A DNA stretch of 64,000 nt, taken from IMG/VR virus record IMGVR_UViG_3300010429_000387, positions 256,001 through 320,000 of that record; one strand, 5' to 3'. Each line of letters opens with the position of its first letter. Position 1 is the first letter of the stretch. Under the pieces are notes generated by a model. That model made no database searches. It saw only the letters and a list, made by a program, of their open reading frames with translations, and was not told the origin of the DNA. The stretch is from a virus (Duplodnaviria > Caudoviricetes). Shown here piece after piece: positions 1-64,000 of this stretch. A program made the translations under genes and the position numbers.

Positions 1-2
1 CT

Positions 3-506
3 GAGGACCTGAAGGTCTTCGTCCAGCTCCTCAAGGACAAGAAGTGCCAGCAGACCACCCAACCCACCTTCAAACTGGACCCAGTCAACATCGTGGTGGA
101 CCAGGATGGCCGGGTCTACTACTCCGGGGCTGAGCCCCACCCCTACACTCTTCGGATGAGCTGGTGCAACTACGAGGTGACCGCCACTGGGAAGGTGGAC
201 CTCGTAGTTGCCAAGAAAGAGCCCCCCACTTGGGGGTTCCGATTCCGGCCCAAGTTTGCTGGGAGCTTCCTCTTCGTAGACGCTTTCGAGCGCCCTACCG
301 CTGCTGAAGCTGTTGATGTCGGTTTTCTTTGGGAATTTCTCTACTGGAAGTCCCTGAACCTCAACCTTGCCACCGGATTCAGGTCGGCTGGTGCTGGGGT
401 CGGCTTCGATGTGACCAAGAACTTCGGTGTCTATGGGGGTTACGCCTTTTCTTGGTGGACTCTGAAGCACAACCCTCAGGCCGGGCTGTACTTCGCTTTC
501 TGGTGA
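3..506 (+). CDS. Hypothetical protein, 5'-truncated by the window; beta-strand-rich C-terminal half ending in aromatic residues (possible outer-membrane protein)
   Basis: Frame open from position 3 (EDLKVFVQ...). Alternating aromatic/Gly strands; ends ...AGLYFAFW. Confidence 0.6.
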   Translation, partial: EDLKVFVQLLKDKKCQQTTQPTFKLDPVNIVVDQDGRVYYSGAEPHPYTLRMSWCNYEVTATGKVDLVVAKKEPPTWGFRFRPKFAGSFLFVDAFERPTAAEAVDVGFLWEFLYWKSLNLNLATGFRSAGAGVGFDVTKNFGVYGGYAFSWWTLKHNPQAGLYFAFW

Positions 507-521
507 ACTCGGAGGGTCATC

Positions 522-701
522 ATGGGTGCTAATGAAAAGCAGCAGCTATCTGAGCTGAAAGTAGAGGCAGAGCAGTTCCGGAAGGCCGTCGAAGACCTCC
601 ATGAAGTAGTCACCACCCTGAGCGAGGCATCTCCAACAGAATCCGGGTTGCGGCTCACAGGGTCGGTAAAGGCTCAGGATCCGGTGTATCAAGTGGCCTG
701 A
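522..701 (+). CDS. Small hypothetical protein (59 aa, MGANEKQQLSELK...), missed by the ORF track
   Basis: GGAGG at 511, ATG at 522; its TGA overlaps the next ATG (TGATG). Confidence 0.6.
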   Translation: MGANEKQQLSELKVEAEQFRKAVEDLHEVVTTLSEASPTESGLRLTGSVKAQDPVYQVA

Positions 702-2440
702 TGCCCGAAGCTACACCCACTGTTTCGCCCGCCGAACGGTTCAAGCAGGTCTACGAGCAGCTCCAGAAGGTTCGAGCGAGCAAGACCGTAGAGCTGAAGC
801 CGACCAAGATGCTCCGTGAGACCATCACGGGTTTCGACGGAACCCTCCAGCCACTCAAGCTCAGGTACTACCAGGCCCAAGGAATCTACCACCTCTTGGT
901 GGTCTCCCGGATGGTTCTGGGGGATGGGACCGGCCTAGGGAAGACCGTCCAGGCTCTTGGAGCCCTCTGCTACGTCTGGGATCGGGACCCAGAGTACAAG
1001 GTCATGGTGGTCTGTCCCAAGTCCGCCATCGGGCAGTGGGCTTCGGAGATCGACAAGTTCACCCTTGGGGTGAAGTGGTTCATTGCCTCGGGTACTGTTC
1101 AGCAACGGATTGCTGCTTACCAGGCGTGGGAGAAGCATGTAGGCCCAGCAGTCTTGATCGTGAACTACCACGGCCTGGTCCGAGACTGGGACCATGGGAT
1201 CAAGAAGGAGGCTCCCCCTCCTGGGTCGAAGCCAGGTACCCAGCCGACCTTGGGTCGAGGTCTTCTCGATGCCATGACGTTTCGATTCCCGAAGCTCACG
1301 GTCATCTTCGATGAGGCCACGGCATTCAAGAACCCGAGCACGAAGACCCACCAGACCTGCAAGTTCCTCTCCCAGAGGGCCAAGAAGGTCTGGGGTCTCA
1401 CGGCAACCCTCCTCAAAAACAACTTGATGGAGGGCTTCGGCATCTACAAGGTCATCCGACCGGAGACCTTCAGCACCAAGAGTGCCTTCCTCGACACCTA
1501 TTGCGTCACCGAGCTTCAGCGGGTCAAGGGAGGGGGCAAGATTCCCATCGTGGTCGGGTACCGAAACCTGGAGCACTTCCGAAAGACCATCGACCCTTTC
1601 TTCTACGGGAGACCCAAGCACGCTGTCTCTACTGAACTCCCGGCTCTCACCACCCGAGAGATCACCTGCGAACTGTCCCCAGTTGAGGATAAGAAGTACG
1701 CTGAGGCTCTTGCCGGAATCCTGGAGATGGGTGACGGAGAGCTTCGGGACTACACTGATACCAAGCAACTCACGAGCCTCATCTACGCCCAGGAGGTCTG
1801 TGACTCTCTCGGGCTTCTCAAGTTTGAAGATGGTGACGAGGTTGGGGACCATGCCTTCGAGGGTCGAAGCTCGAAAGAGTCTGCCTTGGTGGACCTCATC
1901 ACCGAGGAGTTCGACGGTGAGAAGGTCATCATCTACACCCGCTTCGAGAAGCTGGTGGGACGCCTTCAGAAGATCCTAGCCAAGGAAGGGATCAGGAGTG
2001 TTGCCATCACCGGCAAGGTGAACAAGGCGGCTGACCGAAAGAAGGCCCAGGACCAGTTCCAGGACCTCAACAGCAAGGTCTCGGTCATCTTCATCACTGA
2101 CGCCGGGAGTGAGGCCATCAACCTTCAGGCGGCCTCCGCCATGGTCTTCTTCGATACCCCTTGGAGCTGGGGGAACTACGTCCAACTCCTTGGCCGAATG
2201 ATCCGAATCGGGTCTCCCCACCAGAACGTTCTGGCAATTCACCTCATCGCTCGAAGGCCCGGTCAGAAGGGCAAGAAGAGTGAGACCATCGACCACAAGG
2301 TCGTCCAAAAGCTCCGCCGGAAGAAGGGGCTCATCGACCAAATCATCGGTGAGGCAGCCGTTGGGGCCTTGAAGTTCGAGCGTGGTGAAGGTGACCTCAA
2401 GGAACTGCTGCATTCCATCAAAGAAGACGCTCGGGGCTGA
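701..2440 (+). CDS. SNF2-family (SF2) helicase/ATPase
   Basis: Motif I GDGTGLGKT, Ia VCPKS..QW, II DEAT, III LTAT, V AGSEAINLQ, VI QLLGRMIRIG. Confidence 0.9.
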   Translation: MPEATPTVSPAERFKQVYEQLQKVRASKTVELKPTKMLRETITGFDGTLQPLKLRYYQAQGIYHLLVVSRMVLGDGTGLGKTVQALGALCYVWDRDPEYKVMVVCPKSAIGQWASEIDKFTLGVKWFIASGTVQQRIAAYQAWEKHVGPAVLIVNYHGLVRDWDHGIKKEAPPPGSKPGTQPTLGRGLLDAMTFRFPKLTVIFDEATAFKNPSTKTHQTCKFLSQRAKKVWGLTATLLKNNLMEGFGIYKVIRPETFSTKSAFLDTYCVTELQRVKGGGKIPIVVGYRNLEHFRKTIDPFFYGRPKHAVSTELPALTTREITCELSPVEDKKYAEALAGILEMGDGELRDYTDTKQLTSLIYAQEVCDSLGLLKFEDGDEVGDHAFEGRSSKESALVDLITEEFDGEKVIIYTRFEKLVGRLQKILAKEGIRSVAITGKVNKAADRKKAQDQFQDLNSKVSVIFITDAGSEAINLQAASAMVFFDTPWSWGNYVQLLGRMIRIGSPHQNVLAIHLIARRPGQKGKKSETIDHKVVQKLRRKKGLIDQIIGEAAVGALKFERGEGDLKELLHSIKEDARG

Positions 2441-2462
2441 CCTCGGTGTATAGGGGGTAGCT

Positions 2463-3410
2463 ATGAGCGAAGACCAACCTGTCTACTCGCCAGGGGACCC
2501 AAACTGCACTCTTTGTGGGGGTTTGGGTATGATCCGAAAGGGCCTCGACACCTTCCAGTGCCGTTGTGCGTTCGTCAAGAATGTGAAGCGTCGGCTTGGG
2601 AAGGACATCATGAACGCTCACCCAGCGGTCTACTCCTCTCCGCTGTACGAGCCCGCCAAAGACGGTGGTCTGCCAACTGTAGACCGGACGACCGAGAACT
2701 TGTTCATCCGTGCCAGGTGGGAGGATTTCCTCCCCCACTTCAAGTTGGCGGCAACCAACCTTCTGTCGAGGACCAGCTTTCAGTGGTACTTCCAGATCGT
2801 CACCGATGAGCGAATCAAGTCGGTCTACGTCGGGAACGAAGCCTACAATGCTCGGGCGAGGAAGAAGCGAGATGACGTTGTCACCTTCAACAGCCTGGCC
2901 GATCTGATCGGTGGGGACTTTGACTTGGTGGTCATTCAGCTTGGGTATCTTGGACACAAGAACGTGGCTGCCCCAGGGGCTTTGAAAGAGGCCCTTCTCA
3001 TCCGACAGGCTGCCAACAAGCCCACCTGGATTGTTGACCCAAACGAAGAAGCGGGCAGGTTCCAACCGGGGCACCATGCCTATAGCCAGGACTTGGCCGA
3101 GTACCTTGCCCTACGCTACCTGGAGTTGGACCTCAAGATCGAGAGAGAGGTCCCCTTGCCGAAGCGAATCGAGACCGGCTACCAGGGGGCTCCCATTTCA
3201 ACAGGGGACGAAGAGGGGCTTGCTTTGGATGATGCTGGTGACCCTCCCCCACCTCGCCAGGTCCCCCAGCGCATGAAGATACCCAAGGGTCCACCTGTAG
3301 ACCTGACCCCCTCTTCAACGGTTGACCTCAACAACGATCCTGTCCTGGGTACAGGGTCGGGAGCCAAGAAGAAGTACAAGGGTGGTCGTGGCTTTGGGGG
3401 TGACCAATGA
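2463..3410 (+). CDS. Zn-finger protein, possible degenerate helicase loader (DnaC/DnaI-like)
   Basis: N-terminal CxxC...CxC; directly upstream of and coupled to dnaB; no intact Walker A. Confidence 0.45.
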   Translation: MSEDQPVYSPGDPNCTLCGGLGMIRKGLDTFQCRCAFVKNVKRRLGKDIMNAHPAVYSSPLYEPAKDGGLPTVDRTTENLFIRARWEDFLPHFKLAATNLLSRTSFQWYFQIVTDERIKSVYVGNEAYNARARKKRDDVVTFNSLADLIGGDFDLVVIQLGYLGHKNVAAPGALKEALLIRQAANKPTWIVDPNEEAGRFQPGHHAYSQDLAEYLALRYLELDLKIEREVPLPKRIETGYQGAPISTGDEEGLALDDAGDPPPPRQVPQRMKIPKGPPVDLTPSSTVDLNNDPVLGTGSGAKKKYKGGRGFGGDQ

Positions 3411-6166
3411 AGGGCCTTCTGCGAAGTGTTCTCGACATTGATGGGGGCATCACCCAAGAGAACCTGGTCTCCAACTTCCAGAAGCTCTTGGCCTCCAAGG
3501 TTGAGTGGACCCAACCTGCCGATCAGAGGATCTTCGACTTTGCCAAGGTCTACTTCCATCAAAGGCTCGAACTTCCTGCCCGGCAGACGGTAGCGGACTA
3601 TTTTGAAGCCAAGAAGGACTACGAGGCTCAGGAGAGACTCAAGGACTTTGATGGGGTCACGGCGTACATCCGGACGAACTACGCCCACCTTCTCAGCACG
3701 ACGGTCGAGGAACAGAACAAGATCAAGGCTCTAGCCATCCTCAAAGAGGCCCAGGAGATCATCGCCAAGGGCCTCGTGATCGGGGATGAGAAGAAGCAGG
3801 GCCTTCGGGATGGGATCCTGCACTTTACCCAGAGTGCCCATCAGCTTCTCGTGTACGAGCACAACTCCCGTCTCCAGGGGAACATCCGGGAAGACGGGCA
3901 GGCTGTCTGGGATGAGTACCTGGACGCCAAGTCGAACAAGGCTCTCGCCTGGGGCAAGTTCTGCGGACTCAACAACATCGACAAGGTCATTCGAGGCATC
4001 AAGAAGGGTGAACTCTGGCTTCACGCTGCCTTCACAGGTGAGCTGAAGTGCCTTCCTGGAGATGCCACTGTCTTTGACCACCGGACAGGTACCAGGCGTT
4101 GCCTTTCCGAGCTGTACGCTTCTGGTGACCTCCCCGTTGTGACTGCCTTGGACCGAGAAGGTGAGACTTTCAACCTTCTCCCTGCCCCTGCTTCCCATCT
4201 GGTCCAGAATGGGGTTCGTGAGGTGTTTGACCTCAATCTCTCGTCCGGTCGGAGGGTTGGGGCTACAAGCAACCACAAGTTCTTCACCCCCTCTGGGTGG
4301 AAAGAACTTGGTGACTTGCATGAAGGTGACTTCGTAGCGGTACCTCGTCAGATGCGGGTGGCCGCAAAGACATCACTCTTCACAGATGCAGAGGTGAAGG
4401 TCGTCGGCTATCTTCTCGGTGACGGCTCCTTCAAGGAGTACATCTCGTTCACGGCATCCAATGAGCACATTCGAGATGACTTCAAGGAGTGCCTCGTTGA
4501 GATGGGCCTCCAGGAGGGTTCTGCGGACTACGTCACAGCTTCGTTCAGAGATGAGTTTTCAAACGACCGGGCTCCTTGCATTCGTGTGAGCCACAGCACG
4601 GGAGTTGGGAACTCGGAGATGGTGTCCCCTGTCAGATTGCTCCTGGACTCACTGGGACTTTGGGGTCTTGGTGCTGGGGACAAGCGAGTCCCCAATGAGT
4701 TGTTTGGCTTACCGGAGAATCAAGTAGCCCTCCTAGTGGGGGCCTTGTGGTCAACAGATGGGTCATGCTGCACCGGAGATTACGAGATGGGTGATCGAGC
4801 TACCCCGTGTCGTCGAAATGACATCACCTATGCCTCCAAGAGCTTGACTCTGTGCTCAGACATCCAGTCCCTCCTTTTGCGATTGGGTATCCAGTCTTCA
4901 GTCACCCAGGTAGATACTACCTACAAAGGTGAGCCCTACACGTTCTACACGGTGCGGGTAGTCACCAACCACTCAAAGCGAAAGTTCGTGGAGACCATCC
5001 ATGTGGTGGGCAAAGACTCCAGGTTTGCAGTCTTGTGGGGTCGGCTTCCAGATACCGACGGGAGGGTAGTTCCGTCGGTATTTCTTCCAGATGACCGCAA
5101 AGTACCCATGTCACGGGGGTACTATCGCTACTCCAAGTTCGCTAAGGACCGTCCAACAGTTACTCTTGAGTGGGCTAGAAAGTTCTCTCAACCGGGGGAC
5201 ACCCTCCTCAATCATGCCCTTGATGGGGACTTGGATTGGGAGCAGGTCAAGTCAGTCACCCGTCGTGGAATGGAGATGACCTACGATCTATCTGTTCCGA
5301 AACATCACTCTTTCGTGGTGAATGACATCGTGAGTCACAACACCACGTTTGCCATGAACTGGTGCTACAACCTCGTTACTCGGTACCGTTCCAACGTCTA
5401 CTACGTCACGTTGGAGATGCCCTACGAGCAGGTCCGCAAGAAAATCTACGTCATCCACTCGGAGAACCCCATCTTCGAGGAGATGGGCTACAAGCCTCTC
5501 GACTACGACAAGGTCTGTGCTGGAACTCTGACTCCTGAAGAGGAGGCGTTCTACCAGATCGTCATCAAGGACTTCTGCAACAACCCGGAGTATGGCTCCT
5601 TCGATGTCTGGGGTCCGGATGAGGATGTCACCACCGATGACATCAAGATGCAGGCGGAACTCCGGCACCAGCAGGAGGAGATCCACCTCCTGGTCATCGA
5701 CCACGGTGGCCTGGTTGAGGCCAGGAAGCGCAAGAGGGGTAAGGACTACACCATCGAGCTGAACTCAGTCCTACGGGATGCCAAGAAGCTCGCCCTTCAC
5801 TTCAACCACGGTGAGAAGGTCCCAGTCTTGTTGCTCTTCCAGATCAACCGAGACGGCAAGGACTACGCTGACAAGATGGAGGGCCGCTACAAGCTCAGGG
5901 CTCTCTCCTATGCCAACGAAGCTGAGCGCTCAGCGGACGTGATCACCACCACCTACCTGAACGAGGACCACCGAAAAGCAGGTACCGTGCTCTTCGACTG
6001 CCTCAAGCGTCGAGACGGAGCGTTTTTCGCACCCTTCCTGGCAGCCGTCCACTGGCCGACACAACGCATCCTGAATCACGAGACGTTCCATGGGGCCAAC
6101 GACAAGGGCCTCTCGATGGATGAAAGTCGAGCTGTTCAGGACATGATGTTCCAGATCCAGGTGTAG
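3407..6166 (+). CDS. dnaB: DnaB-like replicative helicase containing an intein
   Basis: Walker A AAFTGELK/TT split by the intein; TLEMP, LLVID, QINR, AERSAD motifs. Confidence 0.9.
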   Translation: MKGLLRSVLDIDGGITQENLVSNFQKLLASKVEWTQPADQRIFDFAKVYFHQRLELPARQTVADYFEAKKDYEAQERLKDFDGVTAYIRTNYAHLLSTTVEEQNKIKALAILKEAQEIIAKGLVIGDEKKQGLRDGILHFTQSAHQLLVYEHNSRLQGNIREDGQAVWDEYLDAKSNKALAWGKFCGLNNIDKVIRGIKKGELWLHAAFTGELKCLPGDATVFDHRTGTRRCLSELYASGDLPVVTALDREGETFNLLPAPASHLVQNGVREVFDLNLSSGRRVGATSNHKFFTPSGWKELGDLHEGDFVAVPRQMRVAAKTSLFTDAEVKVVGYLLGDGSFKEYISFTASNEHIRDDFKECLVEMGLQEGSADYVTASFRDEFSNDRAPCIRVSHSTGVGNSEMVSPVRLLLDSLGLWGLGAGDKRVPNELFGLPENQVALLVGALWSTDGSCCTGDYEMGDRATPCRRNDITYASKSLTLCSDIQSLLLRLGIQSSVTQVDTTYKGEPYTFYTVRVVTNHSKRKFVETIHVVGKDSRFAVLWGRLPDTDGRVVPSVFLPDDRKVPMSRGYYRYSKFAKDRPTVTLEWARKFSQPGDTLLNHALDGDLDWEQVKSVTRRGMEMTYDLSVPKHHSFVVNDIVSHNTTFAMNWCYNLVTRYRSNVYYVTLEMPYEQVRKKIYVIHSENPIFEEMGYKPLDYDKVCAGTLTPEEEAFYQIVIKDFCNNPEYGSFDVWGPDEDVTTDDIKMQAELRHQQEEIHLLVIDHGGLVEARKRKRGKDYTIELNSVLRDAKKLALHFNHGEKVPVLLLFQINRDGKDYADKMEGRYKLRALSYANEAERSADVITTTYLNEDHRKAGTVLFDCLKRRDGAFFAPFLAAVHWPTQRILNHETFHGANDKGLSMDESRAVQDMMFQIQV
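4049..5341 (+). mobile_element. Intein with LAGLIDADG homing endonuclease in the DnaB P-loop (431 aa)
   Basis: Starts CLPGDA, block B ATSNHKF, LAGLIDADG-like GYLLGDGS and ALWSTDGS, ends VSHN followed by Thr. Confidence 0.93.
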
Positions 6167-6174
6167 TAGAGGGA

Positions 6175-6390
6175 ATGAGCTGCCTTCTATGTGGGGGGAC
6201 CGGCCTGAGGGTTGTATCTCGGGCCGGTGACCCCGTGCCTGGATACCCTCAGAACGGACACACCCGAACGGTCTTTGCTTCGACTACCTACGTGACTTGC
6301 GACTGCCGCATTGTTCGTCTAGGCCCCATTTCACCGAGCCTTGAGGTTCCAGCCCCAACCAGGTTCGAGAGGGTAGTGGACCGTGCATGA
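6175..6390 (+). CDS. Small Zn-finger hypothetical protein with C-terminal TRFERVV tag
   Basis: CxxC...CxC; GAGGG RBS; coupled to the next gene. Confidence 0.7.
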   Translation: MSCLLCGGTGLRVVSRAGDPVPGYPQNGHTRTVFASTTYVTCDCRIVRLGPISPSLEVPAPTRFERVVDRA

Positions 6391-7019
6391 AGAAAGAGGA
6401 CTTCCGAAAGGCTTACGAGGATAGCCAGCAGAAGGGGACCTACCTCATCTGGGTCAACCAACGGAAGGAGACCCTGAAGTCTAGCGTCTCTGCTCATGAC
6501 GTTCTCCGGCACTTCGGGGTTGACCTGAAGTTCAGTGGGGAGCGAGAGGAGCAGATTTGTTGCCCCTTCCACGGTGACAAGGACCCTTCTGCCCGAATCT
6601 ACACGGCCCAGGGGGACAGTCCCTCGGGGGTCTACTGCTGGGTGTGTCGGAAGAGGTGGGACATCTTCGGTCTGTGGAAGGAGTTCCACGGGGACTCGGA
6701 GATGAAGTTCACAGCGGTCCTCCTCGGCTTGGAAAAGGCTTTCGGAATCATCACCCCCGAGGCTCCGGACATGAGCCGGGACTACGGTCCTCGGGGGCCT
6801 ACAGACGAGGAGCAGGCCGTTCTGGACCGGCTGGAGGTCTGTGAGCGACGGCTGAAGTTGGCGAAGCCCAGCTTCCAGTTCAAGGGGTTCCTCACCATCG
6901 GGAAGCTCCTCGACAACCTCCATTACCAGATGAAGCATGGGCTCATTGACGTAGACCTGGCGGACAGGAACGTACAGCTCATCCTCAACAAGATTGGGGA
7001 GAAGACAAGAGGTGGCTAG
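6387..7019 (+). CDS. Stand-alone CHC2 zinc-finger (DnaG primase N-terminal-like) protein
   Basis: CPFHGDKDPS...YCWVC...WDIF; no TOPRIM domain in this ORF. Confidence 0.8.
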   Translation: MKKEDFRKAYEDSQQKGTYLIWVNQRKETLKSSVSAHDVLRHFGVDLKFSGEREEQICCPFHGDKDPSARIYTAQGDSPSGVYCWVCRKRWDIFGLWKEFHGDSEMKFTAVLLGLEKAFGIITPEAPDMSRDYGPRGPTDEEQAVLDRLEVCERRLKLAKPSFQFKGFLTIGKLLDNLHYQMKHGLIDVDLADRNVQLILNKIGEKTRGG

Positions 7020-7440
7020 GAGACTGAAGCTCAAAACAGTGGAGCTGGGGGACCTAGAGTTGTTTCTCATCTACCAGTATGGGGACAAGTGGGAGTCCGA
7101 TTGGCTACCCCTCCAAGGACAGATAGTCACGGGCCTGCTGACTGTGGTTACCCAGGAGACGATGGACCATGCCCTTCGGGGGTGGACCAGTCCCCTGGTG
7201 AAGTCCCTCGGGGTCCCCCCTGAGGGGGCGATTCGGAAGCTCCCAAGTCAACTGTGCTACCGAAGGGATCCCTGCCCCTTCTACCAGAAAAAGACCTGCA
7301 TACCAACGCACCCCAAGATGCCGTGGTGCTTTGAGCCTGAAACCATTGAGGATCCCAACGCCAGAAGTCTTGCTGCTGAGTTGGTTCGGCTGTGGCGAGA
7401 AGGGGTGTACGTAGTGGTGGTGACCCATGCCGCTGAGTGA
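7012..7440 (+). CDS. Hypothetical Cys-rich protein
   Basis: Fills the gap, overlapping both neighbours; GTG start inferred. Confidence 0.65.
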   Translation: MARRLKLKTVELGDLELFLIYQYGDKWESDWLPLQGQIVTGLLTVVTQETMDHALRGWTSPLVKSLGVPPEGAIRKLPSQLCYRRDPCPFYQKKTCIPTHPKMPWCFEPETIEDPNARSLAAELVRLWREGVYVVVVTHAAE

Positions 7441-10400
7441 TTTTCTTTCAGTTGGGGAGGTCCTTGGGATCTCTGAGTGGCTTCAGGGGGAAGAGATAGT
7501 CCCCCTGTCCCTCTCGTCCGTACTCGCCAAGCTACCACTCCAGGAACAGGTACCCACCTTGCCCTCGCCTTCTGAAGATGATGACGATCTGGCCCTTATC
7601 CTTGGGCAGATCGAGAACCCTTCCGCTCAAAGTCCAACCCCGGAGACAGAGCCAGCAACAGCAGAAGAGGACCTCCCCCTTCCCGTGGATGAACCTCAGG
7701 TCCTTCAGGCCGTCCCCTATCGGAACCTCGAAGAGGATGATGACGATGAGCCTGTGATGACCCCCGAGGCCATTATGGAGTCACAGGGGACTCAGAAAGA
7801 GGGGGGAGCAGCGGACATCGTCCGAGCTTGGATGCTTTACCACGAGTTTGTCGTGGTAACTAGCGTTGAGCAGCTAGACCAGATTGTAACGGAGGCCATC
7901 AAGGCTGGCCGATGCGCCCTCGACCTTGAGACAGAGGGCTTGGACAACCGAATCTACTACCGTGACCCGAACGAGATCCGGGGGCCTATCGAGGAATACT
8001 GGGAGGACATCCGGCCCCCTTCAGTGCCTCAGACAGTCCACAAGATCGTGGGTTACTGCCTTTGCTACGATGGGCACACTGGGTACTACGTTCCTGTCAG
8101 GCACAGCGGGGAGGATAGTGCCAAGGAGAACATCGACCCCATCGAAGCTGGGAAGATCATCAAGAAGCTGTGCTTGGCTGCCCAACCTGTCCTATCCCCT
8201 GAGGGAGCCAAGGTGGACCCTCTTGCGAGCCCGATCTTCCAGAAGCCTCCTCGGGTCAAGATTTACTTCCACCATGCGAAGTTCGACCAGGAGTTCCTGT
8301 TTCCGGTTACGGGCATTGACTACTGGCACCCAGACTCCTTCGAGGACTCCCTTCTCATCTACTACTGCATCTTCACTGGGGACAAGGGTCTTGGACTCAA
8401 GCACAAGAGTGAAGAGAAGCTGGTCGTCCTCGACAAGAATGGCACCCCAGTTCGAGGCCACATCCTCAAGGACCACAAGAACCCCCTTCAGGAGATCGTC
8501 AAGGAGGACCCCAAGGGCGGGACCATCCCCTACAAGATGATCGAGCTGAAGGAGCTTTTCCTTCGGGGGAGGAAGATCGACTTTGCCAGCCTGAGTCCAG
8601 AGGAGGCCAGAAGGTACGCCTGTTCGGATGCCATCTGCACCTTCCTTCACTGTGACAACCCGGTGCTTCTCTCGACGATTCGGGACAAGAAGTACGCCAA
8701 CACCTATCGCTTGGAAAAGCAGGTGGCCCAGGTGCTTCGGTGGATGGAGCGTCACCGGATCAAGATCGATCACGAGTATGTTCGGAGCCTCTTCACAGAG
8801 GCTCGGGCTGAGGCTGATGGGTATCGCCAGCAGATTCTCGAACTGGCTAACCAGATGGGTTGGGCCAATTTCGACCCGAACTCGACCCAGCAGCTCAGTG
8901 AGTTCTTGTTCAACCACCCCTCTGGGCTCAACATCGAGCCGAAACCGGACAAGAACGAGAAGTCTGGGCAATACAAGACTGACGCTGACACCCTCGAAAA
9001 GCTGGTTGAGGACCACCCTGACATCAACTCGGTGCTCCTGACTATCGTCAAGTACCGTCAGGTCGAGAAAGTCATCGGCACCTATCTCGAAGGGATGCTG
9101 AACAACTGTGACTCCAACTCAGAGTTGAGGTATCAGTTCAAGCAGACCGGGGCACCGACAGGACGCTTCACGGCCCCTGCTGGGGACCCAGAGCATGGGT
9201 ACGGAGGGATCCCCATCCACGGGATCCCAGCCACCTATGACGAGAAGAAGCCCAAGGTAGCAACGGCCCTTCGTCGGGCCTTCGTAGCCCGAGATGGCTA
9301 CACGATGGTCAAGGTGGACTTTGCTGGTGAAGAGCTTCGCATTGTCACCAACCTCTCGAAGGAACCCGTCTGGATCAAGGAGTTCAACGAGGGTACCGGA
9401 GACCTCCACACCATCACGGCCAAGGCTTTCTTCGGGCCGGAGATCACCAAGCAGCAACGGCAGATGGGCAAGAGCGCCAACTTCTCCCTCGTGTACGGGG
9501 GTGGAACCATGGCAATCATGCGGGCTACCAAGTGTACCCAGCAAGAAGCTGCCCGCCGTAAGGCCAACTTCGACAAGTCCCTCCCCCAGTTTGCCGAGTG
9601 GGTCAAGGCCCAGAAGCAGAAGGTCAAGAAGGATTGCGGGGTCTTCACAGCCTTCGGTCGCTGGATGGCGGTACCCGATGCAAACAGCCCGGACAAGGCT
9701 ATTGCGGCTGCCTGTGAGCGCTACTCCCTGAACTACCCGATCCAGGGCTCAGGCGCCGATATCATGAAGATCGCCATGGTTCTCCTGTACAAGGAGTTCT
9801 GGCGTCGGGGTTGGGTCCAGAACGCTACCGCTCGGTTCATGCTCACGGTCCATGACGAAATCGTCTTCGAGGTGAAGCACGAAGCCCTCATGGAGGTCAT
9901 GCCAGTCATCGAGCACCTGATGACCGCCCCTGGTCGAATGGCGGTTCCGAAGTGGGATGTCCAACTGGAGGTGGAGCCCCTTCTCGACCTACACTGGGAC
10001 CCGAAGTACGACTACCACAAGATCATGAAGGGCTACATCCCTGAGAAGGGGAAGAAGCCAGGGAAGAACGACATCCAAGTAGGGGACCGGTGGTATCAGC
10101 CAATCCCCAAGTGGTTGGAGGGCCATATCACGCCGGACTACATGCGGTCTGGTGAGAAGCCCGCCCCTCAACTACCCTCGGACCCGGTGGCCCCCCCGGT
10201 CCAGGTTCCAACTCAGGCCCCAGAGACCCCCAAGGAAGCGACTCCGAAGGCCCCCCCAGCTCCGACATCAGTGGCTCCCTCAGCCCCAGTACAGGCCCAG
10301 CCAGCCCGACCCTCACAGGTCCCACCCAAGACGAACGGCAATGGGAAGAGGGTTGATGTTTTCTCCTACGGCCTGAACCTACTCACCTCAGATACCGTGA

Positions 10401-10558
10401 GGCAGGTTGCATCTGTGTGCATCGAGAGCCATGACCCAGAGGGTCGGCTCCTTCAACTCTACGACCAGAGCAACAATGAGATCCTGATCGACCCGTCGCA
10501 AGGAATCCGAATAAATCCGGATACTTTCAAGGTTCTCATGAGGAGTAAGAACCTGTGA
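7427..10558 (+). CDS. polA: Family A DNA polymerase with 3'-5' exonuclease
   Basis: ExoI DLETEG, ExoII HAKFD, ExoIII YACSDA, TGRF, motif A DFAGEELR, motif B RQMGKSANFSLVYG, motif C VHDEIVFE. Confidence 0.95.
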   Translation: MPLSDFLSVGEVLGISEWLQGEEIVPLSLSSVLAKLPLQEQVPTLPSPSEDDDDLALILGQIENPSAQSPTPETEPATAEEDLPLPVDEPQVLQAVPYRNLEEDDDDEPVMTPEAIMESQGTQKEGGAADIVRAWMLYHEFVVVTSVEQLDQIVTEAIKAGRCALDLETEGLDNRIYYRDPNEIRGPIEEYWEDIRPPSVPQTVHKIVGYCLCYDGHTGYYVPVRHSGEDSAKENIDPIEAGKIIKKLCLAAQPVLSPEGAKVDPLASPIFQKPPRVKIYFHHAKFDQEFLFPVTGIDYWHPDSFEDSLLIYYCIFTGDKGLGLKHKSEEKLVVLDKNGTPVRGHILKDHKNPLQEIVKEDPKGGTIPYKMIELKELFLRGRKIDFASLSPEEARRYACSDAICTFLHCDNPVLLSTIRDKKYANTYRLEKQVAQVLRWMERHRIKIDHEYVRSLFTEARAEADGYRQQILELANQMGWANFDPNSTQQLSEFLFNHPSGLNIEPKPDKNEKSGQYKTDADTLEKLVEDHPDINSVLLTIVKYRQVEKVIGTYLEGMLNNCDSNSELRYQFKQTGAPTGRFTAPAGDPEHGYGGIPIHGIPATYDEKKPKVATALRRAFVARDGYTMVKVDFAGEELRIVTNLSKEPVWIKEFNEGTGDLHTITAKAFFGPEITKQQRQMGKSANFSLVYGGGTMAIMRATKCTQQEAARRKANFDKSLPQFAEWVKAQKQKVKKDCGVFTAFGRWMAVPDANSPDKAIAAACERYSLNYPIQGSGADIMKIAMVLLYKEFWRRGWVQNATARFMLTVHDEIVFEVKHEALMEVMPVIEHLMTAPGRMAVPKWDVQLEVEPLLDLHWDPKYDYHKIMKGYIPEKGKKPGKNDIQVGDRWYQPIPKWLEGHITPDYMRSGEKPAPQLPSDPVAPPVQVPTQAPETPKEATPKAPPAPTSVAPSAPVQAQPARPSQVPPKTNGNGKRVDVFSYGLNLLTSDTVRQVASVCIESHDPEGRLLQLYDQSNNEILIDPSQGIRINPDTFKVLMRSKNL

Positions 10559-11205
10559 ACCCTACGAATCGGAGAGACTGCCTTCGGGAGTGCAACAACC
10601 AGGGGGTACCCCTGGAGGACTTCCGCCTAGCCTTCTGCGTTCGGTGCTTGCAGCCAGAGTGTACTCGAAGTACCTATGGCTCCAGCAAGTTCGACCAACG
10701 GACCCAGACCTGGGTGGAGAGGCTTTTCACCCAGGTACCCAGGATGGACCCGACCGACCCCCGGTTCCAGGAAATCTCCGGGCAGGGGTTCAGCACCATC
10801 GATCTTGCTGCCAACCAGGACCCTGGTGGGGGCTCAGCCTGGCTTGACCCTCGGGATCTGAAGCCCGAGAAGACCAGCATCGTGGTCCCCGCTGGCTTCA
10901 TTCCGCCCCCACCAGAAGAGCCCGTCATCCAGGAAGCCCCTGCTTCTGGGCCTCCCGTCGAAGTCGAGGTACCCAAGGTTCAACCGGCCTCAACCGGTAA
11001 AGTGGGGTCGAACCTGCCTCGTGAGGTTCTTCTAATGAATACCGTGGGTCACGAGGGGGCGTACCTTCCAGGGGCACCCTCAAAGCCTGCGGTAGAACCA
11101 GTGAAGAGAGACCCATGGGCAGCCCCGGAACCAGTGGGGCCAAACGAGGTAATCGTTAAAAGAGGGGCCACCGTTCGATTTGGCGGTGGGTCCGGTGTAA
11201 AGTAG
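10555..11205 (+). CDS. Hypothetical protein (Cys-rich N-terminus, Pro-rich C-terminus)
   Basis: GTGA overlap with the polA stop; phage-like codon usage. Confidence 0.7.
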   Translation: MNPTNRRDCLRECNNQGVPLEDFRLAFCVRCLQPECTRSTYGSSKFDQRTQTWVERLFTQVPRMDPTDPRFQEISGQGFSTIDLAANQDPGGGSAWLDPRDLKPEKTSIVVPAGFIPPPPEEPVIQEAPASGPPVEVEVPKVQPASTGKVGSNLPREVLLMNTVGHEGAYLPGAPSKPAVEPVKRDPWAAPEPVGPNEVIVKRGATVRFGGGSGVK

Positions 11206-11237
11206 GAAGCAACCCTGAGCGCAACGGAGAACCACTC

Positions 11238-11414
11238 ATGAGTCTCGAATACGATGCCATCATCTACCCGAACGGAAAGCTCGTCACCGAGGTGACCCAG
11301 CATGACGGAAACTGCTCCGAGATCGAGAAGATCGTGTCTCGGATGGGCACCGTCGAATCGGATGAACGCACCGGGGATGACTGCCAGCCCGTTCACGAGA
11401 CGGTCAACGGCTGA
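11238..11414 (+). CDS. DUF2997-like small protein (58 aa, MSLEYDAIIYPNGKLVTEVTQHDGNCSEIE...), missed by the ORF track
   Basis: GGAG RBS; I-x-P-N-G-x-L-x-x-E-V...G-x-C pattern; adjacent to a DUF1257-like gene and an AAA+ gene. Confidence 0.7.
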   Translation: MSLEYDAIIYPNGKLVTEVTQHDGNCSEIEKIVSRMGTVESDERTGDDCQPVHETVNG

Positions 11415-11449
11415 CCGGTGTAGGACTACAGAACGAGAGAGAGGAACCC

Positions 11450-11791
11450 ATGTCCCATCGACACACCATCAACACTCAGATCACCAACAAGGAGATCGCC
11501 AAGCAGGCACTCCAGGCCGCCAAGGTCGAGTTCCGGGAGCAGGGGGATCAACTCTTTCTGACCTCCGGCAACTACCGTGACACGGTCATCGACACCCGCT
11601 CGGGTCGAGTGACCAGCGGCGACACGGATCATGTCCGTGTCAGTGCAGCCGAGATCGGTGTTCTCCGTCAGCACTACACTGAGGCACTCCACCGACACGA
11701 AGCCATGATCCAGGGAATCGAGATCCAGTCTCGGACCACCAGGGTCATCAACGGTGAGGAGTGCGTCGTTCTTCACTGCCGAATGGCCTGA
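11450..11791 (+). CDS. DUF1257/Ycf35-like protein
   Basis: MSH..I.T.I......AL N-terminus, D.D motif, L.Q.Y; GAGG RBS. Confidence 0.7.
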   Translation: MSHRHTINTQITNKEIAKQALQAAKVEFREQGDQLFLTSGNYRDTVIDTRSGRVTSGDTDHVRVSAAEIGVLRQHYTEALHRHEAMIQGIEIQSRTTRVINGEECVVLHCRMA

Positions 11792-11815
11792 TCTACGCCG
11801 CTAGCCTCTCCTGGG

Positions 11816-11860
11816 AGCCCGTCTTTCTTCTGCGAAGAAAGACGGGCTTTCGGCTTTATT
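11816..11860 (+). terminator. Intrinsic terminator-like hairpin
   Basis: Perfect 15-bp stem AGCCCGTCTTTCTTC-TGC-GAAGAAAGACGGGCT followed by a T-rich tail. Confidence 0.8.
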
Positions 11861-11926
11861 GGGGTGGGGAGTGAGTCACCTTCGGTGTATGATCCACCAG
11901 ACGCTAAAACACGGAGCCCTTGAATC

Positions 11927-13504
11927 ATGTTGACCCCTGAGATGATCCACCACTTGCGCTCCCTCACTCGTCTCGTGTACGTGGTGACGGACGAAGAGGA
12001 CCGCTTCATCGTGGATTTTCACGAGCAGATGAAGAAGCATGAGGACCGGATCTGGGTGTTCAACGCAGCTCTGGGCCTGAAGCGAGTCACCGACCTCATC
12101 AAGGACTGGTCGAGTCGAGCCCATGCTGTGGAGACCTCGGCTGCCCAGATCAACGAAGCCCTCATCCGGGTCTACCAAGACGACCCCAAGGACAAGGAGC
12201 ACTTCTACCTGTTCACGGATCCTGAACGCTGGTTCAAGGATGAACACGTCATTCGTCGGGTGCTCAACATCATCCACCAGCTTCACCAGGACCTCCGGAT
12301 CGTCAAGTGCATGATCTTCGTGGGTCCCCGTCGGGTGATTCCGGAGAAGCTCGCCCGATACTTCGAGGTGGTACAGTGCTCTGGTCTCAGCAAGCAAGAG
12401 ACTACCGAACTGGTCGAGGGCTTCTGCAAGCAACTCCAGACCAAGGTACCCAACAATCCGGAGACCCTGTTCCGTGGGATGACCAGCTACGAAATCGAGC
12501 AAGTCATCACTCAGTCGGTGGTCAAGACCAAGAAGGATGCGGTCAACCCCAAGCGTGTGGACCCCACCTTCGTGGCGGAGTACAAGCGCAACCAGATCCG
12601 AAAGACGGACCTGGTCCAGATCATCGAGACTGAGGGAACCACCTTCGAGTCTGTGGGTGGGGCCGACCGTTTCAAGGAGTGGGTCACTGAGACTACCTCT
12701 TGCTGGTCTGAAGAGGGCCAGCGCTTCGGCCTCAAGCCTCCCAAGGGTGTGCTCCTGGTCGGGGTCTACGGGTGCGGCAAGTCCCTTTCGGCCAAGGCTC
12801 TGGCGGCTGAGTGGAAGCTCCCCCTCGTCCAGTTCGAGATGGGCAAGCTCCGTTCCTCTGGCGTGGGTGATTCCGAAGCCAACCTCTACCGGGCACTCCG
12901 GATCGTTGAGTCGGTCTCCCCTTGCATCATGTGGATCGATGAGGCTGAGAAGAGCCTCTCCGGTGGGCAGTCCTCTGCCCAGTCTGATGCGGGTACCACC
13001 TCCCGTCTCCTCGGGATTCTCTCGACGTGGGCACAGGAGTCCAAGTCTCCCGTCTGCCTGGTCATGACGGCCAACTCCCTGAAGACCCTTCCGGCTGAGA
13101 TGGTCAACCGGATGCCGGAACGCTTTTTCTTCGACATTCCGGATGAGGAGGCTCGCATCGACATCATCAAGATCCAGGCCAAGGCTGTGAGTCAGGATGT
13201 GTCGAACTTCAGCTTGGCTGAGCTTGCAGAGAAGGCCAAGCTCTTGGTCGGCCGTGAGATCGAGCAAGCCATCGCTTCGGCCATGACACGTAGCTTCAAC
13301 GCCAAGAAGCCTGCCTTGGATGAGACAATTCTGGGTGAAGAGTTGACCCGAAAGCCCCGGATCATCAAGACCATGGGTGATGAGATCAAGGAAATCATCG
13401 ACTGGGTTGGGTACGACCCCGAGGTGGATGACGGGATCCGTGCTCGCCTGGCCTCCAAGAACCGTTCGGAGTCCTTCCGGGTGATGGCGGGAGAGGGTGG
13501 CTAA
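11927..13504 (+). CDS. Ycf46-like AAA+ ATPase (degenerate N-terminal AAA module plus active AAA module)
   Basis: PKGVLLVGVYGCGKS, G.SE.N, WIDEAEK, TAN; N-terminal YVVTDEEDR. Confidence 0.88.
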   Translation: MLTPEMIHHLRSLTRLVYVVTDEEDRFIVDFHEQMKKHEDRIWVFNAALGLKRVTDLIKDWSSRAHAVETSAAQINEALIRVYQDDPKDKEHFYLFTDPERWFKDEHVIRRVLNIIHQLHQDLRIVKCMIFVGPRRVIPEKLARYFEVVQCSGLSKQETTELVEGFCKQLQTKVPNNPETLFRGMTSYEIEQVITQSVVKTKKDAVNPKRVDPTFVAEYKRNQIRKTDLVQIIETEGTTFESVGGADRFKEWVTETTSCWSEEGQRFGLKPPKGVLLVGVYGCGKSLSAKALAAEWKLPLVQFEMGKLRSSGVGDSEANLYRALRIVESVSPCIMWIDEAEKSLSGGQSSAQSDAGTTSRLLGILSTWAQESKSPVCLVMTANSLKTLPAEMVNRMPERFFFDIPDEEARIDIIKIQAKAVSQDVSNFSLAELAEKAKLLVGREIEQAIASAMTRSFNAKKPALDETILGEELTRKPRIIKTMGDEIKEIIDWVGYDPEVDDGIRARLASKNRSESFRVMAGEGG

Positions 13505-13536
13505 GGTTCTTCTCAGGTGTCCCCAGAGAGGAACCC

Positions 13537-13794
13537 ATGGGATCACGAAACTGGCAGATCATTCGAGACCTGGAGATTGCTCGTTCTGCTGGGAACGCTG
13601 AGCAAGTTGCGAGGCTTTCCGAGTTGGTCGAGCAATCCCAGCAGGATTGCGACCACCCTGCTGAGTCCAAGAAGGTTGGTACTTGTGCTCAGGACACCGA
13701 GACCAAGAACCGTGGCCTGGTTCGGAAGGGGGACCAGGTAGTTTGGTGTCTTGCTTGTAGCCGAATCCTTCGGCACACCCCAAAAAGGTCTTGA
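13537..13794 (+). CDS. Small hypothetical protein (CxH...CxxC)
   Basis: GAGG RBS and ATG. Confidence 0.65.
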   Translation: MGSRNWQIIRDLEIARSAGNAEQVARLSELVEQSQQDCDHPAESKKVGTCAQDTETKNRGLVRKGDQVVWCLACSRILRHTPKRS

Positions 13795-13795
13795 G

Positions 13796-14998
13796 ATGCC
13801 TTCAGAACTGGTACGACCCGAGAATCAAGCCCAGGCCCTCAGCCGAAAGGTCGAGGTCGAGGTCCTTTCCAGGGCCAATCCGGAAGTGGCCCTCCTCCGT
13901 TTGGCTCGGGTTGTCGTCCAGCAGTCCCCCGAGGTCCGGGCTGTCTTCGATGCCTCCAGAGAAGACAAGTCGATGGGGCGCAAGGGACAGGTCAACCGGA
14001 AGCTCTTGACCGAACGCCTCAAGGATCACTTCCCCTTGGACGAGGGGATCGGTGAGGTTGCCTCCTACCTGGCAGATGAGTACGAGCAAATCGGGGATGG
14101 GATTCTCCTGGTTTCATCCGAGACCGGTCGAGCCATTGCCCGGTTGACTGAAGAGGACTTCTACATGCCCGCCCCGGTACCTAGGGAAAGCGGGAACATG
14201 GTCCAGCCTGGGGTCAAGATCCGCCCCGAGATCGAGGGGTTCATCGTCCACTGGCAGTTCGAGACAACTCGGGAGAGGGAGGTCCGAGAGAGAATGCTCT
14301 CTCGTGTCAACCAAACGGAGCTTCTTCGAGAGGAGGGTGACCGTCGAGTCTTGTCTCTTTCCAGGGGTGGGCGGCGAAACCTTGCAGCTCAAGTCCAAGA
14401 AGCCCTTCCCCAGCTCCTCCAGGGTGCCACGGGTATTGCAGGGGACTTTCTGGTCTTCTTCGCTCCTGGCAAGCCTCCTTCGGGAGAGGGGCTGGACCCC
14501 ATCAAGCTCGAAGCTCGAAGCTCTGTTCGTCGCCCGGTTCAGGATGCGCTGACCTCCAACCTCAAGCACGATGTCCTGGCCTCGACCCTAGCCTCAGTAG
14601 CAACGGGGTGGGTTCGGGACATGGCGGGGCAGCTTCTCACCAGGGGCCGAAGCCGTCTTGGGGATGCTGTGGTTCCGTATATGACCTTGGACATGGTCGT
14701 GGAGAATCGCAAGAGGGGTTTCTGGGTTGCAGAGTCAAGCCTTGCTCTGGCCCTCCAACGCCTCGGGTGCCGGGCTCTCCCCGTTCAGGGTCCGAGCAGC
14801 TTTGCTCTCTTCTTCCGAGGCCCTGTGGGCTTCCTGGAGCTTCCAGAAGGCCAGTCTGGGGTTCACAGCCGAGAGATGCACGACCGATGGACGTTGGAGT
14901 CCATGGTTGAGGCCACCCTCTGGGTGGACTGGGGTAGAATCGAGGTTCTTCCGGTTGGTGGGGTCTTCGACTCAGGGGTGAGCGTTGAGGTGCTCTAA
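13796..14998 (+). CDS. Hypothetical protein
   Basis: About 400-aa ORF; ATG 1 nt after the upstream stop. Confidence 0.75.
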   Translation: MPSELVRPENQAQALSRKVEVEVLSRANPEVALLRLARVVVQQSPEVRAVFDASREDKSMGRKGQVNRKLLTERLKDHFPLDEGIGEVASYLADEYEQIGDGILLVSSETGRAIARLTEEDFYMPAPVPRESGNMVQPGVKIRPEIEGFIVHWQFETTREREVRERMLSRVNQTELLREEGDRRVLSLSRGGRRNLAAQVQEALPQLLQGATGIAGDFLVFFAPGKPPSGEGLDPIKLEARSSVRRPVQDALTSNLKHDVLASTLASVATGWVRDMAGQLLTRGRSRLGDAVVPYMTLDMVVENRKRGFWVAESSLALALQRLGCRALPVQGPSSFALFFRGPVGFLELPEGQSGVHSREMHDRWTLESMVEATLWVDWGRIEVLPVGGVFDSGVSVEVL

Positions 14999-15024
14999 GC
15001 CTTTGATACAGGGGCTAGGGTAAC

Positions 15025-15618
15025 ATGGCGATCACCATCACCTCCATTCGGGCGAACGCTGGGGACAACACTATCGTTCCAAACGGTACTGTCATAATTA
15101 CTGGGACCGGCCTAACGGCAGGGAACATGTACCTCACTTCCGAACTAGGGACGGTGGAGGTGACTGGACTGACCTGGACTGGAACCGATATTCACGGGAA
15201 CCCAGACTCCTTTCCGACCCTTGGGACTCTAGGCAGCCCCGGTCAGCTCATCATCGTGAACGCCTCAGGTGAGACAGCTATCCATGAGGTGACCCTCTTT
15301 TCGACAAGCGCTCCCGAGTCTAGGCACGGGTTTTTCTATGGTAACCTTGTGACAACCACGGGTACGCAGTCCACTCCTCGCTACAACTACCCTACCTATG
15401 GGTCCTACGGGAAAATCGAAACCTTCAACTGGGGTGGCCCGATGGGGGTAGTATTTGCTCAGGTGTTTCAGAATCCAGACGGAACTACAGACGTAGAGTG
15501 GTCGGATGAGGTCAGTGTACCATTGAACCAACTTGCTCGAATCGGAGAGCCAGTAAGGGCGATGTTCAAGTCCCTGGGGATCCTTGGTGTACTGGACCAA
15601 GGTGGGGGTGCATGGTGA
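15025..15618 (+). CDS. Probable virion protein with N-terminal IPT/TIG-like Ig fold
   Basis: ITSI...G.VIITGTGL...WT.T.I pattern; Thr/Gly-rich. Confidence 0.55.
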   Translation: MAITITSIRANAGDNTIVPNGTVIITGTGLTAGNMYLTSELGTVEVTGLTWTGTDIHGNPDSFPTLGTLGSPGQLIIVNASGETAIHEVTLFSTSAPESRHGFFYGNLVTTTGTQSTPRYNYPTYGSYGKIETFNWGGPMGVVFAQVFQNPDGTTDVEWSDEVSVPLNQLARIGEPVRAMFKSLGILGVLDQGGGAW

Positions 15619-15643
15619 ACCAACTCAAAGCCATGGACTACTG

Positions 15644-15988
15644 ATGCCCTTCTACTCCTTCAAGGTTCGGTCCCAAGGGGAGGTGGTTCTACCCACCTAC
15701 ATGCTAGCCCTGGGTGAAGGTGTTGACGTTTTCAACGCAACAGTCAACGATCTTGATGAGTTCAAACAGTCTCTCCTCTTAGAGGGGGTTGAAGTCCTTG
15801 AGGTGAACCAACTCGATGCCTTGGACCAGGTACCGCCAGACCCAGCGGTTCAGGCAGCCCTCTCAGGAAGAATCCCTCCAGAGCTTGTAGCCCTAGGCTA
15901 TGACCCTTTGATCGAGGAGAGCGACCATGGAGCACTGGTTCAACAAGAAGAAGCCCTCCTGGGAAGAGCAGAAGTCCAACCTTCTTGA
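15644..15988 (+). CDS. Hypothetical protein
   Basis: Acidic ORF; ATG start inferred. Confidence 0.55.
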   Translation: MPFYSFKVRSQGEVVLPTYMLALGEGVDVFNATVNDLDEFKQSLLLEGVEVLEVNQLDALDQVPPDPAVQAALSGRIPPELVALGYDPLIEESDHGALVQQEEALLGRAEVQPS

Positions 15989-16172
15989 GACTTTCTTCCG
16001 GGAGCCAAGCTACGTCTTGGTTGGTCCAGTAGCAGTCCACCTTCAGTGTTCCCTCAAAGAAGCAGAAAACGCCCTAGATCAGCTAGTTGAAGAAGGGCAC
16101 ATCAGGTACCTGACCCAGCCTGAGCTGAAAGTGAAGGGGTACTTGCACGGGTACACCAAGAAAACGGTGTAG
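15927..16172 (+). CDS. Small hypothetical protein (winged-HTH-like)
   Basis: GAGGAG RBS; VA.HL.CS..EA...L..LV.EG.I pattern. Confidence 0.6.
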   Translation: MEHWFNKKKPSWEEQKSNLLETFFREPSYVLVGPVAVHLQCSLKEAENALDQLVEEGHIRYLTQPELKVKGYLHGYTKKTV

Positions 16173-16180
16173 ATCCCCGT

Positions 16181-16480
16181 ATGGGGCTCCGGAAGCACAA
16201 GCAAGTCCTCACGCTTTCCCTTCAGCTCTACCAACGGGTGGGCCTTCTGACGGCTGAAGAGGCCGAGGGGTTCCGGCTCATGTACGCACGGGCCAGGACC
16301 CCAGCGGAACAGGAGCAGGTTCGAGCAGCCCTCGACCACCGATTCCACGGATGGAAGACCGAGCAGGACCGGTTCTCGAAGGTCCTTCGTGATGACGTTC
16401 TGGGGGATGACGAGGATGAGGACCCGCCTGAGCTGAGGGAGGCTTTGGAGCGTTCGAGGGTCCGCTTCGGTGTAGGGTGA
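16181..16480 (+). CDS. Hypothetical protein with DRFSKVL tag
   Basis: GGTGTA 9 nt upstream of ATG. Confidence 0.7.
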   Translation: MGLRKHKQVLTLSLQLYQRVGLLTAEEAEGFRLMYARARTPAEQEQVRAALDHRFHGWKTEQDRFSKVLRDDVLGDDEDEDPPELREALERSRVRFGVG

Positions 16481-16485
16481 GGGGC

Positions 16486-17031
16486 ATGGTAAAGCCCCGT
16501 TTTCTTGTGGATGCTGACGAAGTTCTGTTCGACCTCCAAGGTCCTGTTTTGGACATCATGGCGGAGGTGACGGGGCGTCAGTACCGACCCGAAGACTTCG
16601 AGGTCTGGGACCTCTTCTCCGTTCTCACAGAGGTCGAGAAGGCTAGGGTCTTTGACCGGATGGATGCACCTGGTTTCTGTGACTCGCTTCAACCCTTTCC
16701 CGAGGCTGTAGCGGCACTTGAAAGGGTCCGAAGGCACGCTGAGGTGATTGCGGTCACGAGCCCGTATCACGGACCTCTGTGGGTCTACGAACGGAGCAAC
16801 AGTCTCAAGCGGCACTTCGGCTTCGCCAAGAACCAGGTTGTCCACACCTCGGCCAAGTACCTCGTTCGGGGGGCCTTCTTCCTGGATGACAAGCCAGAAC
16901 ACGTCACTTCTTGGGCGGCTGAGAACCCAGAGGGTTGCTCGATGCTCTGGCACACCCCCAACACCAGGACTCTCGGGCTTGACCATCTTCGGGTCTTCTC
17001 CTGGGACCAAGTCCTGGCAAAGGTTGCCTGA
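16486..17031 (+). CDS. HAD-family 5'(3')-deoxyribonucleotidase
   Basis: DADEVLFD motif I, VTSP, K...LDDKP. Confidence 0.85.
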   Translation: MVKPRFLVDADEVLFDLQGPVLDIMAEVTGRQYRPEDFEVWDLFSVLTEVEKARVFDRMDAPGFCDSLQPFPEAVAALERVRRHAEVIAVTSPYHGPLWVYERSNSLKRHFGFAKNQVVHTSAKYLVRGAFFLDDKPEHVTSWAAENPEGCSMLWHTPNTRTLGLDHLRVFSWDQVLAKVA

Positions 17032-17786
17032 TGCCACTCCCCCACATCAGAACAGGCATTGCCGAGCTTGATGTTGCCCTGGGTACCGAGTGTCCAGGGT
17101 TCCCTCGGGGGGCCTTGACCCTTATTTGTGGCGGGGTTGGAACCGGGAAGTCAACTCTGGTCCGGCATCTGGCCCACTATGCAGCAACCATAGGGCACCA
17201 ACGGGTGCTCTTCTGTGATGCTGAGGGGAACCCGCCAGGCCGACATTCAAGTCTCATCCGTGAGGTAGGGGTTGATGGTCCAGTCGATGTTGTTCCAGGT
17301 TCATACACTTCTCCTTTTGATTATCAACAACCAAGTGACCTGGTGGGGCTATTCAATGCCATCCGAGCTTCAGTTCACCTGTATGACCTCATCATAGCGG
17401 ATGCCGTCAGCGTTCTAGGGTTGCCTCCAACTCCAGGGCAGGCTCCACAGATTGCGGCTAGGTCTAGGTTTCTCGGGTCGGCTATTCAGGGGTTGCGGTT
17501 GGAGAACTGTGCCCTGGTGATGGTCTTCCAGAGCCCGAGGAGTGGTCCTTTGGATCGGGGAGTCAACTCCCAACTTGTGACCCACCATGCCCGGCTGATC
17601 CTCGACCTTAGTGGGTTCACCGAAGGGGTGTACTCAGCACACATCGCCAAGGCGACCTGGCCGGTACAGGACGAGGAGTTCGGGTTCCGATATGGGGGTC
17701 CGAGTCAAGTCATTGCCGTCCCAAAGGCCAAGCCCATCGACCGATCCAAAATCCCCACCCGCTTCAACCGAGAGGATCCCCTATGA
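17031..17786 (+). CDS. RecA/RadA/KaiC-superfamily ATPase
   Basis: TG...LD.ALG..GFPRG, Walker A GGVGTGKS, DAEG, Walker B LIIAD; C-terminal TRFNRED tag. Confidence 0.8.
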   Translation: MPLPHIRTGIAELDVALGTECPGFPRGALTLICGGVGTGKSTLVRHLAHYAATIGHQRVLFCDAEGNPPGRHSSLIREVGVDGPVDVVPGSYTSPFDYQQPSDLVGLFNAIRASVHLYDLIIADAVSVLGLPPTPGQAPQIAARSRFLGSAIQGLRLENCALVMVFQSPRSGPLDRGVNSQLVTHHARLILDLSGFTEGVYSAHIAKATWPVQDEEFGFRYGGPSQVIAVPKAKPIDRSKIPTRFNREDPL

Positions 17787-18946
17787 AACAGTACCTCGAC
17801 CTCGTTCGTCACGTCCTTGCCCTGGGTACCAGGAAGGAGAACCGGACAGGCGTTGACACCCTCAGTTGCTTCAACTTCAACTACTCCCACGACATGAGTC
17901 AGGGGTTCCCCCTGCTCACAACCAAGTCGATTTCGTGGAAGAACATCGTCATCGAGAACCTGTGGTTCCTTTCCGGGCAGACCGATATTTCGATTCTCAA
18001 GCGTCATGGCTGCAAGTTCTGGGACCCTTGGGCGGATGAGAACGGCAAGGTCCCGAGCGCCTACGGGAACTTCTGGAGGCACTTCCCGGTTCACGGCTCG
18101 GATATGGTCGAGCAGGACTTCGACCCGGCTGGCCCAAGGGAGGTCCCGGTGGGTTGCTACAACGACCAGATCCGGTGGGTCCTCGAAGAGATGCGTCGGA
18201 ACCCGATGAGCCGACGCATGGTGGTCTCTGCCTGGGCACCAGGGAACGCTCAGACCTCGAAGCTGCCCCCCTGCCACTGCCTGTACGTCTTCAACGTCCA
18301 GATGGATGAGCCGGGCTATGGGGAGGACCCCTGGGAGGCTGTGGCTAGCTCCCACTGTGGGACGGAGCACCTCGGAGTCGTTTGGGCCAAGTCTCAGAAC
18401 GAAGCCTACGAGAAGGCCCTGGCGAAGTTCGGCCCCCAGCCAGAGGGGATGCCTGACGGGGAGAGCATTGATGCCCTGGTGGTCCGGAAGCCCATGGCTC
18501 ACAACGAGGAGCGGTACCGGAAGGAGCGTGGGGACAAGCCCAAGGATCCAGTCAAGAAGCTCTGCCTTCACTTGACCCAGAGAAGCTGTGACATCGCCCT
18601 CGGGGTTCCCTACAACCTGGCTGGGTACGCCTTCTTGCTCCAGCTCTTTGCCCAGATGAGCGGGATCGAGGTGGGGACGTTCGGTCACACCCTCATCGAC
18701 GCTCACATCTACACGGCCAAGCCAGACGGGACCAAGGCTGAGTTCGACCACGTTCCTGGCCTTCGTCAACAGCTTCAGAGGGAGCCCAAGGCGCTCCCAA
18801 AGCTCATTATCGATCCGGCCATCAAGGACCTGACGGACATCGAAGCCCTGATGGACCCCAAGGTCACGACGGAGGAGATCATGAGCCACTTCACTCTGGA
18901 AGGCTACGAACCCCACCCGGCCATCAACTTCAAGGTGGCCGTCTGA
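17783..18946 (+). CDS. thyA: Thymidylate synthase with an insertion of about 84 aa
   Basis: NRTGV, FPLLTTK, SRR, LPPCH, QRSCD..LGVPYN, DAHIY, C-terminal VAV. Confidence 0.95.
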   Translation: MKQYLDLVRHVLALGTRKENRTGVDTLSCFNFNYSHDMSQGFPLLTTKSISWKNIVIENLWFLSGQTDISILKRHGCKFWDPWADENGKVPSAYGNFWRHFPVHGSDMVEQDFDPAGPREVPVGCYNDQIRWVLEEMRRNPMSRRMVVSAWAPGNAQTSKLPPCHCLYVFNVQMDEPGYGEDPWEAVASSHCGTEHLGVVWAKSQNEAYEKALAKFGPQPEGMPDGESIDALVVRKPMAHNEERYRKERGDKPKDPVKKLCLHLTQRSCDIALGVPYNLAGYAFLLQLFAQMSGIEVGTFGHTLIDAHIYTAKPDGTKAEFDHVPGLRQQLQREPKALPKLIIDPAIKDLTDIEALMDPKVTTEEIMSHFTLEGYEPHPAINFKVAV

Positions 18947-18951
18947 GGCAC

Positions 18952-19320
18952 ATGAAACAAGCCAGGATGCTGCATGAAGCCATCTCGGCCGCCAATCGTG
19001 GTGAGCGGGTGATTGTGACCGCTCACCACACGAGCCGAGCCCTTTGGATCAAGGGTGAGGCTCGCAAGGCGGTAGCCAATGCCCTCCTCCAACAGGAGGG
19101 TCAGGACTTCATGCGGTTCAAGTCTGGCGGAGAAATTCGATTCTTCGCCCACACCAAAGAGGAAAAGCTCCGAGGCTTCAGGGGTAAGGTCTACCAGATT
19201 CAAGTAGATAGCCCCTATGATGAGGGAGACTCTCTTGAGGACTGGGAGCTGGACTCAAGGTACCTTCCCCCGAGTGGGCCGCACCCAAGTAGGTTCGAGA
19301 GGATTCTGAATGAAGACTGA
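18952..19320 (+). CDS. Hypothetical protein with C-terminal SRFERIL tag
   Basis: GAGG RBS; lies between thyA and folA. Confidence 0.7.
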   Translation: MKQARMLHEAISAANRGERVIVTAHHTSRALWIKGEARKAVANALLQQEGQDFMRFKSGGEIRFFAHTKEEKLRGFRGKVYQIQVDSPYDEGDSLEDWELDSRYLPPSGPHPSRFERILNED

Positions 19321-19849
19321 TCCCCCTCGTATCATCGTTGCGATCAACCCTCAGGGTGTCATCGCAGTAAATGGTCAGATGCCATGGAAGAAGCCCGAGG
19401 ACCTGAAGCGCTTCAAGAAGGTCACGATGGGGTCAACGATCATCATGGGTCGAAAGACTTGGGATTCGATTGGACGTAGGTTCCTTCCGGGGAGGCGGAC
19501 CCTGGTTCTCAGTCGGACCCACCAGCCAGACGTGGTGACAGCACCCTCCTTGGAAGAAGGGCTGAAGAAGGCTCGTGACCTGGATTGGGCCAATGGCACT
19601 TGGGAGAAGGTTGACTGGTCTGGGAGGGATGTCTGGGTCGTAGGTGGGGCGGAGGTGTATGAGCAGGCATTTCCGTTGGTTGATGAGGTAGACCTCACCT
19701 TGGTCCTGGATTCGGTAGTTGAGTTGAGTCAGCCAAACGTCATCCGGCTCCCCACTTTCGTTTGTGGGATGCCAGGGTTCAAGGTGGTGGAGACCTCAAT
19801 CAACCCCGCCGACACTACTCTTACTCACTGTAGGTATAGGCGCACATGA
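19310..19849 (+). CDS. folA: Dihydrofolate reductase
   Basis: MPW...DLKRFK..T, IMGRKTW.S, LPGR, VGGAEVY. Confidence 0.93.
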   Translation: MKTDPPRIIVAINPQGVIAVNGQMPWKKPEDLKRFKKVTMGSTIIMGRKTWDSIGRRFLPGRRTLVLSRTHQPDVVTAPSLEEGLKKARDLDWANGTWEKVDWSGRDVWVVGGAEVYEQAFPLVDEVDLTLVLDSVVELSQPNVIRLPTFVCGMPGFKVVETSINPADTTLTHCRYRRT

Positions 19850-20190
19850 AGCACTTCGCAGTTGAAACCTTGGGGAACACAAGCCTCCGTGTGGTCGAGG
19901 CAGTCGTTCGGGCAGCAGCCAGTTCGGGATACTCGTTCTCTCGGATCGAGTCACTTGACCGAACCAAAGTTGGCTCTACCGAGTTCCAGAGGTTTAGAGT
20001 GGGTGCCGACCCCACAGCCCTTCTTGAGGTCCTGTTTTCGGAAGGCCGGGGCACCATCAGCCCAGACTGCCTGGTGCGCTTGAAGTCGAGAAACGGAAAG
20101 GTCCCGTTTACCCTACTCCTTGCTGCCCCGAGGGAGCCGAAGGTTTACCGGGGTCCTGGGGACCCTTACTGGGAGCGTCAGTTCGACTGA
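19846..20190 (+). CDS. Hypothetical protein
   Basis: ATGA coupling to folA. Confidence 0.6.
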   Translation: MKHFAVETLGNTSLRVVEAVVRAAASSGYSFSRIESLDRTKVGSTEFQRFRVGADPTALLEVLFSEGRGTISPDCLVRLKSRNGKVPFTLLLAAPREPKVYRGPGDPYWERQFD

Positions 20191-20253
20191 GAAGGTTTCT
20201 ATCAGCCTTGCCTTGGTGACCCATCTGACGACGGTGCCAAGGGAGACCTTCTC

Positions 20254-22032
20254 ATGTTCCTACTGCTAGCTGCTTCCGGTAAGAGAGCCCGTGTTCTGAC
20301 CGCCTCTCTTGGAGACGACATCCTCATCAGCCCCGCTATGGATGAGGCTGATGAACTGGAGGAGGGTCTGGCTGACATCGACGAAGCTATTCGTCGGGAG
20401 AAAAACCCCAGGAGCGGACCCTACTGGCCCAAGATCAGGGCAAAGTTGCTCGAAGAGTCCTCCTCCCAGGACATCGACGAAGCCATCAAGGAATGGGGGC
20501 GAGATGGGCTCCCATACATCTCCCGTGAGTCCTGCCAGCTCTGTGGCAAGACCCCCATCAAGTTCTGCTTCCCGCTCAAGAACCGGATGAACGGGTCCCG
20601 GCTCGTTGTCGGGTGCGAATGCGTCCACAACTACCTTGAGATCGGTGGGTACGAATCTCCGGAAGCCCTCCGGAAGCTCTTGGTCGCTCAGCTCAACATC
20701 CTTCGGAAGAAGGAGAAGGGTGAGGCCACGGACGAGCAGGTGGAAGCTGCTACCAAGGTCTTCGAGATCGAGCACCAGATCCGTAGGCGGATTGCGGTGG
20801 TCTCAGGAGGGGCCACCGACTTCGACATCAAGGAGTACCAGGAGTCGCTCAACAGCGTCATCCTGGTGGCAAATCACCTTGAGGTGAAGGACGCCTCGAT
20901 AGCGGCTGCCCGAAGTGCCATGACTCTCATCAAGCCGGTTCTCTCCTTCATGGAGAAGACACGGGCCAAGCAGAAGTTCGTTGGGTTCGGCATCGGGGTG
21001 CTCACCACCACCATCATGAACCAGCGTAGCCCCGAGAAGAAGGCTGCCAACCTGGAAATCCTTCTCTCTGCGATCAGCAGGCTCTTCGACTGTGGGCTCC
21101 CCTCGGACACCCTTTCCCGAGCCTGGGGTTCGGTCAGTCTTGCCAAGAACAAGCTGGTCGATATCGTGGCAAAGAAGTGCGATACCGGGAAGGCAGAACT
21201 CCTCTCCGACTATCGGAACGAGATTGCCATCACCAAGCCCCATGAGCACCTGAGCTTCATGATCACTCAGGGGATTGATGCTCTCCGAAAGACCTTCGAT
21301 GCCCAACTGGAGAAGGTCAGGGCGGCAGTTGAGGACCCTGACTTCATTGAGAAGATCCAGTCCGAAGCCTCGGTGGTGGCGAAGATCCTCAACTTCAGCT
21401 TCTCCCCGGATCTTGCCAGCTCGGACAATGTCGTTCAACGGAACGCCTACAAGATCATCGAGTTCGTTCAGTCGGTGAACAAGGGCAAGGGTGCCGTTGA
21501 CGTTATCGTGGATGCCATCCAGGGGACCTATGCCTTGGAGGGTGCCATCAAGGACCGGGTTGGGGTGAAGGTCTCCATTCTCCGAGCAGGAGATGATGGG
21601 GTCATCGACCCGGATGTGATGGGTGACGATTCCATCCTCGACTTCGGGAAGCTCATCCGGGCCAGGGACCCCAAGGCCCTGGAGATCGTCCAGAAAGAGG
21701 TTGAGGACGTTGCCCTCTTGGTGAAGAGCACCAACAACCAGAGGGTCTTCGAGCTGATGAGTGACCAGCTCGACTTCGATGTGGAACGTGCGTTCAAGCT
21801 CTACACGGCGACCCCGAACCCCAACTCGAAGTCCCCTACCTTCGAGCTTGACTTCTGCACCTCCATCCTGAGTGATTGGGAAGCTGGTCGCCTGAGCAAG
21901 CTGAGCCCAGCTCGTATGGGCAACATCCAGCGGCAGATCGCCATGAAGGGACGGATGAAGGAAGTCCCCAACTCGATGTGGGAGAAGCTCAAGTCCAGGC
22001 TGACCGCCAAGGCCAAGTCTACCTTCCGCTGA
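20254..22032 (+). CDS. Hypothetical helical protein with Zn-ribbon
   Basis: CQLCGK..I...F...N..NG....VGCECV; 592 aa with strong codon bias. Confidence 0.75.
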   Translation: MFLLLAASGKRARVLTASLGDDILISPAMDEADELEEGLADIDEAIRREKNPRSGPYWPKIRAKLLEESSSQDIDEAIKEWGRDGLPYISRESCQLCGKTPIKFCFPLKNRMNGSRLVVGCECVHNYLEIGGYESPEALRKLLVAQLNILRKKEKGEATDEQVEAATKVFEIEHQIRRRIAVVSGGATDFDIKEYQESLNSVILVANHLEVKDASIAAARSAMTLIKPVLSFMEKTRAKQKFVGFGIGVLTTTIMNQRSPEKKAANLEILLSAISRLFDCGLPSDTLSRAWGSVSLAKNKLVDIVAKKCDTGKAELLSDYRNEIAITKPHEHLSFMITQGIDALRKTFDAQLEKVRAAVEDPDFIEKIQSEASVVAKILNFSFSPDLASSDNVVQRNAYKIIEFVQSVNKGKGAVDVIVDAIQGTYALEGAIKDRVGVKVSILRAGDDGVIDPDVMGDDSILDFGKLIRARDPKALEIVQKEVEDVALLVKSTNNQRVFELMSDQLDFDVERAFKLYTATPNPNSKSPTFELDFCTSILSDWEAGRLSKLSPARMGNIQRQIAMKGRMKEVPNSMWEKLKSRLTAKAKSTFR

Positions 22033-22042
22033 GGCCAACTCA

Positions 22043-22804
22043 ATGCAAGTTGCAACCATTCAGTTTGCCCCAGTTTTTCGCCAGAAGGCGGAGAATCTAC
22101 GTCGCCTAGCCACCCTGGTCATTCAGGCGGCTGAGGCGGGGGCCAAACTCATCGTACTCCCAGAGCTGGCGACCACAGGCTACACGTACATGAGCAAGGC
22201 GGAAGCGGAAGCTGACGCTGAGGTCATCACGGAGTTCAAGCCCGGTTCGGGTGGACCTACCTCCACCATGAACGTCATGTGGGCACTAGCCAGCAAGTAC
22301 GACATCCACTTGGTTTGGGGCATGGTCCGCAAGGACTATGGGACCGGCAAGGTGTTCAACAGCCAGGTATACCTCGAACCAAGCGGGTACTTCGAGTTCT
22401 ATGACAAGGTGAACCGCTGGGGCAACGACTACATCTGGGCGACCCCTGGGCAGACCAATCCTCCAGTCATCACGGCTGAGGGTCTTGGGGGTCTCCGGGT
22501 GGGGATGCTCATCTGTCGGGACATCCGGGACAAGAAGGACGAGAACTGGAAGAACTTCTACTCCCCTGGGGATGCCGATGTGGTTTGCCTCTCGACCAAC
22601 TGGGGTGACGGGGGTTTCCCAGCGGTCTCCTGGATGGACTTCGTTGAGGACAACAAGGCGACCCTCATCGTCTCCAATCGCTACGGACAGGAAGGTCCGA
22701 ACGACTTTGGGGAGGGTGGAGTCTGTGTCGTCACCAAGAGCGGCGAGGTCCTGTGTGAGGGTCTTGTCTGGAGTTCTGATTGCATCGTCTACGCAGAGGT
22801 TTGA
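22043..22804 (+). CDS. Carbon-nitrogen hydrolase (nitrilase superfamily)
   Basis: Glu-Lys-Cys triad: LPELATTGY, YDK, LICRD; SNR.G.E. Confidence 0.9.
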   Translation: MQVATIQFAPVFRQKAENLRRLATLVIQAAEAGAKLIVLPELATTGYTYMSKAEAEADAEVITEFKPGSGGPTSTMNVMWALASKYDIHLVWGMVRKDYGTGKVFNSQVYLEPSGYFEFYDKVNRWGNDYIWATPGQTNPPVITAEGLGGLRVGMLICRDIRDKKDENWKNFYSPGDADVVCLSTNWGDGGFPAVSWMDFVEDNKATLIVSNRYGQEGPNDFGEGGVCVVTKSGEVLCEGLVWSSDCIVYAEV

Positions 22805-22805
22805 G

Positions 22806-23066
22806 ATGCCCCACGACTACGACCGTACTACGACTGCCGGTGTGAACTTCAACCAGATGGTTGGCAAGCCTGCTGAGGCGGATGAGGCCCTCACCAAAGC
22901 ATACCAGGCCCTCGTGAACTTCAAGCTGGGCATGGATGCCATGCACGAGATCCCTGCCACCCTGAAGCCTTACTACCAGCAGGTGATGAAGGCCATGGAC
23001 GTGGTGATCAAGGCCCAGAAAGAGTCCTACCAGCTCCGCATGATGATGAGGAAGCTCCCTCTCTGA
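22806..23066 (+). CDS. Small helical hypothetical protein (MPHDYDRTTTAG...)
   Basis: ATG 1 nt after the upstream stop; TGATG coupling downstream. Confidence 0.7.
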   Translation: MPHDYDRTTTAGVNFNQMVGKPAEADEALTKAYQALVNFKLGMDAMHEIPATLKPYYQQVMKAMDVVIKAQKESYQLRMMMRKLPL

Positions 23067-24013
23067 TGGACCCGATCACCCTCACCGTCCTTGAGCGCTA
23101 CATCCTAGGGTACCCACCCCCTGGGATGGCTACACGGGTTGCCAGACGCTTCGTAGCTGGTCTGGCTGACCAGCTTCAGAGAATGATGGGCGACCTTCTA
23201 GGGAGCACCCTGGAGGCCAAGAAGGGCAAGGATGTAGCTGAGTGGCTGGAGGCCAACTTCCACTTCCTTGGGACCAAGACCCCCAAGGGCGGGAAGGTGC
23301 TCAAGGACCAGGTGAACAAGCTCCACTGGTTCCTGAAGTTCGGCCTCGGTCAGCAGCAGGATCCGGAGCGGCTTCGCCCTACCATCGAAGCAGCCTGGTC
23401 GGACATCCAGAAAGAGTTGGGTACCCTAGTCAAGCTCTTCTCCGAGGAGGGCGGGAAGGTCGTGCCCAAGGAGATGAAGGTTGGGGCCAACACCTACCTG
23501 AACATCTCGGGGTTCTCCGAAGACCAGCTCACCACCTACATCAAGAGCCTCGAACAGGTCTTCGCTGAGCTGAAGGGCTGGAGGAAGAAGGCCCTGGCCG
23601 GGGGACTCAAGGTTGCCCTGGCGGGACCCTCCGACTTCCGAGGCACCTCGGGCGGGAAATACAAGTCGAGCGAGGACACCCTCTATGTCAGGGCAACCCC
23701 CGCTGTCCTCAAGCGGACCCGTGGTTCCTACGGAGCCTTCGACTACATCATCGTACATGAGCTGGGTCACCGGTACGACTACAAGCGGAAGCCGGGCATA
23801 GACTTCGACCGACCCGAGTGGTGGACCAGCAGGTACAGCCGAACCGAGGGGGAGAGCTTCGCTGAGTTGTTCGCCCTGACCAACTTCGGGATCACCGGGC
23901 AAGGGGACCAGGCGGTCCTCGACAAGTTCGAGGATTACATGACCACTGGAAAGGTTCCCGAGACTGAGCCGGTGGAGCTGCCAGACCACCTGAAGCGGCT
24001 TCTCGGCAAGTAG
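23066..24013 (+). CDS. Zincin-like metallopeptidase domain protein, probably virion-associated
   Basis: HELGH followed by Y.....ESFAE; N-terminal VLERY and VARRF motifs. Confidence 0.75.
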   Translation: MDPITLTVLERYILGYPPPGMATRVARRFVAGLADQLQRMMGDLLGSTLEAKKGKDVAEWLEANFHFLGTKTPKGGKVLKDQVNKLHWFLKFGLGQQQDPERLRPTIEAAWSDIQKELGTLVKLFSEEGGKVVPKEMKVGANTYLNISGFSEDQLTTYIKSLEQVFAELKGWRKKALAGGLKVALAGPSDFRGTSGGKYKSSEDTLYVRATPAVLKRTRGSYGAFDYIIVHELGHRYDYKRKPGIDFDRPEWWTSRYSRTEGESFAELFALTNFGITGQGDQAVLDKFEDYMTTGKVPETEPVELPDHLKRLLGK

Positions 24014-24060
24014 TGTCGAATCGACCTCTAGTTTCTCGACGTTCCGGTGTATGATCGGTC

Positions 24061-26388
24061 ATGCCTAGCCCGATCAAGTGCTCGTTCTGTGGCCGTCCTC
24101 GGAACGAGGTCAAGAACATCATTGCTGCCGACTCTGAGGCTGGCCCCTTCATTTGCAACCGTTGTGTGGAGACGGCAGCCAACGAAATCAAGGCTGGGGC
24201 AAAGAGGGGTGGCTTCGAGCAGAAGAAAGAGGATCCCCTTCGCAAGCCGAGGGAGATCCGGGACTACCTAGACCAGTACGTGATCGGGCAAGACCAGGCC
24301 AAGGTGGACATTGCAATCGCAGTGTACAACCACTTCAAGCGTCGGAAGCTCCGGGACGCCAAGCCTGAGGATGGCATCGATCTGGTCGAGATCGAGAAGA
24401 GCAACATCTTGCTCCTTGGGCCATCGGGTTGCCATCGTAAGGGTCAGCTTGTCTTGATGTATGATGGTACCCTGAAAGCGGTGGAGAACGTCCAAGTTGG
24501 GGACCAACTCATGGGGCCTGACTCCACTCCTCGAAATGTGCTGGAACTTCATAGGGGGGTGGAGGAAATGGTTGAGATTGTGCCCCTCAAGGGTGAGCCC
24601 TGGGTGGTCAACCGGGGGCACATTCTGACGCTGGTTCGTACTTGCTACAACGGTGGTTCTGGGTACCGTCCTGTAAACGAGGTCAAGGATGTACCCCTTC
24701 GTGATTGGCTTGGTTGGTCAAGGACTCAGAAGTCAGTTCACAAGCTGTTTCGTGTACCTGTCGAGTTCAAAGCACAGGAGGAGCTACCACTGGACCCATA
24801 CTTTCTGGGCGTCTTGCTTGGTGATGGGTCACTCGGTGTGACTCCCCGAGTCACCACCGAAGACCCAGAAATCCTTGAGGAAACTCGTAGGCAGGCGGCC
24901 AACTTCGGTTTGGTCGTCTCTATCTACGACTACAATGAGGAGAAGTGCCCCTCCTATGCCCTGTGTAAGGTAGAGGGTCCAGGTGGTCTCCAAGACGAGG
25001 CTTCTCGCAATCCTATTGCACAGAGGTTGGCGGGTCTGGATCTTCTGGAAGTGACGGGTGAGTCCAAGTTCATCCCTCACTGCTACAAGGTATCCTCCAG
25101 AGCAGATCGACTGGCAATCCTTGCGGGGCTCCTGGACACTGATGGATCCCTTGATGAGGACGGGTGTGGTTTCGACTTCATCAACAAGTCCAAAGAGCTT
25201 GTTGATGACCTGGCCTTCATCGCTAGAAGCCTTGGTTTTGCTTGCTATCCTCAGCCATGTGTGAAGGGGTGCCAGACTGGGGTGGAGGGCATCTACTACC
25301 GGATGTTCATTTCTGGTGACGTGGCTGAGATTCCAACCAAGGTTGAGAGGAAGAAGGCCCTTGCTCGGAAAGCCATCAAGAATGTGCTTCGGACAGGGTT
25401 CAAAACCCGTGACCTACCCCCGGAGGAATACTTCGGGTTTGTCCTCGATGGGGACCACCGTTACCTGCTTGACGACTTCACTGTGACCCATAATACGGGC
25501 AAGACTCACATTGCCAGGACCATCGCTCGGATGCTTCAGGTCCCCTTCCATGTTGGTGACGCCACCCGGCTGACCCAGGCTGGCTACGTCGGGGATGACG
25601 TGGAGACCCTTCTTCAGGGGCTCGTCCTGGATGCTGGGGGCGACATCGAGCGGGCACAGTGGGGGATCATCTTCCTCGATGAGGTGGACAAGATCGCCCG
25701 AGGTTCTGGCCGGGACAGGGCTGGGTACCGAGACGTGTCGGGAGAGGGGGTCCAGCAGTCCCTCCTCAAGCTCCTCGAAGGTTCGAGGGTCAACGTCCCC
25801 CGTGGTGGCGGAAAAGCTGGGATGATGATGGCATATGACACCATCGACACTACCAACATCCTGTTCATCTGTGCTGGTTCCTTTGCTGGGATCGAACCCA
25901 TCGTGGCCCAGAGGGTGAACAAGGGGTCGGCTCGTCTCGGGTTTGGGGCCAACACAGAGAAGAAGAAGCTCGACCTGTCGGCCTCCTACCTGGCTGCCAA
26001 CGAAGACGACATCATGGAGTTCGGCATCATTCCCGAGATGATGGGCCGTCTCCCGGTCATCACCACGACCATCGAGCTTTCCGAGGATGAGATGATTCGG
26101 GTTCTCACCGAGCCCCGGAACAGCATCATCAAGCAGGTGAAGAGCCTGTTCCAGATGGACGGTGTCTGCCTGGACTTCACGGAGGATGCTCTGAGGGCCA
26201 TCGCTCGGGAAGCCAAGAAGCGCCCAACTGGGGCACGGGCACTTCGGAGCATCGTCGAGAAGACCCTGAAGACCTTTGCCTATGACACCCCCAGCAACGA
26301 GACTATCGAGCGGATCCTTGTGACTGAGGACACCGTGAATGGTGGGCAGGGGGTTATCACTCTTCGGGAGCAGCGAGCAGAGGCGTGA
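24061..26388 (+). CDS. clpX: ClpX AAA+ unfoldase containing an intein
   Basis: C4 Zn-binding domain CSFCG...CNRC, YVIGQ..AK, KSNILLLGPSG/TGKT, AGYVG, DEVDK, RDVSGEGVQQ, LGF loop, TGARALR. Confidence 0.95.
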   Translation: MPSPIKCSFCGRPRNEVKNIIAADSEAGPFICNRCVETAANEIKAGAKRGGFEQKKEDPLRKPREIRDYLDQYVIGQDQAKVDIAIAVYNHFKRRKLRDAKPEDGIDLVEIEKSNILLLGPSGCHRKGQLVLMYDGTLKAVENVQVGDQLMGPDSTPRNVLELHRGVEEMVEIVPLKGEPWVVNRGHILTLVRTCYNGGSGYRPVNEVKDVPLRDWLGWSRTQKSVHKLFRVPVEFKAQEELPLDPYFLGVLLGDGSLGVTPRVTTEDPEILEETRRQAANFGLVVSIYDYNEEKCPSYALCKVEGPGGLQDEASRNPIAQRLAGLDLLEVTGESKFIPHCYKVSSRADRLAILAGLLDTDGSLDEDGCGFDFINKSKELVDDLAFIARSLGFACYPQPCVKGCQTGVEGIYYRMFISGDVAEIPTKVERKKALARKAIKNVLRTGFKTRDLPPEEYFGFVLDGDHRYLLDDFTVTHNTGKTHIARTIARMLQVPFHVGDATRLTQAGYVGDDVETLLQGLVLDAGGDIERAQWGIIFLDEVDKIARGSGRDRAGYRDVSGEGVQQSLLKLLEGSRVNVPRGGGKAGMMMAYDTIDTTNILFICAGSFAGIEPIVAQRVNKGSARLGFGANTEKKKLDLSASYLAANEDDIMEFGIIPEMMGRLPVITTTIELSEDEMIRVLTEPRNSIIKQVKSLFQMDGVCLDFTEDALRAIAREAKKRPTGARALRSIVEKTLKTFAYDTPSNETIERILVTEDTVNGGQGVITLREQRAEA
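24430..25494 (+). mobile_element. Intein with LAGLIDADG endonuclease in the ClpX Walker A (355 aa)
   Basis: Starts CHRKGQ, VNRGHIL, LGVLLGDGS, LAGLLDTDGS, ends VTHN followed by Thr. Confidence 0.93.
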
Positions 26389-26395
26389 TTGACGG

Positions 26396-26423
26396 TTGAA
26401 ACTTTCTGAGCTGGGTCGTTGTA
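26396..26423 (+). promoter_or_regulatory. TTGAAA-N15-CGTTGTA promoter-like element
   Basis: Same boxes and spacing as at 29405-29432, 38545-38572 and 39240-39267. Confidence 0.65.
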
Positions 26424-26474
26424 GAAGTACCTCTGGATCTTTTGATAGAGACCTAGTGGTAGGAGACCCAGCTC

Positions 26475-27152
26475 ATGAGCCTTTCGATCATCGCCAACGT
26501 AGTGTCCCGCTACGCTGCCTCGACCCGCACTGCTGGGTTGAAGGAAGTGACCTTCAAGGAGTTCCAGCAGGCGCTCGCCAACGCTGGTTGGCCTTCCCCT
26601 GAATATGCCCACACGAAGCGGACCATGGATGCCTACTACAAGGACCGTGGGACCGAGGTGGCGCACAAGACCCAGATCCTCACCCGTGGCAAGGTGACCC
26701 AAGAGCACTTCTATGCCAACCCAGATTACCTTGGTGAGGGGAATTCCAAGGAAGCAGCCACGAACATCGTGGTCCTGGATGACGATGACCTTGAGGGCCT
26801 TGATGAGAAGGCCAAGAAGGCTTGGAAGGGCTACACCTACAAGATGACCTATGAGGTTGTCTCCCCGGAGTCGGCCGAAGAGGGTGACGCTGAGGATCGT
26901 GGGTGGGAAGAGGAGGGCTCGGAGCCCTACGACACCCTGGAAGAGGTCCTCAAGGCGGTGGATGACAAGTCCTGGCTTGAGTGGTCCTCCAGCAGCCCGG
27001 ACGGGAAGCGTGACTGGATCATCTCCCAGGCTGAGGAAGACTACAGCTCGGGGAACAACACCACCTATCACCTCTGGATCGAGCGCAAGGACGGCAAGCC
27101 TCTCGGAAAGGAAGAACTGGCCTACATCAAGAAGTCCCTTCGGCTTCACTGA
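26475..27152 (+). CDS. Acidic hypothetical protein with N-terminal VVSRY motif (probable virion protein)
   Basis: AGGAG RBS; strong codon bias. Confidence 0.75.
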   Translation: MSLSIIANVVSRYAASTRTAGLKEVTFKEFQQALANAGWPSPEYAHTKRTMDAYYKDRGTEVAHKTQILTRGKVTQEHFYANPDYLGEGNSKEAATNIVVLDDDDLEGLDEKAKKAWKGYTYKMTYEVVSPESAEEGDAEDRGWEEEGSEPYDTLEEVLKAVDDKSWLEWSSSSPDGKRDWIISQAEEDYSSGNNTTYHLWIERKDGKPLGKEELAYIKKSLRLH

Positions 27153-27166
27153 GTAGGAGCAGTTCC

Positions 27167-27646
27167 ATGCCGACTCCGGTTGACAAATACTACGAGGAAG
27201 TAAAGGACAAGAACCCTTCCTACAGTGAGGAACAGGCTTGGGCAACGGCTTGGAGCATCTACTGCAAGCACGTCAATCCAGGCTCGAAGTCTTGCAAGAA
27301 ACCACCCTCGGAGTACCTGAAGGGGAAGTCTGCCTCAGACCCACTCCAGGACTTCCAGGATGTGCTGATGGCAAGGAGAGTTGCCTCCAGATTCAAGGAA
27401 TCCTTCAAGTACGAGCAGAAGGAAACCAAGGAACACAAGGTCGAGAGAATCTCCAAGAAGATTCGAGATGCTACGGGTCTCTCGAAGGGGGTCTCAGAGG
27501 CCATTGCTGACGCCTTCGTCCGAGGGCGTGAGGTGGCTCGCCTTGCCATTCAGAAGGGCTGGCCCTTGGATGGGGACATCATCGAGGGTCCAACTGGGAC
27601 CCTCTCCTTGGAGGCGATCAAGACAGCTTCTCGTGAGGGAGAGTAG
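27167..27646 (+). CDS. Hypothetical protein with ChaB-like EE.A.A.AW segment and RVASRF motif
   Basis: AGGAG RBS; YSEEQAWATAWS. Confidence 0.7.
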   Translation: MPTPVDKYYEEVKDKNPSYSEEQAWATAWSIYCKHVNPGSKSCKKPPSEYLKGKSASDPLQDFQDVLMARRVASRFKESFKYEQKETKEHKVERISKKIRDATGLSKGVSEAIADAFVRGREVARLAIQKGWPLDGDIIEGPTGTLSLEAIKTASREGE

Positions 27647-27727
27647 ATGGCCCTCCCCTCACTGACCTATGCCGATTGGCGCTTCAATGTCAACCAGGAC
27701 TTGAACAGCCCAGCCAAGTAAGAAGCG

Positions 27728-28405
27728 TCAGTCGGAGTCAGTGTCGATACTGATGCCGCTCGCTTCTTCATACCTTTCGGACTTGTCTGAGGGGATGTAG
27801 CTTTTTCTGTGGATAGGTGTGAGCCCAAGACGTTTGATTGCAGCATGGTGATCCGGGGTACCATACCCAGATGACTTGTGCAGCCCATAACCAGGGTACT
27901 TCTCGGCCAGGGTCCACATGTAGCGGTCGTGGAGGACCTTGCCGATGACGCTAGCAGCCATGACGGCTGGAACGATCCCATCGGCCTTGGGGAAGTGGAG
28001 GTGCTTGACCCCTGGGAGCTTGACCTCCCCGTCGAGGACCACCAGGGCCTCTGGCTTGACCTCCAAGACCTTTTCGATGCAAGTACGGAAGCACCTGTGG
28101 AGGGCAGCGATGACCCCGTCCCGGTCAATCTCGTCCGAGTGAGCCATCTCGACGGCATACGTCACCTTGGACCGAAGCATCTCGAACAGGTACTCACGCT
28201 TGTCAGGGCGGAGCTTCTTCGAGTCGTTCAGGTCCTTCGGGGGTCTCCAGTCCCTCGGGACAGCGACGGCACAGGTGACCAAGGGACCTGCCCAGGATCC
28301 GTAGCCACACTCATCGGCCCCGAGGATGAAGGGAGCCGTGAGGCGGAGCTTTTCGTACTCCGCCTTGTCATCCCGCTTGGGGGGCTCAGATTCTCTTGTT
28401 TCCAT
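27728..28405 (-). CDS. rnhB: Ribonuclease HII
   Basis: GADECGYG.WAGPL, LNDSKKL, LDG, KAD...VMAAS..GKV..D, GY.T..H, HRKSY. Confidence 0.92.
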   Translation of the reverse strand: METRESEPPKRDDKAEYEKLRLTAPFILGADECGYGSWAGPLVTCAVAVPRDWRPPKDLNDSKKLRPDKREYLFEMLRSKVTYAVEMAHSDEIDRDGVIAALHRCFRTCIEKVLEVKPEALVVLDGEVKLPGVKHLHFPKADGIVPAVMAASVIGKVLHDRYMWTLAEKYPGYGLHKSSGYGTPDHHAAIKRLGLTPIHRKSYIPSDKSERYEEASGISIDTDSD

Positions 28406-28961
28406 GGCGATGCGGTCGGGTCTTGTTGTATTCGGTCTTCTCGTCGATGGCAGCCCAGAGGTCAATCTCGAAACCCTGAGCCAGGTCGAAGGCGTACTTG
28501 ACCGATAGAGCCAGGAAGAACTCCTCTGACAGGGCGGTCTGGGAGTCAGCGTTCCAGGCCATCGAGATGGCCCAGTTCATACGGGCCAGGTACTCCTCGA
28601 TGTCATCGGCATTGGAGATGATGGGGAGCTTGACTACAGACCTCTCCAGGTCGTACTTCTGCTCTTCGGCGTAGTCAGCCACCCGGATCACGAAGTCAGC
28701 CAGCTCGATGGGGATTCCACATGGCTTGTCGCCCTTCTCACCCTTGGTTGTGTACTTGATGCCCCCTTCTGAGTAGGACTTCTCGTACCAAATCTCGGTT
28801 GGTTCGTGGTGCTCCCGGTGCTCCTCGATGACTTCCGAAACCTCGGATTGCATGAGAAGGGTGATGGCAGACCGGGACCGTGGCTTCTCCCACCAGCCCT
28901 TCTCGTGAGCGATCTTGTTGGCTATCTGGGCGAGTTGATTGAGGGACCGGGGAACTTGCAT
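28386..28961 (-). CDS. MazG-like NTP pyrophosphohydrolase
   Basis: SEVSE..E, ELAD..IR..D, EK..YN..R..RHG.K. Confidence 0.8.
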   Translation of the reverse strand: MQVPRSLNQLAQIANKIAHEKGWWEKPRSRSAITLLMQSEVSEVIEEHREHHEPTEIWYEKSYSEGGIKYTTKGEKGDKPCGIPIELADFVIRVADYAEEQKYDLERSVVKLPIISNADDIEEYLARMNWAISMAWNADSQTALSEEFFLALSVKYAFDLAQGFEIDLWAAIDEKTEYNKTRPHRHGNKRI

Positions 28962-28970
28962 GGAGGGAGA

Positions 28971-29399
28971 CTACACCGACTCGGTCTTCCGGAAGCGACC
29001 CCACCGGGCAATGACCTGAGTGGTGAGGTCTCGAAGGGTGAGCCGGTCCTCTTCGACCGAGCACCGCTTGTCGAAGGCTAGGTAGCCACGGTCACGGAGG
29101 GTCTTGTCGGCCAGGCCAAGGACGAGGGCCAGGGTGGCGAGAGCGTAACCCTCGTTGCACTTGTCACCCATCTCGAAGATGTTGAAGGCCACCTCGATCA
29201 GCTCCTTGCGGGTCATCTTGAAGTAGGGGCCGACCGGGATGCGCTCGGAGCCGACCTGAACCTCGTTTACATGTAGGCTGATCTCGGCCCGGACGATGCC
29301 CGCTCCAACGCAGCGGAAGCAGATTCCGCCTTGAACGTGGCTGTAGTGAGGGAGGAGACCCTTTCCGGAGCAGCGGGGGCAAACGATGTAGGCCATCAT
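28971..29399 (-). CDS. Zn-finger hypothetical protein (probable early gene)
   Basis: CPRCSGKG...GICFRC.G.G; start placed 5 nt after CGTTGTA. Confidence 0.75.
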   Translation of the reverse strand: MMAYIVCPRCSGKGLLPHYSHVQGGICFRCVGAGIVRAEISLHVNEVQVGSERIPVGPYFKMTRKELIEVAFNIFEMGDKCNEGYALATLALVLGLADKTLRDRGYLAFDKRCSVEEDRLTLRDLTTQVIARWGRFRKTESV

Positions 29400-29404
29400 G
29401 ATGG

Positions 29405-29432
29405 TACAACGTCTCAGCCACGATTTTTTCAA
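29405..29432 (-). promoter_or_regulatory. TTGAAA-N15-CGTTGTA promoter, ATG 5 nt downstream
   Basis: Forward strand shows TACAACG at 29405-29411 and TTTCAA at 29427-29432. Confidence 0.75.
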
Positions 29433-29463
29433 CTTGAAACCGACCGACGGTGTAAAGATGATC

Positions 29464-30312
29464 GTGCGACCCCCTAGAGCGATCCGAAGTGGCAAGGAAG
29501 CAGGATTTCCGTATTCGCTTTCCCGCTGGACAGATGTGCCGGTAGCCAAGTGGGCCTGGTTCAAAGAGGCCCTGAAAGAGGGTCGGATGATCGGGTTCGA
29601 TCCCTCCACCGGGGTCCCAGCCCACTGGTCGCTTCGGCCGGATGATACCCTCGGGCTGGTATTCTGGACGAAGGACCCGACCAACCTCATCTTCGAGAAC
29701 CCCCAAGATCGTGGCTACAAGGTCAAGGTCCACATCACGGTGACCGGCTGGGAAGAAGTAGAGAAGGGGGCGCCCAGTCTTCGGGCGGGAGCCAACACCC
29801 TCGGGATGGCGGCCTCGGTCTTCAAGCCGGAGAACGTCTTCTGGAGGTTCTCTCCGGTTCCGATGGTCACGGACGTGGTAGAGAGGTTCGACACCATCCT
29901 GGCGATGGCGGCCTACCACGGTCTTCAGCGGGTCTACCTCTCGTTCCTTCAAGACAACGACCTGATGCCCGAGACCAGGACCGACCAGGAGCGGATCAAC
30001 GTGCTGGTCCAGATTGCCGAACGGGCGGAGCGTCGTGGGGTTCGAGTCCTTCTTTGCAACGAAGACCGGTTCCTCTTGGGTCACCCTGAGCTGCACCCGA
30101 ACCTCGGGTCCGGGGTCTGTGCTCCTCCCGAGGACTTTTCGATGCAGGGACTTCAGAAGCCCCCCTCAGAGGGTTGTGGGTGCGTACTCATGGTGGACCC
30201 CTTCACGATCAACGAAACGTGTACGATGGGGTGCTCCTACTGCTACGCTGCCGACAAGAGCCTGAGTCCGAAGCGTAGGAATACAACCCAAAGCCTCCCC
30301 GTGGTTTCATGA
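29464..30312 (+). CDS. DUF1848-like (radical-SAM-related) protein
   Basis: S.SR.TD.P, VFWTKDP, WRF.P, CGC...D...C..GC.YCYA; GTG 9 nt after GGTGTA. Confidence 0.8.
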   Translation: MRPPRAIRSGKEAGFPYSLSRWTDVPVAKWAWFKEALKEGRMIGFDPSTGVPAHWSLRPDDTLGLVFWTKDPTNLIFENPQDRGYKVKVHITVTGWEEVEKGAPSLRAGANTLGMAASVFKPENVFWRFSPVPMVTDVVERFDTILAMAAYHGLQRVYLSFLQDNDLMPETRTDQERINVLVQIAERAERRGVRVLLCNEDRFLLGHPELHPNLGSGVCAPPEDFSMQGLQKPPSEGCGCVLMVDPFTINETCTMGCSYCYAADKSLSPKRRNTTQSLPVVS

Positions 30313-30581
30313 ACTTCAAGCCTGCCCCATTCCTGACCCCAGAAGACCTGGGGATTGACCTCGAAGAAGACTCAGAGGGTGTTACCGCTGAGGAGGTCCA
30401 GGGTGCCATCGAGACCTATTCTCTTGAGGACTTCGTTGCCAAGGCCAAGGAGGCGGTCCTAGGGTCTCCTGGATTCGAGCCGGTGTTCAGCCTGAAAAGA
30501 AAGGGTGGGATCCTCTATGGACGCCTCACCCTCGGAGAGTCCCCCACCTACTTCAAAGCCGAGTGGCTGAGGAAACCATGA
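30309..30581 (+). CDS. Hypothetical protein
   Basis: ATGA coupling. Confidence 0.65.
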   Translation: MNFKPAPFLTPEDLGIDLEEDSEGVTAEEVQGAIETYSLEDFVAKAKEAVLGSPGFEPVFSLKRKGGILYGRLTLGESPTYFKAEWLRKP

Positions 30582-30916
30582 GCGACCCGAATGATCCCTG
30601 TGATGAGCAGCCCCATGGCATCGGCTTCGAGCCCACCCTCTGTGATGGGGACACCTCGAACAACGAATGGTTCGGGGAAGGCGTGTGCCTTCTCGACACC
30701 ATGACCAAGGACCAGGTCATCTACACGATCCAGAGGAACCCCAAGGCCAGGACGGACCTGGCTAGGGTCACGACCTGCGAAGAACTACACGAACTTCTTC
30801 GGGATGTTCCGTTGCTGCCCACCGTCCAGGAAGACGATGAGCAGCAACGGAGGCTGAATCAAGGTGACTGCCTCCCGTTCTACAACCTGTTTCGTGGGAA
30901 CTGCGGGGACCGATGA
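30578..30916 (+). CDS. Hypothetical protein
   Basis: ATGA coupling; GAGG RBS. Confidence 0.65.
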   Translation: MSDPNDPCDEQPHGIGFEPTLCDGDTSNNEWFGEGVCLLDTMTKDQVIYTIQRNPKARTDLARVTTCEELHELLRDVPLLPTVQEDDEQQRRLNQGDCLPFYNLFRGNCGDR

Positions 30917-31305
30917 GCAGTAGCCCGGCACGCAAGCTCCGGAGGGCAGGGGGCGGGGGTCAGGTACCTAACCCAGCCAAGGCCCTTGAGGGGCTGGCTC
31001 AGGTAGGAGACCTGGCCTCGAAGATCGACAGGTTCGTGGAAGCCTCAGAGCGGATGCAGGAGCTTGCCGAGGGGTATGCAGGTCTTGACGAGATCATCGA
31101 GACCTTGAAAACCGCCCAAGCGGCGGTAGAGTCTGTCCAGGAACGCCTTACTTCCATGGAGGCCCAGCAAGAGCTTCACCGGAAGACGGTTCTCCGAATA
31201 CTCTACTACTTCAAGCAGTTCTTCACTGAAGGCTCTCTGATTCCATCCGAGCTGGAAGCCCTTGAAGCCCAACTCACCCCGACCAAGGCAGATGAACCAG
31301 GATGA
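30913..31305 (+). CDS. Coiled-coil hypothetical protein
   Basis: ATGA coupling; heptad pattern. Confidence 0.65.
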   Translation: MSSSPARKLRRAGGGGQVPNPAKALEGLAQVGDLASKIDRFVEASERMQELAEGYAGLDEIIETLKTAQAAVESVQERLTSMEAQQELHRKTVLRILYYFKQFFTEGSLIPSELEALEAQLTPTKADEPG

Positions 31306-31523
31306 AGACCTCAAGAACTCACGAGCCGACCAAGCAGATAGCTCCGATAGGTCCTCTGGCTTGGGACGCCCTCCTGTCGAAGGCCATCAAGCGGGCCGAA
31401 GCCAAGGGGGACCCACGTTTGGAAGGTCTTCGGAAGGCCATCCGAGAGGGGAAGTCGGAGTCAATTCTCCGGAGGTACGGGATCATCTCCGAGCGGGACC
31501 TGGAGCGAGAGTTCCCAGGTTGA
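31302..31523 (+). CDS. Hypothetical protein
   Basis: ATGA coupling. Confidence 0.6.
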   Translation: MKTSRTHEPTKQIAPIGPLAWDALLSKAIKRAEAKGDPRLEGLRKAIREGKSESILRRYGIISERDLEREFPG

Positions 31524-31816
31524 GTGACCCCTCAGAGGTACTTCTTCAGGCTTTTCTCGATGGTAACTTTGAGCGAGCCTACTCAGCAGCCCTTGAACTA
31601 CAGGTAGCCTATCGAGAAGCACTGGCCGAAGCCTCGAAAGTGAGATTCAAGCTGAACTTCGGGACGGGTATCTGTCAGAACTGCGAGGGACTCAAGGCAG
31701 GGCCAGGTGTCACTGCCACTTGTTTCCAGATTCAGCGGTGTGACTTCAAGAACATCAAGGAGGGGGACGAAGATCCACATCAGGCCCGTGTCATCGACAA
31801 GTTGACCTCCAAGTAG
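31520..31816 (+). CDS. Cys-containing hypothetical protein
   Basis: TTGA coupling; CxxC...C..C. Confidence 0.55.
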   Translation: MSDPSEVLLQAFLDGNFERAYSAALELQVAYREALAEASKVRFKLNFGTGICQNCEGLKAGPGVTATCFQIQRCDFKNIKEGDEDPHQARVIDKLTSK

Positions 31817-31934
31817 AAGTTGACTAAATTCCGATGACACCACATCATACCTCCGACCCTTCTAAATTGAATGACCGGTACCGTACCCGGTGTACTGAGG
31901 CTAGAGCCTACCAGATGAGAAAGGACCAACACAG

Positions 31935-32810
31935 ATGAAAGAGAGATCCAAGAGCGACCTCCTTGCGGAGCAGTTGCTCACGGCGAAGGAAGCCGAGTTG
32001 GCTGACTGGGCTGCCAAGCATGAGGAAGCTATTGCTGGCTACAATGAGACAGCAGAGCAGATCAAGAAGCTCAGGGCTGCTCTTGGTATGGATGAGACCG
32101 TAGCGTCTCTCCCTGAGGTCAAGTTGGCAGCAGCTCCCACCAAGGCCAAGAGCGCCCCCAAGGCCAAGAGCACCCCCAAGGCCAAGTCAAAGCCAAAGGC
32201 GAAGGCCAAGAAGAAGGCCAAGAGCGCCCCCAAGGCGAAGGCTTCACCCAAGGTCAAAGGTGGAAGGAAGTCCGCCTCCAAGTCGGTCCCCAGGCTCATC
32301 GAAGCCATCCAGATCGTGATGGGCAAGTCCACTGCAACGGGGGCAGAGATCCATGCTGAGCTGAAGCGACGGCATTGGCTGCCCAACTCGGATGACCCGC
32401 TTGGTTACATCCGCTACACCCTGTCTGCCAACAAGAACCTGTTCCTCCGTGTCGAGGGCGACCGAGGTCACTACTACCTCGATCCGTCGAACCCCTACGC
32501 TTCCGGGAAGAAGACCCACGACGAACCGAAGGAAGAGTCTGTCCCGGCCCCCAAGGCCGCTGTGGTTGCCCCTGAACCAGTGGTAGCAGAGGTCCCCAAG
32601 GCTGAGCCCAAGAAGGCTGAGCCCAAGGTGGAGGCCAAGAAGGCTGAGCCCAAGAAGGCTGAGCCCAAGGTGGAGGCCCCCAAGGTGGAGGCCAAGAAGG
32701 CCGAGCCCAAGAAGGCTGCCCCTGTGGTGGTTGACCCCCTCGACCCCGAGTCCCCCGAGGCAATCGTTGACTCGATCCTCAGCAGTCACGGAGTTGGGTC
32801 CTTCTCCTGA
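31935..32810 (+). CDS. Histone H1-like Lys/Ala/Pro-rich DNA-binding protein with central winged-helix-like domain
   Basis: KAKSAP repeats, IEAI..VM...EI..EL...W...Y.LS.N..LF segment, KAEPK repeats; own GGTGTA site, RBS and terminator. Confidence 0.7.
   Translation: MKERSKSDLLAEQLLTAKEAELADWAAKHEEAIAGYNETAEQIKKLRAALGMDETVASLPEVKLAAAPTKAKSAPKAKSTPKAKSKPKAKAKKKAKSAPKAKASPKVKGGRKSASKSVPRLIEAIQIVMGKSTATGAEIHAELKRRHWLPNSDDPLGYIRYTLSANKNLFLRVEGDRGHYYLDPSNPYASGKKTHDEPKEESVPAPKAAVVAPEPVVAEVPKAEPKKAEPKVEAKKAEPKKAEPKVEAPKVEAKKAEPKKAAPVVVDPLDPESPEAIVDSILSSHGVGSFS
32141..32255 (+). repeat. Imperfect 18-nt coding repeats (KAKSAP)
   Basis: AAGGCCAAGAGCGCCCCC-type units. Confidence 0.75.
32595..32720 (+). 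repeat. Coding tandem repeats of 15-nt units (KAEPK/VEAK)
   Basis: AAGGCTGAGCCCAAG recurs about 5 times, interleaved with GTGGAGGCC. Confidence 0.8.
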
Positions 32811-32823
32811 TCCGACCAAGGAG

Positions 32824-32868
32824 AAAATCAGGGGTGTTGGGTAACTACCCGACACCCCTGATTTTTTC
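32824..32868 (+). terminator. Intrinsic terminator
   Basis: Stem of about 20 bp, AAAATCAGGGGTGTTGGGTA / TACCCGACACCCCTGATTTT, plus T run. Confidence 0.85.
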
Positions 32869-32883
32869 TGGTGTATTATCATC

Positions 32884-33237
32884 GTGACCTCAAGCCACCG
32901 AACACTCTTGGCGGTTACCCGACTCCTGAAGTCCCAAATGAGGCTCTTTGTCTATGAGCGGAAGAGTTCCGAGGGGGCAGGTGACTACTGGGAACCCTTT
33001 CTCACAGTAGAGCAGGACTTCCTGATCGGTGCTCAGGGGGAGTGGACGGAGGTGCTCCAGCAATGGATGTCCCAGGGTGGGTCCAAGGAGGAGCTTGACT
33101 TCCTGGTCCAGCAGGGGTGCAAGGAGGCTCGGTTGGGGGTGGTTCGAGCCCTTACTGAGAGGGTTCCGGAGGTGGACAGCATCTTAGCTGACTTCCTCGC
33201 TTCTGGCCGGTGTTGCATCCTCCAAGGGAACAACTGA
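32884..33237 (+). CDS. Hypothetical protein
   Basis: GGTGTA 8 nt upstream of GTG; TGATG coupling downstream. Confidence 0.6.
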   Translation: MTSSHRTLLAVTRLLKSQMRLFVYERKSSEGAGDYWEPFLTVEQDFLIGAQGEWTEVLQQWMSQGGSKEELDFLVQQGCKEARLGVVRALTERVPEVDSILADFLASGRCCILQGNN

Positions 33238-33764
33238 TGGAGCTTGGCGATCTGGTTCAGTACCAAGACAAGCGGTGGCTGGTCACGAGCTACGACCGGG
33301 TAGCTCGCCTGATGACACTCTACAGCCTGGATGGGTCGAAGATAGAGCTTCCTCGGGAGTTCGACCGGACCCACACGGCTGAGCTGGGGGTTGTTGCCAA
33401 CCCTCCGAAGCAATGGCCGATGCTGACTGCTCCCTTCAAGAGCGGGGCGGGTCCTTTCGTCAGGTTGGTTGTCCCTGGACCCCCTGGCAGGGACTCTGAG
33501 AGGGTTCTGGAACCTTGGGTGGATTGGGTCCCGAGCGACTTTGCCAGAGAGGGCGGGTCCTTCTTCGTTCGACCCGAGGTCCGACTCCTTCCCGGTATGC
33601 TCTTGTTGGCAACCCATAGAAGTGGGTCCTTGATCCGGATCGTCGTGCCCAAGACGTTCGGCACGGTGGCTCACCGGGTGGCAGTTTCCAAGGCCAGGGC
33701 GCCAGCCGCAAGGCCATCCGAACAGAACCGATTCACCAGACTCTTCAATGACGATGACGACTAA
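33237..33764 (+). CDS. Hypothetical protein (SH3-like N-terminus) with C-terminal NRFTRLF tag
   Basis: TGATG coupling. Confidence 0.7.
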   Translation: MELGDLVQYQDKRWLVTSYDRVARLMTLYSLDGSKIELPREFDRTHTAELGVVANPPKQWPMLTAPFKSGAGPFVRLVVPGPPGRDSERVLEPWVDWVPSDFAREGGSFFVRPEVRLLPGMLLLATHRSGSLIRIVVPKTFGTVAHRVAVSKARAPAARPSEQNRFTRLFNDDDD

Positions 33765-34392
33765 GCGCAAGCTCCCCATAGTGGTCGAGAACTCGGTCGG
33801 AAAGGTCGAAGTTCTTCGGCACGATATGGCTTCGAGCTTCGAGCGAAGAATCCAGGATGAGATCCCCAAGCACGGGGCTAGGGTCACCTGTAGCACTGGA
33901 TGTGCTTGGTGCTGTTACCACCCAATAGCCATCTCGATCCTTGAGGGAATCCTCATCTACCGGTGGCTCCTGAAGCATCGAAAGTGGACCCTCGGACTCA
34001 AGGAGAGGTTGAGGTCCACAGCGGACAAGCAGTTCGGGACGACCTACGAGATGTGGCTCCTCTCGATGATCCCATGCCCCCTCTTGAACGAGAAGAAGCG
34101 CTGTATGGCCTACCTCGCAAGGCCACTGATCTGTCGAGCTTACTACGCCATCTCAGACCCATACTACTGTCACCCTCATCGACTTGGCGACTCCACCCAG
34201 ATCATTCCTCGTGACGACATAGCGGATCCTTTCCACCTGGAGCAGGAGAAGATTCTGCGAAAGCACAACCTCCAGATGATGACGATGCCCATCGGGTCAG
34301 CCTTGCTACTGGCTGAGAGGGTCTGCTTGGGGGAGGTGGATCTAGACACCATCGACTCCATTCTCCTCAAGGAATACGGGGAAAAGGGATGA
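33748..34392 (+). CDS. YkgJ/FliB-like Cys-cluster (CxxxCxxCC) protein
   Basis: CSTGCAWCC, CPLL...C..Y..RPLICR.Y. Confidence 0.85.
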   Translation: MTMTTKRKLPIVVENSVGKVEVLRHDMASSFERRIQDEIPKHGARVTCSTGCAWCCYHPIAISILEGILIYRWLLKHRKWTLGLKERLRSTADKQFGTTYEMWLLSMIPCPLLNEKKRCMAYLARPLICRAYYAISDPYYCHPHRLGDSTQIIPRDDIADPFHLEQEKILRKHNLQMMTMPIGSALLLAERVCLGEVDLDTIDSILLKEYGEKG

Positions 34393-34691
34393 AACTCACA
34401 TGTTCTGTATGTGGTCGAGAGCGTGATGAGGAGGCGATGACCATCTTCTCACCGACTACCAAGGAGAAGGCAGCCATGCGGAAGATGGGTGAGGAGAAGC
34501 CCCTCGACAAGTACCCCTTCTGTCGGGCTTGTATTAGGCTGCTCTCCAAGCCAGAGACGGCGATTCCCCTGATGAAGGGGATCGTCCAGTTCAAGGCCCG
34601 CTCTGCTGGTGTATCGGTACAGGATGCTGAGGCCATTGCGGAGCGGTATGGGAACAAGGTCCTGGCTGTGACTCCTAAGCCTCGCTCGTGA
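34389..34691 (+). CDS. Zn-finger hypothetical protein
   Basis: CSVC...CRAC; ATGA coupling. Confidence 0.7.
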   Translation: MKLTCSVCGRERDEEAMTIFSPTTKEKAAMRKMGEEKPLDKYPFCRACIRLLSKPETAIPLMKGIVQFKARSAGVSVQDAEAIAERYGNKVLAVTPKPRS

Positions 34692-34698
34692 GAGACCC

Positions 34699-35187
34699 AT
34701 GACCCAACCAATGCCCCCTGAAGCTGCCCAGATGATGGCAGAGGCCCTCCGGCAGTCGATGCCGGGGATGAAAACCCAGGCCCAGTTCACCAGCTTCATG
34801 CTGGCCTTTGACTCCTTCCGACTTCTGTGTGACTCGATCTTCTCTGGGGACCGGAACCGAGAAGCAGACGCAAGGGATGCCTTCGAGAAGGCCATTGGGG
34901 CCGTCCGAACCTCTACCGAGCTGAGCAAGAAGTTCGAGGAAATACCAGAAGAGAGCAGGGGTACCGCCTCGAACCCGTTCGTCCAACCCCCGAACCAGTT
35001 CCAGGAGTATGACATTCAAAAGAAGCTCCTGGGCGAACTCGGGCGGATCGTCAGTAGGGACGAGCTGAACAAGTGGTACGCTGAAACCAAACCAGAGCGT
35101 GATCGGGTGGTCTCTCAAACGCTTAGGAATGTTTTGATAGATAGCATCCGAGAGAAGAAGGACGCTCTTGAGCGCAAGGAAGGTTAA
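34699..35187 (+). CDS. Hypothetical protein
   Basis: Operonic ORF with typical codon bias. Confidence 0.7.
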   Translation: MTQPMPPEAAQMMAEALRQSMPGMKTQAQFTSFMLAFDSFRLLCDSIFSGDRNREADARDAFEKAIGAVRTSTELSKKFEEIPEESRGTASNPFVQPPNQFQEYDIQKKLLGELGRIVSRDELNKWYAETKPERDRVVSQTLRNVLIDSIREKKDALERKEG

Positions 35188-35192
35188 CACCG

Positions 35193-36365
35193 ATGACCCT
35201 CGATGCTGATAAGCTACAAACCATCAGAACCATCGTGACACATGAGAACTGCTCTGATGGTCTGGCGTCGGCCATGATCCTGAAGAGCGTTCTTCCTGGC
35301 GCCAACGTGGTGTTCCTCTCTTACAACTCGGCAGCTCACAAGGAGCTTTCAGCCATCCCTGGGATGATCTTCTGCGACTTCAGCCCCTATGTGGAGCGAG
35401 TCCAGGAGTTCATCGACGCTGGGGCCATCGTTCTGGACCACCACAAGTACCAGAAGGACGTGGTCGAGGCGTTCGGTGCCAACGGGGTCTTTGCCGATGA
35501 GACCACCAATCCTGGGGTCGCTGGAGCACTCTTGGCCTACCAAGAGGTGTGGCTTCCCCTCGTGAAGTCGGATCCCCAGAGCTACCTGAATGGTGGTGCT
35601 CGTTTGGCCTTCGAGCAGTATCAGCTACAGCTTTCACAGTTGAAGGCTTCTGTTTCTGACCAGCTACTCAAGAGCCTTGGCGAGAAGCCCTCCGTTCAGT
35701 CAATCGACCAGAACCCCGAGGTGGTCCAACTCAACCAGTTCATCGAGAACCTTGTGACCAAGGGGACCTTCTCCAATACGGTGGAGAGGTTCGCCAGGTT
35801 GATCAGCACTCGGGACACCTGGCAGACTCAGTCCGAGCTATGGCACGCTGCCCGTGAGGCACATGAGGCTCTTCAGTTCTTCTCCAAGGACACCTGGCTG
35901 AAGACCCCCATCTTCCCGAACAACGGGGAAGAAGTGGAGTGGAATATCCGAATGAGCATGGGCCACTTCCTGGTCGAGAAGCAGGATCGGAAGACGGCCA
36001 AGGTTCTGGAGGGTGCCTACAAGGGTACCACTCCCAATGGGCTCAAGGTGCTCATCCACCAGGGTGTCTCGGCCACAAGTGACGTGGCTGAGATGTCCAC
36101 GGGCAACGTTGACTTGATCCTCGGGTTCAGCTACTTCTCAGAGAAGGACGATGACCTGGTCAACTGGCCTGGGGCTGGGAACGCTGTTGGACCCAAGATC
36201 GCAGTCTCTTGCCGGACTCGTAACGGGTTCGATGTGGGTGCATTCGCCAAGGCCCACGGGGGTGGCGGACACACCAAGGCAGCAGGGTTCAGCTTCAACG
36301 TGAAGCCGGAGGATCCCAACCCATACATCTACCTCCTCAATCTCGTCAAAGCGTATACGCCGTAG
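35193..36365 (+). CDS. DHH/DHHA1 phosphoesterase (NrnB/oligoribonuclease-like)
   Basis: H.NC.DG..SA, FCDFS, LDHHK, RD.W, S.R, GGGGH..AAGF. Confidence 0.88.
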   Translation: MTLDADKLQTIRTIVTHENCSDGLASAMILKSVLPGANVVFLSYNSAAHKELSAIPGMIFCDFSPYVERVQEFIDAGAIVLDHHKYQKDVVEAFGANGVFADETTNPGVAGALLAYQEVWLPLVKSDPQSYLNGGARLAFEQYQLQLSQLKASVSDQLLKSLGEKPSVQSIDQNPEVVQLNQFIENLVTKGTFSNTVERFARLISTRDTWQTQSELWHAAREAHEALQFFSKDTWLKTPIFPNNGEEVEWNIRMSMGHFLVEKQDRKTAKVLEGAYKGTTPNGLKVLIHQGVSATSDVAEMSTGNVDLILGFSYFSEKDDDLVNWPGAGNAVGPKIAVSCRTRNGFDVGAFAKAHGGGGHTKAAGFSFNVKPEDPNPYIYLLNLVKAYTP

Positions 36366-36383
36366 GCGTGATAGGGGAAAATT

Positions 36384-36425
36384 CCAAGGGCCGGGTGGTA
36401 GTCCCATTCCGGCCCTTGGTCTTTT
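36384..36425. terminator. Hairpin terminator between convergent genes
   Basis: CCAAGGGCCGG...CCGGCCCTTGG followed by TCTTTT. Confidence 0.75.
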
Positions 36426-36491
36426 GTGATCTCGGTGCGAGGGATTTGGGGATGCCCTCCACATAGGATGGGAATCCACCTAGAACGGGGG

Positions 36492-37319
36492 CTAGAGGTT
36501 GGCTCCGATGAGGACTTCCCCGACCATCCCACGCTTGTCCCCGTCGCTGTTGATGCTCCTCTTGGCCTCGATGCGGGCGATTCGGCAGCCCTGGAAGAGC
36601 TTCCTGGTGGTGGACACGTCAGCATTGGACAGGAGAACGGACACTCCTCGGGCAGCCAGGTCCTTGTAGAGTTGGGCCAGCCGTTGGTGGTCCTCGATTC
36701 CGAACCCGTCCTCCGTGTAGGAGACGAAGTTGGCGGTATCGGACTTAGGGAGGTAGGGGGGGTCGAAGTAGACCACGTCCCCTGGTTGGGCACCAGCCAC
36801 CGAGAGGGCGAAGTCCTGGCACTCGATGGTGACCCCCTGAAGGACCTTTGCGGCCTCCAGAATCCCCTCAGAGTCACAGATGGTGGGGTTCGTGTACTTG
36901 CCGAAGGGGACATTGAAGCCCCCGCTCTTGTTGACCCTGTAGAGCCCGTTGAACCCAGCCTTGTTCAAGTAGATGAACCGGGCTGCCCGCTCCTCCAGGG
37001 GGAGGTCGGCGGGGAGCCTGGTCCTCATCTCGTTGAAGAAGTCCCGGTCGTAGGGGTAGGTCTTCAGGATGTCGATGACCCCTTGGGCCTTTCCCGTAGC
37101 GAGGGCTCGGTAGGTATCAGCCAGCTCCGAGTTCATGTCGTTCAGGACGGCCCGCTTGAAGGCCCCTCGGTTGGCAAGAGCGAAGAAGACCGCCCCTCCC
37201 CCCACGAAGGGCTCGTAGTAGGTGTTCATCTGGGCTGGGAGACGGCGGCGAATCGAGGCCAGGAGTTGCCTCTTGCCACCTGCCCACTTCACGAAGGGGG
37301 AGGCTTTGGTCTGGGTCAT
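36492..37319 (-). CDS. dam: Dam-family DNA adenine methyltransferase
   Basis: KWAGGK, EPFVGGG, GFNGLYRVN..G.FNVPFG, DPPY, SN. Confidence 0.93.
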   Translation of the reverse strand: MTQTKASPFVKWAGGKRQLLASIRRRLPAQMNTYYEPFVGGGAVFFALANRGAFKRAVLNDMNSELADTYRALATGKAQGVIDILKTYPYDRDFFNEMRTRLPADLPLEERAARFIYLNKAGFNGLYRVNKSGGFNVPFGKYTNPTICDSEGILEAAKVLQGVTIECQDFALSVAGAQPGDVVYFDPPYLPKSDTANFVSYTEDGFGIEDHQRLAQLYKDLAARGVSVLLSNADVSTTRKLFQGCRIARIEAKRSINSDGDKRGMVGEVLIGANL

Positions 37320-37504
37320 GTATCCTCAAACACCGTTTGGGTGATGGCTACGTGGAACTCTACGGCACCAACTGTGACGATGAGGCCGGGCTCCGTTCCG
37401 AAACCCTTGTCTTTCACCGTTACAGCTTTGATCGATAGATCATTGGCCTCAGCAAACTCTTTGAGGGCCATCACCAGGATGTCCTCAAGGTCTTGTTCGT
37501 CCAT
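37316..37504 (-). CDS. Small hypothetical protein
   Basis: ATGA coupling to dam; start inferred. Confidence 0.55.
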   Translation of the reverse strand: MDEQDLEDILVMALKEFAEANDLSIKAVTVKDKGFGTEPGLIVTVGAVEFHVAITQTVFEDT

Positions 37505-37517
37505 CACCCATCCTGTC

Positions 37518-37769
37518 TTAGTTGAGTGCCCGGAAGATCCACCTCCGGACAGCATTGGTGCGAAGGAAGAGGACATCCCCCTTCAGTTCGTAGGCATCGA
37601 TCTTGAATCGGATCTGGGGCTCGGTTCGACTGTCTATGATGGCCTCAAGCCCATCCTGGGAATCCCTCACCTCTACTTCGACGACCCCGAAGGTAGCGGG
37701 ATCCCATGGCCCCGACTGGATAACATGAAAGAGGGACCTGGGGCGGGGAAGCGTGGACTCGTTGTTCAT
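37518..37769 (-). CDS. Small hypothetical protein
   Basis: GGAGG RBS before the ATG at 37769. Confidence 0.6.
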   Translation of the reverse strand: MNNESTLPRPRSLFHVIQSGPWDPATFGVVEVEVRDSQDGLEAIIDSRTEPQIRFKIDAYELKGDVLFLRTNAVRRWIFRALN

Positions 37770-37821
37770 GTGGACCTCCAAGCGGGAAATTCCGCTTGGT
37801 CCCGTGGTACATGGGGTCCCT

Positions 37822-38067
37822 TCAGCAGGCCAAGTTTTCGGTGACGATTCTTTCCAGCCGGGTCGGGGGTGGCGGGGTAGGAGGCGGAGGTGGACCCGCT
37901 ATCTCGTCCAAAATGGCAAAAACCCGAGCATCTTCCTCGGCTTGTATCTCCTGGATCGCCTGCCAGTGGAGCCCTCGGTACGGAGGTGGTGGAGGCGGAC
38001 GGGGTTGCCGCCTTCCCAGGGCAAAGTACCAACTCGCCTCGATACTGCCGTCATCCTCGAACAACAC
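37822..38067 (-). CDS. Pro-rich hypothetical protein with TRLERIV tag
   Basis: GGTGTA (forward TACACC at 38078-38083) 10 nt upstream of GTG. Confidence 0.6.
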   Translation of the reverse strand: MLFEDDGSIEASWYFALGRRQPRPPPPPPYRGLHWQAIQEIQAEEDARVFAILDEIAGPPPPPTPPPPTRLERIVTENLAC

Positions 38068-38114
38068 TGAAGTCTCCTACACCACTCAGGATTCTCTTAT
38101 GCGTTCGGGTCAGA

Positions 38115-38525
38115 GTGGTCTCCGAACTAGACAAGAAGTGGGTCAAACGGCAGCAAGCCTACCAGAGACGAAAGACCCTCCGGGAACAAGCGGTCGCCTA
38201 CAAGGGGGGCAAGTGTGTCATCTGTGGCTACACTGGATTCCCGAGTGCCTTCGACTTTCATCATTTTGACCCTAGGACCAAAGACTTCACCATCTCGAAG
38301 CGGGTGGTGGCGTTCGAGACCATCCGGCCAGAGCTGGACAAATGCGTTCTGGTCTGCTGTAGGTGCCACCGAGAGATCCACGACGGGCTTCACCCTGGGT
38401 ACCTCGTTCGGGACGATGACGACCGGGGCGGGTGGGATGGGTACGACCCCGATGAAGAGGACCCCAACGAGTTGACCTACGAGGAGGAGCTGGAGGTCAA
38501 CGAGGTCCTTGCTTCGGTCAGCTAG
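38115..38525 (+). CDS. HNH-type endonuclease-like protein
   Basis: GGKC..CGY....FDFHH..P..K.F.IS....EL.KC.L.C..CHRE.H. Confidence 0.8.
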   Translation: MVSELDKKWVKRQQAYQRRKTLREQAVAYKGGKCVICGYTGFPSAFDFHHFDPRTKDFTISKRVVAFETIRPELDKCVLVCCRCHREIHDGLHPGYLVRDDDDRGGWDGYDPDEEDPNELTYEEELEVNEVLASVS

Positions 38526-38544
38526 ATTTTTTCTACGAACCTGG

Positions 38545-38572
38545 TTGAAAGATTCGGGGCTGGCCCGTTGTA
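38545..38572 (+). promoter_or_regulatory. TTGAAA-N15-CGTTGTA promoter, ATG 5 nt downstream
   Basis: One of four copies with identical spacing. Confidence 0.75.
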
Positions 38573-38577
38573 GAGAC

Positions 38578-38961
38578 ATGGCAACCCGATATGTTGAAGT
38601 CAGCAGCCAGGCGATTGAAAACCTCCTCAGCTCGAAGGGCTTCGTCCGCACGGTCCAGAACCGTGAGGTGGTCTATGTGTTCACGCACAAGGCCGACCCC
38701 TGCGTCAAGGTGAAGGTCTACACGAGCCTTCGGGACGGGGCCTCGGTTGCCCGTGGTTGTGGCGAGGACGCCATTCGGATCTGCACCGTGTTCGAGGGCA
38801 ACGGAAAGTCCTTCGGAATCGGCAAGTTCCCGAAGATCCTTCGCACGGGTTCTGAGGAAGCGGTTTTGGACCGCATCATCGAGCGTGCCCGTATTGCCTA
38901 CCTCCGTGGGACTGAGTTCGTGAAGGAGTCCCGAGCCCGCTTCGCCAATCGTGCCTCTTGA
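38578..38961 (+). CDS. Hypothetical protein (probable early gene)
   Basis: Leaderless ATG after the promoter; V.TS......R..G.DAIR pattern. Confidence 0.75.
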   Translation: MATRYVEVSSQAIENLLSSKGFVRTVQNREVVYVFTHKADPCVKVKVYTSLRDGASVARGCGEDAIRICTVFEGNGKSFGIGKFPKILRTGSEEAVLDRIIERARIAYLRGTEFVKESRARFANRAS

Positions 38962-38973
38962 AAGGAGCCAACC

Positions 38974-39231
38974 ATGTTCGCTATCGGCCAGATCGTTTCC
39001 ACCCCTGGTGCCCGTGAGCGCTTCTCTACCGACTTCATGACCCTCTCCCTCGCCCGCCACCTGAACGGGGACTGGGGCGACCTCGATGACGAGGACAAGG
39101 CGTCCAACGACTCTTCCCTGGCCTCCGGGGGCCGTCTTCTGTCGTCCTACAAGAAGGATTCGGACACCCTCTGGATCATCACGGAAGCAGACCGGAGCGT
39201 GACCACGTTCCTCCTCCCCTCGGAATACTAG
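38974..39231 (+). CDS. Plasmid/phage-type small conserved protein
   Basis: AAGGAG RBS; RH..GDWG.L...N....G.R.LS.Y...WIITE.DRS.TT.LLP.EY. Confidence 0.8.
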   Translation: MFAIGQIVSTPGARERFSTDFMTLSLARHLNGDWGDLDDEDKASNDSSLASGGRLLSSYKKDSDTLWIITEADRSVTTFLLPSEY

Positions 39232-39239
39232 GCGCCTGG

Positions 39240-39267
39240 TTGAAAGACTCGGACCTCGAACGTTGTA
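39240..39267 (+). promoter_or_regulatory. TTGAAA-N15-CGTTGTA promoter, ATG 5 nt downstream
   Basis: One of four copies with identical spacing. Confidence 0.75.
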
Positions 39268-39272
39268 GGACC

Positions 39273-39563
39273 ATGGACCAAGTTCAAGCTCACGCTCTCC
39301 AAGTCGAGACCCAGGCTAAGCGCAAGGAGCTGGGTGCCCAGCTCCCGGCCCTTGCGATGAGGGTCTTTGCCCTTCAGGGCAAGCACTACCAGGGGAGCGG
39401 GTACCACTGGACCCTGGTCAAGGCCATCGGGGCCTTGCTTTGGAACGTCAACGACTACGACTCCAAATTCACTTGGGATGACCTGCTGGTCAACGAGGTC
39501 ATTTACGAGGACCTGGTCGAACAAGTCGGAGAAGCAGAGAAGGCGGTGGCAAGTGGTCAGTGA
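39273..39563 (+). CDS. Hypothetical protein (probable early gene)
   Basis: ATG at 39273 in frame with the track ORF. Confidence 0.7.
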   Translation: MDQVQAHALQVETQAKRKELGAQLPALAMRVFALQGKHYQGSGYHWTLVKAIGALLWNVNDYDSKFTWDDLLVNEVIYEDLVEQVGEAEKAVASGQ

Positions 39564-39870
39564 CAAGGATCAACTGAAACAGGCTCTCCATGAGGCTCAG
39601 GGGAGACTAGGGACCCCGCTCATGCCAAGTACCCCGGACCTGGTGATCGACAGTCTGCCTGACGCCTCAGACCTGGTTATACTCTCAGGACTCAACAACG
39701 AGTTGAGTGTCGCCAAGTTGAGGGAGCTTCGTCCACTGGCAGTCGAAGTGCTCTCAGAGGCAGGCATCTGTTCTTGCGGCACCAGAAGGACCTCGGTAGG
39801 GCGCTGCCCTTGTTGCAGCCTTCTCTGGCCGGACTCCCTCCCTAGGTACCAAATAAGTCGAGGCTGCTGA
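39553..39870 (+). CDS. Hypothetical protein with C-terminal Zn ribbon
   Basis: CSCG...CPCC. Confidence 0.55.
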   Translation: MVSDKDQLKQALHEAQGRLGTPLMPSTPDLVIDSLPDASDLVILSGLNNELSVAKLRELRPLAVEVLSEAGICSCGTRRTSVGRCPCCSLLWPDSLPRYQISRGC

Positions 39871-39881
39871 GAGGTCGATTC

Positions 39882-40244
39882 ATGCGACTCCCAACGCTTG
39901 ATGCCTTTATCGCTCAGGCCAAGGTCTCCTGGCCCCACAACGGATGGGTCAGAGAGCCAGGGTTCTCTGGTCTCTACGTGAGGATCAGCCAACGGAAGAT
40001 CGATGGGGTCGAGCGTACCTTCCTCGACCTGGCGAACATGGAGGCACGGAAGCCGGGAAGCGGAACCCTCACCCGGTTGGTGGCCCGTCTGAAGGTCGAT
40101 CACCCGGACCTATCGCTGTACGTCGAGAGTGTCCTGAACCCTCGACTCCCTTCGATGCTCGTGAACAAGCTGGGATTCAAGCCGCACCCCTACCTACCTG
40201 GGTGCTTCTACCTTCTTCACCCCGAAGCCAGACAGGCACAGTGA
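39882..40244 (+). CDS. Possible GNAT-fold protein
   Basis: GAGG RBS; LAN.E...PGSG.L..L, VESV.N.R pattern. Confidence 0.55.
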   Translation: MRLPTLDAFIAQAKVSWPHNGWVREPGFSGLYVRISQRKIDGVERTFLDLANMEARKPGSGTLTRLVARLKVDHPDLSLYVESVLNPRLPSMLVNKLGFKPHPYLPGCFYLLHPEARQAQ

Positions 40245-40495
40245 TCGGCTAGGACCCGACCATACTCGGGGTGCCCCACCGACTCACCCTTCTTGATGTC
40301 CTCTGCCCCAACCGGCTGAAGCCCTTTGGCTTCCCGCTCCAAGTTGACCTCGGTCAGGAGAAGAGACCTCTCGTGAATGGCCCAGGCGGGGACCTTATTG
40401 CCGTCGGAATCCCGAACTTCCTCGGCTCTTTTGTCCCTGTCCATGCTAGCTACCAGCAAAACTTGGTAGAACCGTCGAGACAACACGTTTCCCAT
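40217..40495 (-). CDS. Hypothetical protein
   Basis: GGAGG upstream on the minus strand; fills the gap. Confidence 0.55.
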   Translation of the reverse strand: MGNVLSRRFYQVLLVASMDRDKRAEEVRDSDGNKVPAWAIHERSLLLTEVNLEREAKGLQPVGAEDIKKGESVGHPEYGRVLADHCACLASG

Positions 40496-40520
40496 ACCGC
40501 CCTCCGGTGTAAGAGGTCAC

Positions 40521-41684
40521 ATGAACTTCGATTGGAACGAGTACAAGGGGAATCTCACCTGGCTCCCTGACAGGACGCTCTATCTCACGAGGCACGGAAG
40601 CCATGCCTACGGGACGAGTCTCCCAACCTCGGATGTGGACATCCGAGGGATCTGCATCGCCCCGAAGACCTACTACCTCGGATTCTCTCAGGTTTTCGAG
40701 CAGGCGGACCAGAAGGAGCCAGACTTCTGCATCTTCGAGATCCGGAAGTTCCTCCGGTTGGCTTCGGATGCTAACCCGAACGTGCTGGAGTTGCTGCATA
40801 CGGACCCTGAGGATCACCTTCTGACGAGCCAACTGGGTCAGAAACTCATCGACCATCGGCACCTGTTCTTGAGCCGGAAGGCCAAGCACACCTTCTCTGG
40901 GTACGCCGTTTCTCAGCTCAAGAGGATCAACACCCACTACCGGTGGCTGAAGAACCCACCTACGGGTGCCCCTTCGAGGGGAGAGTTCGGACTTCCCGAG
41001 CGGACAGTCATTCCTGGGGACCAGCTTGCGGCTGCCAACTCTGCCATCAAGAAGCGCCTGGACGAGTGGAACTGGCATGAGCTGGAGAACATCGAGCCCG
41101 CCATGCGTCAGGCCATCCAGGATGAGTTCTACCGTCGCCTGACCGAGATCACCCAGTGGTCCTGGGAGCAGACTGATGAGAAGGTCTGGCAGGCAGCAGC
41201 AAACAGCCTGGGCCTGTCTACCAACTTCATCGAGTTACTAGACAAGGAGCGCCAGTACACGGCTCGCCTTCGAGAGTGGCAGCAGTACAACGAGTGGAAG
41301 AAGAACCGGAACCAGGACCGGGCCAAGCTCGAAGAGAAGTTCGGCTACGACACGAAGCATGGGATGCACCTGGTTCGCCTACTCCGAATGTGTCGGGAGA
41401 TCCTGACCGAGGGCAAGGTCTTGGTTCGTCGCCCGGATGCGGAAGAGCTTCTTCGGATCCGGGCTGGGGCCTGGGACTACTTCGAGCTGGTGGCTTGGGC
41501 GGAGCAACAGGACAAGGAACTCGAAGAGCTGATGAAGACCTCGTCCCTTCCAAAGCAGCCTGACCGGGCCAGGATCGATGACCTGTGCATCGAACTTGTC
41601 GAGGAATCCTTCATGACTTCGTGGAAGGCCATCCCACCTGCTGGTGGGGACCGGTTCAGCCACATTCTTGGGGATGACAAGTAG
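40521..41684 (+). CDS. Pol-beta superfamily nucleotidyltransferase (RlaP/YcgL-like) with C-terminal DRFSHIL tag
   Basis: GSHAYG....SDVD.RG, NPN.LELL, GYA.SQ, GYDTK..MHLVRLL, L..IR.G. Confidence 0.88.
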   Translation: MNFDWNEYKGNLTWLPDRTLYLTRHGSHAYGTSLPTSDVDIRGICIAPKTYYLGFSQVFEQADQKEPDFCIFEIRKFLRLASDANPNVLELLHTDPEDHLLTSQLGQKLIDHRHLFLSRKAKHTFSGYAVSQLKRINTHYRWLKNPPTGAPSRGEFGLPERTVIPGDQLAAANSAIKKRLDEWNWHELENIEPAMRQAIQDEFYRRLTEITQWSWEQTDEKVWQAAANSLGLSTNFIELLDKERQYTARLREWQQYNEWKKNRNQDRAKLEEKFGYDTKHGMHLVRLLRMCREILTEGKVLVRRPDAEELLRIRAGAWDYFELVAWAEQQDKELEELMKTSSLPKQPDRARIDDLCIELVEESFMTSWKAIPPAGGDRFSHILGDDK

Positions 41685-41922
41685 GCGGGATCGAGTCGTG
41701 AGTCAGCACCCTCTCGAAGCGTGAAGCTGCTGGGGATCCACTTTCAGGGTGACCCGGCTGAGCGTATGCAAGAAGGGCGGATTCAATCTCCGCCCTTCTT
41801 CTTTCTGCCCTTGCAAGACTCATTGCCCTTGAGGCCACAATGGGTTTGACCCCTGGGATGCCTTGGATCTCCACGTAGTAGAGACCTTGCTTTTCCAGGT
41901 GTTGAAGCACAACCTCGATCAC
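41656..41922 (-). CDS. Hypothetical protein with SRFERVL tag
   Basis: Fills the gap and carries the shared motif. Confidence 0.55.
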   Translation of the reverse strand: MIEVVLQHLEKQGLYYVEIQGIPGVKPIVASRAMSLARAERRRAEIESALLAYAQPGHPESGSPAASRFERVLTHDSIPPTCHPQECG

Positions 41923-41976
41923 GTCTTTACAGAGGTGGACACATAAGGGGAGTAGTCCTTCGATGCACTGTGGCTT

Positions 41977-43419
41977 GTGATGGACCCGATCATCAAAGCT
42001 GTGGCCCTGAGATACCGGATCGCCTCCAATGTTGCCCGTCGGTTTGCTGCCGTGGTTGACAAGGCAAAGCTGGAGCAGTGGAAGAAGGACCTCCGGGTCA
42101 TGACCAAGATTTACAGGGACATTCCCCTGGACTTCTCTTGGGACGATGATTCCACCAGTGAGAAAGCTAAGAGCCAGTTCCTTGAGGCTCAGAAGCTCTT
42201 CCGAGTCTTCAGAGATGGGTTCACTGACTGGGTCTACAAGGTGGTCCTTCCCAAGAAGGACAAGAAGGACCAGGGGTACCTAGAGCGTGAGGTGTCAAAG
42301 TCTGCTTGGGACTTCCAGTACACGCTGAGCCTTCTGTTCCCCACCATGTACGGGAACATCCCGGAACTCTCGAAGCTCAAGCATGAGCGGGAGCGTAACA
42401 TCAAGCGCTACCAGGTGGCAGCTACGAAGGCGTTCAAGGACCTGGATGAGTATCTGGCCTCTCAGGGAGGCGGACCCCTTCAGCGGCACGACCCGGTAGA
42501 GACCCTGGATGTCGGAGGGATTCGGGTCACCCTTGAGAACTATGGTCGGGATGAGGACAGTGAGGACGACCTCCACAAAACCTTGAACCAGCTCAAGAAG
42601 TGGGTTTCAGGGGTCTCGAAGGCAGGCTTCCCTGGGGCTGTTCAGGGCCTCTCAGTCACCATCAACTTCGACCAGAAGGAAGCCCTCACCAACGGGATGT
42701 ACAACCCAGCCACGGATACCCTGACCCTCCTCCCTCTTGGGATGGCAGGGAATGATACCATCCGGACGGTGACCCACGAGATCGGGCATCGGTTCTACTT
42801 CCGAGACCTCCCTGGTCAAGCTCGGTCCTACTGGGATGAGGTGATGGAGTCCAAGGGCATCAAGATCACCAAGGAGGACATCCATCGGTTCGCTGATGCT
42901 GTCATTCCCAAGGTGGACCCGGACAATCCCAGAGCGATGAACGATGAGGCCAAGGTTCTCCAGGTGGCCCTTCAGGCAGCTCGGAATGAGTCGGATGAGC
43001 TTCGCTTCAGGGAGCTTGCCAAGTTACCGGTTGTCTCCTGGGATGCTAGGACCTTCGACCGTAGCAAGTACCTGGACCTCCTGATGGGCAGCGAGGGTGA
43101 GACCGTTCTGGTGGAGGAGATCACAGACTATGGTCGAACCTCCCCTGTTGAAGCCTTTGCAGAGTGTTTCCAGCTCTGGATTCTCAAGGGTCCCCGAGCC
43201 CTCGGACCCTGGACCCAGGAGTTCTTCCGGACCATCTGCCGGGCAGGTGGCGCAAAGATTGCGTCTGAGCACTACACAGAGGTTTGCGGCAAGTGCGGAA
43301 CGGTGATCAGTCAATGCCGGTGCATGAGCCCCAACAAGACGACCCGAATCGGACTCTGTGACGAATGTGCCGGAATCAAGAGGGAAGACCCTCTAGCTCA
43401 GTGGTTCCCCGTTCCCTGA
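41977..43419 (+). CDS. Zincin-like metallopeptidase domain protein with C-terminal Zn finger, probably virion-associated
   Basis: G.Y.P..D, HEIGHR, T.YG.TS..EAFAE; N-terminal VALRY and VARRF; CGKC...CRC...CDEC tail. Confidence 0.78.
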   Translation: MMDPIIKAVALRYRIASNVARRFAAVVDKAKLEQWKKDLRVMTKIYRDIPLDFSWDDDSTSEKAKSQFLEAQKLFRVFRDGFTDWVYKVVLPKKDKKDQGYLEREVSKSAWDFQYTLSLLFPTMYGNIPELSKLKHERERNIKRYQVAATKAFKDLDEYLASQGGGPLQRHDPVETLDVGGIRVTLENYGRDEDSEDDLHKTLNQLKKWVSGVSKAGFPGAVQGLSVTINFDQKEALTNGMYNPATDTLTLLPLGMAGNDTIRTVTHEIGHRFYFRDLPGQARSYWDEVMESKGIKITKEDIHRFADAVIPKVDPDNPRAMNDEAKVLQVALQAARNESDELRFRELAKLPVVSWDARTFDRSKYLDLLMGSEGETVLVEEITDYGRTSPVEAFAECFQLWILKGPRALGPWTQEFFRTICRAGGAKIASEHYTEVCGKCGTVISQCRCMSPNKTTRIGLCDECAGIKREDPLAQWFPVP

Positions 43420-43713
43420 TGTAGTGACGGTGTAGCTGCATGACGGTGGAACCCGTCATGCAAGAGTACCCCTGGATCCAGGGGTCTGGTTGACCCGGAC
43501 CTGGTGGACGGATCTTGCCGAAATCGCTAGATAAGTTAGCCACTGGTTTCGACCTGAAACAGGGGCATTCAAGAGGGTTCCACCTGCTACTTCGAGAACA
43601 TCGTTGACCCACCTGGAGACTTTTCTTGGTGGGTCAAGTCGATTTTTCAGAGAACCTAGGACCCATCGGTGTAGATCGAGGGTAACCTGAACCACGAAAC
43701 AGGAGCGTACTGA

Positions 43714-46065
43714 ATGTCATCCTACAAGGTCTCCGACGGGCTTTTCCTCGTTCGCCAACCAGTTGCCAAGGTAGCGGCTCCGGCCAAGCCTGCTGAGACT
43801 CCGGTCAACCACATTGTCGTCATCGACTGCTCCGGCTCGATGTACGGGGAACTGCCGAAGATTCGTGAGCAGCTCAAGAAGAAGCTCCCGAAGCTGATCG
43901 GAGACAAGGACACCCTCTCGGTGATCTGGTTCTCTGGCCGTGGAGAGTTCGGAGCGCTCCTCGAAGCGGAGCCTGTGGCGACCCTGGCGGACCTGGCCGA
44001 CGTGAACAAGGCCATCGACCGGTGGTTGAAGCCGGTGGGCCTCACGGGCTTCAAGGAGCCCCTGGAAGAGGTCTCCAAGCTCATCGACCGAGTAGCCAAG
44101 AAGAACAAGGCGGTCTTCAGCCTCTTCTTCATGAGCGACGGCTGTGACAACCAGTGGTCACGGGCGGACATCCTCAAGACCGTCGAGAAGGCTGCTGGGG
44201 GCCTCTCCTCTGCCACCTTCGTGGAGTACGGCTACTATGCTGACCGTCCCCTTCTGACGGCCATGGCCGAGAAGGCCGGTGGGCAGCTCATCTTCGCTGA
44301 GCACTTCGACAAGTACCAGCCCGCCTTCGAGGCCATCATGTCCAAGAAGCTCTCTGGGGCTCCTCGGATCGAGGTCAAGGTTCCGGGTGGGACCGTGGGC
44401 GGGTTCGCCTATGCCCTGGCCGACGGGGACCTCACGACCTATGCCGTGGAGGAAGGGAAAGTCCAGGTACCCGAGGATACCACGTCCCTCTGGTGGCTCT
44501 CCCCCTTCGACCCCATGAACGGGAAGTCCCCCGATGCGGGTGCTCTGGTCAAGGACTTCGCCAAGAGCGGCAAGGACACGGAGATCATCGCCCCCCTCTA
44601 TGCGGCGGTCTCCCTCTACAGCGTCAGGATGAAGCCCGAGACGGTCTTTCCCCTCCTGAAGTGCCTCGGGGACGTGGCCTTCATCGAGCAGTTCAGCACT
44701 TGCTTCGGAAAGCAGAAGTATTCCGAGTATATGGACGCATCGAAGGCAGCAGCTTTCGACGTGAAGGCCCGGTTCACCAAGGGCTACGACCCGAACAAGG
44801 TCCCGGCGGATGATGCCTACACGGTGCTCGACCTTCTCCAGCTCCTCTCCTCGGACGACACGAACCGGGTTCTCCTCGACCACCCCGAGTTCAAGTACGC
44901 TCGGATCGGCCGTGGCCGGATCGATGCTGACGAGGTGATGACCGAAGAAGAGCAGGTCAAGGTGGCCGAGATCACCAAGAAGATGGCGGGGGAGAAGAAC
45001 GCCTCCAAGATCAAGGCCCTGCAAGAAGAGCTGGCAGCCCTCACGGCAAACAAGCCCGAGGCTCTGAAGTTCGAGGCAGACCCGGTTTCGGATGGGTACC
45101 CCATCTCCAGCCTGACCTACAACGAGGACCGCCCCAACATCTCCATGCTGGTTCGCAAGACCGGTAAGGTGGACCTCTCCAAGCGCCTCCCGGCTGAGTT
45201 CAAGGGGAAGGTACCCGACTCTTTCCCGACGTTCATCTTCCGGAACTACGCCGTGGTCAAGGATGGCCTCGTGAACATCGAGAAGTTGCCCGTTCGAGTG
45301 ACGAAGGAAACGGCCAACAAGCTCGCCACCCTCCTCCCTGAGGAAGCCAAGCCCTCCAAGCTCACGGTTGCTGGGGACTATGTCGAAGGCGTGATCAATC
45401 TCCGGGCTCTTCCGGTGATCAACCGTCGCATGGTCAAGGCGGCCTCGGCCAAGGTCCTCTTCGAGGAGCAGTTCGCTCTGGAGTCGGCTCGGGCTGCCCA
45501 GAAGGTCTTCAAGGCGTACCGTGACGAGAAGGTTGCCAAGAAGGAATCGGCATCCTTCAAGCTCACCTACGGAGAAGCGGCAGCCGAGTGGCTGAAGAAC
45601 CAAGGATTCACTGACTACAGTGGGTTCGGACCCAAGGTCGTCCAGGCCGAAGCCACCGACTTCTACATGGGCAAGGAGCTTTCGGTCAGCATCAAGGGCC
45701 TCTCTTCCCTTCCCAAGGTGGCCGATGTGAAGGCCAAGATGGGCGGGAAGATGACCCCTGGGATCGCCCTGATGGCTCCCTACGTGAAGGAAGTCGAAGC
45801 CTGGCTGGCCTCGGATGCCTACACGAAGGCCCCCAACAAGGATGAAGCCTTCATCTCCTGGATTGACGGCAAGGCCAAGGAGTCCATCAACAAGGCTCGT
45901 CAGTTCATCTACGAGATTGCCTGCATCAAGTTCGCAATCGTGGTCGGGCAGGTCTGGTTCTCGGAGTTTGCATCCCTCGATGAGAACTCGATGACCCTCG
46001 ACTTCGGTGACCTGAAGGGCGTCCTCTGCAAGGTCGATATGAAGGAGATTCAAGTCAAAATCTGA
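43714..46065 (+). CDS. Large vWA-domain protein
   Basis: MIDAS DCSGS, GLT, MSDG; AGGAG RBS; GGTGTA at about 43668; strong codon bias. Confidence 0.85.
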   Translation: MSSYKVSDGLFLVRQPVAKVAAPAKPAETPVNHIVVIDCSGSMYGELPKIREQLKKKLPKLIGDKDTLSVIWFSGRGEFGALLEAEPVATLADLADVNKAIDRWLKPVGLTGFKEPLEEVSKLIDRVAKKNKAVFSLFFMSDGCDNQWSRADILKTVEKAAGGLSSATFVEYGYYADRPLLTAMAEKAGGQLIFAEHFDKYQPAFEAIMSKKLSGAPRIEVKVPGGTVGGFAYALADGDLTTYAVEEGKVQVPEDTTSLWWLSPFDPMNGKSPDAGALVKDFAKSGKDTEIIAPLYAAVSLYSVRMKPETVFPLLKCLGDVAFIEQFSTCFGKQKYSEYMDASKAAAFDVKARFTKGYDPNKVPADDAYTVLDLLQLLSSDDTNRVLLDHPEFKYARIGRGRIDADEVMTEEEQVKVAEITKKMAGEKNASKIKALQEELAALTANKPEALKFEADPVSDGYPISSLTYNEDRPNISMLVRKTGKVDLSKRLPAEFKGKVPDSFPTFIFRNYAVVKDGLVNIEKLPVRVTKETANKLATLLPEEAKPSKLTVAGDYVEGVINLRALPVINRRMVKAASAKVLFEEQFALESARAAQKVFKAYRDEKVAKKESASFKLTYGEAAAEWLKNQGFTDYSGFGPKVVQAEATDFYMGKELSVSIKGLSSLPKVADVKAKMGGKMTPGIALMAPYVKEVEAWLASDAYTKAPNKDEAFISWIDGKAKESINKARQFIYEIACIKFAIVVGQVWFSEFASLDENSMTLDFGDLKGVLCKVDMKEIQVKI

Positions 46066-46082
46066 CCTGAATCAGGCATACT

Positions 46083-46122
46083 GAACGGCGGAGTAGGCTA
46101 CCTGCTCCGCCGTTCTGCATTT
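46083..46122 (+). terminator. Terminator-like hairpin
   Basis: GAACGGCGGAGTAGG-CTA-CCTGCTCCGCCGTTC. Confidence 0.75.
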
Positions 46123-46140
46123 CTGGTGTAGTGTGTGCTC

Positions 46141-47799
46141 GTGAACACCCGAACAAAATGGGCCATCGGCATCACGGTTGGAGTCTTTGGAGTCTCGACC
46201 ATCACCACCTGGTTGACCTTCCCCTACTTCCTGAAGAGGTATGTCAACGGCCTCAAGCCGGGGGTTCAGGTGGACGAGGTCAAGTGGAAGAGCTGGGATT
46301 GTGCCCAGCTCAGGGGAATCCACATCGACCGCCCCAACGTGAAGGGGGTGCTTACTCAGGCAGTGGCCTGCAAGGATGCCAAGACCTTCGATGCTGACGG
46401 TGGAAAGCTCGAAGTCACCCTCATGGATGGTGATCCCAAAGAGGAGGGTGATGGGTTCACAATCACAGCAAAGAACCTTCAGGTCCACGTCACACGGGGC
46501 AAGTGGACGGCTGATGCTGAGGGGGTGACCTTGGACTCCACCAAGGTCTGTGGCGCTAAGGCAACGGCCAAGCACAAGGGGGTGGAAGCCTCCCTGGAGA
46601 GCCCCTGCCTGGACCGGAAGACCAAGGTGGTCACCTTCACCAGCGGGGAGGCTACCCCCGACCTTGAGTTCCAGGGTCACAAGGTAGGTAAGGTCTCCTT
46701 CGGGAAGGGCTTCTTCGACCCGGTTGGGTCGGTTCAGCTCGATTCCCTGGTCCGAGCCCCAGTGTCCTTCCAGGGCCTCTCGGTGAGCCTCCAGGATGGC
46801 AAGCTCCTGGTCAAGGCTCGTGGAGTCACGGTCACGCATGAGAGGCTCTACACGGCTCCTGTGACCCTTCAGAACGTGGAGGTGATCCCCATCGACCTGA
46901 AGTCTCCTTCTGCCGGGGACCTGTGGGTCTCGGTCAACGGAGCCAAGCTCAACTTCAACCTGGATACCAAGCACGCTTGGGGGTCGGAACCCTGCCAGAA
47001 GTGGCTGGGAGCGGTCCCCCAGGAGATGAAGATCGACCCGATCCCCCAGGTCAAGTTCGTCGGGGACTTCAAGTTCGACCTGAAGATCGAGCCGGACGTG
47101 AAGCTGTCCCTGACCAACACCTGCAAGATCGATGGCCCTCGCCCGGCCTTCATCAAGGCTCTGGACGGGAAATTCAAGTACACGGCCTACCACCCTGGAA
47201 CCAAGCCCTTCGAGCGTGAGACTGGATCGGGTACCCTAGATTGGACCCCCCTTCAGGCAGTCTCCCCGAACATGGCGACAGCCCTTACCACAACCGAGGA
47301 CCCTGGTTTCTTCGGGCACCGGGGTTTCATCACAGCGGCCATCGAGAACAGCCTGAGAGACAACATGAAGCTCGGGAAGTTCTTCCGGGGCGGCTCTACC
47401 CTCACAATGCAGCTCGCAAAGAACCTCTGGCTCTCTCGGACTCGAACCATCGGGAGGAAGGTCCAAGAAGCGATCCTCACCGTGGCTCTTGAAAGCACCC
47501 TACCCAAGGACAAAATCCTGGAGCTGTATCTCAATGTAGTCGAGTTCGGCCCGGACATCTACGGGATTGGTCCGGCAAGTCGGACCCTCCTGCACAAGGA
47601 GCCGATGACCCTCTCTATCCCGGAGTCCTTGTACTTGGTGCTTCGGCTCCCGGCCCCCAACAACTCAGCCTCCTACGAGCAGAAGAAGGGCCTTATCAAG
47701 CGATTGATGGACAACATCGCTGCTTCAGGGAAGGTCCCTGCTGAACTCATCGAGGTTGAGAAGGGCCTTCTTGACTCAGACACTCAGGAGATCCCATGA
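46141..47799 (+). CDS. Membrane-anchored peptidoglycan glycosyltransferase (GT51, monofunctional)
   Basis: N-terminal TM helix; EDPGF..H.G, GGSTLTMQLAKN, RK..E, K..ILELYLN, YGI; no transpeptidase domain. Confidence 0.9.
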   Translation: MNTRTKWAIGITVGVFGVSTITTWLTFPYFLKRYVNGLKPGVQVDEVKWKSWDCAQLRGIHIDRPNVKGVLTQAVACKDAKTFDADGGKLEVTLMDGDPKEEGDGFTITAKNLQVHVTRGKWTADAEGVTLDSTKVCGAKATAKHKGVEASLESPCLDRKTKVVTFTSGEATPDLEFQGHKVGKVSFGKGFFDPVGSVQLDSLVRAPVSFQGLSVSLQDGKLLVKARGVTVTHERLYTAPVTLQNVEVIPIDLKSPSAGDLWVSVNGAKLNFNLDTKHAWGSEPCQKWLGAVPQEMKIDPIPQVKFVGDFKFDLKIEPDVKLSLTNTCKIDGPRPAFIKALDGKFKYTAYHPGTKPFERETGSGTLDWTPLQAVSPNMATALTTTEDPGFFGHRGFITAAIENSLRDNMKLGKFFRGGSTLTMQLAKNLWLSRTRTIGRKVQEAILTVALESTLPKDKILELYLNVVEFGPDIYGIGPASRTLLHKEPMTLSIPESLYLVLRLPAPNNSASYEQKKGLIKRLMDNIAASGKVPAELIEVEKGLLDSDTQEIP

Positions 47800-49028
47800 A
47801 AGACCCGCTAGCTTGGAAAGCAGACCGAGGACCAATGACCGTCGTCTATGCCAGGGAAGCGCTCCCCACTTCAGTGGTCAAGAGCATCTTCTTGGCTGGT
47901 CCCACCCCAAGGGACAAGAGCGTCCCCTCCTGGCGCCCTGATGCCCTGAAGGCTCTTAGTGACCTCGGGTTCAACGGTCACGTCTTCGTGCCCGAACCCA
48001 GGGAAGGGGTCTTCACCGAGGACTACGTAGAACAGGTTGAGTGGGAGAGTGATGCCCTCAACATGGCTGACGTGGTCGTGTTCTGGGTTCCCAGGGAGAT
48101 GAAGACGATGCCAGCTCTCACCACGAACGTTGAGTTCGGGGTCTGGGCGGATAGCGGCAAGGCAATCCTAGGGTACCCTGAGGGGGCTGAGAGCGTTCGT
48201 TACCTTCAGCACATGGCGGACAAGCTGAAGATACCCTCGGTCAAGACCCTCCCCGATACTATGACCCGAGCCCTGGAGATTCTTGGTGAGGGTGCCCCCC
48301 GAGTGGACGGTGAGGCCAAGGTCCCCCTCCTGATCTGGAACCACCCAACGTTCCAGAGGTGGTATGCAGCCCAACGGAAGGTTGGGAACCGTCTCGACTC
48401 CGCCAAGTTGCTCTGGACCTTCCGAGTGGGGCCAAACCGGGACAAGGTGTTTTGCTGGGTGCTCCATGTCAACGTCTGGATCCGCTCTGAGGGCCGGGTG
48501 AAGTCCAACGAGTTCGTTTTCGGGAGGACGGACATCTCTTCAATCGCCCTTTTCTACCGGCCTGAGGAGAAGGTTGGCACGTCGGACTACCTCTTCGATA
48601 CAGAGGTTCTCCTGGTTCGGGAGTTTCGGAGCCCGGCTCGAACTCCCTCGGGGGACATCATGGAGCTGCCTGGAGGGTCCTCCAAGACGGACACGGGGGA
48701 GACTCTTCGGGTTGCGGTGGAGGAGCTGAAGGAGGAGACCTCCTTCGGGATCGATCCTGCCAGGATGACTGAGTTGGGTACCCTTCAGATAGCTGGCACC
48801 CTCTCTGCTCACACGAGCACGCTCTTCGCTAGTCGCCTCACGAAAGAGGAGCGGGACCAGATTTGGAAGATCGCTTCGTCTGGAAAGACCTTCGGTGTTG
48901 AAGAGGATACGGAGAAGACCTACGTCGAGATTCGGACCCTTCGCCAGATCATGGAGCACAACATGGTGGACTGGTCCACTCTCGGCATGATCCTCACCTC
49001 GATACTGACCGACGGGACCCACACATGA
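47796..49028 (+). CDS. Nucleoside 2-deoxyribosyltransferase-like domain fused to a Nudix domain
   Basis: SIFLAGP...SWR, QVEWE...L..AD..VFW, TTNVEFG; VREFRSP, ELPGGS...A.EEL.EET. Confidence 0.82.
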   Translation: MKDPLAWKADRGPMTVVYAREALPTSVVKSIFLAGPTPRDKSVPSWRPDALKALSDLGFNGHVFVPEPREGVFTEDYVEQVEWESDALNMADVVVFWVPREMKTMPALTTNVEFGVWADSGKAILGYPEGAESVRYLQHMADKLKIPSVKTLPDTMTRALEILGEGAPRVDGEAKVPLLIWNHPTFQRWYAAQRKVGNRLDSAKLLWTFRVGPNRDKVFCWVLHVNVWIRSEGRVKSNEFVFGRTDISSIALFYRPEEKVGTSDYLFDTEVLLVREFRSPARTPSGDIMELPGGSSKTDTGETLRVAVEELKEETSFGIDPARMTELGTLQIAGTLSAHTSTLFASRLTKEERDQIWKIASSGKTFGVEEDTEKTYVEIRTLRQIMEHNMVDWSTLGMILTSILTDGTHT

Positions 49029-49375
49029 CCTCTGACGTGAGCCGACCCCCAAGAGCTGTCACCTACTGCTCCTTCGCCACCGATGAGGCTGGTTGCCTTG
49101 GGGTGTGCATTCTGGAGGGGAGCCTGGACCCGGTAGCCGCCTCGAAGATGGCCTGGGGCCTGAAGATCAACCCAGGGGGTCAGCTCATGGCGATCTCTTG
49201 CCAGGAGACCGACGAAGATGTCCCCTTGAGCATCTTCGAGGCCATGTGGGCCAACCGAGGGAGGCTCATCTCAGGAGCAGAGGCCCGAGACCTGTTCGAG
49301 GCCAAGAGCGTCCGGGAACTTGATGAGGAGAGGGAGGGAGCACCCAAGGGCACCCCCTCCGCTCAGGTCAGTTGA
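49025..49375 (+). CDS. Hypothetical protein
   Basis: ATGA coupling; SFA...LG......A....INPGG pattern. Confidence 0.7.
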   Translation: MTSDVSRPPRAVTYCSFATDEAGCLGVCILEGSLDPVAASKMAWGLKINPGGQLMAISCQETDEDVPLSIFEAMWANRGRLISGAEARDLFEAKSVRELDEEREGAPKGTPSAQVS

Positions 49376-49727
49376 CTTCGTGCTCTGGGCTCCAGGCCAG
49401 GACAATCTCAGTCGTCTCCCCGAAGTAGACCTTCTCGCCCCGGCATCGAACGTAGAGCCGCTTCAGGAGGTACTCGGGCAGGTCCTCGATAATCCCCAGG
49501 AAGGTGGCCCAGAAGGCACGGAAGGCGTCATCTGGGAGGCGTGGGAGGAAGCAGATGGCCTGCCCTCCCAGCTTGGTCGTGAACTTCGCCTGGAACCCCT
49601 TGTCCGGGCGACGCCAGAGGACCGTGTGAACCCTACCAATGAGCTGATCACCCTGGTGGAGGTCCACCAGGCCCGTCGAGTGAAGGGTCACCCTGTAGGA
49701 GTTTCCATCACTTGCAAATGTGGACAC
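49368..49727 (-). CDS. Hypothetical protein
   Basis: Convergent ORF; GTG start inferred. Confidence 0.5.
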   Translation of the reverse strand: MSTFASDGNSYRVTLHSTGLVDLHQGDQLIGRVHTVLWRRPDKGFQAKFTTKLGGQAICFLPRLPDDAFRAFWATFLGIIEDLPEYLLKRLYVRCRGEKVYFGETTEIVLAWSPEHEVN

Positions 49728-49767
49728 ACGAAGAATTGAGTTGAACTTCTTCTCTTCGCTTTTCTTG

Positions 49768-49796
49768 TTGCGCAAACCGTTATTTGGTCTTATCAT
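49768..49796 (+). promoter_or_regulatory. Sigma70-like promoter TTGCGC-N17-TATCAT
   Basis: Canonical 17-nt spacing in an AT-rich intergenic patch. Confidence 0.55.
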
Positions 49797-49802
49797 TATC
49801 TT

Positions 49803-49943
49803 GACTTTCTGATCTGTGATTTGGTGTTACATCAGAAAGTGGTGTTCCTAGCGCCACTTTCGGACCCTCTACTGTACACCAGGATCGGGGTGAGTCAACG
49901 GACCCCTGGGGTGGATTTCCACTTTGGGGGTCTCGCCTTTTCT
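49803..49943 (+). ncRNA. Candidate structured small RNA or leader
   Basis: Lies between the sigma70-like promoter and a terminator hairpin (49901-49932); has two mutually exclusive stems and no credible ORF. Confidence 0.4.
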
Positions 49944-49959
49944 GGTGTATGCCTCGGGG

Positions 49960-50250
49960 ATGAACGACGCCTACCTTGCAGAAGAGATCATCCAACGCCT
50001 CAACCGCCTCATCCAAGATCCCAACGTCAGGGATGACATTGGCAAACTTCTTGAGGTTCGGGTCAATGCAAGCCCAGAGACCTGCAACCACCCAACCATC
50101 CAGGTGCAGTCCGACCTTTTGGGGACCCTGGGGCTCCTGAATGGAATCGTTGGGTCCATCAACTCCGGCTCCAAGCAGGGCTGGGGGTACATCGCTGCTG
50201 TCTTCGATGATAACGGGGTGCTGAAGATCTTCACAAGGATCGGGGCATGA
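49960..50250 (+). CDS. Hypothetical protein
   Basis: GGTGTA 10 nt upstream of ATG; LG.LGLLNG..G motif. Confidence 0.7.
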   Translation: MNDAYLAEEIIQRLNRLIQDPNVRDDIGKLLEVRVNASPETCNHPTIQVQSDLLGTLGLLNGIVGSINSGSKQGWGYIAAVFDDNGVLKIFTRIGA

Positions 50251-50966
50251 TCGTAGGGATTTCGGGTCTCACCATCGAGAGGGGGATCTTCGGGTTCTGG
50301 TCTCGACGGGGCAACGCTGGGGCTGGGAAGGACGAAGCCGCCAAGAGGCTCATTCAGGAGCATGGGTTCGTTCCCCTGGCCTTTGCCGACCCGATGAAGC
50401 GAATCATCAAGGAGGTCTACGCCTTCAGTGATGACCAGCTCTGGGGTCCGAGTGAGATGAGGAACCAGCCAGACCAGAGGTACCCTCAGCACATGTCCCA
50501 TGGCCCGGCCATTGTGGATGTGGTGGACGGCAAGACGGTCCCTCACTGCCTGACCCCCAGGTTTGCCCTCCAGACGCTTGGGGAGGAATGGGGCCGGAAC
50601 TGCTATCGAAACACCTGGGCAGAGTATGCTCTGCGGATAGCTAAGCTCATCGAAGCTGGGGGTTGGGACTACGACCAGAAGACTGGGCTCACCCGGCGAG
50701 ATGGGGCTCCATCTCGGAACGTGGTCATCACGGACCTTCGCTACAAGAACGAGGCGGAAGCAGTCCAGCTTGGAGATGGTTATCTCGTTCGGTGCAAGCG
50801 GGTGGTCCCCAAGCTGAAGGTGGTCCCCAACCACAAGAGCGAGGTGGATCTGCTCTCCGTCCACGATGACGACTTTAACTGGATCCTCAACAACGACGGG
50901 ACAGTTCAAGACCTCTGGAACAAGGTGGACGAGATGGTTCGAGTCTGGCTGGCGAGGGGCAAGTGA
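50247..50966 (+). CDS. Deoxynucleoside monophosphate kinase
   Basis: IVGISG...AGAGKD, AFADP.K, TPR..LQ.LG.E.GR, W, VITD.RY.NE, H.SE, N.GT. Confidence 0.88.
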   Translation: MIVGISGLTIERGIFGFWSRRGNAGAGKDEAAKRLIQEHGFVPLAFADPMKRIIKEVYAFSDDQLWGPSEMRNQPDQRYPQHMSHGPAIVDVVDGKTVPHCLTPRFALQTLGEEWGRNCYRNTWAEYALRIAKLIEAGGWDYDQKTGLTRRDGAPSRNVVITDLRYKNEAEAVQLGDGYLVRCKRVVPKLKVVPNHKSEVDLLSVHDDDFNWILNNDGTVQDLWNKVDEMVRVWLARGK

Positions 50967-51172
50967 GCTGCCAGACCTGTGGCGGGTACCGTTGGTTCGA
51001 TGACCGAGGGTTCCCTGCCTCAGGTCAGCCTGCCTTCGACTTCACCCCCTGTAAGACCTGCAACCCCGAAGGGAAGCGGGAGATGTGGGGGAACGAGCCA
51101 GGGGACCCAGGGTACAAGCCAGGACCCGATCATCGGTTCGTCATGGTCCTAAGGCCCGACGAACCGGTCTAG
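50963..51172 (+). CDS. Small Zn-finger protein
   Basis: CQTCGG...PCKTCN; GTGA coupling. Confidence 0.6.
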   Translation: MSCQTCGGYRWFDDRGFPASGQPAFDFTPCKTCNPEGKREMWGNEPGDPGYKPGPDHRFVMVLRPDEPV

Positions 51173-51393
51173 ATCACCTGACGAACCTCCCTGACAAGAT
51201 CCATGTATTCCCCGATCAAGTCAACTCGTTCGGCCTGGTCTGGGGTCTCGACCGTCCACTGGCCGAACATTTCAGCAAACCTGTCGAGTCTCTCCGCAAG
51301 ACGAAGTGACTCAAGGGTCCTCTGCTGACGGAGCTTGGCAGCGAGCCCTTCAGCGCTCTTTTGGAAGGAAGAGGCTAGGAGTGCTTCGCCCAA
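51169..51393 (-). CDS. Small helical hypothetical protein
   Basis: Downstream of the endolysin on the same strand; start uncertain. Confidence 0.45.
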   Translation of the reverse strand: MGEALLASSFQKSAEGLAAKLRQQRTLESLRLAERLDRFAEMFGQWTVETPDQAERVDLIGEYMDLVREVRQVI

Positions 51394-51406
51394 GACTCAT
51401 GAACTC

Positions 51407-52186
51407 TCACAGGATCTTGGCAAGCTCGAAGTGCATCCCATCTTTTCGTGGGAAGTGTCCGCCCCAGTAGAACCCATGTTCGTTGGCAAGGGGTACGAGC
51501 TTTCGGACGGAGCCTTCCTTGCCAGCAAGTGCTGGAACAGCACCAAGGTAGTTCCAGGCCACATTGATGTCGAAGGCTGTCCCGAATGCGTGGTTGGACA
51601 AGATGGTCCGGCTTCCTCGGATGAACCTTGGGGCATAGGAACCACCCCAGGACTTCACGAGCGGTAGCAGACCAGCGTCTTCCCATGCCTTGAAGAGGGC
51701 TGTGAGTTGGTCAGCCCCCTTGCGGTGGAAGAGGATGCTGTTCCGGATTGGACCACCTTGAACACCTTGGAGCTGTGGGACAACCACGGTCACCATGTTC
51801 TTCGACACCCAACTGTCGGTGATCCGAATGCACTCAGGGTTGCTCGGAATTGAAGCCGGAATGAAGCTGAAACGCCCAAACAAGTCCTCCCTGGTCTTCT
51901 GACTCGGGGGGTTGAAGTTCGGAGGGATAGGCCACCGCTCATCAAGGTCCTCAGGGTTCTCCGTAGGTGGGTTGAAGCCCAACTCCTTGGCCTTCCCCAA
52001 GGTCTGTGGCCCCACCTTACCGTCTACATCCAGATTGAAGTCCTCCTGGAACTGGCTGGTGGCAGCTTCAGTAGCTTCACAGAAGAGCCCAAACCGGTTG
52101 ACTGCCTTCAGGTAATCCTTGGCAATGAGGAAGTTCTGCCAGTCAACGACAGGTTGCCCGGTGGAGCCCTTGAGGAGGATGTCCAT
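51407..52186 (-). CDS. Endolysin: peptidoglycan-binding domain plus M15 peptidase
   Basis: L.KGS.G..V..WQ, FQ....L.VDG.VGP.T; R..RG, SNHAFGTAFDIN, WGG.F...DGMHFE. Confidence 0.9.
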   Translation of the reverse strand: MDILLKGSTGQPVVDWQNFLIAKDYLKAVNRFGLFCEATEAATSQFQEDFNLDVDGKVGPQTLGKAKELGFNPPTENPEDLDERWPIPPNFNPPSQKTREDLFGRFSFIPASIPSNPECIRITDSWVSKNMVTVVVPQLQGVQGGPIRNSILFHRKGADQLTALFKAWEDAGLLPLVKSWGGSYAPRFIRGSRTILSNHAFGTAFDINVAWNYLGAVPALAGKEGSVRKLVPLANEHGFYWGGHFPRKDGMHFELAKIL

Positions 52187-52262
52187 GCCTACTCTGGCTG
52201 ATAAGTGGACTCGCAACCCTAAGATTCCGGGTGGTTGCAAAAAAGATCGGGGTTCGGTCGAT

Positions 52263-52281
52263 TTGTGTTCGACAGACACAA
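52263..52281. promoter_or_regulatory. NrtR-type operator 1, TTGTGT-N7-ACACAA
   Basis: Perfect inverted repeat with GT-N7-AC core directly upstream of nrtR. Confidence 0.75.
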
Positions 52282-52293
52282 TCCCGTGGTGTA

Positions 52294-52322
52294 GATGACT
52301 GTGTAGGACGGACACAGTCATC
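52294..52322. promoter_or_regulatory. NrtR-type operator 2, GATGACTGTGT-N7-ACACAGTCATC
   Basis: Perfect 11-bp inverted repeat with GT-N7-AC core; GGTGTA (52288-52293) lies between the two operators. Confidence 0.75.
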
Positions 52323-52334
52323 CCTGAGGCCCAC

Positions 52335-53111
52335 ATGGTTGCACCCTTTGATCACGAAGAAGCTGAGGACAGGCGACTCAAGTATCGGTACGAGTTTCCG
52401 ATGGCAGCCCTCACCGTGGATGGGGTCGTATTCGGGTTCGACCCGGACGACGTTGACGACCCGCTCAAGGTTCTGCTGATCTTCCGTGGAGAGGAGCCCT
52501 TCAAGGATTGCTGGGCGATTCCAGGTGGGCACGTTAAGATCATCAACGATGAGGGCCTAGAAGATGCCGTTCGTCGGGAGCTTCGTGAGGAGACCGGGGC
52601 TACGATTTCCCACCTCGAACAGCTCTACACCTTTGCGGCCCCTCACCGGGACCCCCGTGGACGTGTTGTTTCGGTGGCCTACCTGGCCCTTGTTCGAGCT
52701 TCCGACTTCGATGTGAAGGGCGGGGACGATGCCACAGAGGCCCGGTGGGTCTCTGTCAACGACCTCAACTTCTCCGGCCAGCAGGTACCGCCCCTTCAAC
52801 TGGCCTTTGACCATGCGGAAATCCTGCTGACGGCCCTGACCCGGCTCCAAGGCAAGATCCGGTATGCCCCCATCGGGTTCAACCTCTTGCCCCCAAGGTT
52901 CACCCTCGCTCAGTTGCAACAACTGTACGAGGCAGTCCTTCAGAGGAAACTCGACAAGAGAAACTTCCGTAAGAGGATCCTCTCAATGGGAATCCTTGTT
53001 GAGGTCGGTGTCAATGAGGAACGTAAGCCGGGTCCGGCTGCCCGCCTCTATCGTTTCGACAAGCGGGCCTATGACCAGGCAGTGAAGCGTGGTTTCAACT
53101 TTGAGATGTAA
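52335..53111 (+). CDS. nrtR: NrtR-family regulator (Nudix plus winged HTH)
   Basis: WAIPGG...E...A.RREL.EETG, LEQLYTF....RDPR.RV.SVAY, LAFDH, FTL..LQ..YE.VL...LDKRNFRK, P..LY.F. Confidence 0.93.
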   Translation: MVAPFDHEEAEDRRLKYRYEFPMAALTVDGVVFGFDPDDVDDPLKVLLIFRGEEPFKDCWAIPGGHVKIINDEGLEDAVRRELREETGATISHLEQLYTFAAPHRDPRGRVVSVAYLALVRASDFDVKGGDDATEARWVSVNDLNFSGQQVPPLQLAFDHAEILLTALTRLQGKIRYAPIGFNLLPPRFTLAQLQQLYEAVLQRKLDKRNFRKRILSMGILVEVGVNEERKPGPAARLYRFDKRAYDQAVKRGFNFEM

Positions 53112-53133
53112 CATCAGGAAAGGTAGGTAAACT

Positions 53134-54069
53134 ATGGGAAGCAGTCATTGGAGTGATGATTTCTACGCTCAACGTGAGCAAGTTCGGAAGAGCACTGGGA
53201 CCTCGGCCTTCGCTCACGATGCCGCTGTGAAGCGGGCGGCACCGAAGGACCAGAAGGTTCACGAGAAGTTGGACCCCAAGGGGGTCAAGTTCCGTGAGGC
53301 TCGGGACTCTCTGGCCCATCCGGAGTCGCTGCCCATCATGGTGATGCTGGACGTGACCGGGTCGATGCAGAACTCGCCCAGGGTGATCCAGGCAGCCCTC
53401 CCTAAGCTGATGGGGAGCATCACGACCTTGGGCGGGACCCAGCACCCTCAGATCCTCTTCGGGGCCATTGGGGATTCCAGGTCGGATCGAGGGTCCCTCC
53501 AGGTCGGCCAGTTCGAGAGTGGGATCGAGATGGATGACGACCTCGGTCGGTTCTGGCTCGAAGGTGGCGGTGGTGGTTCGGGCGAGGAGTCCTACCAGAA
53601 CGCCATCTACTTTGCGGCTCGCCACACGGTCACGGACCATTGGGAGAAGCGCCAGAAGAAAGGCTACCTCTTCATGATCGGGGATGAACTCCCCTACCCT
53701 CAGGTCAGTGCTTCCGAGATCATGACCCTCTGTGACAAGAGCCTCGAAGGGGTGAACATCCCGACGGAGCAGATCGTCAAGGAGGCCCAGGAGCGGTACA
53801 ACGTCTTCTTCATCATCCCACGTCACGCTGACCATGGGTCGGATCCCCGTCTCCGTCAGAGGTGGAGTGACCTTCTTGGGGAAGACCATGTCATCCTGAT
53901 GGACCGGGAAGACTTGATCTCCGAGACCATCGCCCTGGCAATCGGCCTGTGTGAGGGGAACGTGAACCTCGAATCGGAGAAGGTTGATGCCTCGGTGGCG
54001 CTCTCCCTCCGGACCCTCGCTGCAAGCCTCGGGAAGAAGATCCCGACCCCCAAGACCGTTCGCCTGTAA
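53134..54069 (+). CDS. vWA-domain protein
   Basis: MIDAS DVTGS, AIGD, QFES, EGGGG...ESY, IGDE. Confidence 0.85.
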   Translation: MGSSHWSDDFYAQREQVRKSTGTSAFAHDAAVKRAAPKDQKVHEKLDPKGVKFREARDSLAHPESLPIMVMLDVTGSMQNSPRVIQAALPKLMGSITTLGGTQHPQILFGAIGDSRSDRGSLQVGQFESGIEMDDDLGRFWLEGGGGGSGEESYQNAIYFAARHTVTDHWEKRQKKGYLFMIGDELPYPQVSASEIMTLCDKSLEGVNIPTEQIVKEAQERYNVFFIIPRHADHGSDPRLRQRWSDLLGEDHVILMDREDLISETIALAIGLCEGNVNLESEKVDASVALSLRTLAASLGKKIPTPKTVRL

Positions 54070-54080
54070 CTCGTTCACGA

Positions 54081-54108
54081 AGCCGGGGAGGAGGGGTCCT
54101 CCCCGGTT
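54081..54108 (+). other. Intra-operon RNA hairpin without U-tract
   Basis: AGCCGGGGAGGA-GGGG-TCCTCCCCGGTT. Confidence 0.6.
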
Positions 54109-54119
54109 CTGAGGTTGTC

Positions 54120-55457
54120 ATGTCAAAGGTCATCTTGGTTGCTGGAGCAGGCTTCGGAGACGAGGGCAAGGGGTCGATTGTAGACCACCTGACCCGCAAG
54201 CACTCGGCCCAAACCATCGTTCGCTACAACGGGGGAGCCCAAGCAGCCCACAACGTTGTGGACCCCGACGGGAGGCACCACACCTTCTCCCAGTTCGGGT
54301 CGGGTACCCTTGCTGGGGCCAAGACCCACCTCAGTCGATTCATGCTGGTGAACCCCATCTCGATGATCTCCGAGGGCAATCACCTGGTCTCCCTGGGGGT
54401 CTCAGACGCCTTCCAGAGGGTGACAGTAGATGGTGAAGCCCTGGTCACCACACCCTTCCACGTCTCCCTCAACCGAATCCGGGAGTTGTGCCGGGATGCT
54501 GGGGAGGGGCGGCACGGGTCCTGTGGAATGGGAATCGGAGAGACTGTGGCCTATGCAGTAGCCAACCCTGAGGGGGCTATCAGGTTCAAGGACCTTTCCA
54601 ATCCAGGGACCCTGATGGTGAAGCTCGGGGACCTCCAGGACTACATGGTCACGGAGGCCAGCAAACTGGTGGGCAAGGTTCCCCTCAATGATGGCTTGGA
54701 GAAGGAGTGCAAGCTCATTTGCCAAGATGAGTTGGCGTCAATCTGCTTGGAGTGGTTCGCTAAGCTCCTGAGTCTTGGGGTCAGATCAGTAGGCCCTGAG
54801 TATCTGTCGGCAGTCCTCACCAAAGGGACAACCATCTTCGAGGGAGCCCAAGGGGTTCTCTTGGATGAGGAGTGGGGCTTCCATCCCTTCACGACCCGGA
54901 GCAACTGTACCTTCGAGAACGCCCTCCAGCTCATCGAGGGCTTCAATGGTGAGGTCACCAAGGTAGGGGTCCTTCGAGCCTACCACACTCGGCACGGGGC
55001 TGGCCCCTTCCCAACTGAGAGCCCAGAGGTCAAGGCTACAGGAGACCACAATGGGGTCGGACCTTGGCAGAAAGGATTCCGAGCCGGGTACTTCGACTTC
55101 GTGTTGGCCCGGTATGCTCGTCTGGCCCTCGGGGGCGTCGATGAGGTGGCCCTCTGCCATCTCGACCACGTCCAGGGACCCCAGAAGGTCTGCCTCGCCT
55201 ACGCATGGCCCCACTGGTATGGCCCTCAAGGCCCGAACCAGTACAAGATCCACAAGATACCCAGGGCAGACTACGAGCGGCTGAAGGCAATGTTCGATGA
55301 AGAGGGGAGCACGTATCAGCACCCCTACGACGGGACGATAGAGCCTGTCTACACGACACTTCCGAGCGTTGACCGTCTGATCTCCGGTGTAGAGAAGGCT
55401 ATGAGAGCACCTGTGACGATTCGATCCTATGGGACTAGAGCTGGAGACAAGCGATGA
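54120..55457 (+). CDS. Divergent adenylosuccinate-synthetase (PurA)-fold ligase
   Basis: GDEGKG, R.NGG.QA.H, G.GIG, FEGAQG.LLD...G..P..T.S, Y.TRHG.GPFPTE; lacks the TTGR aspartate-binding loop. Confidence 0.88.
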   Translation: MSKVILVAGAGFGDEGKGSIVDHLTRKHSAQTIVRYNGGAQAAHNVVDPDGRHHTFSQFGSGTLAGAKTHLSRFMLVNPISMISEGNHLVSLGVSDAFQRVTVDGEALVTTPFHVSLNRIRELCRDAGEGRHGSCGMGIGETVAYAVANPEGAIRFKDLSNPGTLMVKLGDLQDYMVTEASKLVGKVPLNDGLEKECKLICQDELASICLEWFAKLLSLGVRSVGPEYLSAVLTKGTTIFEGAQGVLLDEEWGFHPFTTRSNCTFENALQLIEGFNGEVTKVGVLRAYHTRHGAGPFPTESPEVKATGDHNGVGPWQKGFRAGYFDFVLARYARLALGGVDEVALCHLDHVQGPQKVCLAYAWPHWYGPQGPNQYKIHKIPRADYERLKAMFDEEGSTYQHPYDGTIEPVYTTLPSVDRLISGVEKAMRAPVTIRSYGTRAGDKR

Positions 55458-56452
55458 GCGTCAAGGCGGTCCTGGCTCAGACGGAGCACCTGAACAGGCT
55501 GGTGGCTTCGATTCGGTTCGACAAGCCTGGGGTGAAGTCCGTCAAGTTCGGGGACAAGACCCTGGTCGTTCAGGGGCGGGTGCTTCAGGGGGACCTCTGC
55601 GACATCTACGAGGGTACCTACACAGACCCGAAGCCCGTGGATGAGACCGCCAAGACTGTCGGCACCCGGTTCGACCGGATCCTTGACGATGAAGACGAGG
55701 TTGAAGGTGGGATTCCTGTGCTGGTCAAGGTAGCGAGGAGCGACCTCGACAACGACCTGGTTGAGAACGAGGCCAACAACCTGGGTGTCCTCTACCCTCT
55801 CACCGAGAAGGACGAGAAGTTCTACCGGTACCTCCCCCGAAGCTATGGGGGGTTCAAGACCAAGAACGAGCTTCAAGCCCACATCCTTGGCAGGATCGAT
55901 GGGTTCGTCACCTTGGCTGACATCTTGAAAGCCTACCCGAAGGGACTGGACTTCCGGGACATGGTCTGGATGTTCAAGCGGACCCTGGCCGGGATCGGGT
56001 TCGCTCACGAGAACAAGTTCGTCCACGGGGCGATCCTGCCACCTCACCTGATGTTCCACCCGACCGACCACGGGGCAAAGATCATCGACTGGTCCTACTC
56101 GATTCGGATGACCAGCTCCAAGGGGGGTCGGCTCAAGGCCATGGTGGCAGGGTACGAGGATTTCTACGCTCCGGAGATTCCTGACCGGAGAGACACCAAC
56201 CAGACGGCAGACCTGTACATGGTTGCCAAGTGCATGATGGCGACCTTGGGGGCGGACCTGAAGACGAACGCCATGCCGGACTCGGTACCCAAGCCTCTTC
56301 AGGACTTCCTTCGTCGCTTTATCGACCCCCAGCCTGGGATGAGGGTCTCCGATGCGTGGGCACTCCACGATGTCCTTGACGGGATCCTGCTGGACCTCGT
56401 TGGGAAGCCCAAGTACCGACCGCTCAAGATGCCATCCCACACGGCCCCCTAA
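55454..56452 (+). CDS. Ser/Thr-kinase-fold protein with atypical catalytic loop and internal TRFDRIL tag
   Basis: VLVK, N.E, HGAILPPHL (in place of HRD..N), IDW, YAPE, DLY. Confidence 0.8.
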   Translation: MSVKAVLAQTEHLNRLVASIRFDKPGVKSVKFGDKTLVVQGRVLQGDLCDIYEGTYTDPKPVDETAKTVGTRFDRILDDEDEVEGGIPVLVKVARSDLDNDLVENEANNLGVLYPLTEKDEKFYRYLPRSYGGFKTKNELQAHILGRIDGFVTLADILKAYPKGLDFRDMVWMFKRTLAGIGFAHENKFVHGAILPPHLMFHPTDHGAKIIDWSYSIRMTSSKGGRLKAMVAGYEDFYAPEIPDRRDTNQTADLYMVAKCMMATLGADLKTNAMPDSVPKPLQDFLRRFIDPQPGMRVSDAWALHDVLDGILLDLVGKPKYRPLKMPSHTAP

Positions 56453-56475
56453 AGCCCTTTTCAAGTCTGTAGGGT

Positions 56476-57219
56476 ATGGCCGACAGACTACCCGATCAGA
56501 AAACGCCCTCAACCAAAGAAGAGCTGCTCGAAGCCCTCTGGAGGGCCTGGCTTCACCTGTTTGGGGAGCCTCCCAAGAAGGAATCCATCTGGATCCTGAT
56601 GGCACAATGGGCCTTGGAAACCGGATGGGGCAAGTATTGCCACAACTACAACCTCGGGAACGTGAAGTCCTCGAACGGGGACGGGTACGACTACACCTAC
56701 TTCGCTTGCAACGAGATCCTGAAGACAGCTCAGGCTCAAGCCTATGCTGCGAAGAGTCCGGACACAGCCAAGATCACCGTCTACCGGAAGGATGGAACGG
56801 CCATCATCTGGTTCTATCCGGACCACCCTGGTTGCCGGTTCCGAGCCTTCCACACGCTCCTGGAAGGGGCTACTGACCACATCAGTATCGTTCACAAGCG
56901 GTTCTCGAAGGCATGGCCTGCTGTGATTGCTGGCAATCCAGCTCAGTATTCCCACATGCTTCGGCAGCAGGGGTACTACACGGCTGACGAGTCCAGCTAC
57001 ACGAAGACCCTGGTGTCGGTCTACAACACCATCAAGGCGGTCAAGTTCGATTACGACTCTCTCCCCGTGGTGAACGAGGAACAGAGTGAACGGATCATGA
57101 ACTTGGTTGCTCTGACCATGCAGCAAAGCATCGAGGAGAGCACCCGATTCACACGGGTGCTATTCGATGATGAGGACGAGAATCCAACAGTGGATGAGTC
57201 GGGGAAAGCGAACGCCTGA
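56476..57219 (+). CDS. GH73/glucosaminidase-like peptidoglycan hydrolase with TRFTRVL tail
   Basis: AQWALETGWG, N.N.GN.K, FRAF....G, GYYTA...Y. Confidence 0.75.
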   Translation: MADRLPDQKTPSTKEELLEALWRAWLHLFGEPPKKESIWILMAQWALETGWGKYCHNYNLGNVKSSNGDGYDYTYFACNEILKTAQAQAYAAKSPDTAKITVYRKDGTAIIWFYPDHPGCRFRAFHTLLEGATDHISIVHKRFSKAWPAVIAGNPAQYSHMLRQQGYYTADESSYTKTLVSVYNTIKAVKFDYDSLPVVNEEQSERIMNLVALTMQQSIEESTRFTRVLFDDEDENPTVDESGKANA

Positions 57220-57225
57220 GGGCGC

Positions 57226-57582
57226 TCAGTTCTTCCCTTTCCTGCCACTTTTCTTGGTCCAGTTCTCTGGCGGGGCCGGAGTCGGAGCGGGAGCCGGGGC
57301 TTCCTCAACGGGGGCCTCGGGCTCAGCCTTGACAGGCTCCTCTGCTTTGACAGGCTCGGGGGCTGGGACAGCCTTCCGGACCTCCATCTCTCCAACGATC
57401 AGGGTGCCCTTGGAGGATGAGGCAGACTCTACCTGAGTGACAACCGGCTTCCGAAGCTCCTGGACCTCTTCGATGAGTTCCAGAATGTAGTTGGTCGCAT
57501 TTCCGAGGGTTGCACCAGAGCCCATGGCCTGGATTGCCCGAGCCCTGAGGTCGATGAGTTCCTGATCTGTCATTCGAGCCAT
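57226..57582 (-). CDS. Hypothetical protein with Pro/Glu/Ala-rich tail
   Basis: GGAGG RBS. Confidence 0.65.
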   Translation of the reverse strand: MARMTDQELIDLRARAIQAMGSGATLGNATNYILELIEEVQELRKPVVTQVESASSSKGTLIVGEMEVRKAVPAPEPVKAEEPVKAEPEAPVEEAPAPAPTPAPPENWTKKSGRKGKN

Positions 57583-57628
57583 TCTAGTCCTCCAGTCTGT
57601 CTCCTTGATAAGTAGATCCAGCCACTAC

Positions 57629-58459
57629 TCAGAAGGAGAAGCGTTCTGCCCGACGGGTCATCCGAATGTTGGAGAGCATGTAGCTGGTCCTGAATGGTAG
57701 GACCTGCGGGCTGGTCTCCAACTGGAACAACGGACCCCCTCGAAGTACGAGGGACGAGACCAGGAAATCTGGGGGTGTGTCTGAAGGGTCTTCCTTGGGG
57801 GGAGGTGCCAGCCAGGCAACCACGTCAGCATCCTTGAAGGTTGGTGCCTTAGTCTGCATCCACCGAAGAGCAAGACCCATCCTACGACGGCTCTCGGTCT
57901 CACCCTTGTCACAGGACCCGCTAGCATAGACCTTCAGCTTGTCCTGGAGGGGTGTCATGCCACAAGAGGCAAAAGAGGTTCGTAGAACAGCCAGAGCTGC
58001 ATGGAAGCACTTCTTCCGGTCGGACACTAGGTCTTCCCCACCCCAACCCTCATCTGCTTTGGTGGTGAAACGGTAACCTCCTCCGATGTTCACCACGATC
58101 CGGGTAGGAGTTTTCCCTTGGGTATTGGCCTTCCCAAGGTTGAGCTGATTCAGGCACCAACTCTTGCCACCGTCTCCTCTTGAGAGTTTCCCTTCACCGT
58201 AGTCAACGTCCTTGCGAAAACCACTCTCAAACGTGGCAACAGCGAGCAAGACGTTGATGGTCTTGATCCTGGCAGTATCCCCTGAGAACAAGGGTTTCTC
58301 CGAAGGATCATAGACTACTTCGATTGCGTCACGGGCGATTGACTCATACCGCTCCTGAGCTTCTTCAGCCGTCTCCTTAGCCTCTGGGATGTACTGAGGC
58401 CGTCCCATAGGGGCAACGGCAGACATGAGCGACAGAATCCATGCGATTACTAGGTCCAA
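57629..58459 (-). CDS. Secreted or membrane lysozyme/lytic-transglycosylase-like protein
   Basis: Hydrophobic N-terminus, A..ESGF, GD.G.S.C..Q, YASG.C; AAGGAGG RBS before TTG. Confidence 0.6.
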   Translation of the reverse strand: MDLVIAWILSLMSAVAPMGRPQYIPEAKETAEEAQERYESIARDAIEVVYDPSEKPLFSGDTARIKTINVLLAVATFESGFRKDVDYGEGKLSRGDGGKSWCLNQLNLGKANTQGKTPTRIVVNIGGGYRFTTKADEGWGGEDLVSDRKKCFHAALAVLRTSFASCGMTPLQDKLKVYASGSCDKGETESRRRMGLALRWMQTKAPTFKDADVVAWLAPPPKEDPSDTPPDFLVSSLVLRGGPLFQLETSPQVLPFRTSYMLSNIRMTRRAERFSF

Positions 58460-58980
58460 GGCGTATCCTCCTTCTTAGGGGGGCGTCTTCACTTCTGGTG
58501 ATAGGTCCTCTTCCACTTGGCTTTTAGACGCTATCCCACTTGATTTGGTCGGGGCGTTTCGGTGGCTGTCATCCTATTAGGAGGTGGGGTCAGACGATAC
58601 CGCTCCTAACATTCGGGTCAATCAAAAAGTAACCGATGACCGCTACCACCTAGACTTGATCCATCTGTACACTTTCAACGTGATTTGCAGCGTTACACAC
58701 CTCTTTTGACAGTAGTTCCCACACCCACACTCAAGGGGTCAACACAGGGTCGAGTCTCCTTGAGCCTGGAGGGTTACGACCTGGTCTAGCTCTCGGTTTT
58801 CAGGGGTAGTCTGGCTGACCAACAGGGTCCATCTATCGACATGGCCCTTCCAGTTACACCGGCAGCGGAACCTACACCTGGACCACACTGAAGGTGCTGG
58901 TAGCAGATTCCCATGTGGGGTGATCTACACCGGAACCCGATTTCACAGAATGAGCTTATCCAATCAGCTAAAGTGAGAAC

Positions 58981-59670
58981 ATGTCAACCCGCTGGTCTAC
59001 TAAGAGGGTCCCTTTGGACTTCGACTGGCCCCTGGGCCAAGTGTGGCATGGGTATGTCAACCCATGGCCTGGCCCTGTCATTTGCGGTCAGTGCTTAGGG
59101 ACTGGGTTGAGTACCGAGGGGAAGAGGCTCTACGACTCTTTTCGTAGTTGGTCATTTCGGATGACGGATGTGGAGGCCACCTTGCTCCGGGCGGGAGGGG
59201 TCTCTGCTCGGGACGTTACTAGACTCCGAAACCGAAACTGGACGGCAGACACTCCAAGCGTTCGGATCCTCTTGGTGGAGATCCGAACCAAGAGGAAGGG
59301 TACCTGGAAAGCCTGTGACACTTGTGCTGGGTCTCTGATGGTACCCAACCCAAACCCAGCCGTTCAACAGCTCTACGAGGGTGTGGATCTCTACGAGGAG
59401 TGGACCCCCATTGAACCCCCGAAAGGAGATGGCTGGCAACTCTGGACCGGAGAGGCCCCTGATGGTCGGCCCTACTCCCCAGTGTTCTCTTCCTGTGAGG
59501 ACCTAGCCAAGTGGTGCTCCAAGAAGTTCAAGACGGCCTATCAGGACTGGCTTGTGTGGGCTCAACGAGAATGCCTTATCACTGACGAGCCCAAGGACCC
59601 AGTGTTCCAGCTCAAGAGTGACAGCTTGCGAGTCTACATGGCACCCCCCACCCCAACCAAGAGAACCTGA
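58981..59670 (+). CDS. Conserved phage hypothetical protein with two CxxCxG motifs
   Basis: RVPLDFDWP, CGQCLG.G, CDTCAG, EPP.G.GWQLW...SPVF. Confidence 0.75.
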   Translation: MSTRWSTKRVPLDFDWPLGQVWHGYVNPWPGPVICGQCLGTGLSTEGKRLYDSFRSWSFRMTDVEATLLRAGGVSARDVTRLRNRNWTADTPSVRILLVEIRTKRKGTWKACDTCAGSLMVPNPNPAVQQLYEGVDLYEEWTPIEPPKGDGWQLWTGEAPDGRPYSPVFSSCEDLAKWCSKKFKTAYQDWLVWAQRECLITDEPKDPVFQLKSDSLRVYMAPPTPTKRT

Positions 59671-59918
59671 TGCTCTTCACCCAATGGTTGGACACCCAGA
59701 GGTACCGAGGGGACCTGGTAGGGGAACTGGCCGAACAGGTACACTGTAGGAGATGGCCCCACACGGACGACCTGAGGGTACTTCGAGTTCGGATGACCTT
59801 GGAACGGGCCACCCCCTTGGCAGTGAAAGCGCTTCACCTGGCCCATGAAGAGTGGGTCCTAACCAGGCATCTGCCGCCATTGACGGTCGTCCCCTCCTAT
59901 CCACTCCCTCTCAACTGA
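59670..59918 (+). CDS. YozE/SAM-like small protein
   Basis: F..WL..Q..R.D.VG.LA.......WP; TGATG coupling. Confidence 0.6.
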   Translation: MLFTQWLDTQRYRGDLVGELAEQVHCRRWPHTDDLRVLRVRMTLERATPLAVKALHLAHEEWVLTRHLPPLTVVPSYPLPLN

Positions 59919-60073
59919 CGGCAGTTCTCTCTTCCTGGTGTAGTCCGGGTGGCCTGGACGGAGGTCGAGTGCCCTTCCGTTCGGTAGCTTGAGAAACATC
60001 AGGATCTCGGTGGATCCTCGGTGTATTTGATCATGTGCCCCGATCATCCCCTGGAAGTCGAGAGAACTAAGCG

Positions 60074-60529
60074 ATGGCTAACCCTGTAGGAGTCCACGGT
60101 ACTTTCCTTGGTCGGTCGGTGACTGACCAGCAAAAAGCCCTTTACGAGAGCACCTCGGGCAGGGGTTTTTCCTCGAAGGAGAGGGACCCATCCCTGACCG
60201 ATGCCACCCTGATCATGGCCCTAGCCCTGGCAAAGGTGGAGGGCACCACAGTCTTCTCCCCGGTCTACATCTTCTCCCCGTCGAACATGCACCAGTGGGT
60301 GTTCGAGCGAATCCATCACTTGGCGCTCAACTTGACGGCCAGGGTCAAGGGTTCCATGGACTTGGAGAAAAAGAAGAGGTCCCTTGGGATAGCCCGACAG
60401 TGGCTCGAAGTCCTCAAGGTGGGGGCACCCAAGCTGGCAGACCTTCAGAGTGAGCCAGAGAGGTGGGTGTCCGTCGGGTACACGAAAGAGGACGCCCTTC
60501 CCGAGTGGTTCAAGAGAGCCCTGCTGTGA
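60074..60529 (+). CDS. Hypothetical protein
   Basis: GAGAG RBS; GGTGTA at 60020. Confidence 0.65.
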   Translation: MANPVGVHGTFLGRSVTDQQKALYESTSGRGFSSKERDPSLTDATLIMALALAKVEGTTVFSPVYIFSPSNMHQWVFERIHHLALNLTARVKGSMDLEKKKRSLGIARQWLEVLKVGAPKLADLQSEPERWVSVGYTKEDALPEWFKRALL

Positions 60530-61590
60530 ACCAGAAGGACCCGAAGAAGTTTCCGATGCAGGTTGCGAACGAAGTGCATCGGATGATGGTGGGTGAGATC
60601 CCAGAAAACTACTGCCCCCCAGTCATGAGCAACGACCAGCTCATGGGACTCGGGAAGATGATCTGGGAGCACACTTACAAGCTAACCCAGCGGGATGATG
60701 ACGCCTTCAACCTGGCATTCAACCTGGCTGAGGCTCTTACCAGGGTGAACCCGGATATGGGTTTGGCCTATCGGTCTGCCCTTGTCATCCCCCATGAACA
60801 GATGAGGATCATGTGGGCAGCTCGTTGGGTAGATCAGGGTTGCCCCAGGTTCGTGGTGGATGGGCCATTCGCTGCCCTCCTCATGTCCACGGACGCAGGT
60901 CCCGAAGTAGCTGAACTGGTGGTACCACCCTGGAAGGCATTCCTCATCGAGATCCCCTTGGGGATTCTCCCCTGTCACAACGACAGGACTGGGAAGACCG
61001 TCTATCTTCGGAGAGTCTTCGCCCAACACGTTATCACAACGGATGGGAATCCCGTGTGGAATCTTGTTGCAGAGGGAGAGGATGGGCTCCAACTGTGGCG
61101 TCATGGGGTTCGCACTGAACAGCTCCTCTACGTTGACAAGGGGGACGCCTGGCAGAAGGAGGACGCTTCTGAGTTCCTTCAGGATATGGAGTCACAGGAT
61201 GAGCGAAACCTGCTGATGGTTGGACGGCTCATTGTGTCCATGTGCCTCTCCCTAAGCGACCCCACCGTCCAAAGGGAGCAGAAGAAGACGAAGGGCAGGG
61301 GTGCCAGCAAGTTCCGGCTCAACAAGGACGGACCCGAGATTCGGACGTTCGTGATCGGTAGGCCAGTCAGTATCGACTGTCGTCAAACCGTTCGGGACTA
61401 TGTTGAGGGCAAGAAGCGTGGAGGTCGAGTCACCGTCCAGTTCTTGGTTCGGGGTCACTGGCGTAACCAGCCCCATGGGCCTGGGAACTCGCTCCGGAAG
61501 GTCATCCACATTGAGCCCTATTGGAAGGGACCCGAGGACGGGAAGCTGGTGGCAAAAGCCATGAACGTGACAGGTGGTGTAGGTAGGTGA
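60526..61590 (+). CDS. Hypothetical protein with C-terminal VRGHWR.Q..G motif
   Basis: GTGA coupling; VRGHWRNQPHGP...I.IEPYWKGP. Confidence 0.75.
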   Translation: MNQKDPKKFPMQVANEVHRMMVGEIPENYCPPVMSNDQLMGLGKMIWEHTYKLTQRDDDAFNLAFNLAEALTRVNPDMGLAYRSALVIPHEQMRIMWAARWVDQGCPRFVVDGPFAALLMSTDAGPEVAELVVPPWKAFLIEIPLGILPCHNDRTGKTVYLRRVFAQHVITTDGNPVWNLVAEGEDGLQLWRHGVRTEQLLYVDKGDAWQKEDASEFLQDMESQDERNLLMVGRLIVSMCLSLSDPTVQREQKKTKGRGASKFRLNKDGPEIRTFVIGRPVSIDCRQTVRDYVEGKKRGGRVTVQFLVRGHWRNQPHGPGNSLRKVIHIEPYWKGPEDGKLVAKAMNVTGGVGR

Positions 61591-61599
61591 GGATGCCGA

Positions 61600-62169
61600 A
61601 TGGTTCTGACAGCCATACAAGACCTGGAGGAGTTCTGGGATGCGGTCAAAGTGGACCGGGTCCAAGTTCGCCCAGAGGAAGCTGACGGACCTGAGACGGT
61701 CATAGACCGAGCCTTGTCTAGGCTTAGCCGGGATCTCCCGGAAATTCTCACGAAAGAGCACACCGGCAAGTCCTTTCAGGTGCCCGAGCACCTGACTGAG
61801 ATCCTGGTGACCTTTGCCAGAGAGCTACTTCACAACCTCTATCTGGAGCAACAGAAGCAGGATGTTAGCGTATTGATTCAACTATTCCTTGAGGTACCGG
61901 GTCTTCCGGCCCTCGATGTGAAGGGTTTCGTTCGGACACTCCCACAAGACCTTCTGAACAGGATCCTAGTACGTCTGGAAGAGCGACGTAGAAGGACTGG
62001 TCTCCAGGCTCTACTGAGCATTGAGGCCATGTGGAGGGATAGATCCCTACACCAGGACTACGAAGTGCAGAAGGATACGGACGGAAAGTTGGTCATCACA
62101 TTCTTCCCCTTGGAGCATCCAGGGCCATTGAGCTTCCGTTTGAGAGAGCTGTTCGTAGGTGAGAGATGA
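61600..62169 (+). CDS. Hypothetical protein
   Basis: GAGG RBS. Confidence 0.65.
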   Translation: MVLTAIQDLEEFWDAVKVDRVQVRPEEADGPETVIDRALSRLSRDLPEILTKEHTGKSFQVPEHLTEILVTFARELLHNLYLEQQKQDVSVLIQLFLEVPGLPALDVKGFVRTLPQDLLNRILVRLEERRRRTGLQALLSIEAMWRDRSLHQDYEVQKDTDGKLVITFFPLEHPGPLSFRLRELFVGER

Positions 62170-63118
62170 GAACCCAAGACCCCAGAGGAGGATAGCCATG
62201 GAGTCTGCTATCGAGGAGTATTGGGTCGATTTACGGCGTGGGCGATCCAAGGCAAAGCGTCTTGCACCTAGCTTCTGTTCCCCCGCCATGTTGAGCCCCC
62301 TAGTTTCATGGGCCAAGCAGCTCTACCAGCCAGACCGGGTGACTACTCAAGTTCTTCCTGGGGACTACAGGGAGGGCTCACTGAAGCTCATCATCGACGA
62401 ACTTCCACAGGAAGTCCTGGTTCGAGCTGGCTCACTTCAACGTGGGGATGACCCGATGAAGATGGTCCTGCATACGATTCGGGATATGAAGGTACCATCC
62501 AGGAACCGAACTATGTCCCAGTTCGAGTTCCTCCCGCCGCACCCAGCAGAGAACCCCTTCGGGTGGGACCTCCTCTGGTGTCTTGTAGCTTGCAACGAGG
62601 TTACCCTCCCGGCACACCTCCGAGACCTCGTGAATCGGAGATCCAGGATGTCCGATTTCTATCGAGCCCTCGTTGAGATTCGGTTCGAGGCGCGAGAGAA
62701 GCACTTCTTTCCAGCCATCGAAGAGAACGTCATCGCCCTCAGCCAGTGGGTAGAGGGACAGTACAAGGAAGATGATGATCACCTCTCAGCCTTGCTTCAG
62801 AAGGCCAACATCAAGTCACCTGTTCGGACAGAGGAGCGGTTCGAGCTTCTCCTCTTCATCCTTACCCTTGCTCAGCACAATCGGCTCCTTGATGACCTCA
62901 TTGTCTACCTTGACCAACTGGACCAGCTATCCACAGATGGCTGCGAGCAGTTGCTCAAGATGGTCGGGGCGGTAGACCGATGGGCGCACTACGGCTGTCC
63001 GATGAATCTTCTTCTAGGGTGGAGGGGATCGAAAGAGGACTTGAGGATGCTCCGAAGTCAACACGCACGCCTTGCCGCTCGTCTTCGAGAGGGCATGGAG
63101 TGGACCCAGAGGGTGTGA
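62159..63118 (+). CDS. Hypothetical protein (possible degenerate P-loop fold)
   Basis: 319-aa ORF; LIVYLDQLD resembles a Walker B; start uncertain. Confidence 0.65.
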   Translation: MRDENPRPQRRIAMESAIEEYWVDLRRGRSKAKRLAPSFCSPAMLSPLVSWAKQLYQPDRVTTQVLPGDYREGSLKLIIDELPQEVLVRAGSLQRGDDPMKMVLHTIRDMKVPSRNRTMSQFEFLPPHPAENPFGWDLLWCLVACNEVTLPAHLRDLVNRRSRMSDFYRALVEIRFEAREKHFFPAIEENVIALSQWVEGQYKEDDDHLSALLQKANIKSPVRTEERFELLLFILTLAQHNRLLDDLIVYLDQLDQLSTDGCEQLLKMVGAVDRWAHYGCPMNLLLGWRGSKEDLRMLRSQHARLAARLREGMEWTQRV

Positions 63119-63474
63119 TGGTTGACCGCCATCGTATATTCGGGGACTACCTCCGAAAGGCCAGAGAGAAGAAGGGGGTGACCCTTTCGGCCCTTGCTCG
63201 CCTCCTCGGGTGCTCGGTACCCTATCTTTCAGACGTGGAGACCGGAAGACGGAACCCCCTGACCGAGAAGAAGCTGGTACAAACGGCTGAGTTCCTCGGA
63301 CTTCAGCCAGAGAGCCTCAAGATCAAGGCTGCCATGAGCCTTGGTCAGTTCAACCTGCCTGCTGGGTCCCCCAAGGCTGACCGCCTTGCCGTCAAACTAG
63401 CCAAGGCATGGCCGGACCTGGAAGAGGAAGACCTTCAGGCCATCGAGAAAATCATCGAGAAGGTTTCTGCGTGA
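63118..63474 (+). CDS. XRE-family HTH transcriptional regulator
   Basis: FG.YLRKAR...G.TL..LA..LG.S..YLS.VE.GRR.P. Confidence 0.88.
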   Translation: MVDRHRIFGDYLRKAREKKGVTLSALARLLGCSVPYLSDVETGRRNPLTEKKLVQTAEFLGLQPESLKIKAAMSLGQFNLPAGSPKADRLAVKLAKAWPDLEEEDLQAIEKIIEKVSA

Positions 63475-63965
63475 TTTGCATTGACCTTTCCCAGGTCGAG
63501 GCCCGAATAGACCTGGCACCTGCCTCGAAGGTGCCCTTGGTCATTCTTGGGTGTGGCCCGGAAGAGGTCTGGAAGCCGGGGCTCTTCAAGGTCCTGAAGG
63601 AGCCGACCCGAAGGTGGAGAGTTGCCTGCAACTTCACTGCGGGTGGAATGACTGACCTGCTTCGAGTGTCTGACGGTTGCTTCTCAGCTCACTCTTTCCC
63701 CGGAGCCCGAAGGGGCAATGCCCTGGTGTTCGACTTCACCCTCACGAAGATCGGGGACACCTGGGAAGACCTCATCCTGGACATCACCAACGTCAACGAA
63801 CCCCTGAACCTCTGGGGGCTTGGGGTCCGGATCGCTCTGGAGGCGAACTCACCTTCTGTCCGGTTGACGGCCAAGGGACTCAGCCGCCAGCTCAGAGACA
63901 TCACCTGGGAAGGCGCCACCATCCCGACCACCAGGTTCGACCGACTCGATTCCATGGATCTGTAG
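63471..63965 (+). CDS. Hypothetical protein with C-terminal TRFDRL tag
   Basis: GTGA coupling. Confidence 0.65.
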   Translation: MICIDLSQVEARIDLAPASKVPLVILGCGPEEVWKPGLFKVLKEPTRRWRVACNFTAGGMTDLLRVSDGCFSAHSFPGARRGNALVFDFTLTKIGDTWEDLILDITNVNEPLNLWGLGVRIALEANSPSVRLTAKGLSRQLRDITWEGATIPTTRFDRLDSMDL

Positions 63966-63970
63966 CCCTT

Positions 63971-63976
63971 GGTGTA
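63971..63976 (+). promoter_or_regulatory. GGTGTA promoter element 9 nt upstream of the ATG at 63986 (gene runs out of the window)
   Basis: Same spacing as at 16166, 24046 and 40506. Confidence 0.6.
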
Positions 63977-64000
63977 GATCCTTACATGGGCGATCCCCTA

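What the first reader, a model, noticed from the sequence alone, without database searches (positions are those of the whole stretch)
6358..63965. One short peptide tag, (T/S/D/N)-R-F-x-(R/K/H)-(I/L/V)-(L/V/F) plus acidic residues, on at least 11 unrelated phage proteins: candidate phage-wide addressing system
Seen in sequence: PTRFERVVDRA* (6358, Zn-finger protein); QDRFSKVLRDD (16367); PTRFNREDPL* (17757, RecA-like); PSRFERILNED* (19288); QNRFTRLFNDDDD* (33726); PTRLERIVTEN (37841-37870, minus); GDRFSHILGDDK* (41649, nucleotidyltransferase); ASRFERVLTHD (41701-41730, minus); GTRFDRILDDEDE (55664, internal loop of the kinase); STRFTRVLFDDEDE (57142, GH73-like); TTRFDRLDSMDL* (63930). DHRFVMVLRPDE (about 51130) is a weak twelfth. 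Ten of the 11 lie in C-terminal tails, usually after a Pro/Ser/Ala-rich linker and outside the folded domain. Codons differ (AGG/CGC/CGG/CGA/CGT-type for Arg), so conservation is at the protein level and this is not a DNA repeat. The carriers share no fold or pathway. Inference: this is a short linear motif that docks on one common partner and was added independently to many genes. Candidate readers in this window are the phage ClpX with its altered substrate loop and the Ycf46-type AAA+ ATPase. A compartment scaffold or host hub protein is equally possible. I know of no description of this tag, but I could not search.
Basis: partly seen in the sequence, partly recalled or inferred. Interest (0 to 1): 0.92.

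Follow-up and report, generated by a model that had tools for sequence, protein, structure and literature searches.

The report
Shared address tag on megaphage proteins
About one protein in twelve of this 407-kb wastewater phage, otherwise unrelated, carries the same six-residue peptide on a floppy tail; it is the local dialect of an address tag used across a group of giant phages, and its reader is still unknown.

Summary
All 11 sites are in the sequence. Genome-wide (407 kb, about 480 genes) some 35-40 non-homologous proteins carry [TS]-R-F-[DE]-R-[ILV] plus an acidic tail: 25 strict matches against 0.7 in shuffled proteomes, 15 of them within 16 residues of the C-terminus against 0.03. All six Arg codons are used, so selection acts on the peptide. 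The tag sits after Pro-rich linkers, mostly at C-termini but also at N-termini and in loops. It is missing from homologues of the same domains elsewhere, yet orthologues that have it keep it.

New here: it is one dialect of a clade-wide tag, aromatic-[DE]-[RH]-aliphatic. A 416-kb relative ends 41 small proteins in [TND]-L-W-D-H-L. Other lineages use R-Y-E-R-L or A-W-E-H-L. One orthologous family switches dialect with its lineage, so tag and reader co-evolve.

The docking-motif reading is well supported. Phage ClpX (zinc-binding N domain, no phage ClpP) is the leading candidate on circumstantial grounds only, about 1 in 4.

I found no description in the papers searched. This scan has noted analogous, non-identical tags in other virus groups.

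The parts
6355..6390 (+). C-terminal tag (P-T-R-F-E-R-V-V..., stop at 6388-6390) of a 71-aa Cys-rich ORF, 6175-6390
   Evidence: site; ORF fills a gap, codon score neutral; no Pfam family
16367..16396 (+). Internal or near-C-terminal tag (D-R-F-S-K-V-L + acidic run) in the 99-aa protein 16181-16480
   Evidence: Orthologues in G001 and G002 keep D-R-F-S-R-[LM]-L at the same place
17757..17786 (+). C-terminal tag of the short-tail form (T-R-F-N-R-E-D-P-L, stop) on the KaiC/RecA-like ATPase 17031-17786
19288..19320 (+). C-terminal tag (S-R-F-E-R-I-L-N-E-D, stop) on the 122-aa protein 18952-19320
   Evidence: The PHROG profile covers residues 1-80 only, so linker and tag are an appendage
33726..33764 (+). 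C-terminal tag (N-R-F-T-R-L-F + four Asp, stop) of the oldest carrier family, 33237-33764
   Evidence: All 25 homologues keep a tag after a variable linker. AF2 places it as a low-confidence helix after a disordered linker. The dialect follows the lineage
37834..37863 (-). Leu variant of the tag (T-R-L-E-R-I-V...) after a poly-Pro linker in the 81-aa ORF 37822-38067
   Evidence: codon score neutral, fills a gap behind a minus-strand operon
41649..41684 (+). C-terminal tag (D-R-F-S-H-I-L-G-D-D-K, stop) on the RlaP nucleotidyltransferase 40521-41684
   Evidence: Absent from 119 homologues at 59-83% identity
41695..41724 (-). Tag (S-R-F-E-R-V-L...) 21 codons before the stop of the 88-aa ORF 41656-41922
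   Evidence: weakest gene call of the set
55664..55699 (+). Internal tag (T-R-F-D-R-I-L + acidic run) in an N-lobe insertion of the kinase-fold protein 55454-56452
57142..57180 (+). Tag (T-R-F-T-R-V-L-F + acidic run) 24 residues from the end of the GH73 glucosaminidase 56476-57219
   Evidence: Orthologues in G001 and G002 have no tag
63930..63965 (+). C-terminal tag (T-R-F-D-R-L-D-S-M-D-L, stop) on the protein 63408/63471-63965
24061..26388 (+). Phage ClpX: zinc-binding N domain, intein, AAA+ module. Leading but unproven candidate reader
   Evidence: Pfam zf-C4_ClpX, AAA_2, Hint, LAGLIDADG. The ZBD aligns to E. coli ClpX ZBD structures. No ClpP in the phage. Phyletic match to tag-bearing genomes
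11927..13504 (+). Ycf46-like AAA+ ATPase with a 240-residue N-terminal region. Second candidate reader
   Evidence: Same phyletic profile as ClpX

Best explanation
The RF peptide is a short linear docking (address) motif. It is an N-capped, probably helical segment, [TS]-R-F-[DE]-R-[ILV], followed by acidic residues and held on a Pro-rich disordered linker. It has been grafted again and again onto the ends, and occasionally into loops, of some 35-40 unrelated, mostly small accessory proteins. It is the local dialect of a clade-wide tag with the core aromatic-[DE]-[RH]-aliphatic. Within a genome the dialect is uniform, between lineages it differs, and orthologues change dialect with their lineage. 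The tag is therefore read by one common partner that co-evolves with it, most likely a phage-encoded protein. My working mechanism is inferred, not shown, and I put it at about 1 in 4. The tag would then work like the C-terminal ClpX-binding peptide of the adaptor SspB: it tethers the carrier, or whatever the carrier holds, to the unfoldase, which works with host ClpP because the phage has none. The result would be timed removal or remodelling of a whole set of accessory proteins.
For: Shown. (1) Extreme enrichment and C-terminal bias. (2) Selection at protein level. (3) Carriers are unrelated. (4) The tag is appended to older domains. (5) The tag is retained where the body has drifted to 28-40% identity and in all 25 members of one family despite a variable linker. 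(6) AF2 places it as a separate low-confidence helix after a disordered linker. (7) Position independence: C-terminal, N-terminal and internal copies. (8) Dialects: G005 has 41 C-terminal [TND]-L-W-D-H-[LIV] tags against 2 expected; L191 has seven [TS]-R-Y-E-R-L in 22 kb; L193 has eight [TS]-A-W-[ED]-H-L; G001 and G002 share our dialect. (9) The family of window 33237-33764 carries the dialect of its own genome in five genomes and about 20 further lineages. (10) The tag is absent from the relatives Tunturi_5 and LR745208.1. For ClpX, circumstantial only. It has an intact ZBD. It occurs in all 5 tag-bearing genomes and in neither tag-free one. The oldest carrier lies within 10 kb of clpX in about 20 lineages, and its build (beta domain, flexible linker, terminal peptide) is like that of SspB, which I compare from my own knowledge.
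Against: No partner has been shown to bind. The phyletic match of ClpX rests on 7 genomes, is confounded by relatedness and is shared by 46 of 480 genes, including the Ycf46-like AAA+. ZBD sequences differ between dialect groups, but I could not separate that from ordinary divergence. The tag does not resemble the E. coli SspB/UmuD ClpX-binding peptides as I recall them. Some carriers are enzymes (RlaP, GH73, SNF2) for which degradation is not an obvious need. A host hub that varies with host lineage would also give dialects.
Confidence: 0.7

Rival explanations
1. The reader is another phage-encoded protein. It could be the Ycf46-like AAA+ (11927-13504), read through its N-terminal region in the way Vps4-MIT or p97-N domains read short helical motifs, or one of the conserved proteins of unknown function.
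For: The Ycf46-like AAA+ has the same phyletic profile as ClpX. 46 genes share that profile, many with no known family. Reading of short Arg-containing helices by AAA+ N domains is established elsewhere (my own knowledge).
Against: No direct evidence. Two other AAA+ proteins fit worse. The 751-aa one (genome 364366-366621) is absent from tag-rich G005 and occurs in L192, where no tags were seen nearby. The 416-aa one is absent from G004.
Confidence: 0.22
2. The tag docks on a host hub, for example a host protease or unfoldase (Lon, ClpXP), RNA polymerase or the replisome. The dialects would then follow host differences.
For: Many carriers are small ORFans in accessory-gene blocks of the kind that often holds host-takeover genes. 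The N-terminal domain of the oldest carrier resembles the RNAP-binding Tudor domains of CarD and UvrD, Z 7.4 to 6.6.
Against: Hosts are unknown, so nothing could be tested. Uniform but sharply different dialects in phages whose capsid proteins are 92-97% identical fit a fast-evolving phage partner better than a conserved host hub. Z about 7 on a common fold is weak.
Confidence: 0.15
3. The tag is a capsid-loading signal, analogous to encapsulin cargo peptides, the T4 capsid-targeting sequence or the coat-binding C-terminus of P22 scaffold. It would mark proteins that are packed in the head and injected with the DNA.
For: Terminal peptide after a flexible linker, as in encapsulin cargo. A GH73 lysin and small, possibly anti-defence, proteins are plausible injected cargo. 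The major capsid protein is unusually conserved. One carrier holds a capsid-protein fragment.
Against: C-terminal tags are nearly absent from the 72-255-kb structural block. The capsid protein is 92-97% identical across genomes with very different dialects, and a relative with 84% identical capsid protein has no tag. Some tagged genes follow sigma-70-like promoter motifs. Other first-stage notes propose a separate N-terminal capsid signal in this genome (unchecked).
Confidence: 0.1
4. There is no dedicated reader. The peptide would be a self-acting element: a sticker for self-association or condensates, a solubility tail, or a helix cap with a general stabilising role.
For: The [STDN]-x-x-[DE] capping-box pattern and the acidic tail are generic helix and solubility features.
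Against: Generic features do not explain near-invariant R-F-x-R in one genome and L-W-D-H-L in another, nor dialect switching within one orthologous family.
Confidence: 0.05
5. It is chance, a DNA-level repeat or regulatory element read in frame, or an assembly artefact.
For: None found.
Against: 16 observed against 0.24 expected. All six Arg codons are used. The stretch is recovered from contigs of independent wastewater and digester runs.
Confidence: 0.01

Closest known systems
ClpX-binding (XB) peptide of the adaptor SspB and the related peptide of UmuD, read by the ClpX zinc-binding domain (E. coli; solved as 2DS8, seen in the hit list)
   Same: A short peptide at the end of a long flexible linker, shared by unrelated proteins, that tethers them to the N domain of an AAA+ unfoldase. 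The phage encodes such a ClpX with that domain.
   Different: The sequence is unlike the E. coli peptides as I recall them. There are tens of carriers per genome instead of a few. Binding is not shown, and the dialects have no known counterpart.
Encapsulin cargo-loading peptides, the T4 capsid-targeting sequence and the P22 scaffold C-terminus
   Same: A terminal targeting peptide on a flexible linker that sends unrelated cargo to an HK97-fold shell.
   Different: Carriers lie outside the structural module, and the capsid protein does not vary with the dialect. No cleavage site is associated with the tag.
Sliding-clamp-binding motifs (bacterial QL[SD]LF type; T4/RB69 gp45-binding C-termini; PIP box)
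   Same: A hub-docking penta- or hexapeptide found mostly at C-termini but also at N-termini and internally, on many clients.
   Different: The consensus differs, and the clients here are mostly small ORFans rather than replication enzymes. A clamp-like motif of that kind, G-[ST]-[IV]-L-D-[ML]-F at the C-terminus, does occur on large proteins of the tag-free relative LR745208.1.
LIR/AIM motifs read by Atg8-family proteins (core aromatic-x-x-aliphatic flanked by acidic residues; the p62 core W-T-H-L)
   Same: The clade-wide core (W-D-H-L, W-E-H-L, F-E-R-I, Y-E-R-L with acidic flanks) fits the LIR pattern.
   Different: No Atg8-like reader is known in bacteria or was sought here. This is a resemblance from memory and may be convergence on a generic way of binding.
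MIT-MIM (Vps4) and VIM/VBM (p97) motifs
   Same: Short Arg- or Leu-containing helices at C-termini of many substrates or cofactors, read by the N domain of an AAA+ ATPase.
   Different: Eukaryotic and archaeal systems. There is no sequence relation, and the N domains of the phage AAA+ proteins are uncharacterised.
Analogous tags noted by this scan in other viruses (e1-4772764: T4-like phages, C-terminal [DN][YNH]-P-E-x-x-L; e1-831089: putative DPANN viruses, C-terminal N-W-[KR]-x-[VI]-L)
   Same: One short terminal peptide on many unrelated small early proteins, uniform within a genome and different between genomes, reader unknown.
   Different: Different sequences and virus groups. Those notes are AI reports that I did not re-test.

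Membership tests
ClpX N-domain tethering peptide (SspB-XB type) | A ClpX with a zinc-binding N domain is available to read it | tested here: met
   zf-C4_ClpX at residues 6-43 of window 24061-26388. It aligns to the E. coli ZBD structures 2DS5/1OVX. Present in G001, G004 and G005.
ClpX N-domain tethering peptide (SspB-XB type) | The peptide binds the ZBD | not testable with these tools
   Needs binding assays. The one co-folding job gave no verdict and is listed only under Tried and rejected.
ClpX N-domain tethering peptide (SspB-XB type) | The peptide sits at the end of a flexible linker, outside the folded domain | tested here: met
   Pro-rich upstream segments. AF2 gives a low-confidence linker and a separate helix. 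PHROG profiles stop before the linker.
ClpX N-domain tethering peptide (SspB-XB type) | Sequence likeness to known XB peptides | not tested
   Compared only from memory (Leu-Arg-Val-Val-Lys type); it looks dissimilar.
ClpX N-domain tethering peptide (SspB-XB type) | A ClpP partner for degradation | tested here: not met
   No CLP_protease match in the 407-kb genome. A host ClpP would be needed, and the host is unknown.
Capsid or encapsulin cargo-loading peptide | Carriers are encoded with, or co-vary with, the shell protein | tested here: not met
   C-terminal tags are nearly absent from the 72-255-kb structural block. The capsid protein is 92-97% identical across different dialects. A tag-free relative has 84% identical capsid protein.
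Capsid or encapsulin cargo-loading peptide | Carriers are found inside particles | not testable with these tools
   The phage is uncultured and no proteomics is at hand.
Sliding-clamp-binding motif | Consensus of the QL[SD]LF or L-D-F-L-F type on replication and repair enzymes | tested here: not met
   The consensus differs. Most carriers have no family or are not replisome parts.
LIR/AIM motif | Core aromatic-x-x-[LIV] with acidic flanks | tested here: met
   Dialect cores and acidic tails.
LIR/AIM motif | An Atg8-family reader is present | not tested
   No search for ubiquitin-like folds was made.
DNA-level repeat or regulatory element | Conservation at nucleotide level, independent of frame | tested here: not met
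   All six Arg codons at both Arg positions, and variable third positions.

The most novel reading that the evidence does not exclude
A group of giant phages runs its own proteome address code. It is a fast-evolving, genome-specific terminal peptide that hands up to 40 accessory proteins per genome to a phage-encoded AAA+ unfoldase (ClpX, working with host ClpP). The tagged proteins would be either a timed self-destruct set or a library of SspB-like adaptors, each bringing a different host target to destruction, a phage counterpart of the way eukaryotic viruses hijack degradation machinery.
Probability: 0.15. Interest if true: 0.92.

Novelty: new variant of a known kind. Interest (0 to 1): 0.8.

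Why it matters
Hub-docking peptides are known for single machines: sliding clamps, the ClpX adaptor SspB, encapsulins, T4 head proteins. A tag on about 8% of a phage proteome, conserved as mutually distinct dialects across a clade of 350-500-kb phages, would define a regulon at the protein level. It would pick out in one stroke the set of mostly unknown accessory proteins that share a fate: degradation, localisation or packaging. It would give a handle for finding their common partner. It would also offer a compact, orthogonal set of tag-reader pairs for protein engineering. The dialects give built-in specificity controls, which makes the question directly testable with peptides and recombinant proteins even though the phage has no cultured host.

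Tried and rejected
1. Co-folding of two copies of the ClpX ZBD (residues 1-62, with zinc) and the 40-residue tail of window 18952-19320 gave no verdict (score 0.02 against a mark of 0.34). This is neither support nor evidence against.
2. The megablast search of 12 kb of the window (20000-32000) against the phage collection found nothing.
4. RlaP-centred loci of 80 related phages showed almost no tags. That neighbourhood is simply poor in small accessory genes, and my first regex missed the other dialects. I wrongly classed G004 and G005 as tag-free until.
5. DNA-pattern counts in relatives were uninformative for the same reason.
6. Promoter classes: tagged genes lie behind both promoter-like motifs, so no timing could be inferred.
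7. The 751-aa AAA+ protein (genome 364366-366621) looked promising by phyletic profile and sits next to tags in L190, L191 and L193. It is absent from tag-rich G005 and occurs in L192, where I saw no tags nearby.
8. In the ClpX loci, ZBD presence against nearby tags was underpowered: 0.56 tags against 0.32 control matches per locus. ZBD residues against dialect could not be separated from phylogeny.
9. Fold of the oldest carrier: only weak Tudor/SH3/KOW-like matches, with CarD and UvrD-CTD on top at Z 7.4 to 6.6, within the noise range the tool states. SspB is not among the rows listed.
10. Pfam on that family gave nothing significant.
11. The likeness of the tag to the AAA second region of homology (R-P-G-R-F-D-R) was considered. 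Both phage AAA+ proteins I read keep their own Arg fingers, so I treat it as coincidence.
12. A papain-like protease was considered as a tag-cleaving enzyme. The dialects do not fit a common P2-P1 site.
13. Literature searches for the literal motifs and for tags in huge or nucleus-forming phages found nothing relevant.
14. Strain variants in four runs: none of the 40 listed variant positions falls in the three tags of 16000-20000, but fewer than one is expected by chance.


Full report
Context. The window is bases 256001-320000 of a 407,078-bp virus record with direct terminal repeats, GC 0.58. Its major capsid protein (genome 133118-133990) is 84% identical to that of the uncultured 485-kb phage LR745208.1. 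It is 48% identical to that of Tunturiibacter phage Tunturi_5 and 38% to that of Bacillus phage G. The DNA recurs in anaerobic-digester and wastewater metagenomes of several studies. The window holds a replication and nucleotide-metabolism module: SNF2 helicase, DnaB with an intein, primase-like Zn ribbon, family-A polymerase, thymidylate synthase, DHFR, RNase HII and Dam. It also holds a ClpX with an intein, a Ycf46-like AAA+ protein and many small genes with no known family.

- With my own codon-usage gene calls for the whole genome (about 480 genes), [TS]RF[DE]R occurs 16 times against 0.24 in shuffled proteomes. Ten of these lie within 15 residues of a C-terminus, against none.
- A slightly wider pattern gives 25 (15 C-terminal) against 0.72 (0.03).
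- An unbiased count of every gapped 4-mer puts T-R-F-x-R, P-x-R-F-x-R and R-F-D-R at the top of the whole proteome.
- Counting Leu variants, N-terminal and internal copies, and a few small ORFs my caller missed, about 35-40 proteins carry the tag.
- They cluster at 256-406 kb and 11-34 kb and are nearly absent from the 72-255-kb structural block.
- Both Arg positions use all six codons.
- No carrier hits another by BLASTP.
- The bodies that can be named are unrelated.
- Upstream segments are 2.8-fold enriched in Pro and downstream ones 4.9-fold in Asp.
- Two tail forms exist. One is R-F-x-R-[ILV]-[LV]-x-acidic. The other is a short form with the first Arg exactly 8 residues from the stop, P-[ST]-R-F-[DE]-R-[ED]-D-x-[LIV].
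- The residue before the first Arg is T, S, D or N, and the third position is nearly always an oxygen-bearing residue. This is the pattern of a helix N-cap with a capping box (the reading is inference).

The tag is an appendage under selection.
- 119 homologues of the RlaP enzyme, up to 83% identical, end without it.
- GH73 orthologues in two sister phages lack it.
- PHROG profiles match only the bodies of two carriers and leave linker plus tag uncovered, at the C-terminus in one and the N-terminus in the other.
- Where orthologues have the tag it persists while the body drifts to 28-40% identity.
- The clearest case is the 175-aa family of window 33237-33764. All 25 homologues from many metagenomes keep a tag behind an Ala/Lys/Pro linker of variable length and sequence.
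- AlphaFold2 gives a confident beta domain (residues 1-140, pLDDT about 94), a helix, a low-confidence linker, and the tag as a separate short helix.

The main new result is that the tag comes in dialects.
- Whole-genome comparison shows the same R-F dialect, less abundant, in two sister phages: G001 has 10 against 0.8 expected and G002 has 9 against 0.7.
- A 416-kb relative (G005) that I first scored as tag-free ends 41 proteins in [TND]-L-W-D-H-[LIV] plus a few polar or acidic residues. The median carrier length is about 92 aa, and 25 carriers lie in one 17.5-kb block. With the general pattern aromatic-[DE]-[RH]-aliphatic that is 41 C-terminal hits against 2.1 expected.
- Other lineages use [TS]-R-Y-E-R-L (seven in 22 kb), [TS]-A-W-[ED]-H-L (eight in 22 kb), or x-[AV]-[YW]-x-[HR]-L (G004).
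- In the orthologous family above, each genome's copy carries that genome's dialect. Loci around ClpX from about 20 further lineages show the same family with still more variants.
- Two relatives have no such tag: Tunturi_5 and LR745208.1.
- Uniformity within genomes, divergence between them, and dialect switching inside one family are what co-evolution with a single reader predicts. They are hard to explain without a reader.

Who reads it?
- Nothing shows binding.
- ClpX is my first candidate. It has a genuine zinc-binding N domain, the known peptide-reading module of ClpX. It is present in all five tag-bearing genomes and in neither tag-free relative.
- The oldest carrier is syntenic with clpX, and its build recalls the adaptor SspB: a beta domain, a flexible linker and a terminal peptide (the comparison with SspB is from my own knowledge).
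- The phage has no ClpP, so any proteolysis would need the host's.
- These are correlations over 7 related genomes. 46 genes share the profile, among them the Ycf46-like AAA+.
- Two other AAA+ proteins fit worse.
- The capsid protein is an unlikely reader. It is 92-97% identical across different dialects and 84% identical in a tag-free phage.
- A host hub cannot be excluded because the hosts are unknown.

Comparison with what is known. In working principle the tag is closest to hub-docking peptides: the ClpX-binding tail of SspB, clamp-binding motifs, encapsulin and T4 targeting peptides, and MIT-MIM. In sequence its core looks like an LIR motif. It is not a demonstrated member of any of these (see the membership table). 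I found no description of it in the papers searched. Earlier notes of this scan describe analogous but different terminal tags in T4-like phages and in putative DPANN viruses, so genome-specific terminal tags on small viral proteins may be a wider, undescribed habit. Other first-stage notes on this same genome saw the same RF tag.

Verdict. The docking-motif interpretation is supported (about 0.7-0.8). I class it as a new variant of a known kind, the hub-docking or targeting peptide, and of high interest because the dialects make it directly testable.

Noticed in passing
genome-wide; in the window e.g. 26396, 29432 (-), 38545, 39240: Two promoter-like motif classes sit at fixed, very short distances from start codons, which suggests leaderless mRNAs. 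One is TTGAAA-N15/16-CGTTGTA followed by about 5 nt and the start codon (26 sites). The other is CTGGTGTA followed by 9 nt and ATG (10 exact cases, 58 motif copies).
   Followed up: partly
genome 342822-343634 (-), beyond the window; locus L128:2822-3634: A tagged 270-aa protein carries a 74-residue segment 52-54% identical to the N-terminal part of the phage's own major capsid protein (phrog_2522). A neighbour (genome 339812-340588) has a shorter such fragment.
   Followed up: partly
genome 133118-133990 (L126:13118-13990): The 290-aa major capsid protein is 92-97% identical among five phages whose other shared proteins are mostly 35-75% identical.
   Followed up: no
window 3407-6166 and 24061-26388; homologues of genome 364366-366621: Inteins with LAGLIDADG domains interrupt DnaB and ClpX. 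Many homologues of the 751-aa AAA+ protein in other megaphages also carry inteins at one site.
   Followed up: no
LR745208.1 (loci L194-L218): This tag-free relative ends at least nine mostly large proteins (118-1290 aa) in G-[ST]-[IV]-L-D-[ML]-F-x. This looks like a sliding-clamp-binding motif, a different hub tag.
   Followed up: no
genome 334376-335626 (-) (L127:14376-15626): A classic-clade AAA+ ATPase with a 200-residue N domain ends in a run of about 45 residues that are almost all Asp or Glu. It lies among tagged genes.
   Followed up: partly
genome about 339716-339830 (-): A 38-codon frame directly downstream of the gene 339812-340588, in another frame, ends in a perfect tag (S-R-F-E-R-I-L...). 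This may be a frameshifted or mis-assembled C-terminus.
   Followed up: no
window 33237-33764: The first 55 residues of the oldest carrier family fold like the RNAP-binding Tudor domains of CarD/CdnL and the UvrD/PcrA C-terminus (Z 7.4 to 6.6). This is weak, but it hints at a link to RNA polymerase.
   Followed up: partly
genome 171820-172260 and window 701-2440 (about 1940): T-R-F-E-[RK] also occurs inside an FmdB-type zinc ribbon and inside the SNF2 core. Both lie in folded domains and are conserved in tag-free contexts, so they are probably false positives of the regex.
   Followed up: partly
genome 51138-51959, 53559-54224, 35868-36773: The phage encodes a papain-family cysteine protease, a peptide deformylase and an ADP-ribosylglycohydrolase.
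   Followed up: no

Follow-up and report, generated by a model that had tools for sequence, protein, structure and literature searches.

A putative NrtR-type switch around a phage promoter box, in a probable Nampt-less form of the phage NAD-rescue operon

The 64-kb stretch of DNA analyzed here (the window) belongs to a phage genome of 407,078 bp from wastewater and contains a four-gene cassette that is probably an NrtR-type switch, built around a phage promoter, controlling a Nampt-less form of the phage NAD-rescue operon. This reading rests on the anatomy of the locus, the protein families, the uniqueness of the sites, the conservation of both the gene set and the operator type, and a gene context of NAD and ADP-ribose enzymes. 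The original prediction, in which ADP-ribose served as an alarm that turned on a three-protein module for possible counterdefense, is partly supported. No paper describing the trio of vWA, PurA-like, and pseudokinase genes was found in the literature, and the trio is a widespread, undescribed module.

Anatomy of the cassette and its promoter region

The features of the cassette, in window positions, are as follows.

52263 to 52281, no strand: candidate operator O1, TTGTGT-N7-ACACAA, an NrtR-type palindrome 5' of the promoter box
52288 to 52293, plus strand: GGTGTA, promoter-like box of the phage group, between O1 and O2
52294 to 52322, no strand: candidate operator O2, GATGACTGTGT-N7-ACACAGTCATC, a perfect 29-bp palindrome (11+7+11)
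52326 to 52329, plus strand: GAGG ribosome-binding site, 5 nt ahead of the nrtR ATG at 52335
52335 to 53111, plus strand: nrtR, Nudix and NrtR winged-helix domains, 258 aa (PF21906, 1.3e-24; PF00293, 1.1e-16)
53134 to 54069, plus strand: vWA/MIDAS protein, 311 aa (phrog_2971, 8.6e-52)
54083 to 54106, plus strand: GC-rich hairpin with a 10-bp stem and a GGGG loop, located within the 50 nt that separate the vWA gene from the PurA-like gene and followed by TTCTGAGG
54120 to 55457, plus strand: PurA-fold enzyme, 445 aa, full-length fold (PF00709, Adenylsucc_synt, 2.2e-59)
55454 to 56452, plus strand: kinase-fold protein (phrog_3043, 3.3e-29; Pkinase, 2.6e-7, just under the Pfam cut-off)
56476 to 57219, plus strand: glucosaminidase-like gene (PF01832, 5.8e-8)

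Reading the sequence confirmed the anatomy described in the original prediction: two palindromes with GGTGTA between them, four genes in one orientation, and the ATGA through which the PurA-like and kinase-like genes overlap (55454 to 55457). Both palindromes and the box sit in a divergent intergenic region of 148 bp, with an endolysin-like gene on the other side, and the centers of O1 and O2 (52272 and 52308) are 36 bp apart. The TGTGT-N7-ACACA core had two copies in the 407,078 bp, both within this intergenic region, with 0.25 expected from the base composition. When one mismatch was allowed, the window contained four matches versus 1.3 expected; the remaining two were imperfect, and the one that was inspected, at 17627, lay within a coding region.

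GGTGTA is a real genome-wide signal of the phage: 51 of its 250 copies lay exactly 9 to 10 nt 5' of an ORF start (ORFs of at least 60 aa), and six control hexamers gave at most 11 copies at that distance. The copy in the cassette, 41 nt from the nrtR ATG, is leadered, and the 9- to 10-nt spacing between GGTGTA and the start at leaderless genes predicts a transcription start at about 52303, under O2. O2 would also fold as a hairpin in the 5' leader. The glucosaminidase-like gene begins 23 nt 3' of the kinase-like gene, no terminator intervenes, and the transcription unit probably ends with it; because this gene is absent from related loci, it falls outside the conserved module.

Regulator and cargo proteins

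The assignment of the first gene to the NrtR family was borne out by matches to both domains, with NUDIX (PF00293) at residues 45 to 152, its REx2EE box intact, and NrtR_WHD (PF21906) at residues 181 to 241, covering the full profile length. The Nudix box was unbroken throughout the NrtR clade in sequence comparisons. The match to NF050029, “ADPR responsive repressor,” reached 154.7 bits (E 2.8e-45) against an equivalog cut-off of 400, and the protein is thus a family member rather than the curated equivalog. In published regulons, NrtR recognizes 21-bp palindromic motifs built on a GT-N7-AC core and is released in vitro by ADP-ribose (PMC2330246). O1 and O2 likewise have about 21 bp of symmetry and the GT-N7-AC core and bracket the phage promoter box, in agreement with their designation as NrtR-type sites. 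The described regulons of Shewanella and Synechocystis (Rodionov et al. 2008, PMC2330246) share with the cassette a repressor composed of Nudix and winged-helix domains and 21-bp GT-N7-AC palindromes next to the promoter, and Nampt (nadV) is a target there and in related phages. Here, in contrast, the regulator is phage encoded and placed around a phage-type promoter box, and the putative regulon is a single operon that lacks a NAD-synthesis gene and carries three uncharacterized proteins as its cargo. The gene context argues for a NAD-derived ligand of NrtR, the most likely candidates being ADP-ribose and closely related products of NAD breakdown.

The vWA protein had no Pfam match in the domain search; its AF2 model (pLDDT 80, pTM 0.84) matched the vWA domains of integrin beta-I and pilus adhesins in Foldseek (probability 1.0, E 4e-7), and the MIDAS residues D73-V-T75-G-S77 and G183-D184-E185 were invariant or nearly so at the sequence level among 43 sequences, so the fold originally proposed stands. 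At its N terminus, MG was invariant and a W6-S7...Y11 motif almost invariant.

The PurA-fold assignment also held, with the phosphoryl-transfer residues retained and the aspartate pocket lost. Residues were mapped by alignment to Yersinia and E. coli PurA, together with family conservation. G13, D14, K17, G18, and H44, which represent the GDEGKG P-loop and the catalytic Asp13/His41 of PurA (EC 6.3.4.4), were invariant in 43 sequences, and the GAQG motif and the guanine-specifying Asp were also kept. The aspartate loop TTGRxRR (E. coli T300, T301, and R303-R305), in contrast, was replaced by an invariant Q-x3-R (Q317/R321) within the consensus (G)xWQGxFR, where W316 was nearly invariant. Furthermore, R131 of PurA is replaced by M, GTTGRGIGP reads GSCGMGIGE, and the IMP-phosphate ligands are altered (N38 to Q and T129 to C, with the R143 equivalent not conserved). 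The enzyme fell under all curated cut-offs for both PurA and PurZ, scoring 163.7 versus 402 bits with NF002223, 138.2 versus 396 with TIGR00184, and 36.2 versus 300 with the PurZ model NF038379, the last over the N-terminal 64 residues only. Members of this enzyme family always had a vWA gene alongside.

The kinase-fold protein (AF2 pLDDT 87) matched PknG, PAK1, and MST3 in Foldseek (E of about 1e-12) and kept an invariant beta3 Lys (K92) and alphaC Glu (E106). It lacks the catalytic Asp, with HGA in place of HRD/HGD (family loop H-G-A-(I/V)-L-P-x-H), and its DFG motif reads IDW, in which the Asp is not conserved among relatives. Judged from these residues, it would be a catalytically dead kinase fold, in accordance with the original pseudokinase call. 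A disordered insert at residues 66 to 82 bears the tag TRFDRILDDEDE. Most homologs of the pseudokinase have an HPD J-domain, a Hsp70-recruiting domain, which the phage protein has lost. The TerY-P triad comprises a vWA protein, a Ser/Thr kinase, and a PP2C phosphatase, and a vWA protein is genetically coupled to a kinase-fold protein in both systems; here, however, the kinase is missing its catalytic Asp, the cassette has no phosphatase gene, and the PurA-like enzyme is the constant partner.

Related cassettes in bacteria and huge phages

Similar gene sets had been thought possible in bacteria, and the gene-neighborhood search found the four-gene set at 43 of 80 bacterial loci (Planctomycetota and Actinomycetota), with nrtR directly 5' of and co-directional with kin-vWA-PurA, as well as in seven related huge phages. 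The phage NrtR was 52 to 60% identical to the NrtRs of the Planctomycete cassettes, and the helix DKRNFRK(K/R)IL was common to both. Twelve Planctomycete loci contained 14 double sites of the form (A/T/C)GTGT-N7-ACAC, 22 to 23 bp apart around a TAnnnT hexamer, and most of these sites lay 12 to 14 nt ahead of a start codon. Their core is that of O1 (GTGT-N7-ACAC), and GGTGTA holds the place that the -10-like TAnnnT hexamer takes between the Planctomycete operators. In five Planctomycete genomes of 7 to 11 Mb the double site was confined to the cassette, and a reversed-pattern control gave 0. In the two Planctomycete genomes in which nrtR and the trio are separated, a double site of its own accompanies the trio; the intervening genes encode isochorismatase-like, DUF4291, KptA, uncharacterized 153-aa, and ADP-ribosylglycohydrolase (ARH) proteins in one genome and NADAR and KptA in the other. 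ARH was a neighbor in three Planctomycete relatives (L040, L062, and L020).

The seven related huge-phage loci had the gene order of the window, NrtR-vWA-PurA-kin, with Nampt at all seven and a cytidylyltransferase-like (NMNAT-like) gene 3' of kin at three. No match to Nampt (PF04095) was found anywhere in the 407-kb phage genome, with positive controls. The claim that the cassette has no NAD-salvage gene therefore holds for this phage but fails for its relatives, in which Nampt lies inside every same-order operon. Since all of these related cassettes contain Nampt, the present one is better regarded as a Nampt-less NAD-rescue operon than as a case of NrtR recruited to unrelated cargo, and since the phage has no Nampt-family gene, any “NAD rescue” here must take a route other than classical salvage. 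Among the related phage loci, L101, L102, and L135 had a pair of sites with a spacing of 23 bp, of which the second was fused to GGTGTA, whereas operators were atypical at L106 and L113 and not evident at L104 and L105. Phage NAD+ reconstitution pathways comprise NARP1, NARP2, and NARP3, as summarized in PMC13464706, which cites NrtR only as a bacterial regulator. The NARP2 gene pair of Nampt and NMNAT(-like) also occurs in the same operon of the related huge phages, and the presumed purpose, coping with NAD depletion, would be common to both, although the phage studied here lacks Nampt.

NrtR was absent from 78 of the 89 phage trio loci examined, and the NrtR-less trio was found at 9/9 first-scan loci, in Bixzunavirus, and at 73/80 second-scan loci (the scans partly overlap); because most phage copies lack NrtR, the module evidently works without the switch. 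In the tree, the vWA and PurA-like proteins of the window grouped with a phage/Myxococcota clade, and a Planctomycete grouping was rejected (AU p 2e-5, for a group chosen after the tree had been seen). Given that these two proteins fall outside the Planctomycete clade in spite of the similarity of the NrtRs, the NrtR link has been re-made rather than simply inherited, and the trio has come under NrtR control repeatedly in evolution. The company of the trio, namely, Nampt, the NMNAT-like gene, ARH, NADAR, and KptA, is what an ADP-ribose or NAD-breakdown alarm would predict, and its recurrence with NrtR beside NAD-recycling and ADP-ribose-removing genes ties this undescribed module to the fight over NAD.

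Alternative readings and proposed mechanism

It is possible, if somewhat unlikely, that the operon is a general metabolic helper that adjusts the supply of NAD and purine nucleotides to the needs of a very large phage genome, with NrtR as homeostatic feedback and NADase immunity irrelevant. Bacterial NrtR regulons are homeostatic (PMC2330246), the bacterial cassettes are chromosomal and belong to free-living Actinomycetes, Planctomycetes, and Chloroflexota, and the phage relatives carry the plain salvage genes Nampt and NMNAT-like. The phage pair of Nampt and NMNAT, however, is the published NARP2 counterdefense route (PMC13464706), the ARH, NADAR, and KptA of the Planctomycete regulon act on ADP-ribose conjugates and not on supply, and the double operator controls only the cassette and not the NAD genes of the cells.

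A role in repairing ADP-ribosylated macromolecules is unlikely. In that case, the chaperone-type adaptors would be the vWA protein and the J-domain pseudokinase, binding to ADP-ribosylated proteins or nucleic acids, and processing of the adduct or its product would fall to the PurA-like enzyme. The model for this is the predicted ARG-centric Nudix-/WYL-regulated conflict systems (Iyer, Burroughs, and Aravind 2022, PMC9503650, section 3.8), put to phage use against host ADP-ribosyltransferase defenses. Those systems, from Actinobacteria and Planctomycetes, have in common with the cassettes a Nudix-HTH repressor, a vWA “chaperone,” and ARG, NADAR, or Macro neighbors, and the Planctomycete cassettes match their description; moreover, ARH, NADAR, and KptA share the NrtR regulon with the trio, most pseudokinase homologs bear the J-domain, and the phage genome has an ARH-like gene far from the cassette (genome positions 35922 to 36773) and a NADAR-like gene elsewhere. 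The ARG-centric systems are, however, predicted host systems against viral ADP-ribosylation, whereas the phage cassette contains no ARG (ARH) or NADAR gene and the phage relatives couple the trio with Nampt rather than ARH. In addition, neither a PurA-like enzyme nor a pseudokinase is described in PMC9503650 (“adenylosuccinate” has 0 occurrences), and PurA chemistry has no obvious role in ADP-ribose removal.

NrtR might instead sense a sugar or a compound that the PurA-like enzyme consumes or makes, and there would then be no NAD-breakdown alarm; this is distinctly unlikely. The closest solved relative by sequence was Bacteroides AraR (1e-37), an arabinose sensor of the NrtR family, followed by Shewanella NrtR (3e-28); family members have been recruited to pentose regulons (PMC2330246), and the NF050029 score lies under the equivalog cut-off. 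Nevertheless, the REx2EE box that is intact in the phage protein aligns with RVLAEL in AraR, the runner-up NCBIfam matches of the Nudix part were bifunctional NMN adenylyltransferase/Nudix (ADP-ribose pyrophosphatase) models, and the context genes are all NAD or ADP-ribose enzymes. That the palindromes serve another factor, or work through RNA or DNA structure on behalf of the divergent endolysin-like gene, would fit the divergent region and the possible 5'-leader hairpin but is highly improbable, given that their core, doubling, and nrtR-adjacent position recur at the 12 Planctomycete loci, the recognition helix is shared, and the double site occurs nowhere else in the five Planctomycete genomes.

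Under the preferred reading, an NrtR-switched, Nampt-less NAD-rescue operon, we infer the ligand, repression and derepression, co-transcription, the enzyme substrate, and the counterdefense role. NrtR dimers would most likely occupy O1 (about -40 to -22) and O2 (over the predicted start), bracketing GGTGTA, and would repress their own operon, nrtR-vWA-PurA-like-pseudokinase, probably with the glucosaminidase-like gene. With no repressor delivered by the phage, the operon would be on at first and would shut itself off as NrtR accumulated, but it would stay on when the Nudix-domain ligand, most probably ADP-ribose or a closely related product of NAD breakdown, was abundant. The cargo, a MIDAS vWA protein, a GTP-type PurA-fold ligase without the aspartate pocket, and a dead kinase fold, would then deal with something that NAD breakdown yields or brings about and would sustain the NAD/adenylate economy while NAD is being destroyed, for example, by host NADase defenses.

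We know of no NrtR switch, and of no vWA/PurA-like/pseudokinase trio, in the described NARP systems. A speculative and fairly unlikely extension is that the trio forms an enzymatic route in the NAD/ADP-ribose economy that has so far escaped description and is induced by the substrate or alarm to which it responds. In PurA chemistry, GTP drives the phosphorylation of an oxygen, which a nitrogen nucleophile then displaces. If the extension were true, such chemistry, re-aimed at ADP-ribose or one of its 6-oxopurine derivatives, could return the products of NAD breakdown to use by recycling or re-activation. The trio would then be a fourth type of phage pathway for rescuing NAD or recycling ADP-ribose, in which the vWA protein and the J-domain pseudokinase would serve as adaptor or regulator. 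The hairpin between the vWA and PurA-like genes (-28.2 kcal/mol; z of -2.9 versus shuffles) is a possible attenuator or RNA-stability element and could split the operon.

Operators, promoter element and source genome

The original prediction described two palindromes (O1 and O2), a GGTGTA box between them and four co-directional genes, the last two coupled by an ATGA overlap, and every one of these features was recovered when the sequence was re-read. The cassette and its surroundings are as follows, in window coordinates.

50247-50966, + strand: deoxynucleoside-monophosphate-kinase-like gene (phrog_139, 1.8e-34), just upstream of the region
51407-52186, - strand: endolysin-like gene (Peptidase_M15_4 and PG_binding_1), divergent from nrtR
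52263-52281: palindrome O1
52288-52293: GGTGTA box
52294-52322: palindrome O2
52335-53111, + strand: nrtR, with GAGG five nt before its ATG by sequence reading
53134-54069, + strand: vWA gene
54083-54106: GC-rich hairpin (10-bp stem, GGGG loop) in the vWA/PurA-like gap, directly before the GAGG of the PurA-like gene
54120-55457, + strand: PurA-like gene
55454-56452, + strand: kinase-like (pseudokinase) gene
56476-57219, + strand: glucosaminidase-like gene

The core common to O1 and O2, TGTGT-N7-ACACA, occurred twice in the entire 407-kb genome, against 0.25 occurrences expected from base composition, and both copies lay in the 148-bp divergent intergenic region. The looser pattern GTGT-N7-ACAC occurred six times, approximately the number expected by chance. 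A near-matching third site of the GTGT type, at 17627, lay inside a coding region and was taken as a chance occurrence. The likely start codon of the endolysin-like gene is the ATG at 52186, with O1 77 nt upstream, and because this gene is divergent from nrtR, O1 might also affect its expression. The cassette is flanked by two unlike peptidoglycan hydrolase-like genes, one of the M15 plus PG-binding type and one of the glucosaminidase type.

A test of positional enrichment showed GGTGTA to be a genuine signal across the genome: of its 250 copies, 51 lay 9 to 10 nt before a start codon (ORFs of at least 60 aa), and six control hexamers had at most 11 copies at that position. A scan for sigma70-type promoters across 51300-57700 found no sites, and GGTGTA appears to be used by this phage group in their place. 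If transcription begins 9 to 10 nt past GGTGTA, as at leaderless genes, then the start would be at about 52303, within the left half-site of O2, and O1 would span roughly -40 to -22. In two metatranscriptome runs from one study, only 151-nt contigs covered the cassette, at 52436-52769 in nrtR and at 56148-56469 at the 3' end of the kinase-like gene; these are read-sized, may reflect DNA carry-over and do not allow start, strand or co-transcription to be read. The hairpin before the PurA-like gene (-28 kcal/mol, z -2.9) may serve in attenuation, processing or stabilisation of the transcript.

The virus record of 407,078 bp has direct terminal repeats and 58% G+C. Near-identical DNA was found in anaerobic-digester and wastewater metagenomes from at least five studies, and the cassette DNA had no match, near or distant, among the 50,697 phage records of INPHARED. 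A strain approximately 97% identical, from another wastewater study (run X6), carried the whole arrangement intact on one contig (51400-56991), with 21 nt inserted in frame at 54498, within the PurA-like gene, and 6 nt inserted at 57168, where the glucosaminidase-like gene encodes its acidic tail.

NrtR and the three-gene module in bacteria and phages

The suggestion that similar gene sets exist in bacteria was borne out. In a scan of species-representative genomes that returned 348 stretches, 43 of the best 80 loci had an NrtR homologue directly upstream of, and co-directional with, the trio of kinase-like, vWA and PurA-like genes, in the order NrtR, kinase-like, vWA, PurA. These NrtR-linked loci belonged to two lineages, Planctomycetota and Actinomycetota, whose regulators were 51 to 57% and 38 to 46% identical to the phage NrtR (tblastn), respectively.

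All Planctomycete cassettes had two tandem (A/T/C)GTGT-N7-ACAC sites, 22 to 23 bp apart, bracketing a TAnnnT hexamer, and most of these double sites ended 12 to 14 nt before a start codon. In five Planctomycete genomes (7 to 11.4 Mb), the double site occurred once or twice each, always at the cassette, and a reversed-pattern control gave no occurrences in the same genomes. In two of the five (loci L040 and L079), nrtR stood apart from the trio, and at these two loci and at L062 and L066 a second double site lay directly before the kinase-like or the vWA gene. The genes between nrtR and the second double site included the following: at one of L040 and L079, an isochorismatase-like fragment, DUF4291, KptA/Tpt1, an unknown 153-aa protein and an ADP-ribosylglycohydrolase (ARH); and at the other, NADAR and KptA. 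Similar intervening blocks were present at L062 and L066, and at L020 an ARH gene followed PurA. Nudix-transcription-factor-regulated "ARG-centric" systems have been predicted in Actinobacteria and Planctomycetes by Iyer, Burroughs and Aravind (PMC9503650), and the Planctomycete blocks fit the vWA "chaperones" and NADAR/Macro genes described in section 3.8 of that article, where, in contrast to the cassette described here, no PurA-like enzyme is listed.

In the Actinomycete cassettes, no GT-N7-AC site was found. Nine Actinomycete loci from closely related genera (including L054, L063, L067, L069, L070 and L082) had an AT-rich palindrome, TTCTTCT-N7-AGA(A/T)GAA, approximately 65 to 78 nt upstream of nrtR, which may be the operator of the Actinomycete NrtR clade, whose recognition helix differs. 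The predicted recognition segment DKRNFRK(K/R)IL and the C-terminal KRGFNFE were common to the phage and Planctomycete NrtRs; the Actinomycete group differed at this segment and lacked the motif.

Among phages, the trio, a conserved and mobile module, was found in the order kinase-like, vWA, PurA-like in nine IMG/VR loci and in Bixzunavirus (Gizmo genes 267 to 270), with nothing shared in the flanks beyond the trio itself; its presence in the well-studied Bxz1-type mycobacteriophages offers a tractable model, mycobacteriophage with M. smegmatis. A second viral scan returned 287 stretches, and among the best 80 loci, 50 had the order kinase-like, vWA, PurA, 19 had vWA and PurA, and seven (L101, L102, L104, L105, L106, L113 and L135, on contigs of about 11 to 513 kb) had the order of the window, with NrtRs 53 to 64% identical to that of the window. 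Most phage trios were without NrtR. L101, L102 and L135 each had a pair of operator sites separated by 23 bp, with GGTGTA fused to the second; sites at L106 and L113 were atypical, and none were seen at the L104 and L105 cassettes.

All seven same-order phage loci contained a Nampt gene (NAPRTase plus NAMPT_N, E down to 9e-59), in the nrtR/vWA gap or, in L113, in the vWA/PurA gap. Furthermore, in L104 to L106 a 379-aa protein with a cytidylyltransferase-like (NMNAT-type) domain was encoded directly after the kinase-like gene, and Nampt plus NMNAT is the published NARP2 route of the phage NAD+ reconstitution pathway, as given in the abstract of PMC13464706. The earlier observation that the cassette has no NAD-salvage gene therefore holds for the phage of the window, in which no Nampt-family gene was found anywhere in the genome, and does not extend to its seven relatives. 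This phage has four further genes of related type outside the window, with no GTGT-N7-ACAC sites near them (genome coordinates).

28379-28687, - strand: second Nudix protein gene
35922-36773, - strand: ARH-like gene
326082-326483, - strand: cytidylyltransferase-like gene
349351-349869, + strand: NADAR-like gene, 40% identical to a Planctomycete regulon member

Four other viral loci bore related or partial gene sets. The vWA protein on a 6-kb viral contig (L103) was the closest viral match to that of the window (55%), and just upstream of its gene only the last ~89 residues of a Nampt were detectable, at 3569-3835; the fragment may have been left behind when Nampt was lost, as is inferred to have happened in the phage of the window. 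L011, on a 362-kb phage contig, had a frameshift-broken vWA gene (7956-8900) and no PurA-like gene within the stretch of the contig that was covered; here the module may be in decay. NrtR homologues in L012 and L013 accompanied other cargo, with NADAR genes nearby. In L013, from a 452-kb phage, the palindrome TTTTGGT-N7-ACCAAAA and a 6/7 copy (GT-N7-AC) lay at 7880-7990, upstream of the NrtR homologue and near GGTGTA boxes. The cargo of this locus (4415-13565) consisted of unknown proteins and a PP2C phosphatase, and its neighbours included Nudix proteins, a nucleoside 2-deoxyribosyltransferase-like/Nudix fusion and a NADAR-like gene.

In a concatenated vWA and PurA tree, the window grouped with phage loci and Myxococcota (SH-aLRT 93), apart from the Planctomycete clade, and an AU test, for a group named after the tree was seen, rejected forcing the window and the Planctomycete clade together (p 2e-5). 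The NrtR and operator type of the window are of the Planctomycete kind and its vWA and PurA are not; therefore, regulator and enzymes did not simply arrive together. NrtR and the trio have been brought together anew in separate lineages and with differing gene orders, and this recurrence speaks for a functional connection. The arrangement of operator, -10 element and operator was kept, with the bacterial TAnnnT replaced by the phage GGTGTA and the spacing widened from 22-23 bp to 36 bp. A bacterial repressor switch has been re-built by the phage around its own minimal promoter; among the huge phages of this group, it could be the first case of gene expression under ligand control.

Cassette proteins and proposed working of the module

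NrtR comprised a NUDIX domain with an intact Nudix box (REx2EE) and an NrtR winged-helix domain at full profile length. It matched the NCBIfam "ADPR responsive repressor" model at 2.8e-45, with 155 bits, below the cut-off of 400, and its closest solved relatives by sequence were B. thetaiotaomicron AraR (1e-37), an Enterococcus Nudix protein and Shewanella NrtR (3e-28).

The PurA-like protein matched PF00709 from end to end (2.2e-59) and scored far under all curated PurA/PurZ cut-offs. Compared with Yersinia and E. coli PurA, it kept the GDEGKG P-loop, the catalytic Asp and His, GAQG and the guanine-specifying Asp. The aspartate-closing loop (GATTGRRRR in E. coli) was replaced by an invariant Q-x3-R within the consensus (G)xWQGxFR, with W nearly invariant; GTTGRGIGP was changed to GSCGMGIGE, with the Cys invariant; and the IMP-phosphate ligands were changed.

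The vWA protein belonged to phrog_2971 and had no Pfam or NCBIfam match. Its model, built from a nine-sequence alignment (pLDDT 80, pTM 0.84), matched integrin beta-I and pilus-adhesin vWA domains (probability 1.0, E 4e-7), and the family keeps the MIDAS-type D-x-T-G-S and G-D-E motifs and a conserved N-terminus (MG invariant, W6-S7...Y11 nearly invariant). Of 8,000 candidates scored, at least 7,854 clusters matched this family with an E-value no higher than 0.001, and none of the 120 matches listed had a Pfam domain or an informative name. A complex of the PurA-like and vWA proteins, predicted from paired alignments of 43 rows, scored 0.00 where the mark was 0.32, a value that speaks neither for nor against contact between the two.

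The kinase-like protein gave a confident protein-kinase-fold model (pLDDT 87), with PknG, PAK1 and MST3 matched at E ~1e-12, and retained the beta3 Lys and alphaC Glu. Throughout the family the catalytic loop is HGA(I/V)LPxH and the DFG Asp is not conserved. An HPD-containing J-like segment at the N-terminus of most homologues was lost in the copy of the window (RFD), which instead has a disordered acidic insert at residues 66 to 82. PADLOC returned weak kinase-fold matches only (MkoA 2.6e-13, PD-T4-6) and no match for the vWA or PurA-like protein.

With the anatomy, family assignments and conserved wiring of the cassette established, a working can be proposed. NrtR bound at O1 and O2 would keep the operon repressed until released by ADP-ribose or a closely related compound. 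As a phage-borne autorepressor, it would permit expression at first and self-shut-off after, with expression sustained only while the ligand stays high, for example, when host NADases are firing. In the PurA-like enzyme, GTP binding, phosphorylation of an oxygen and displacement by a nitrogen nucleophile would be expected to persist, with a nucleophile other than aspartate and an altered nucleotide pocket; the vWA protein and the pseudokinase have the look of adaptors or regulators. Operons are usually induced by their own substrate or by a signal that they are needed, and the role favoured for the module is therefore to deal with the products of NAD breakdown or with what follows from them. 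Counter-defence is plausible by analogy, because relatives carry NARP2 genes. NAD depletion is among the commonest bacterial responses to phage, and the known phage counter-measures (NARP1-3, sponges) are few. No description of the trio was found in the literature on PurA-like/adenylosuccinate proteins in phages with vWA or kinase. An unstudied three-gene module is repeatedly wired to an ADP-ribose-type sensor, NrtR, and its neighbours, which are Nampt/NMNAT-like genes in phages and ARH/NADAR/KptA genes in bacteria, give it a functional address that can be tested.

A short motif, [T/S]RFxR[I/V/L][L/F/I] plus an acidic run, was noted in eight ORFs of at least 80 aa in the genome, often at or near the C-terminus, and may be a docking or targeting signal. 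It was present in the disordered internal insert of the kinase-like protein (55652-55702, residues 67 to 83) and at the C-terminus of the glucosaminidase-like protein (57130-57219); in addition, an 81-aa peptide encoded between Nampt and vWA in L104 bears both this tag and a vWA-like N-terminus, MGGGFWTDDFY.
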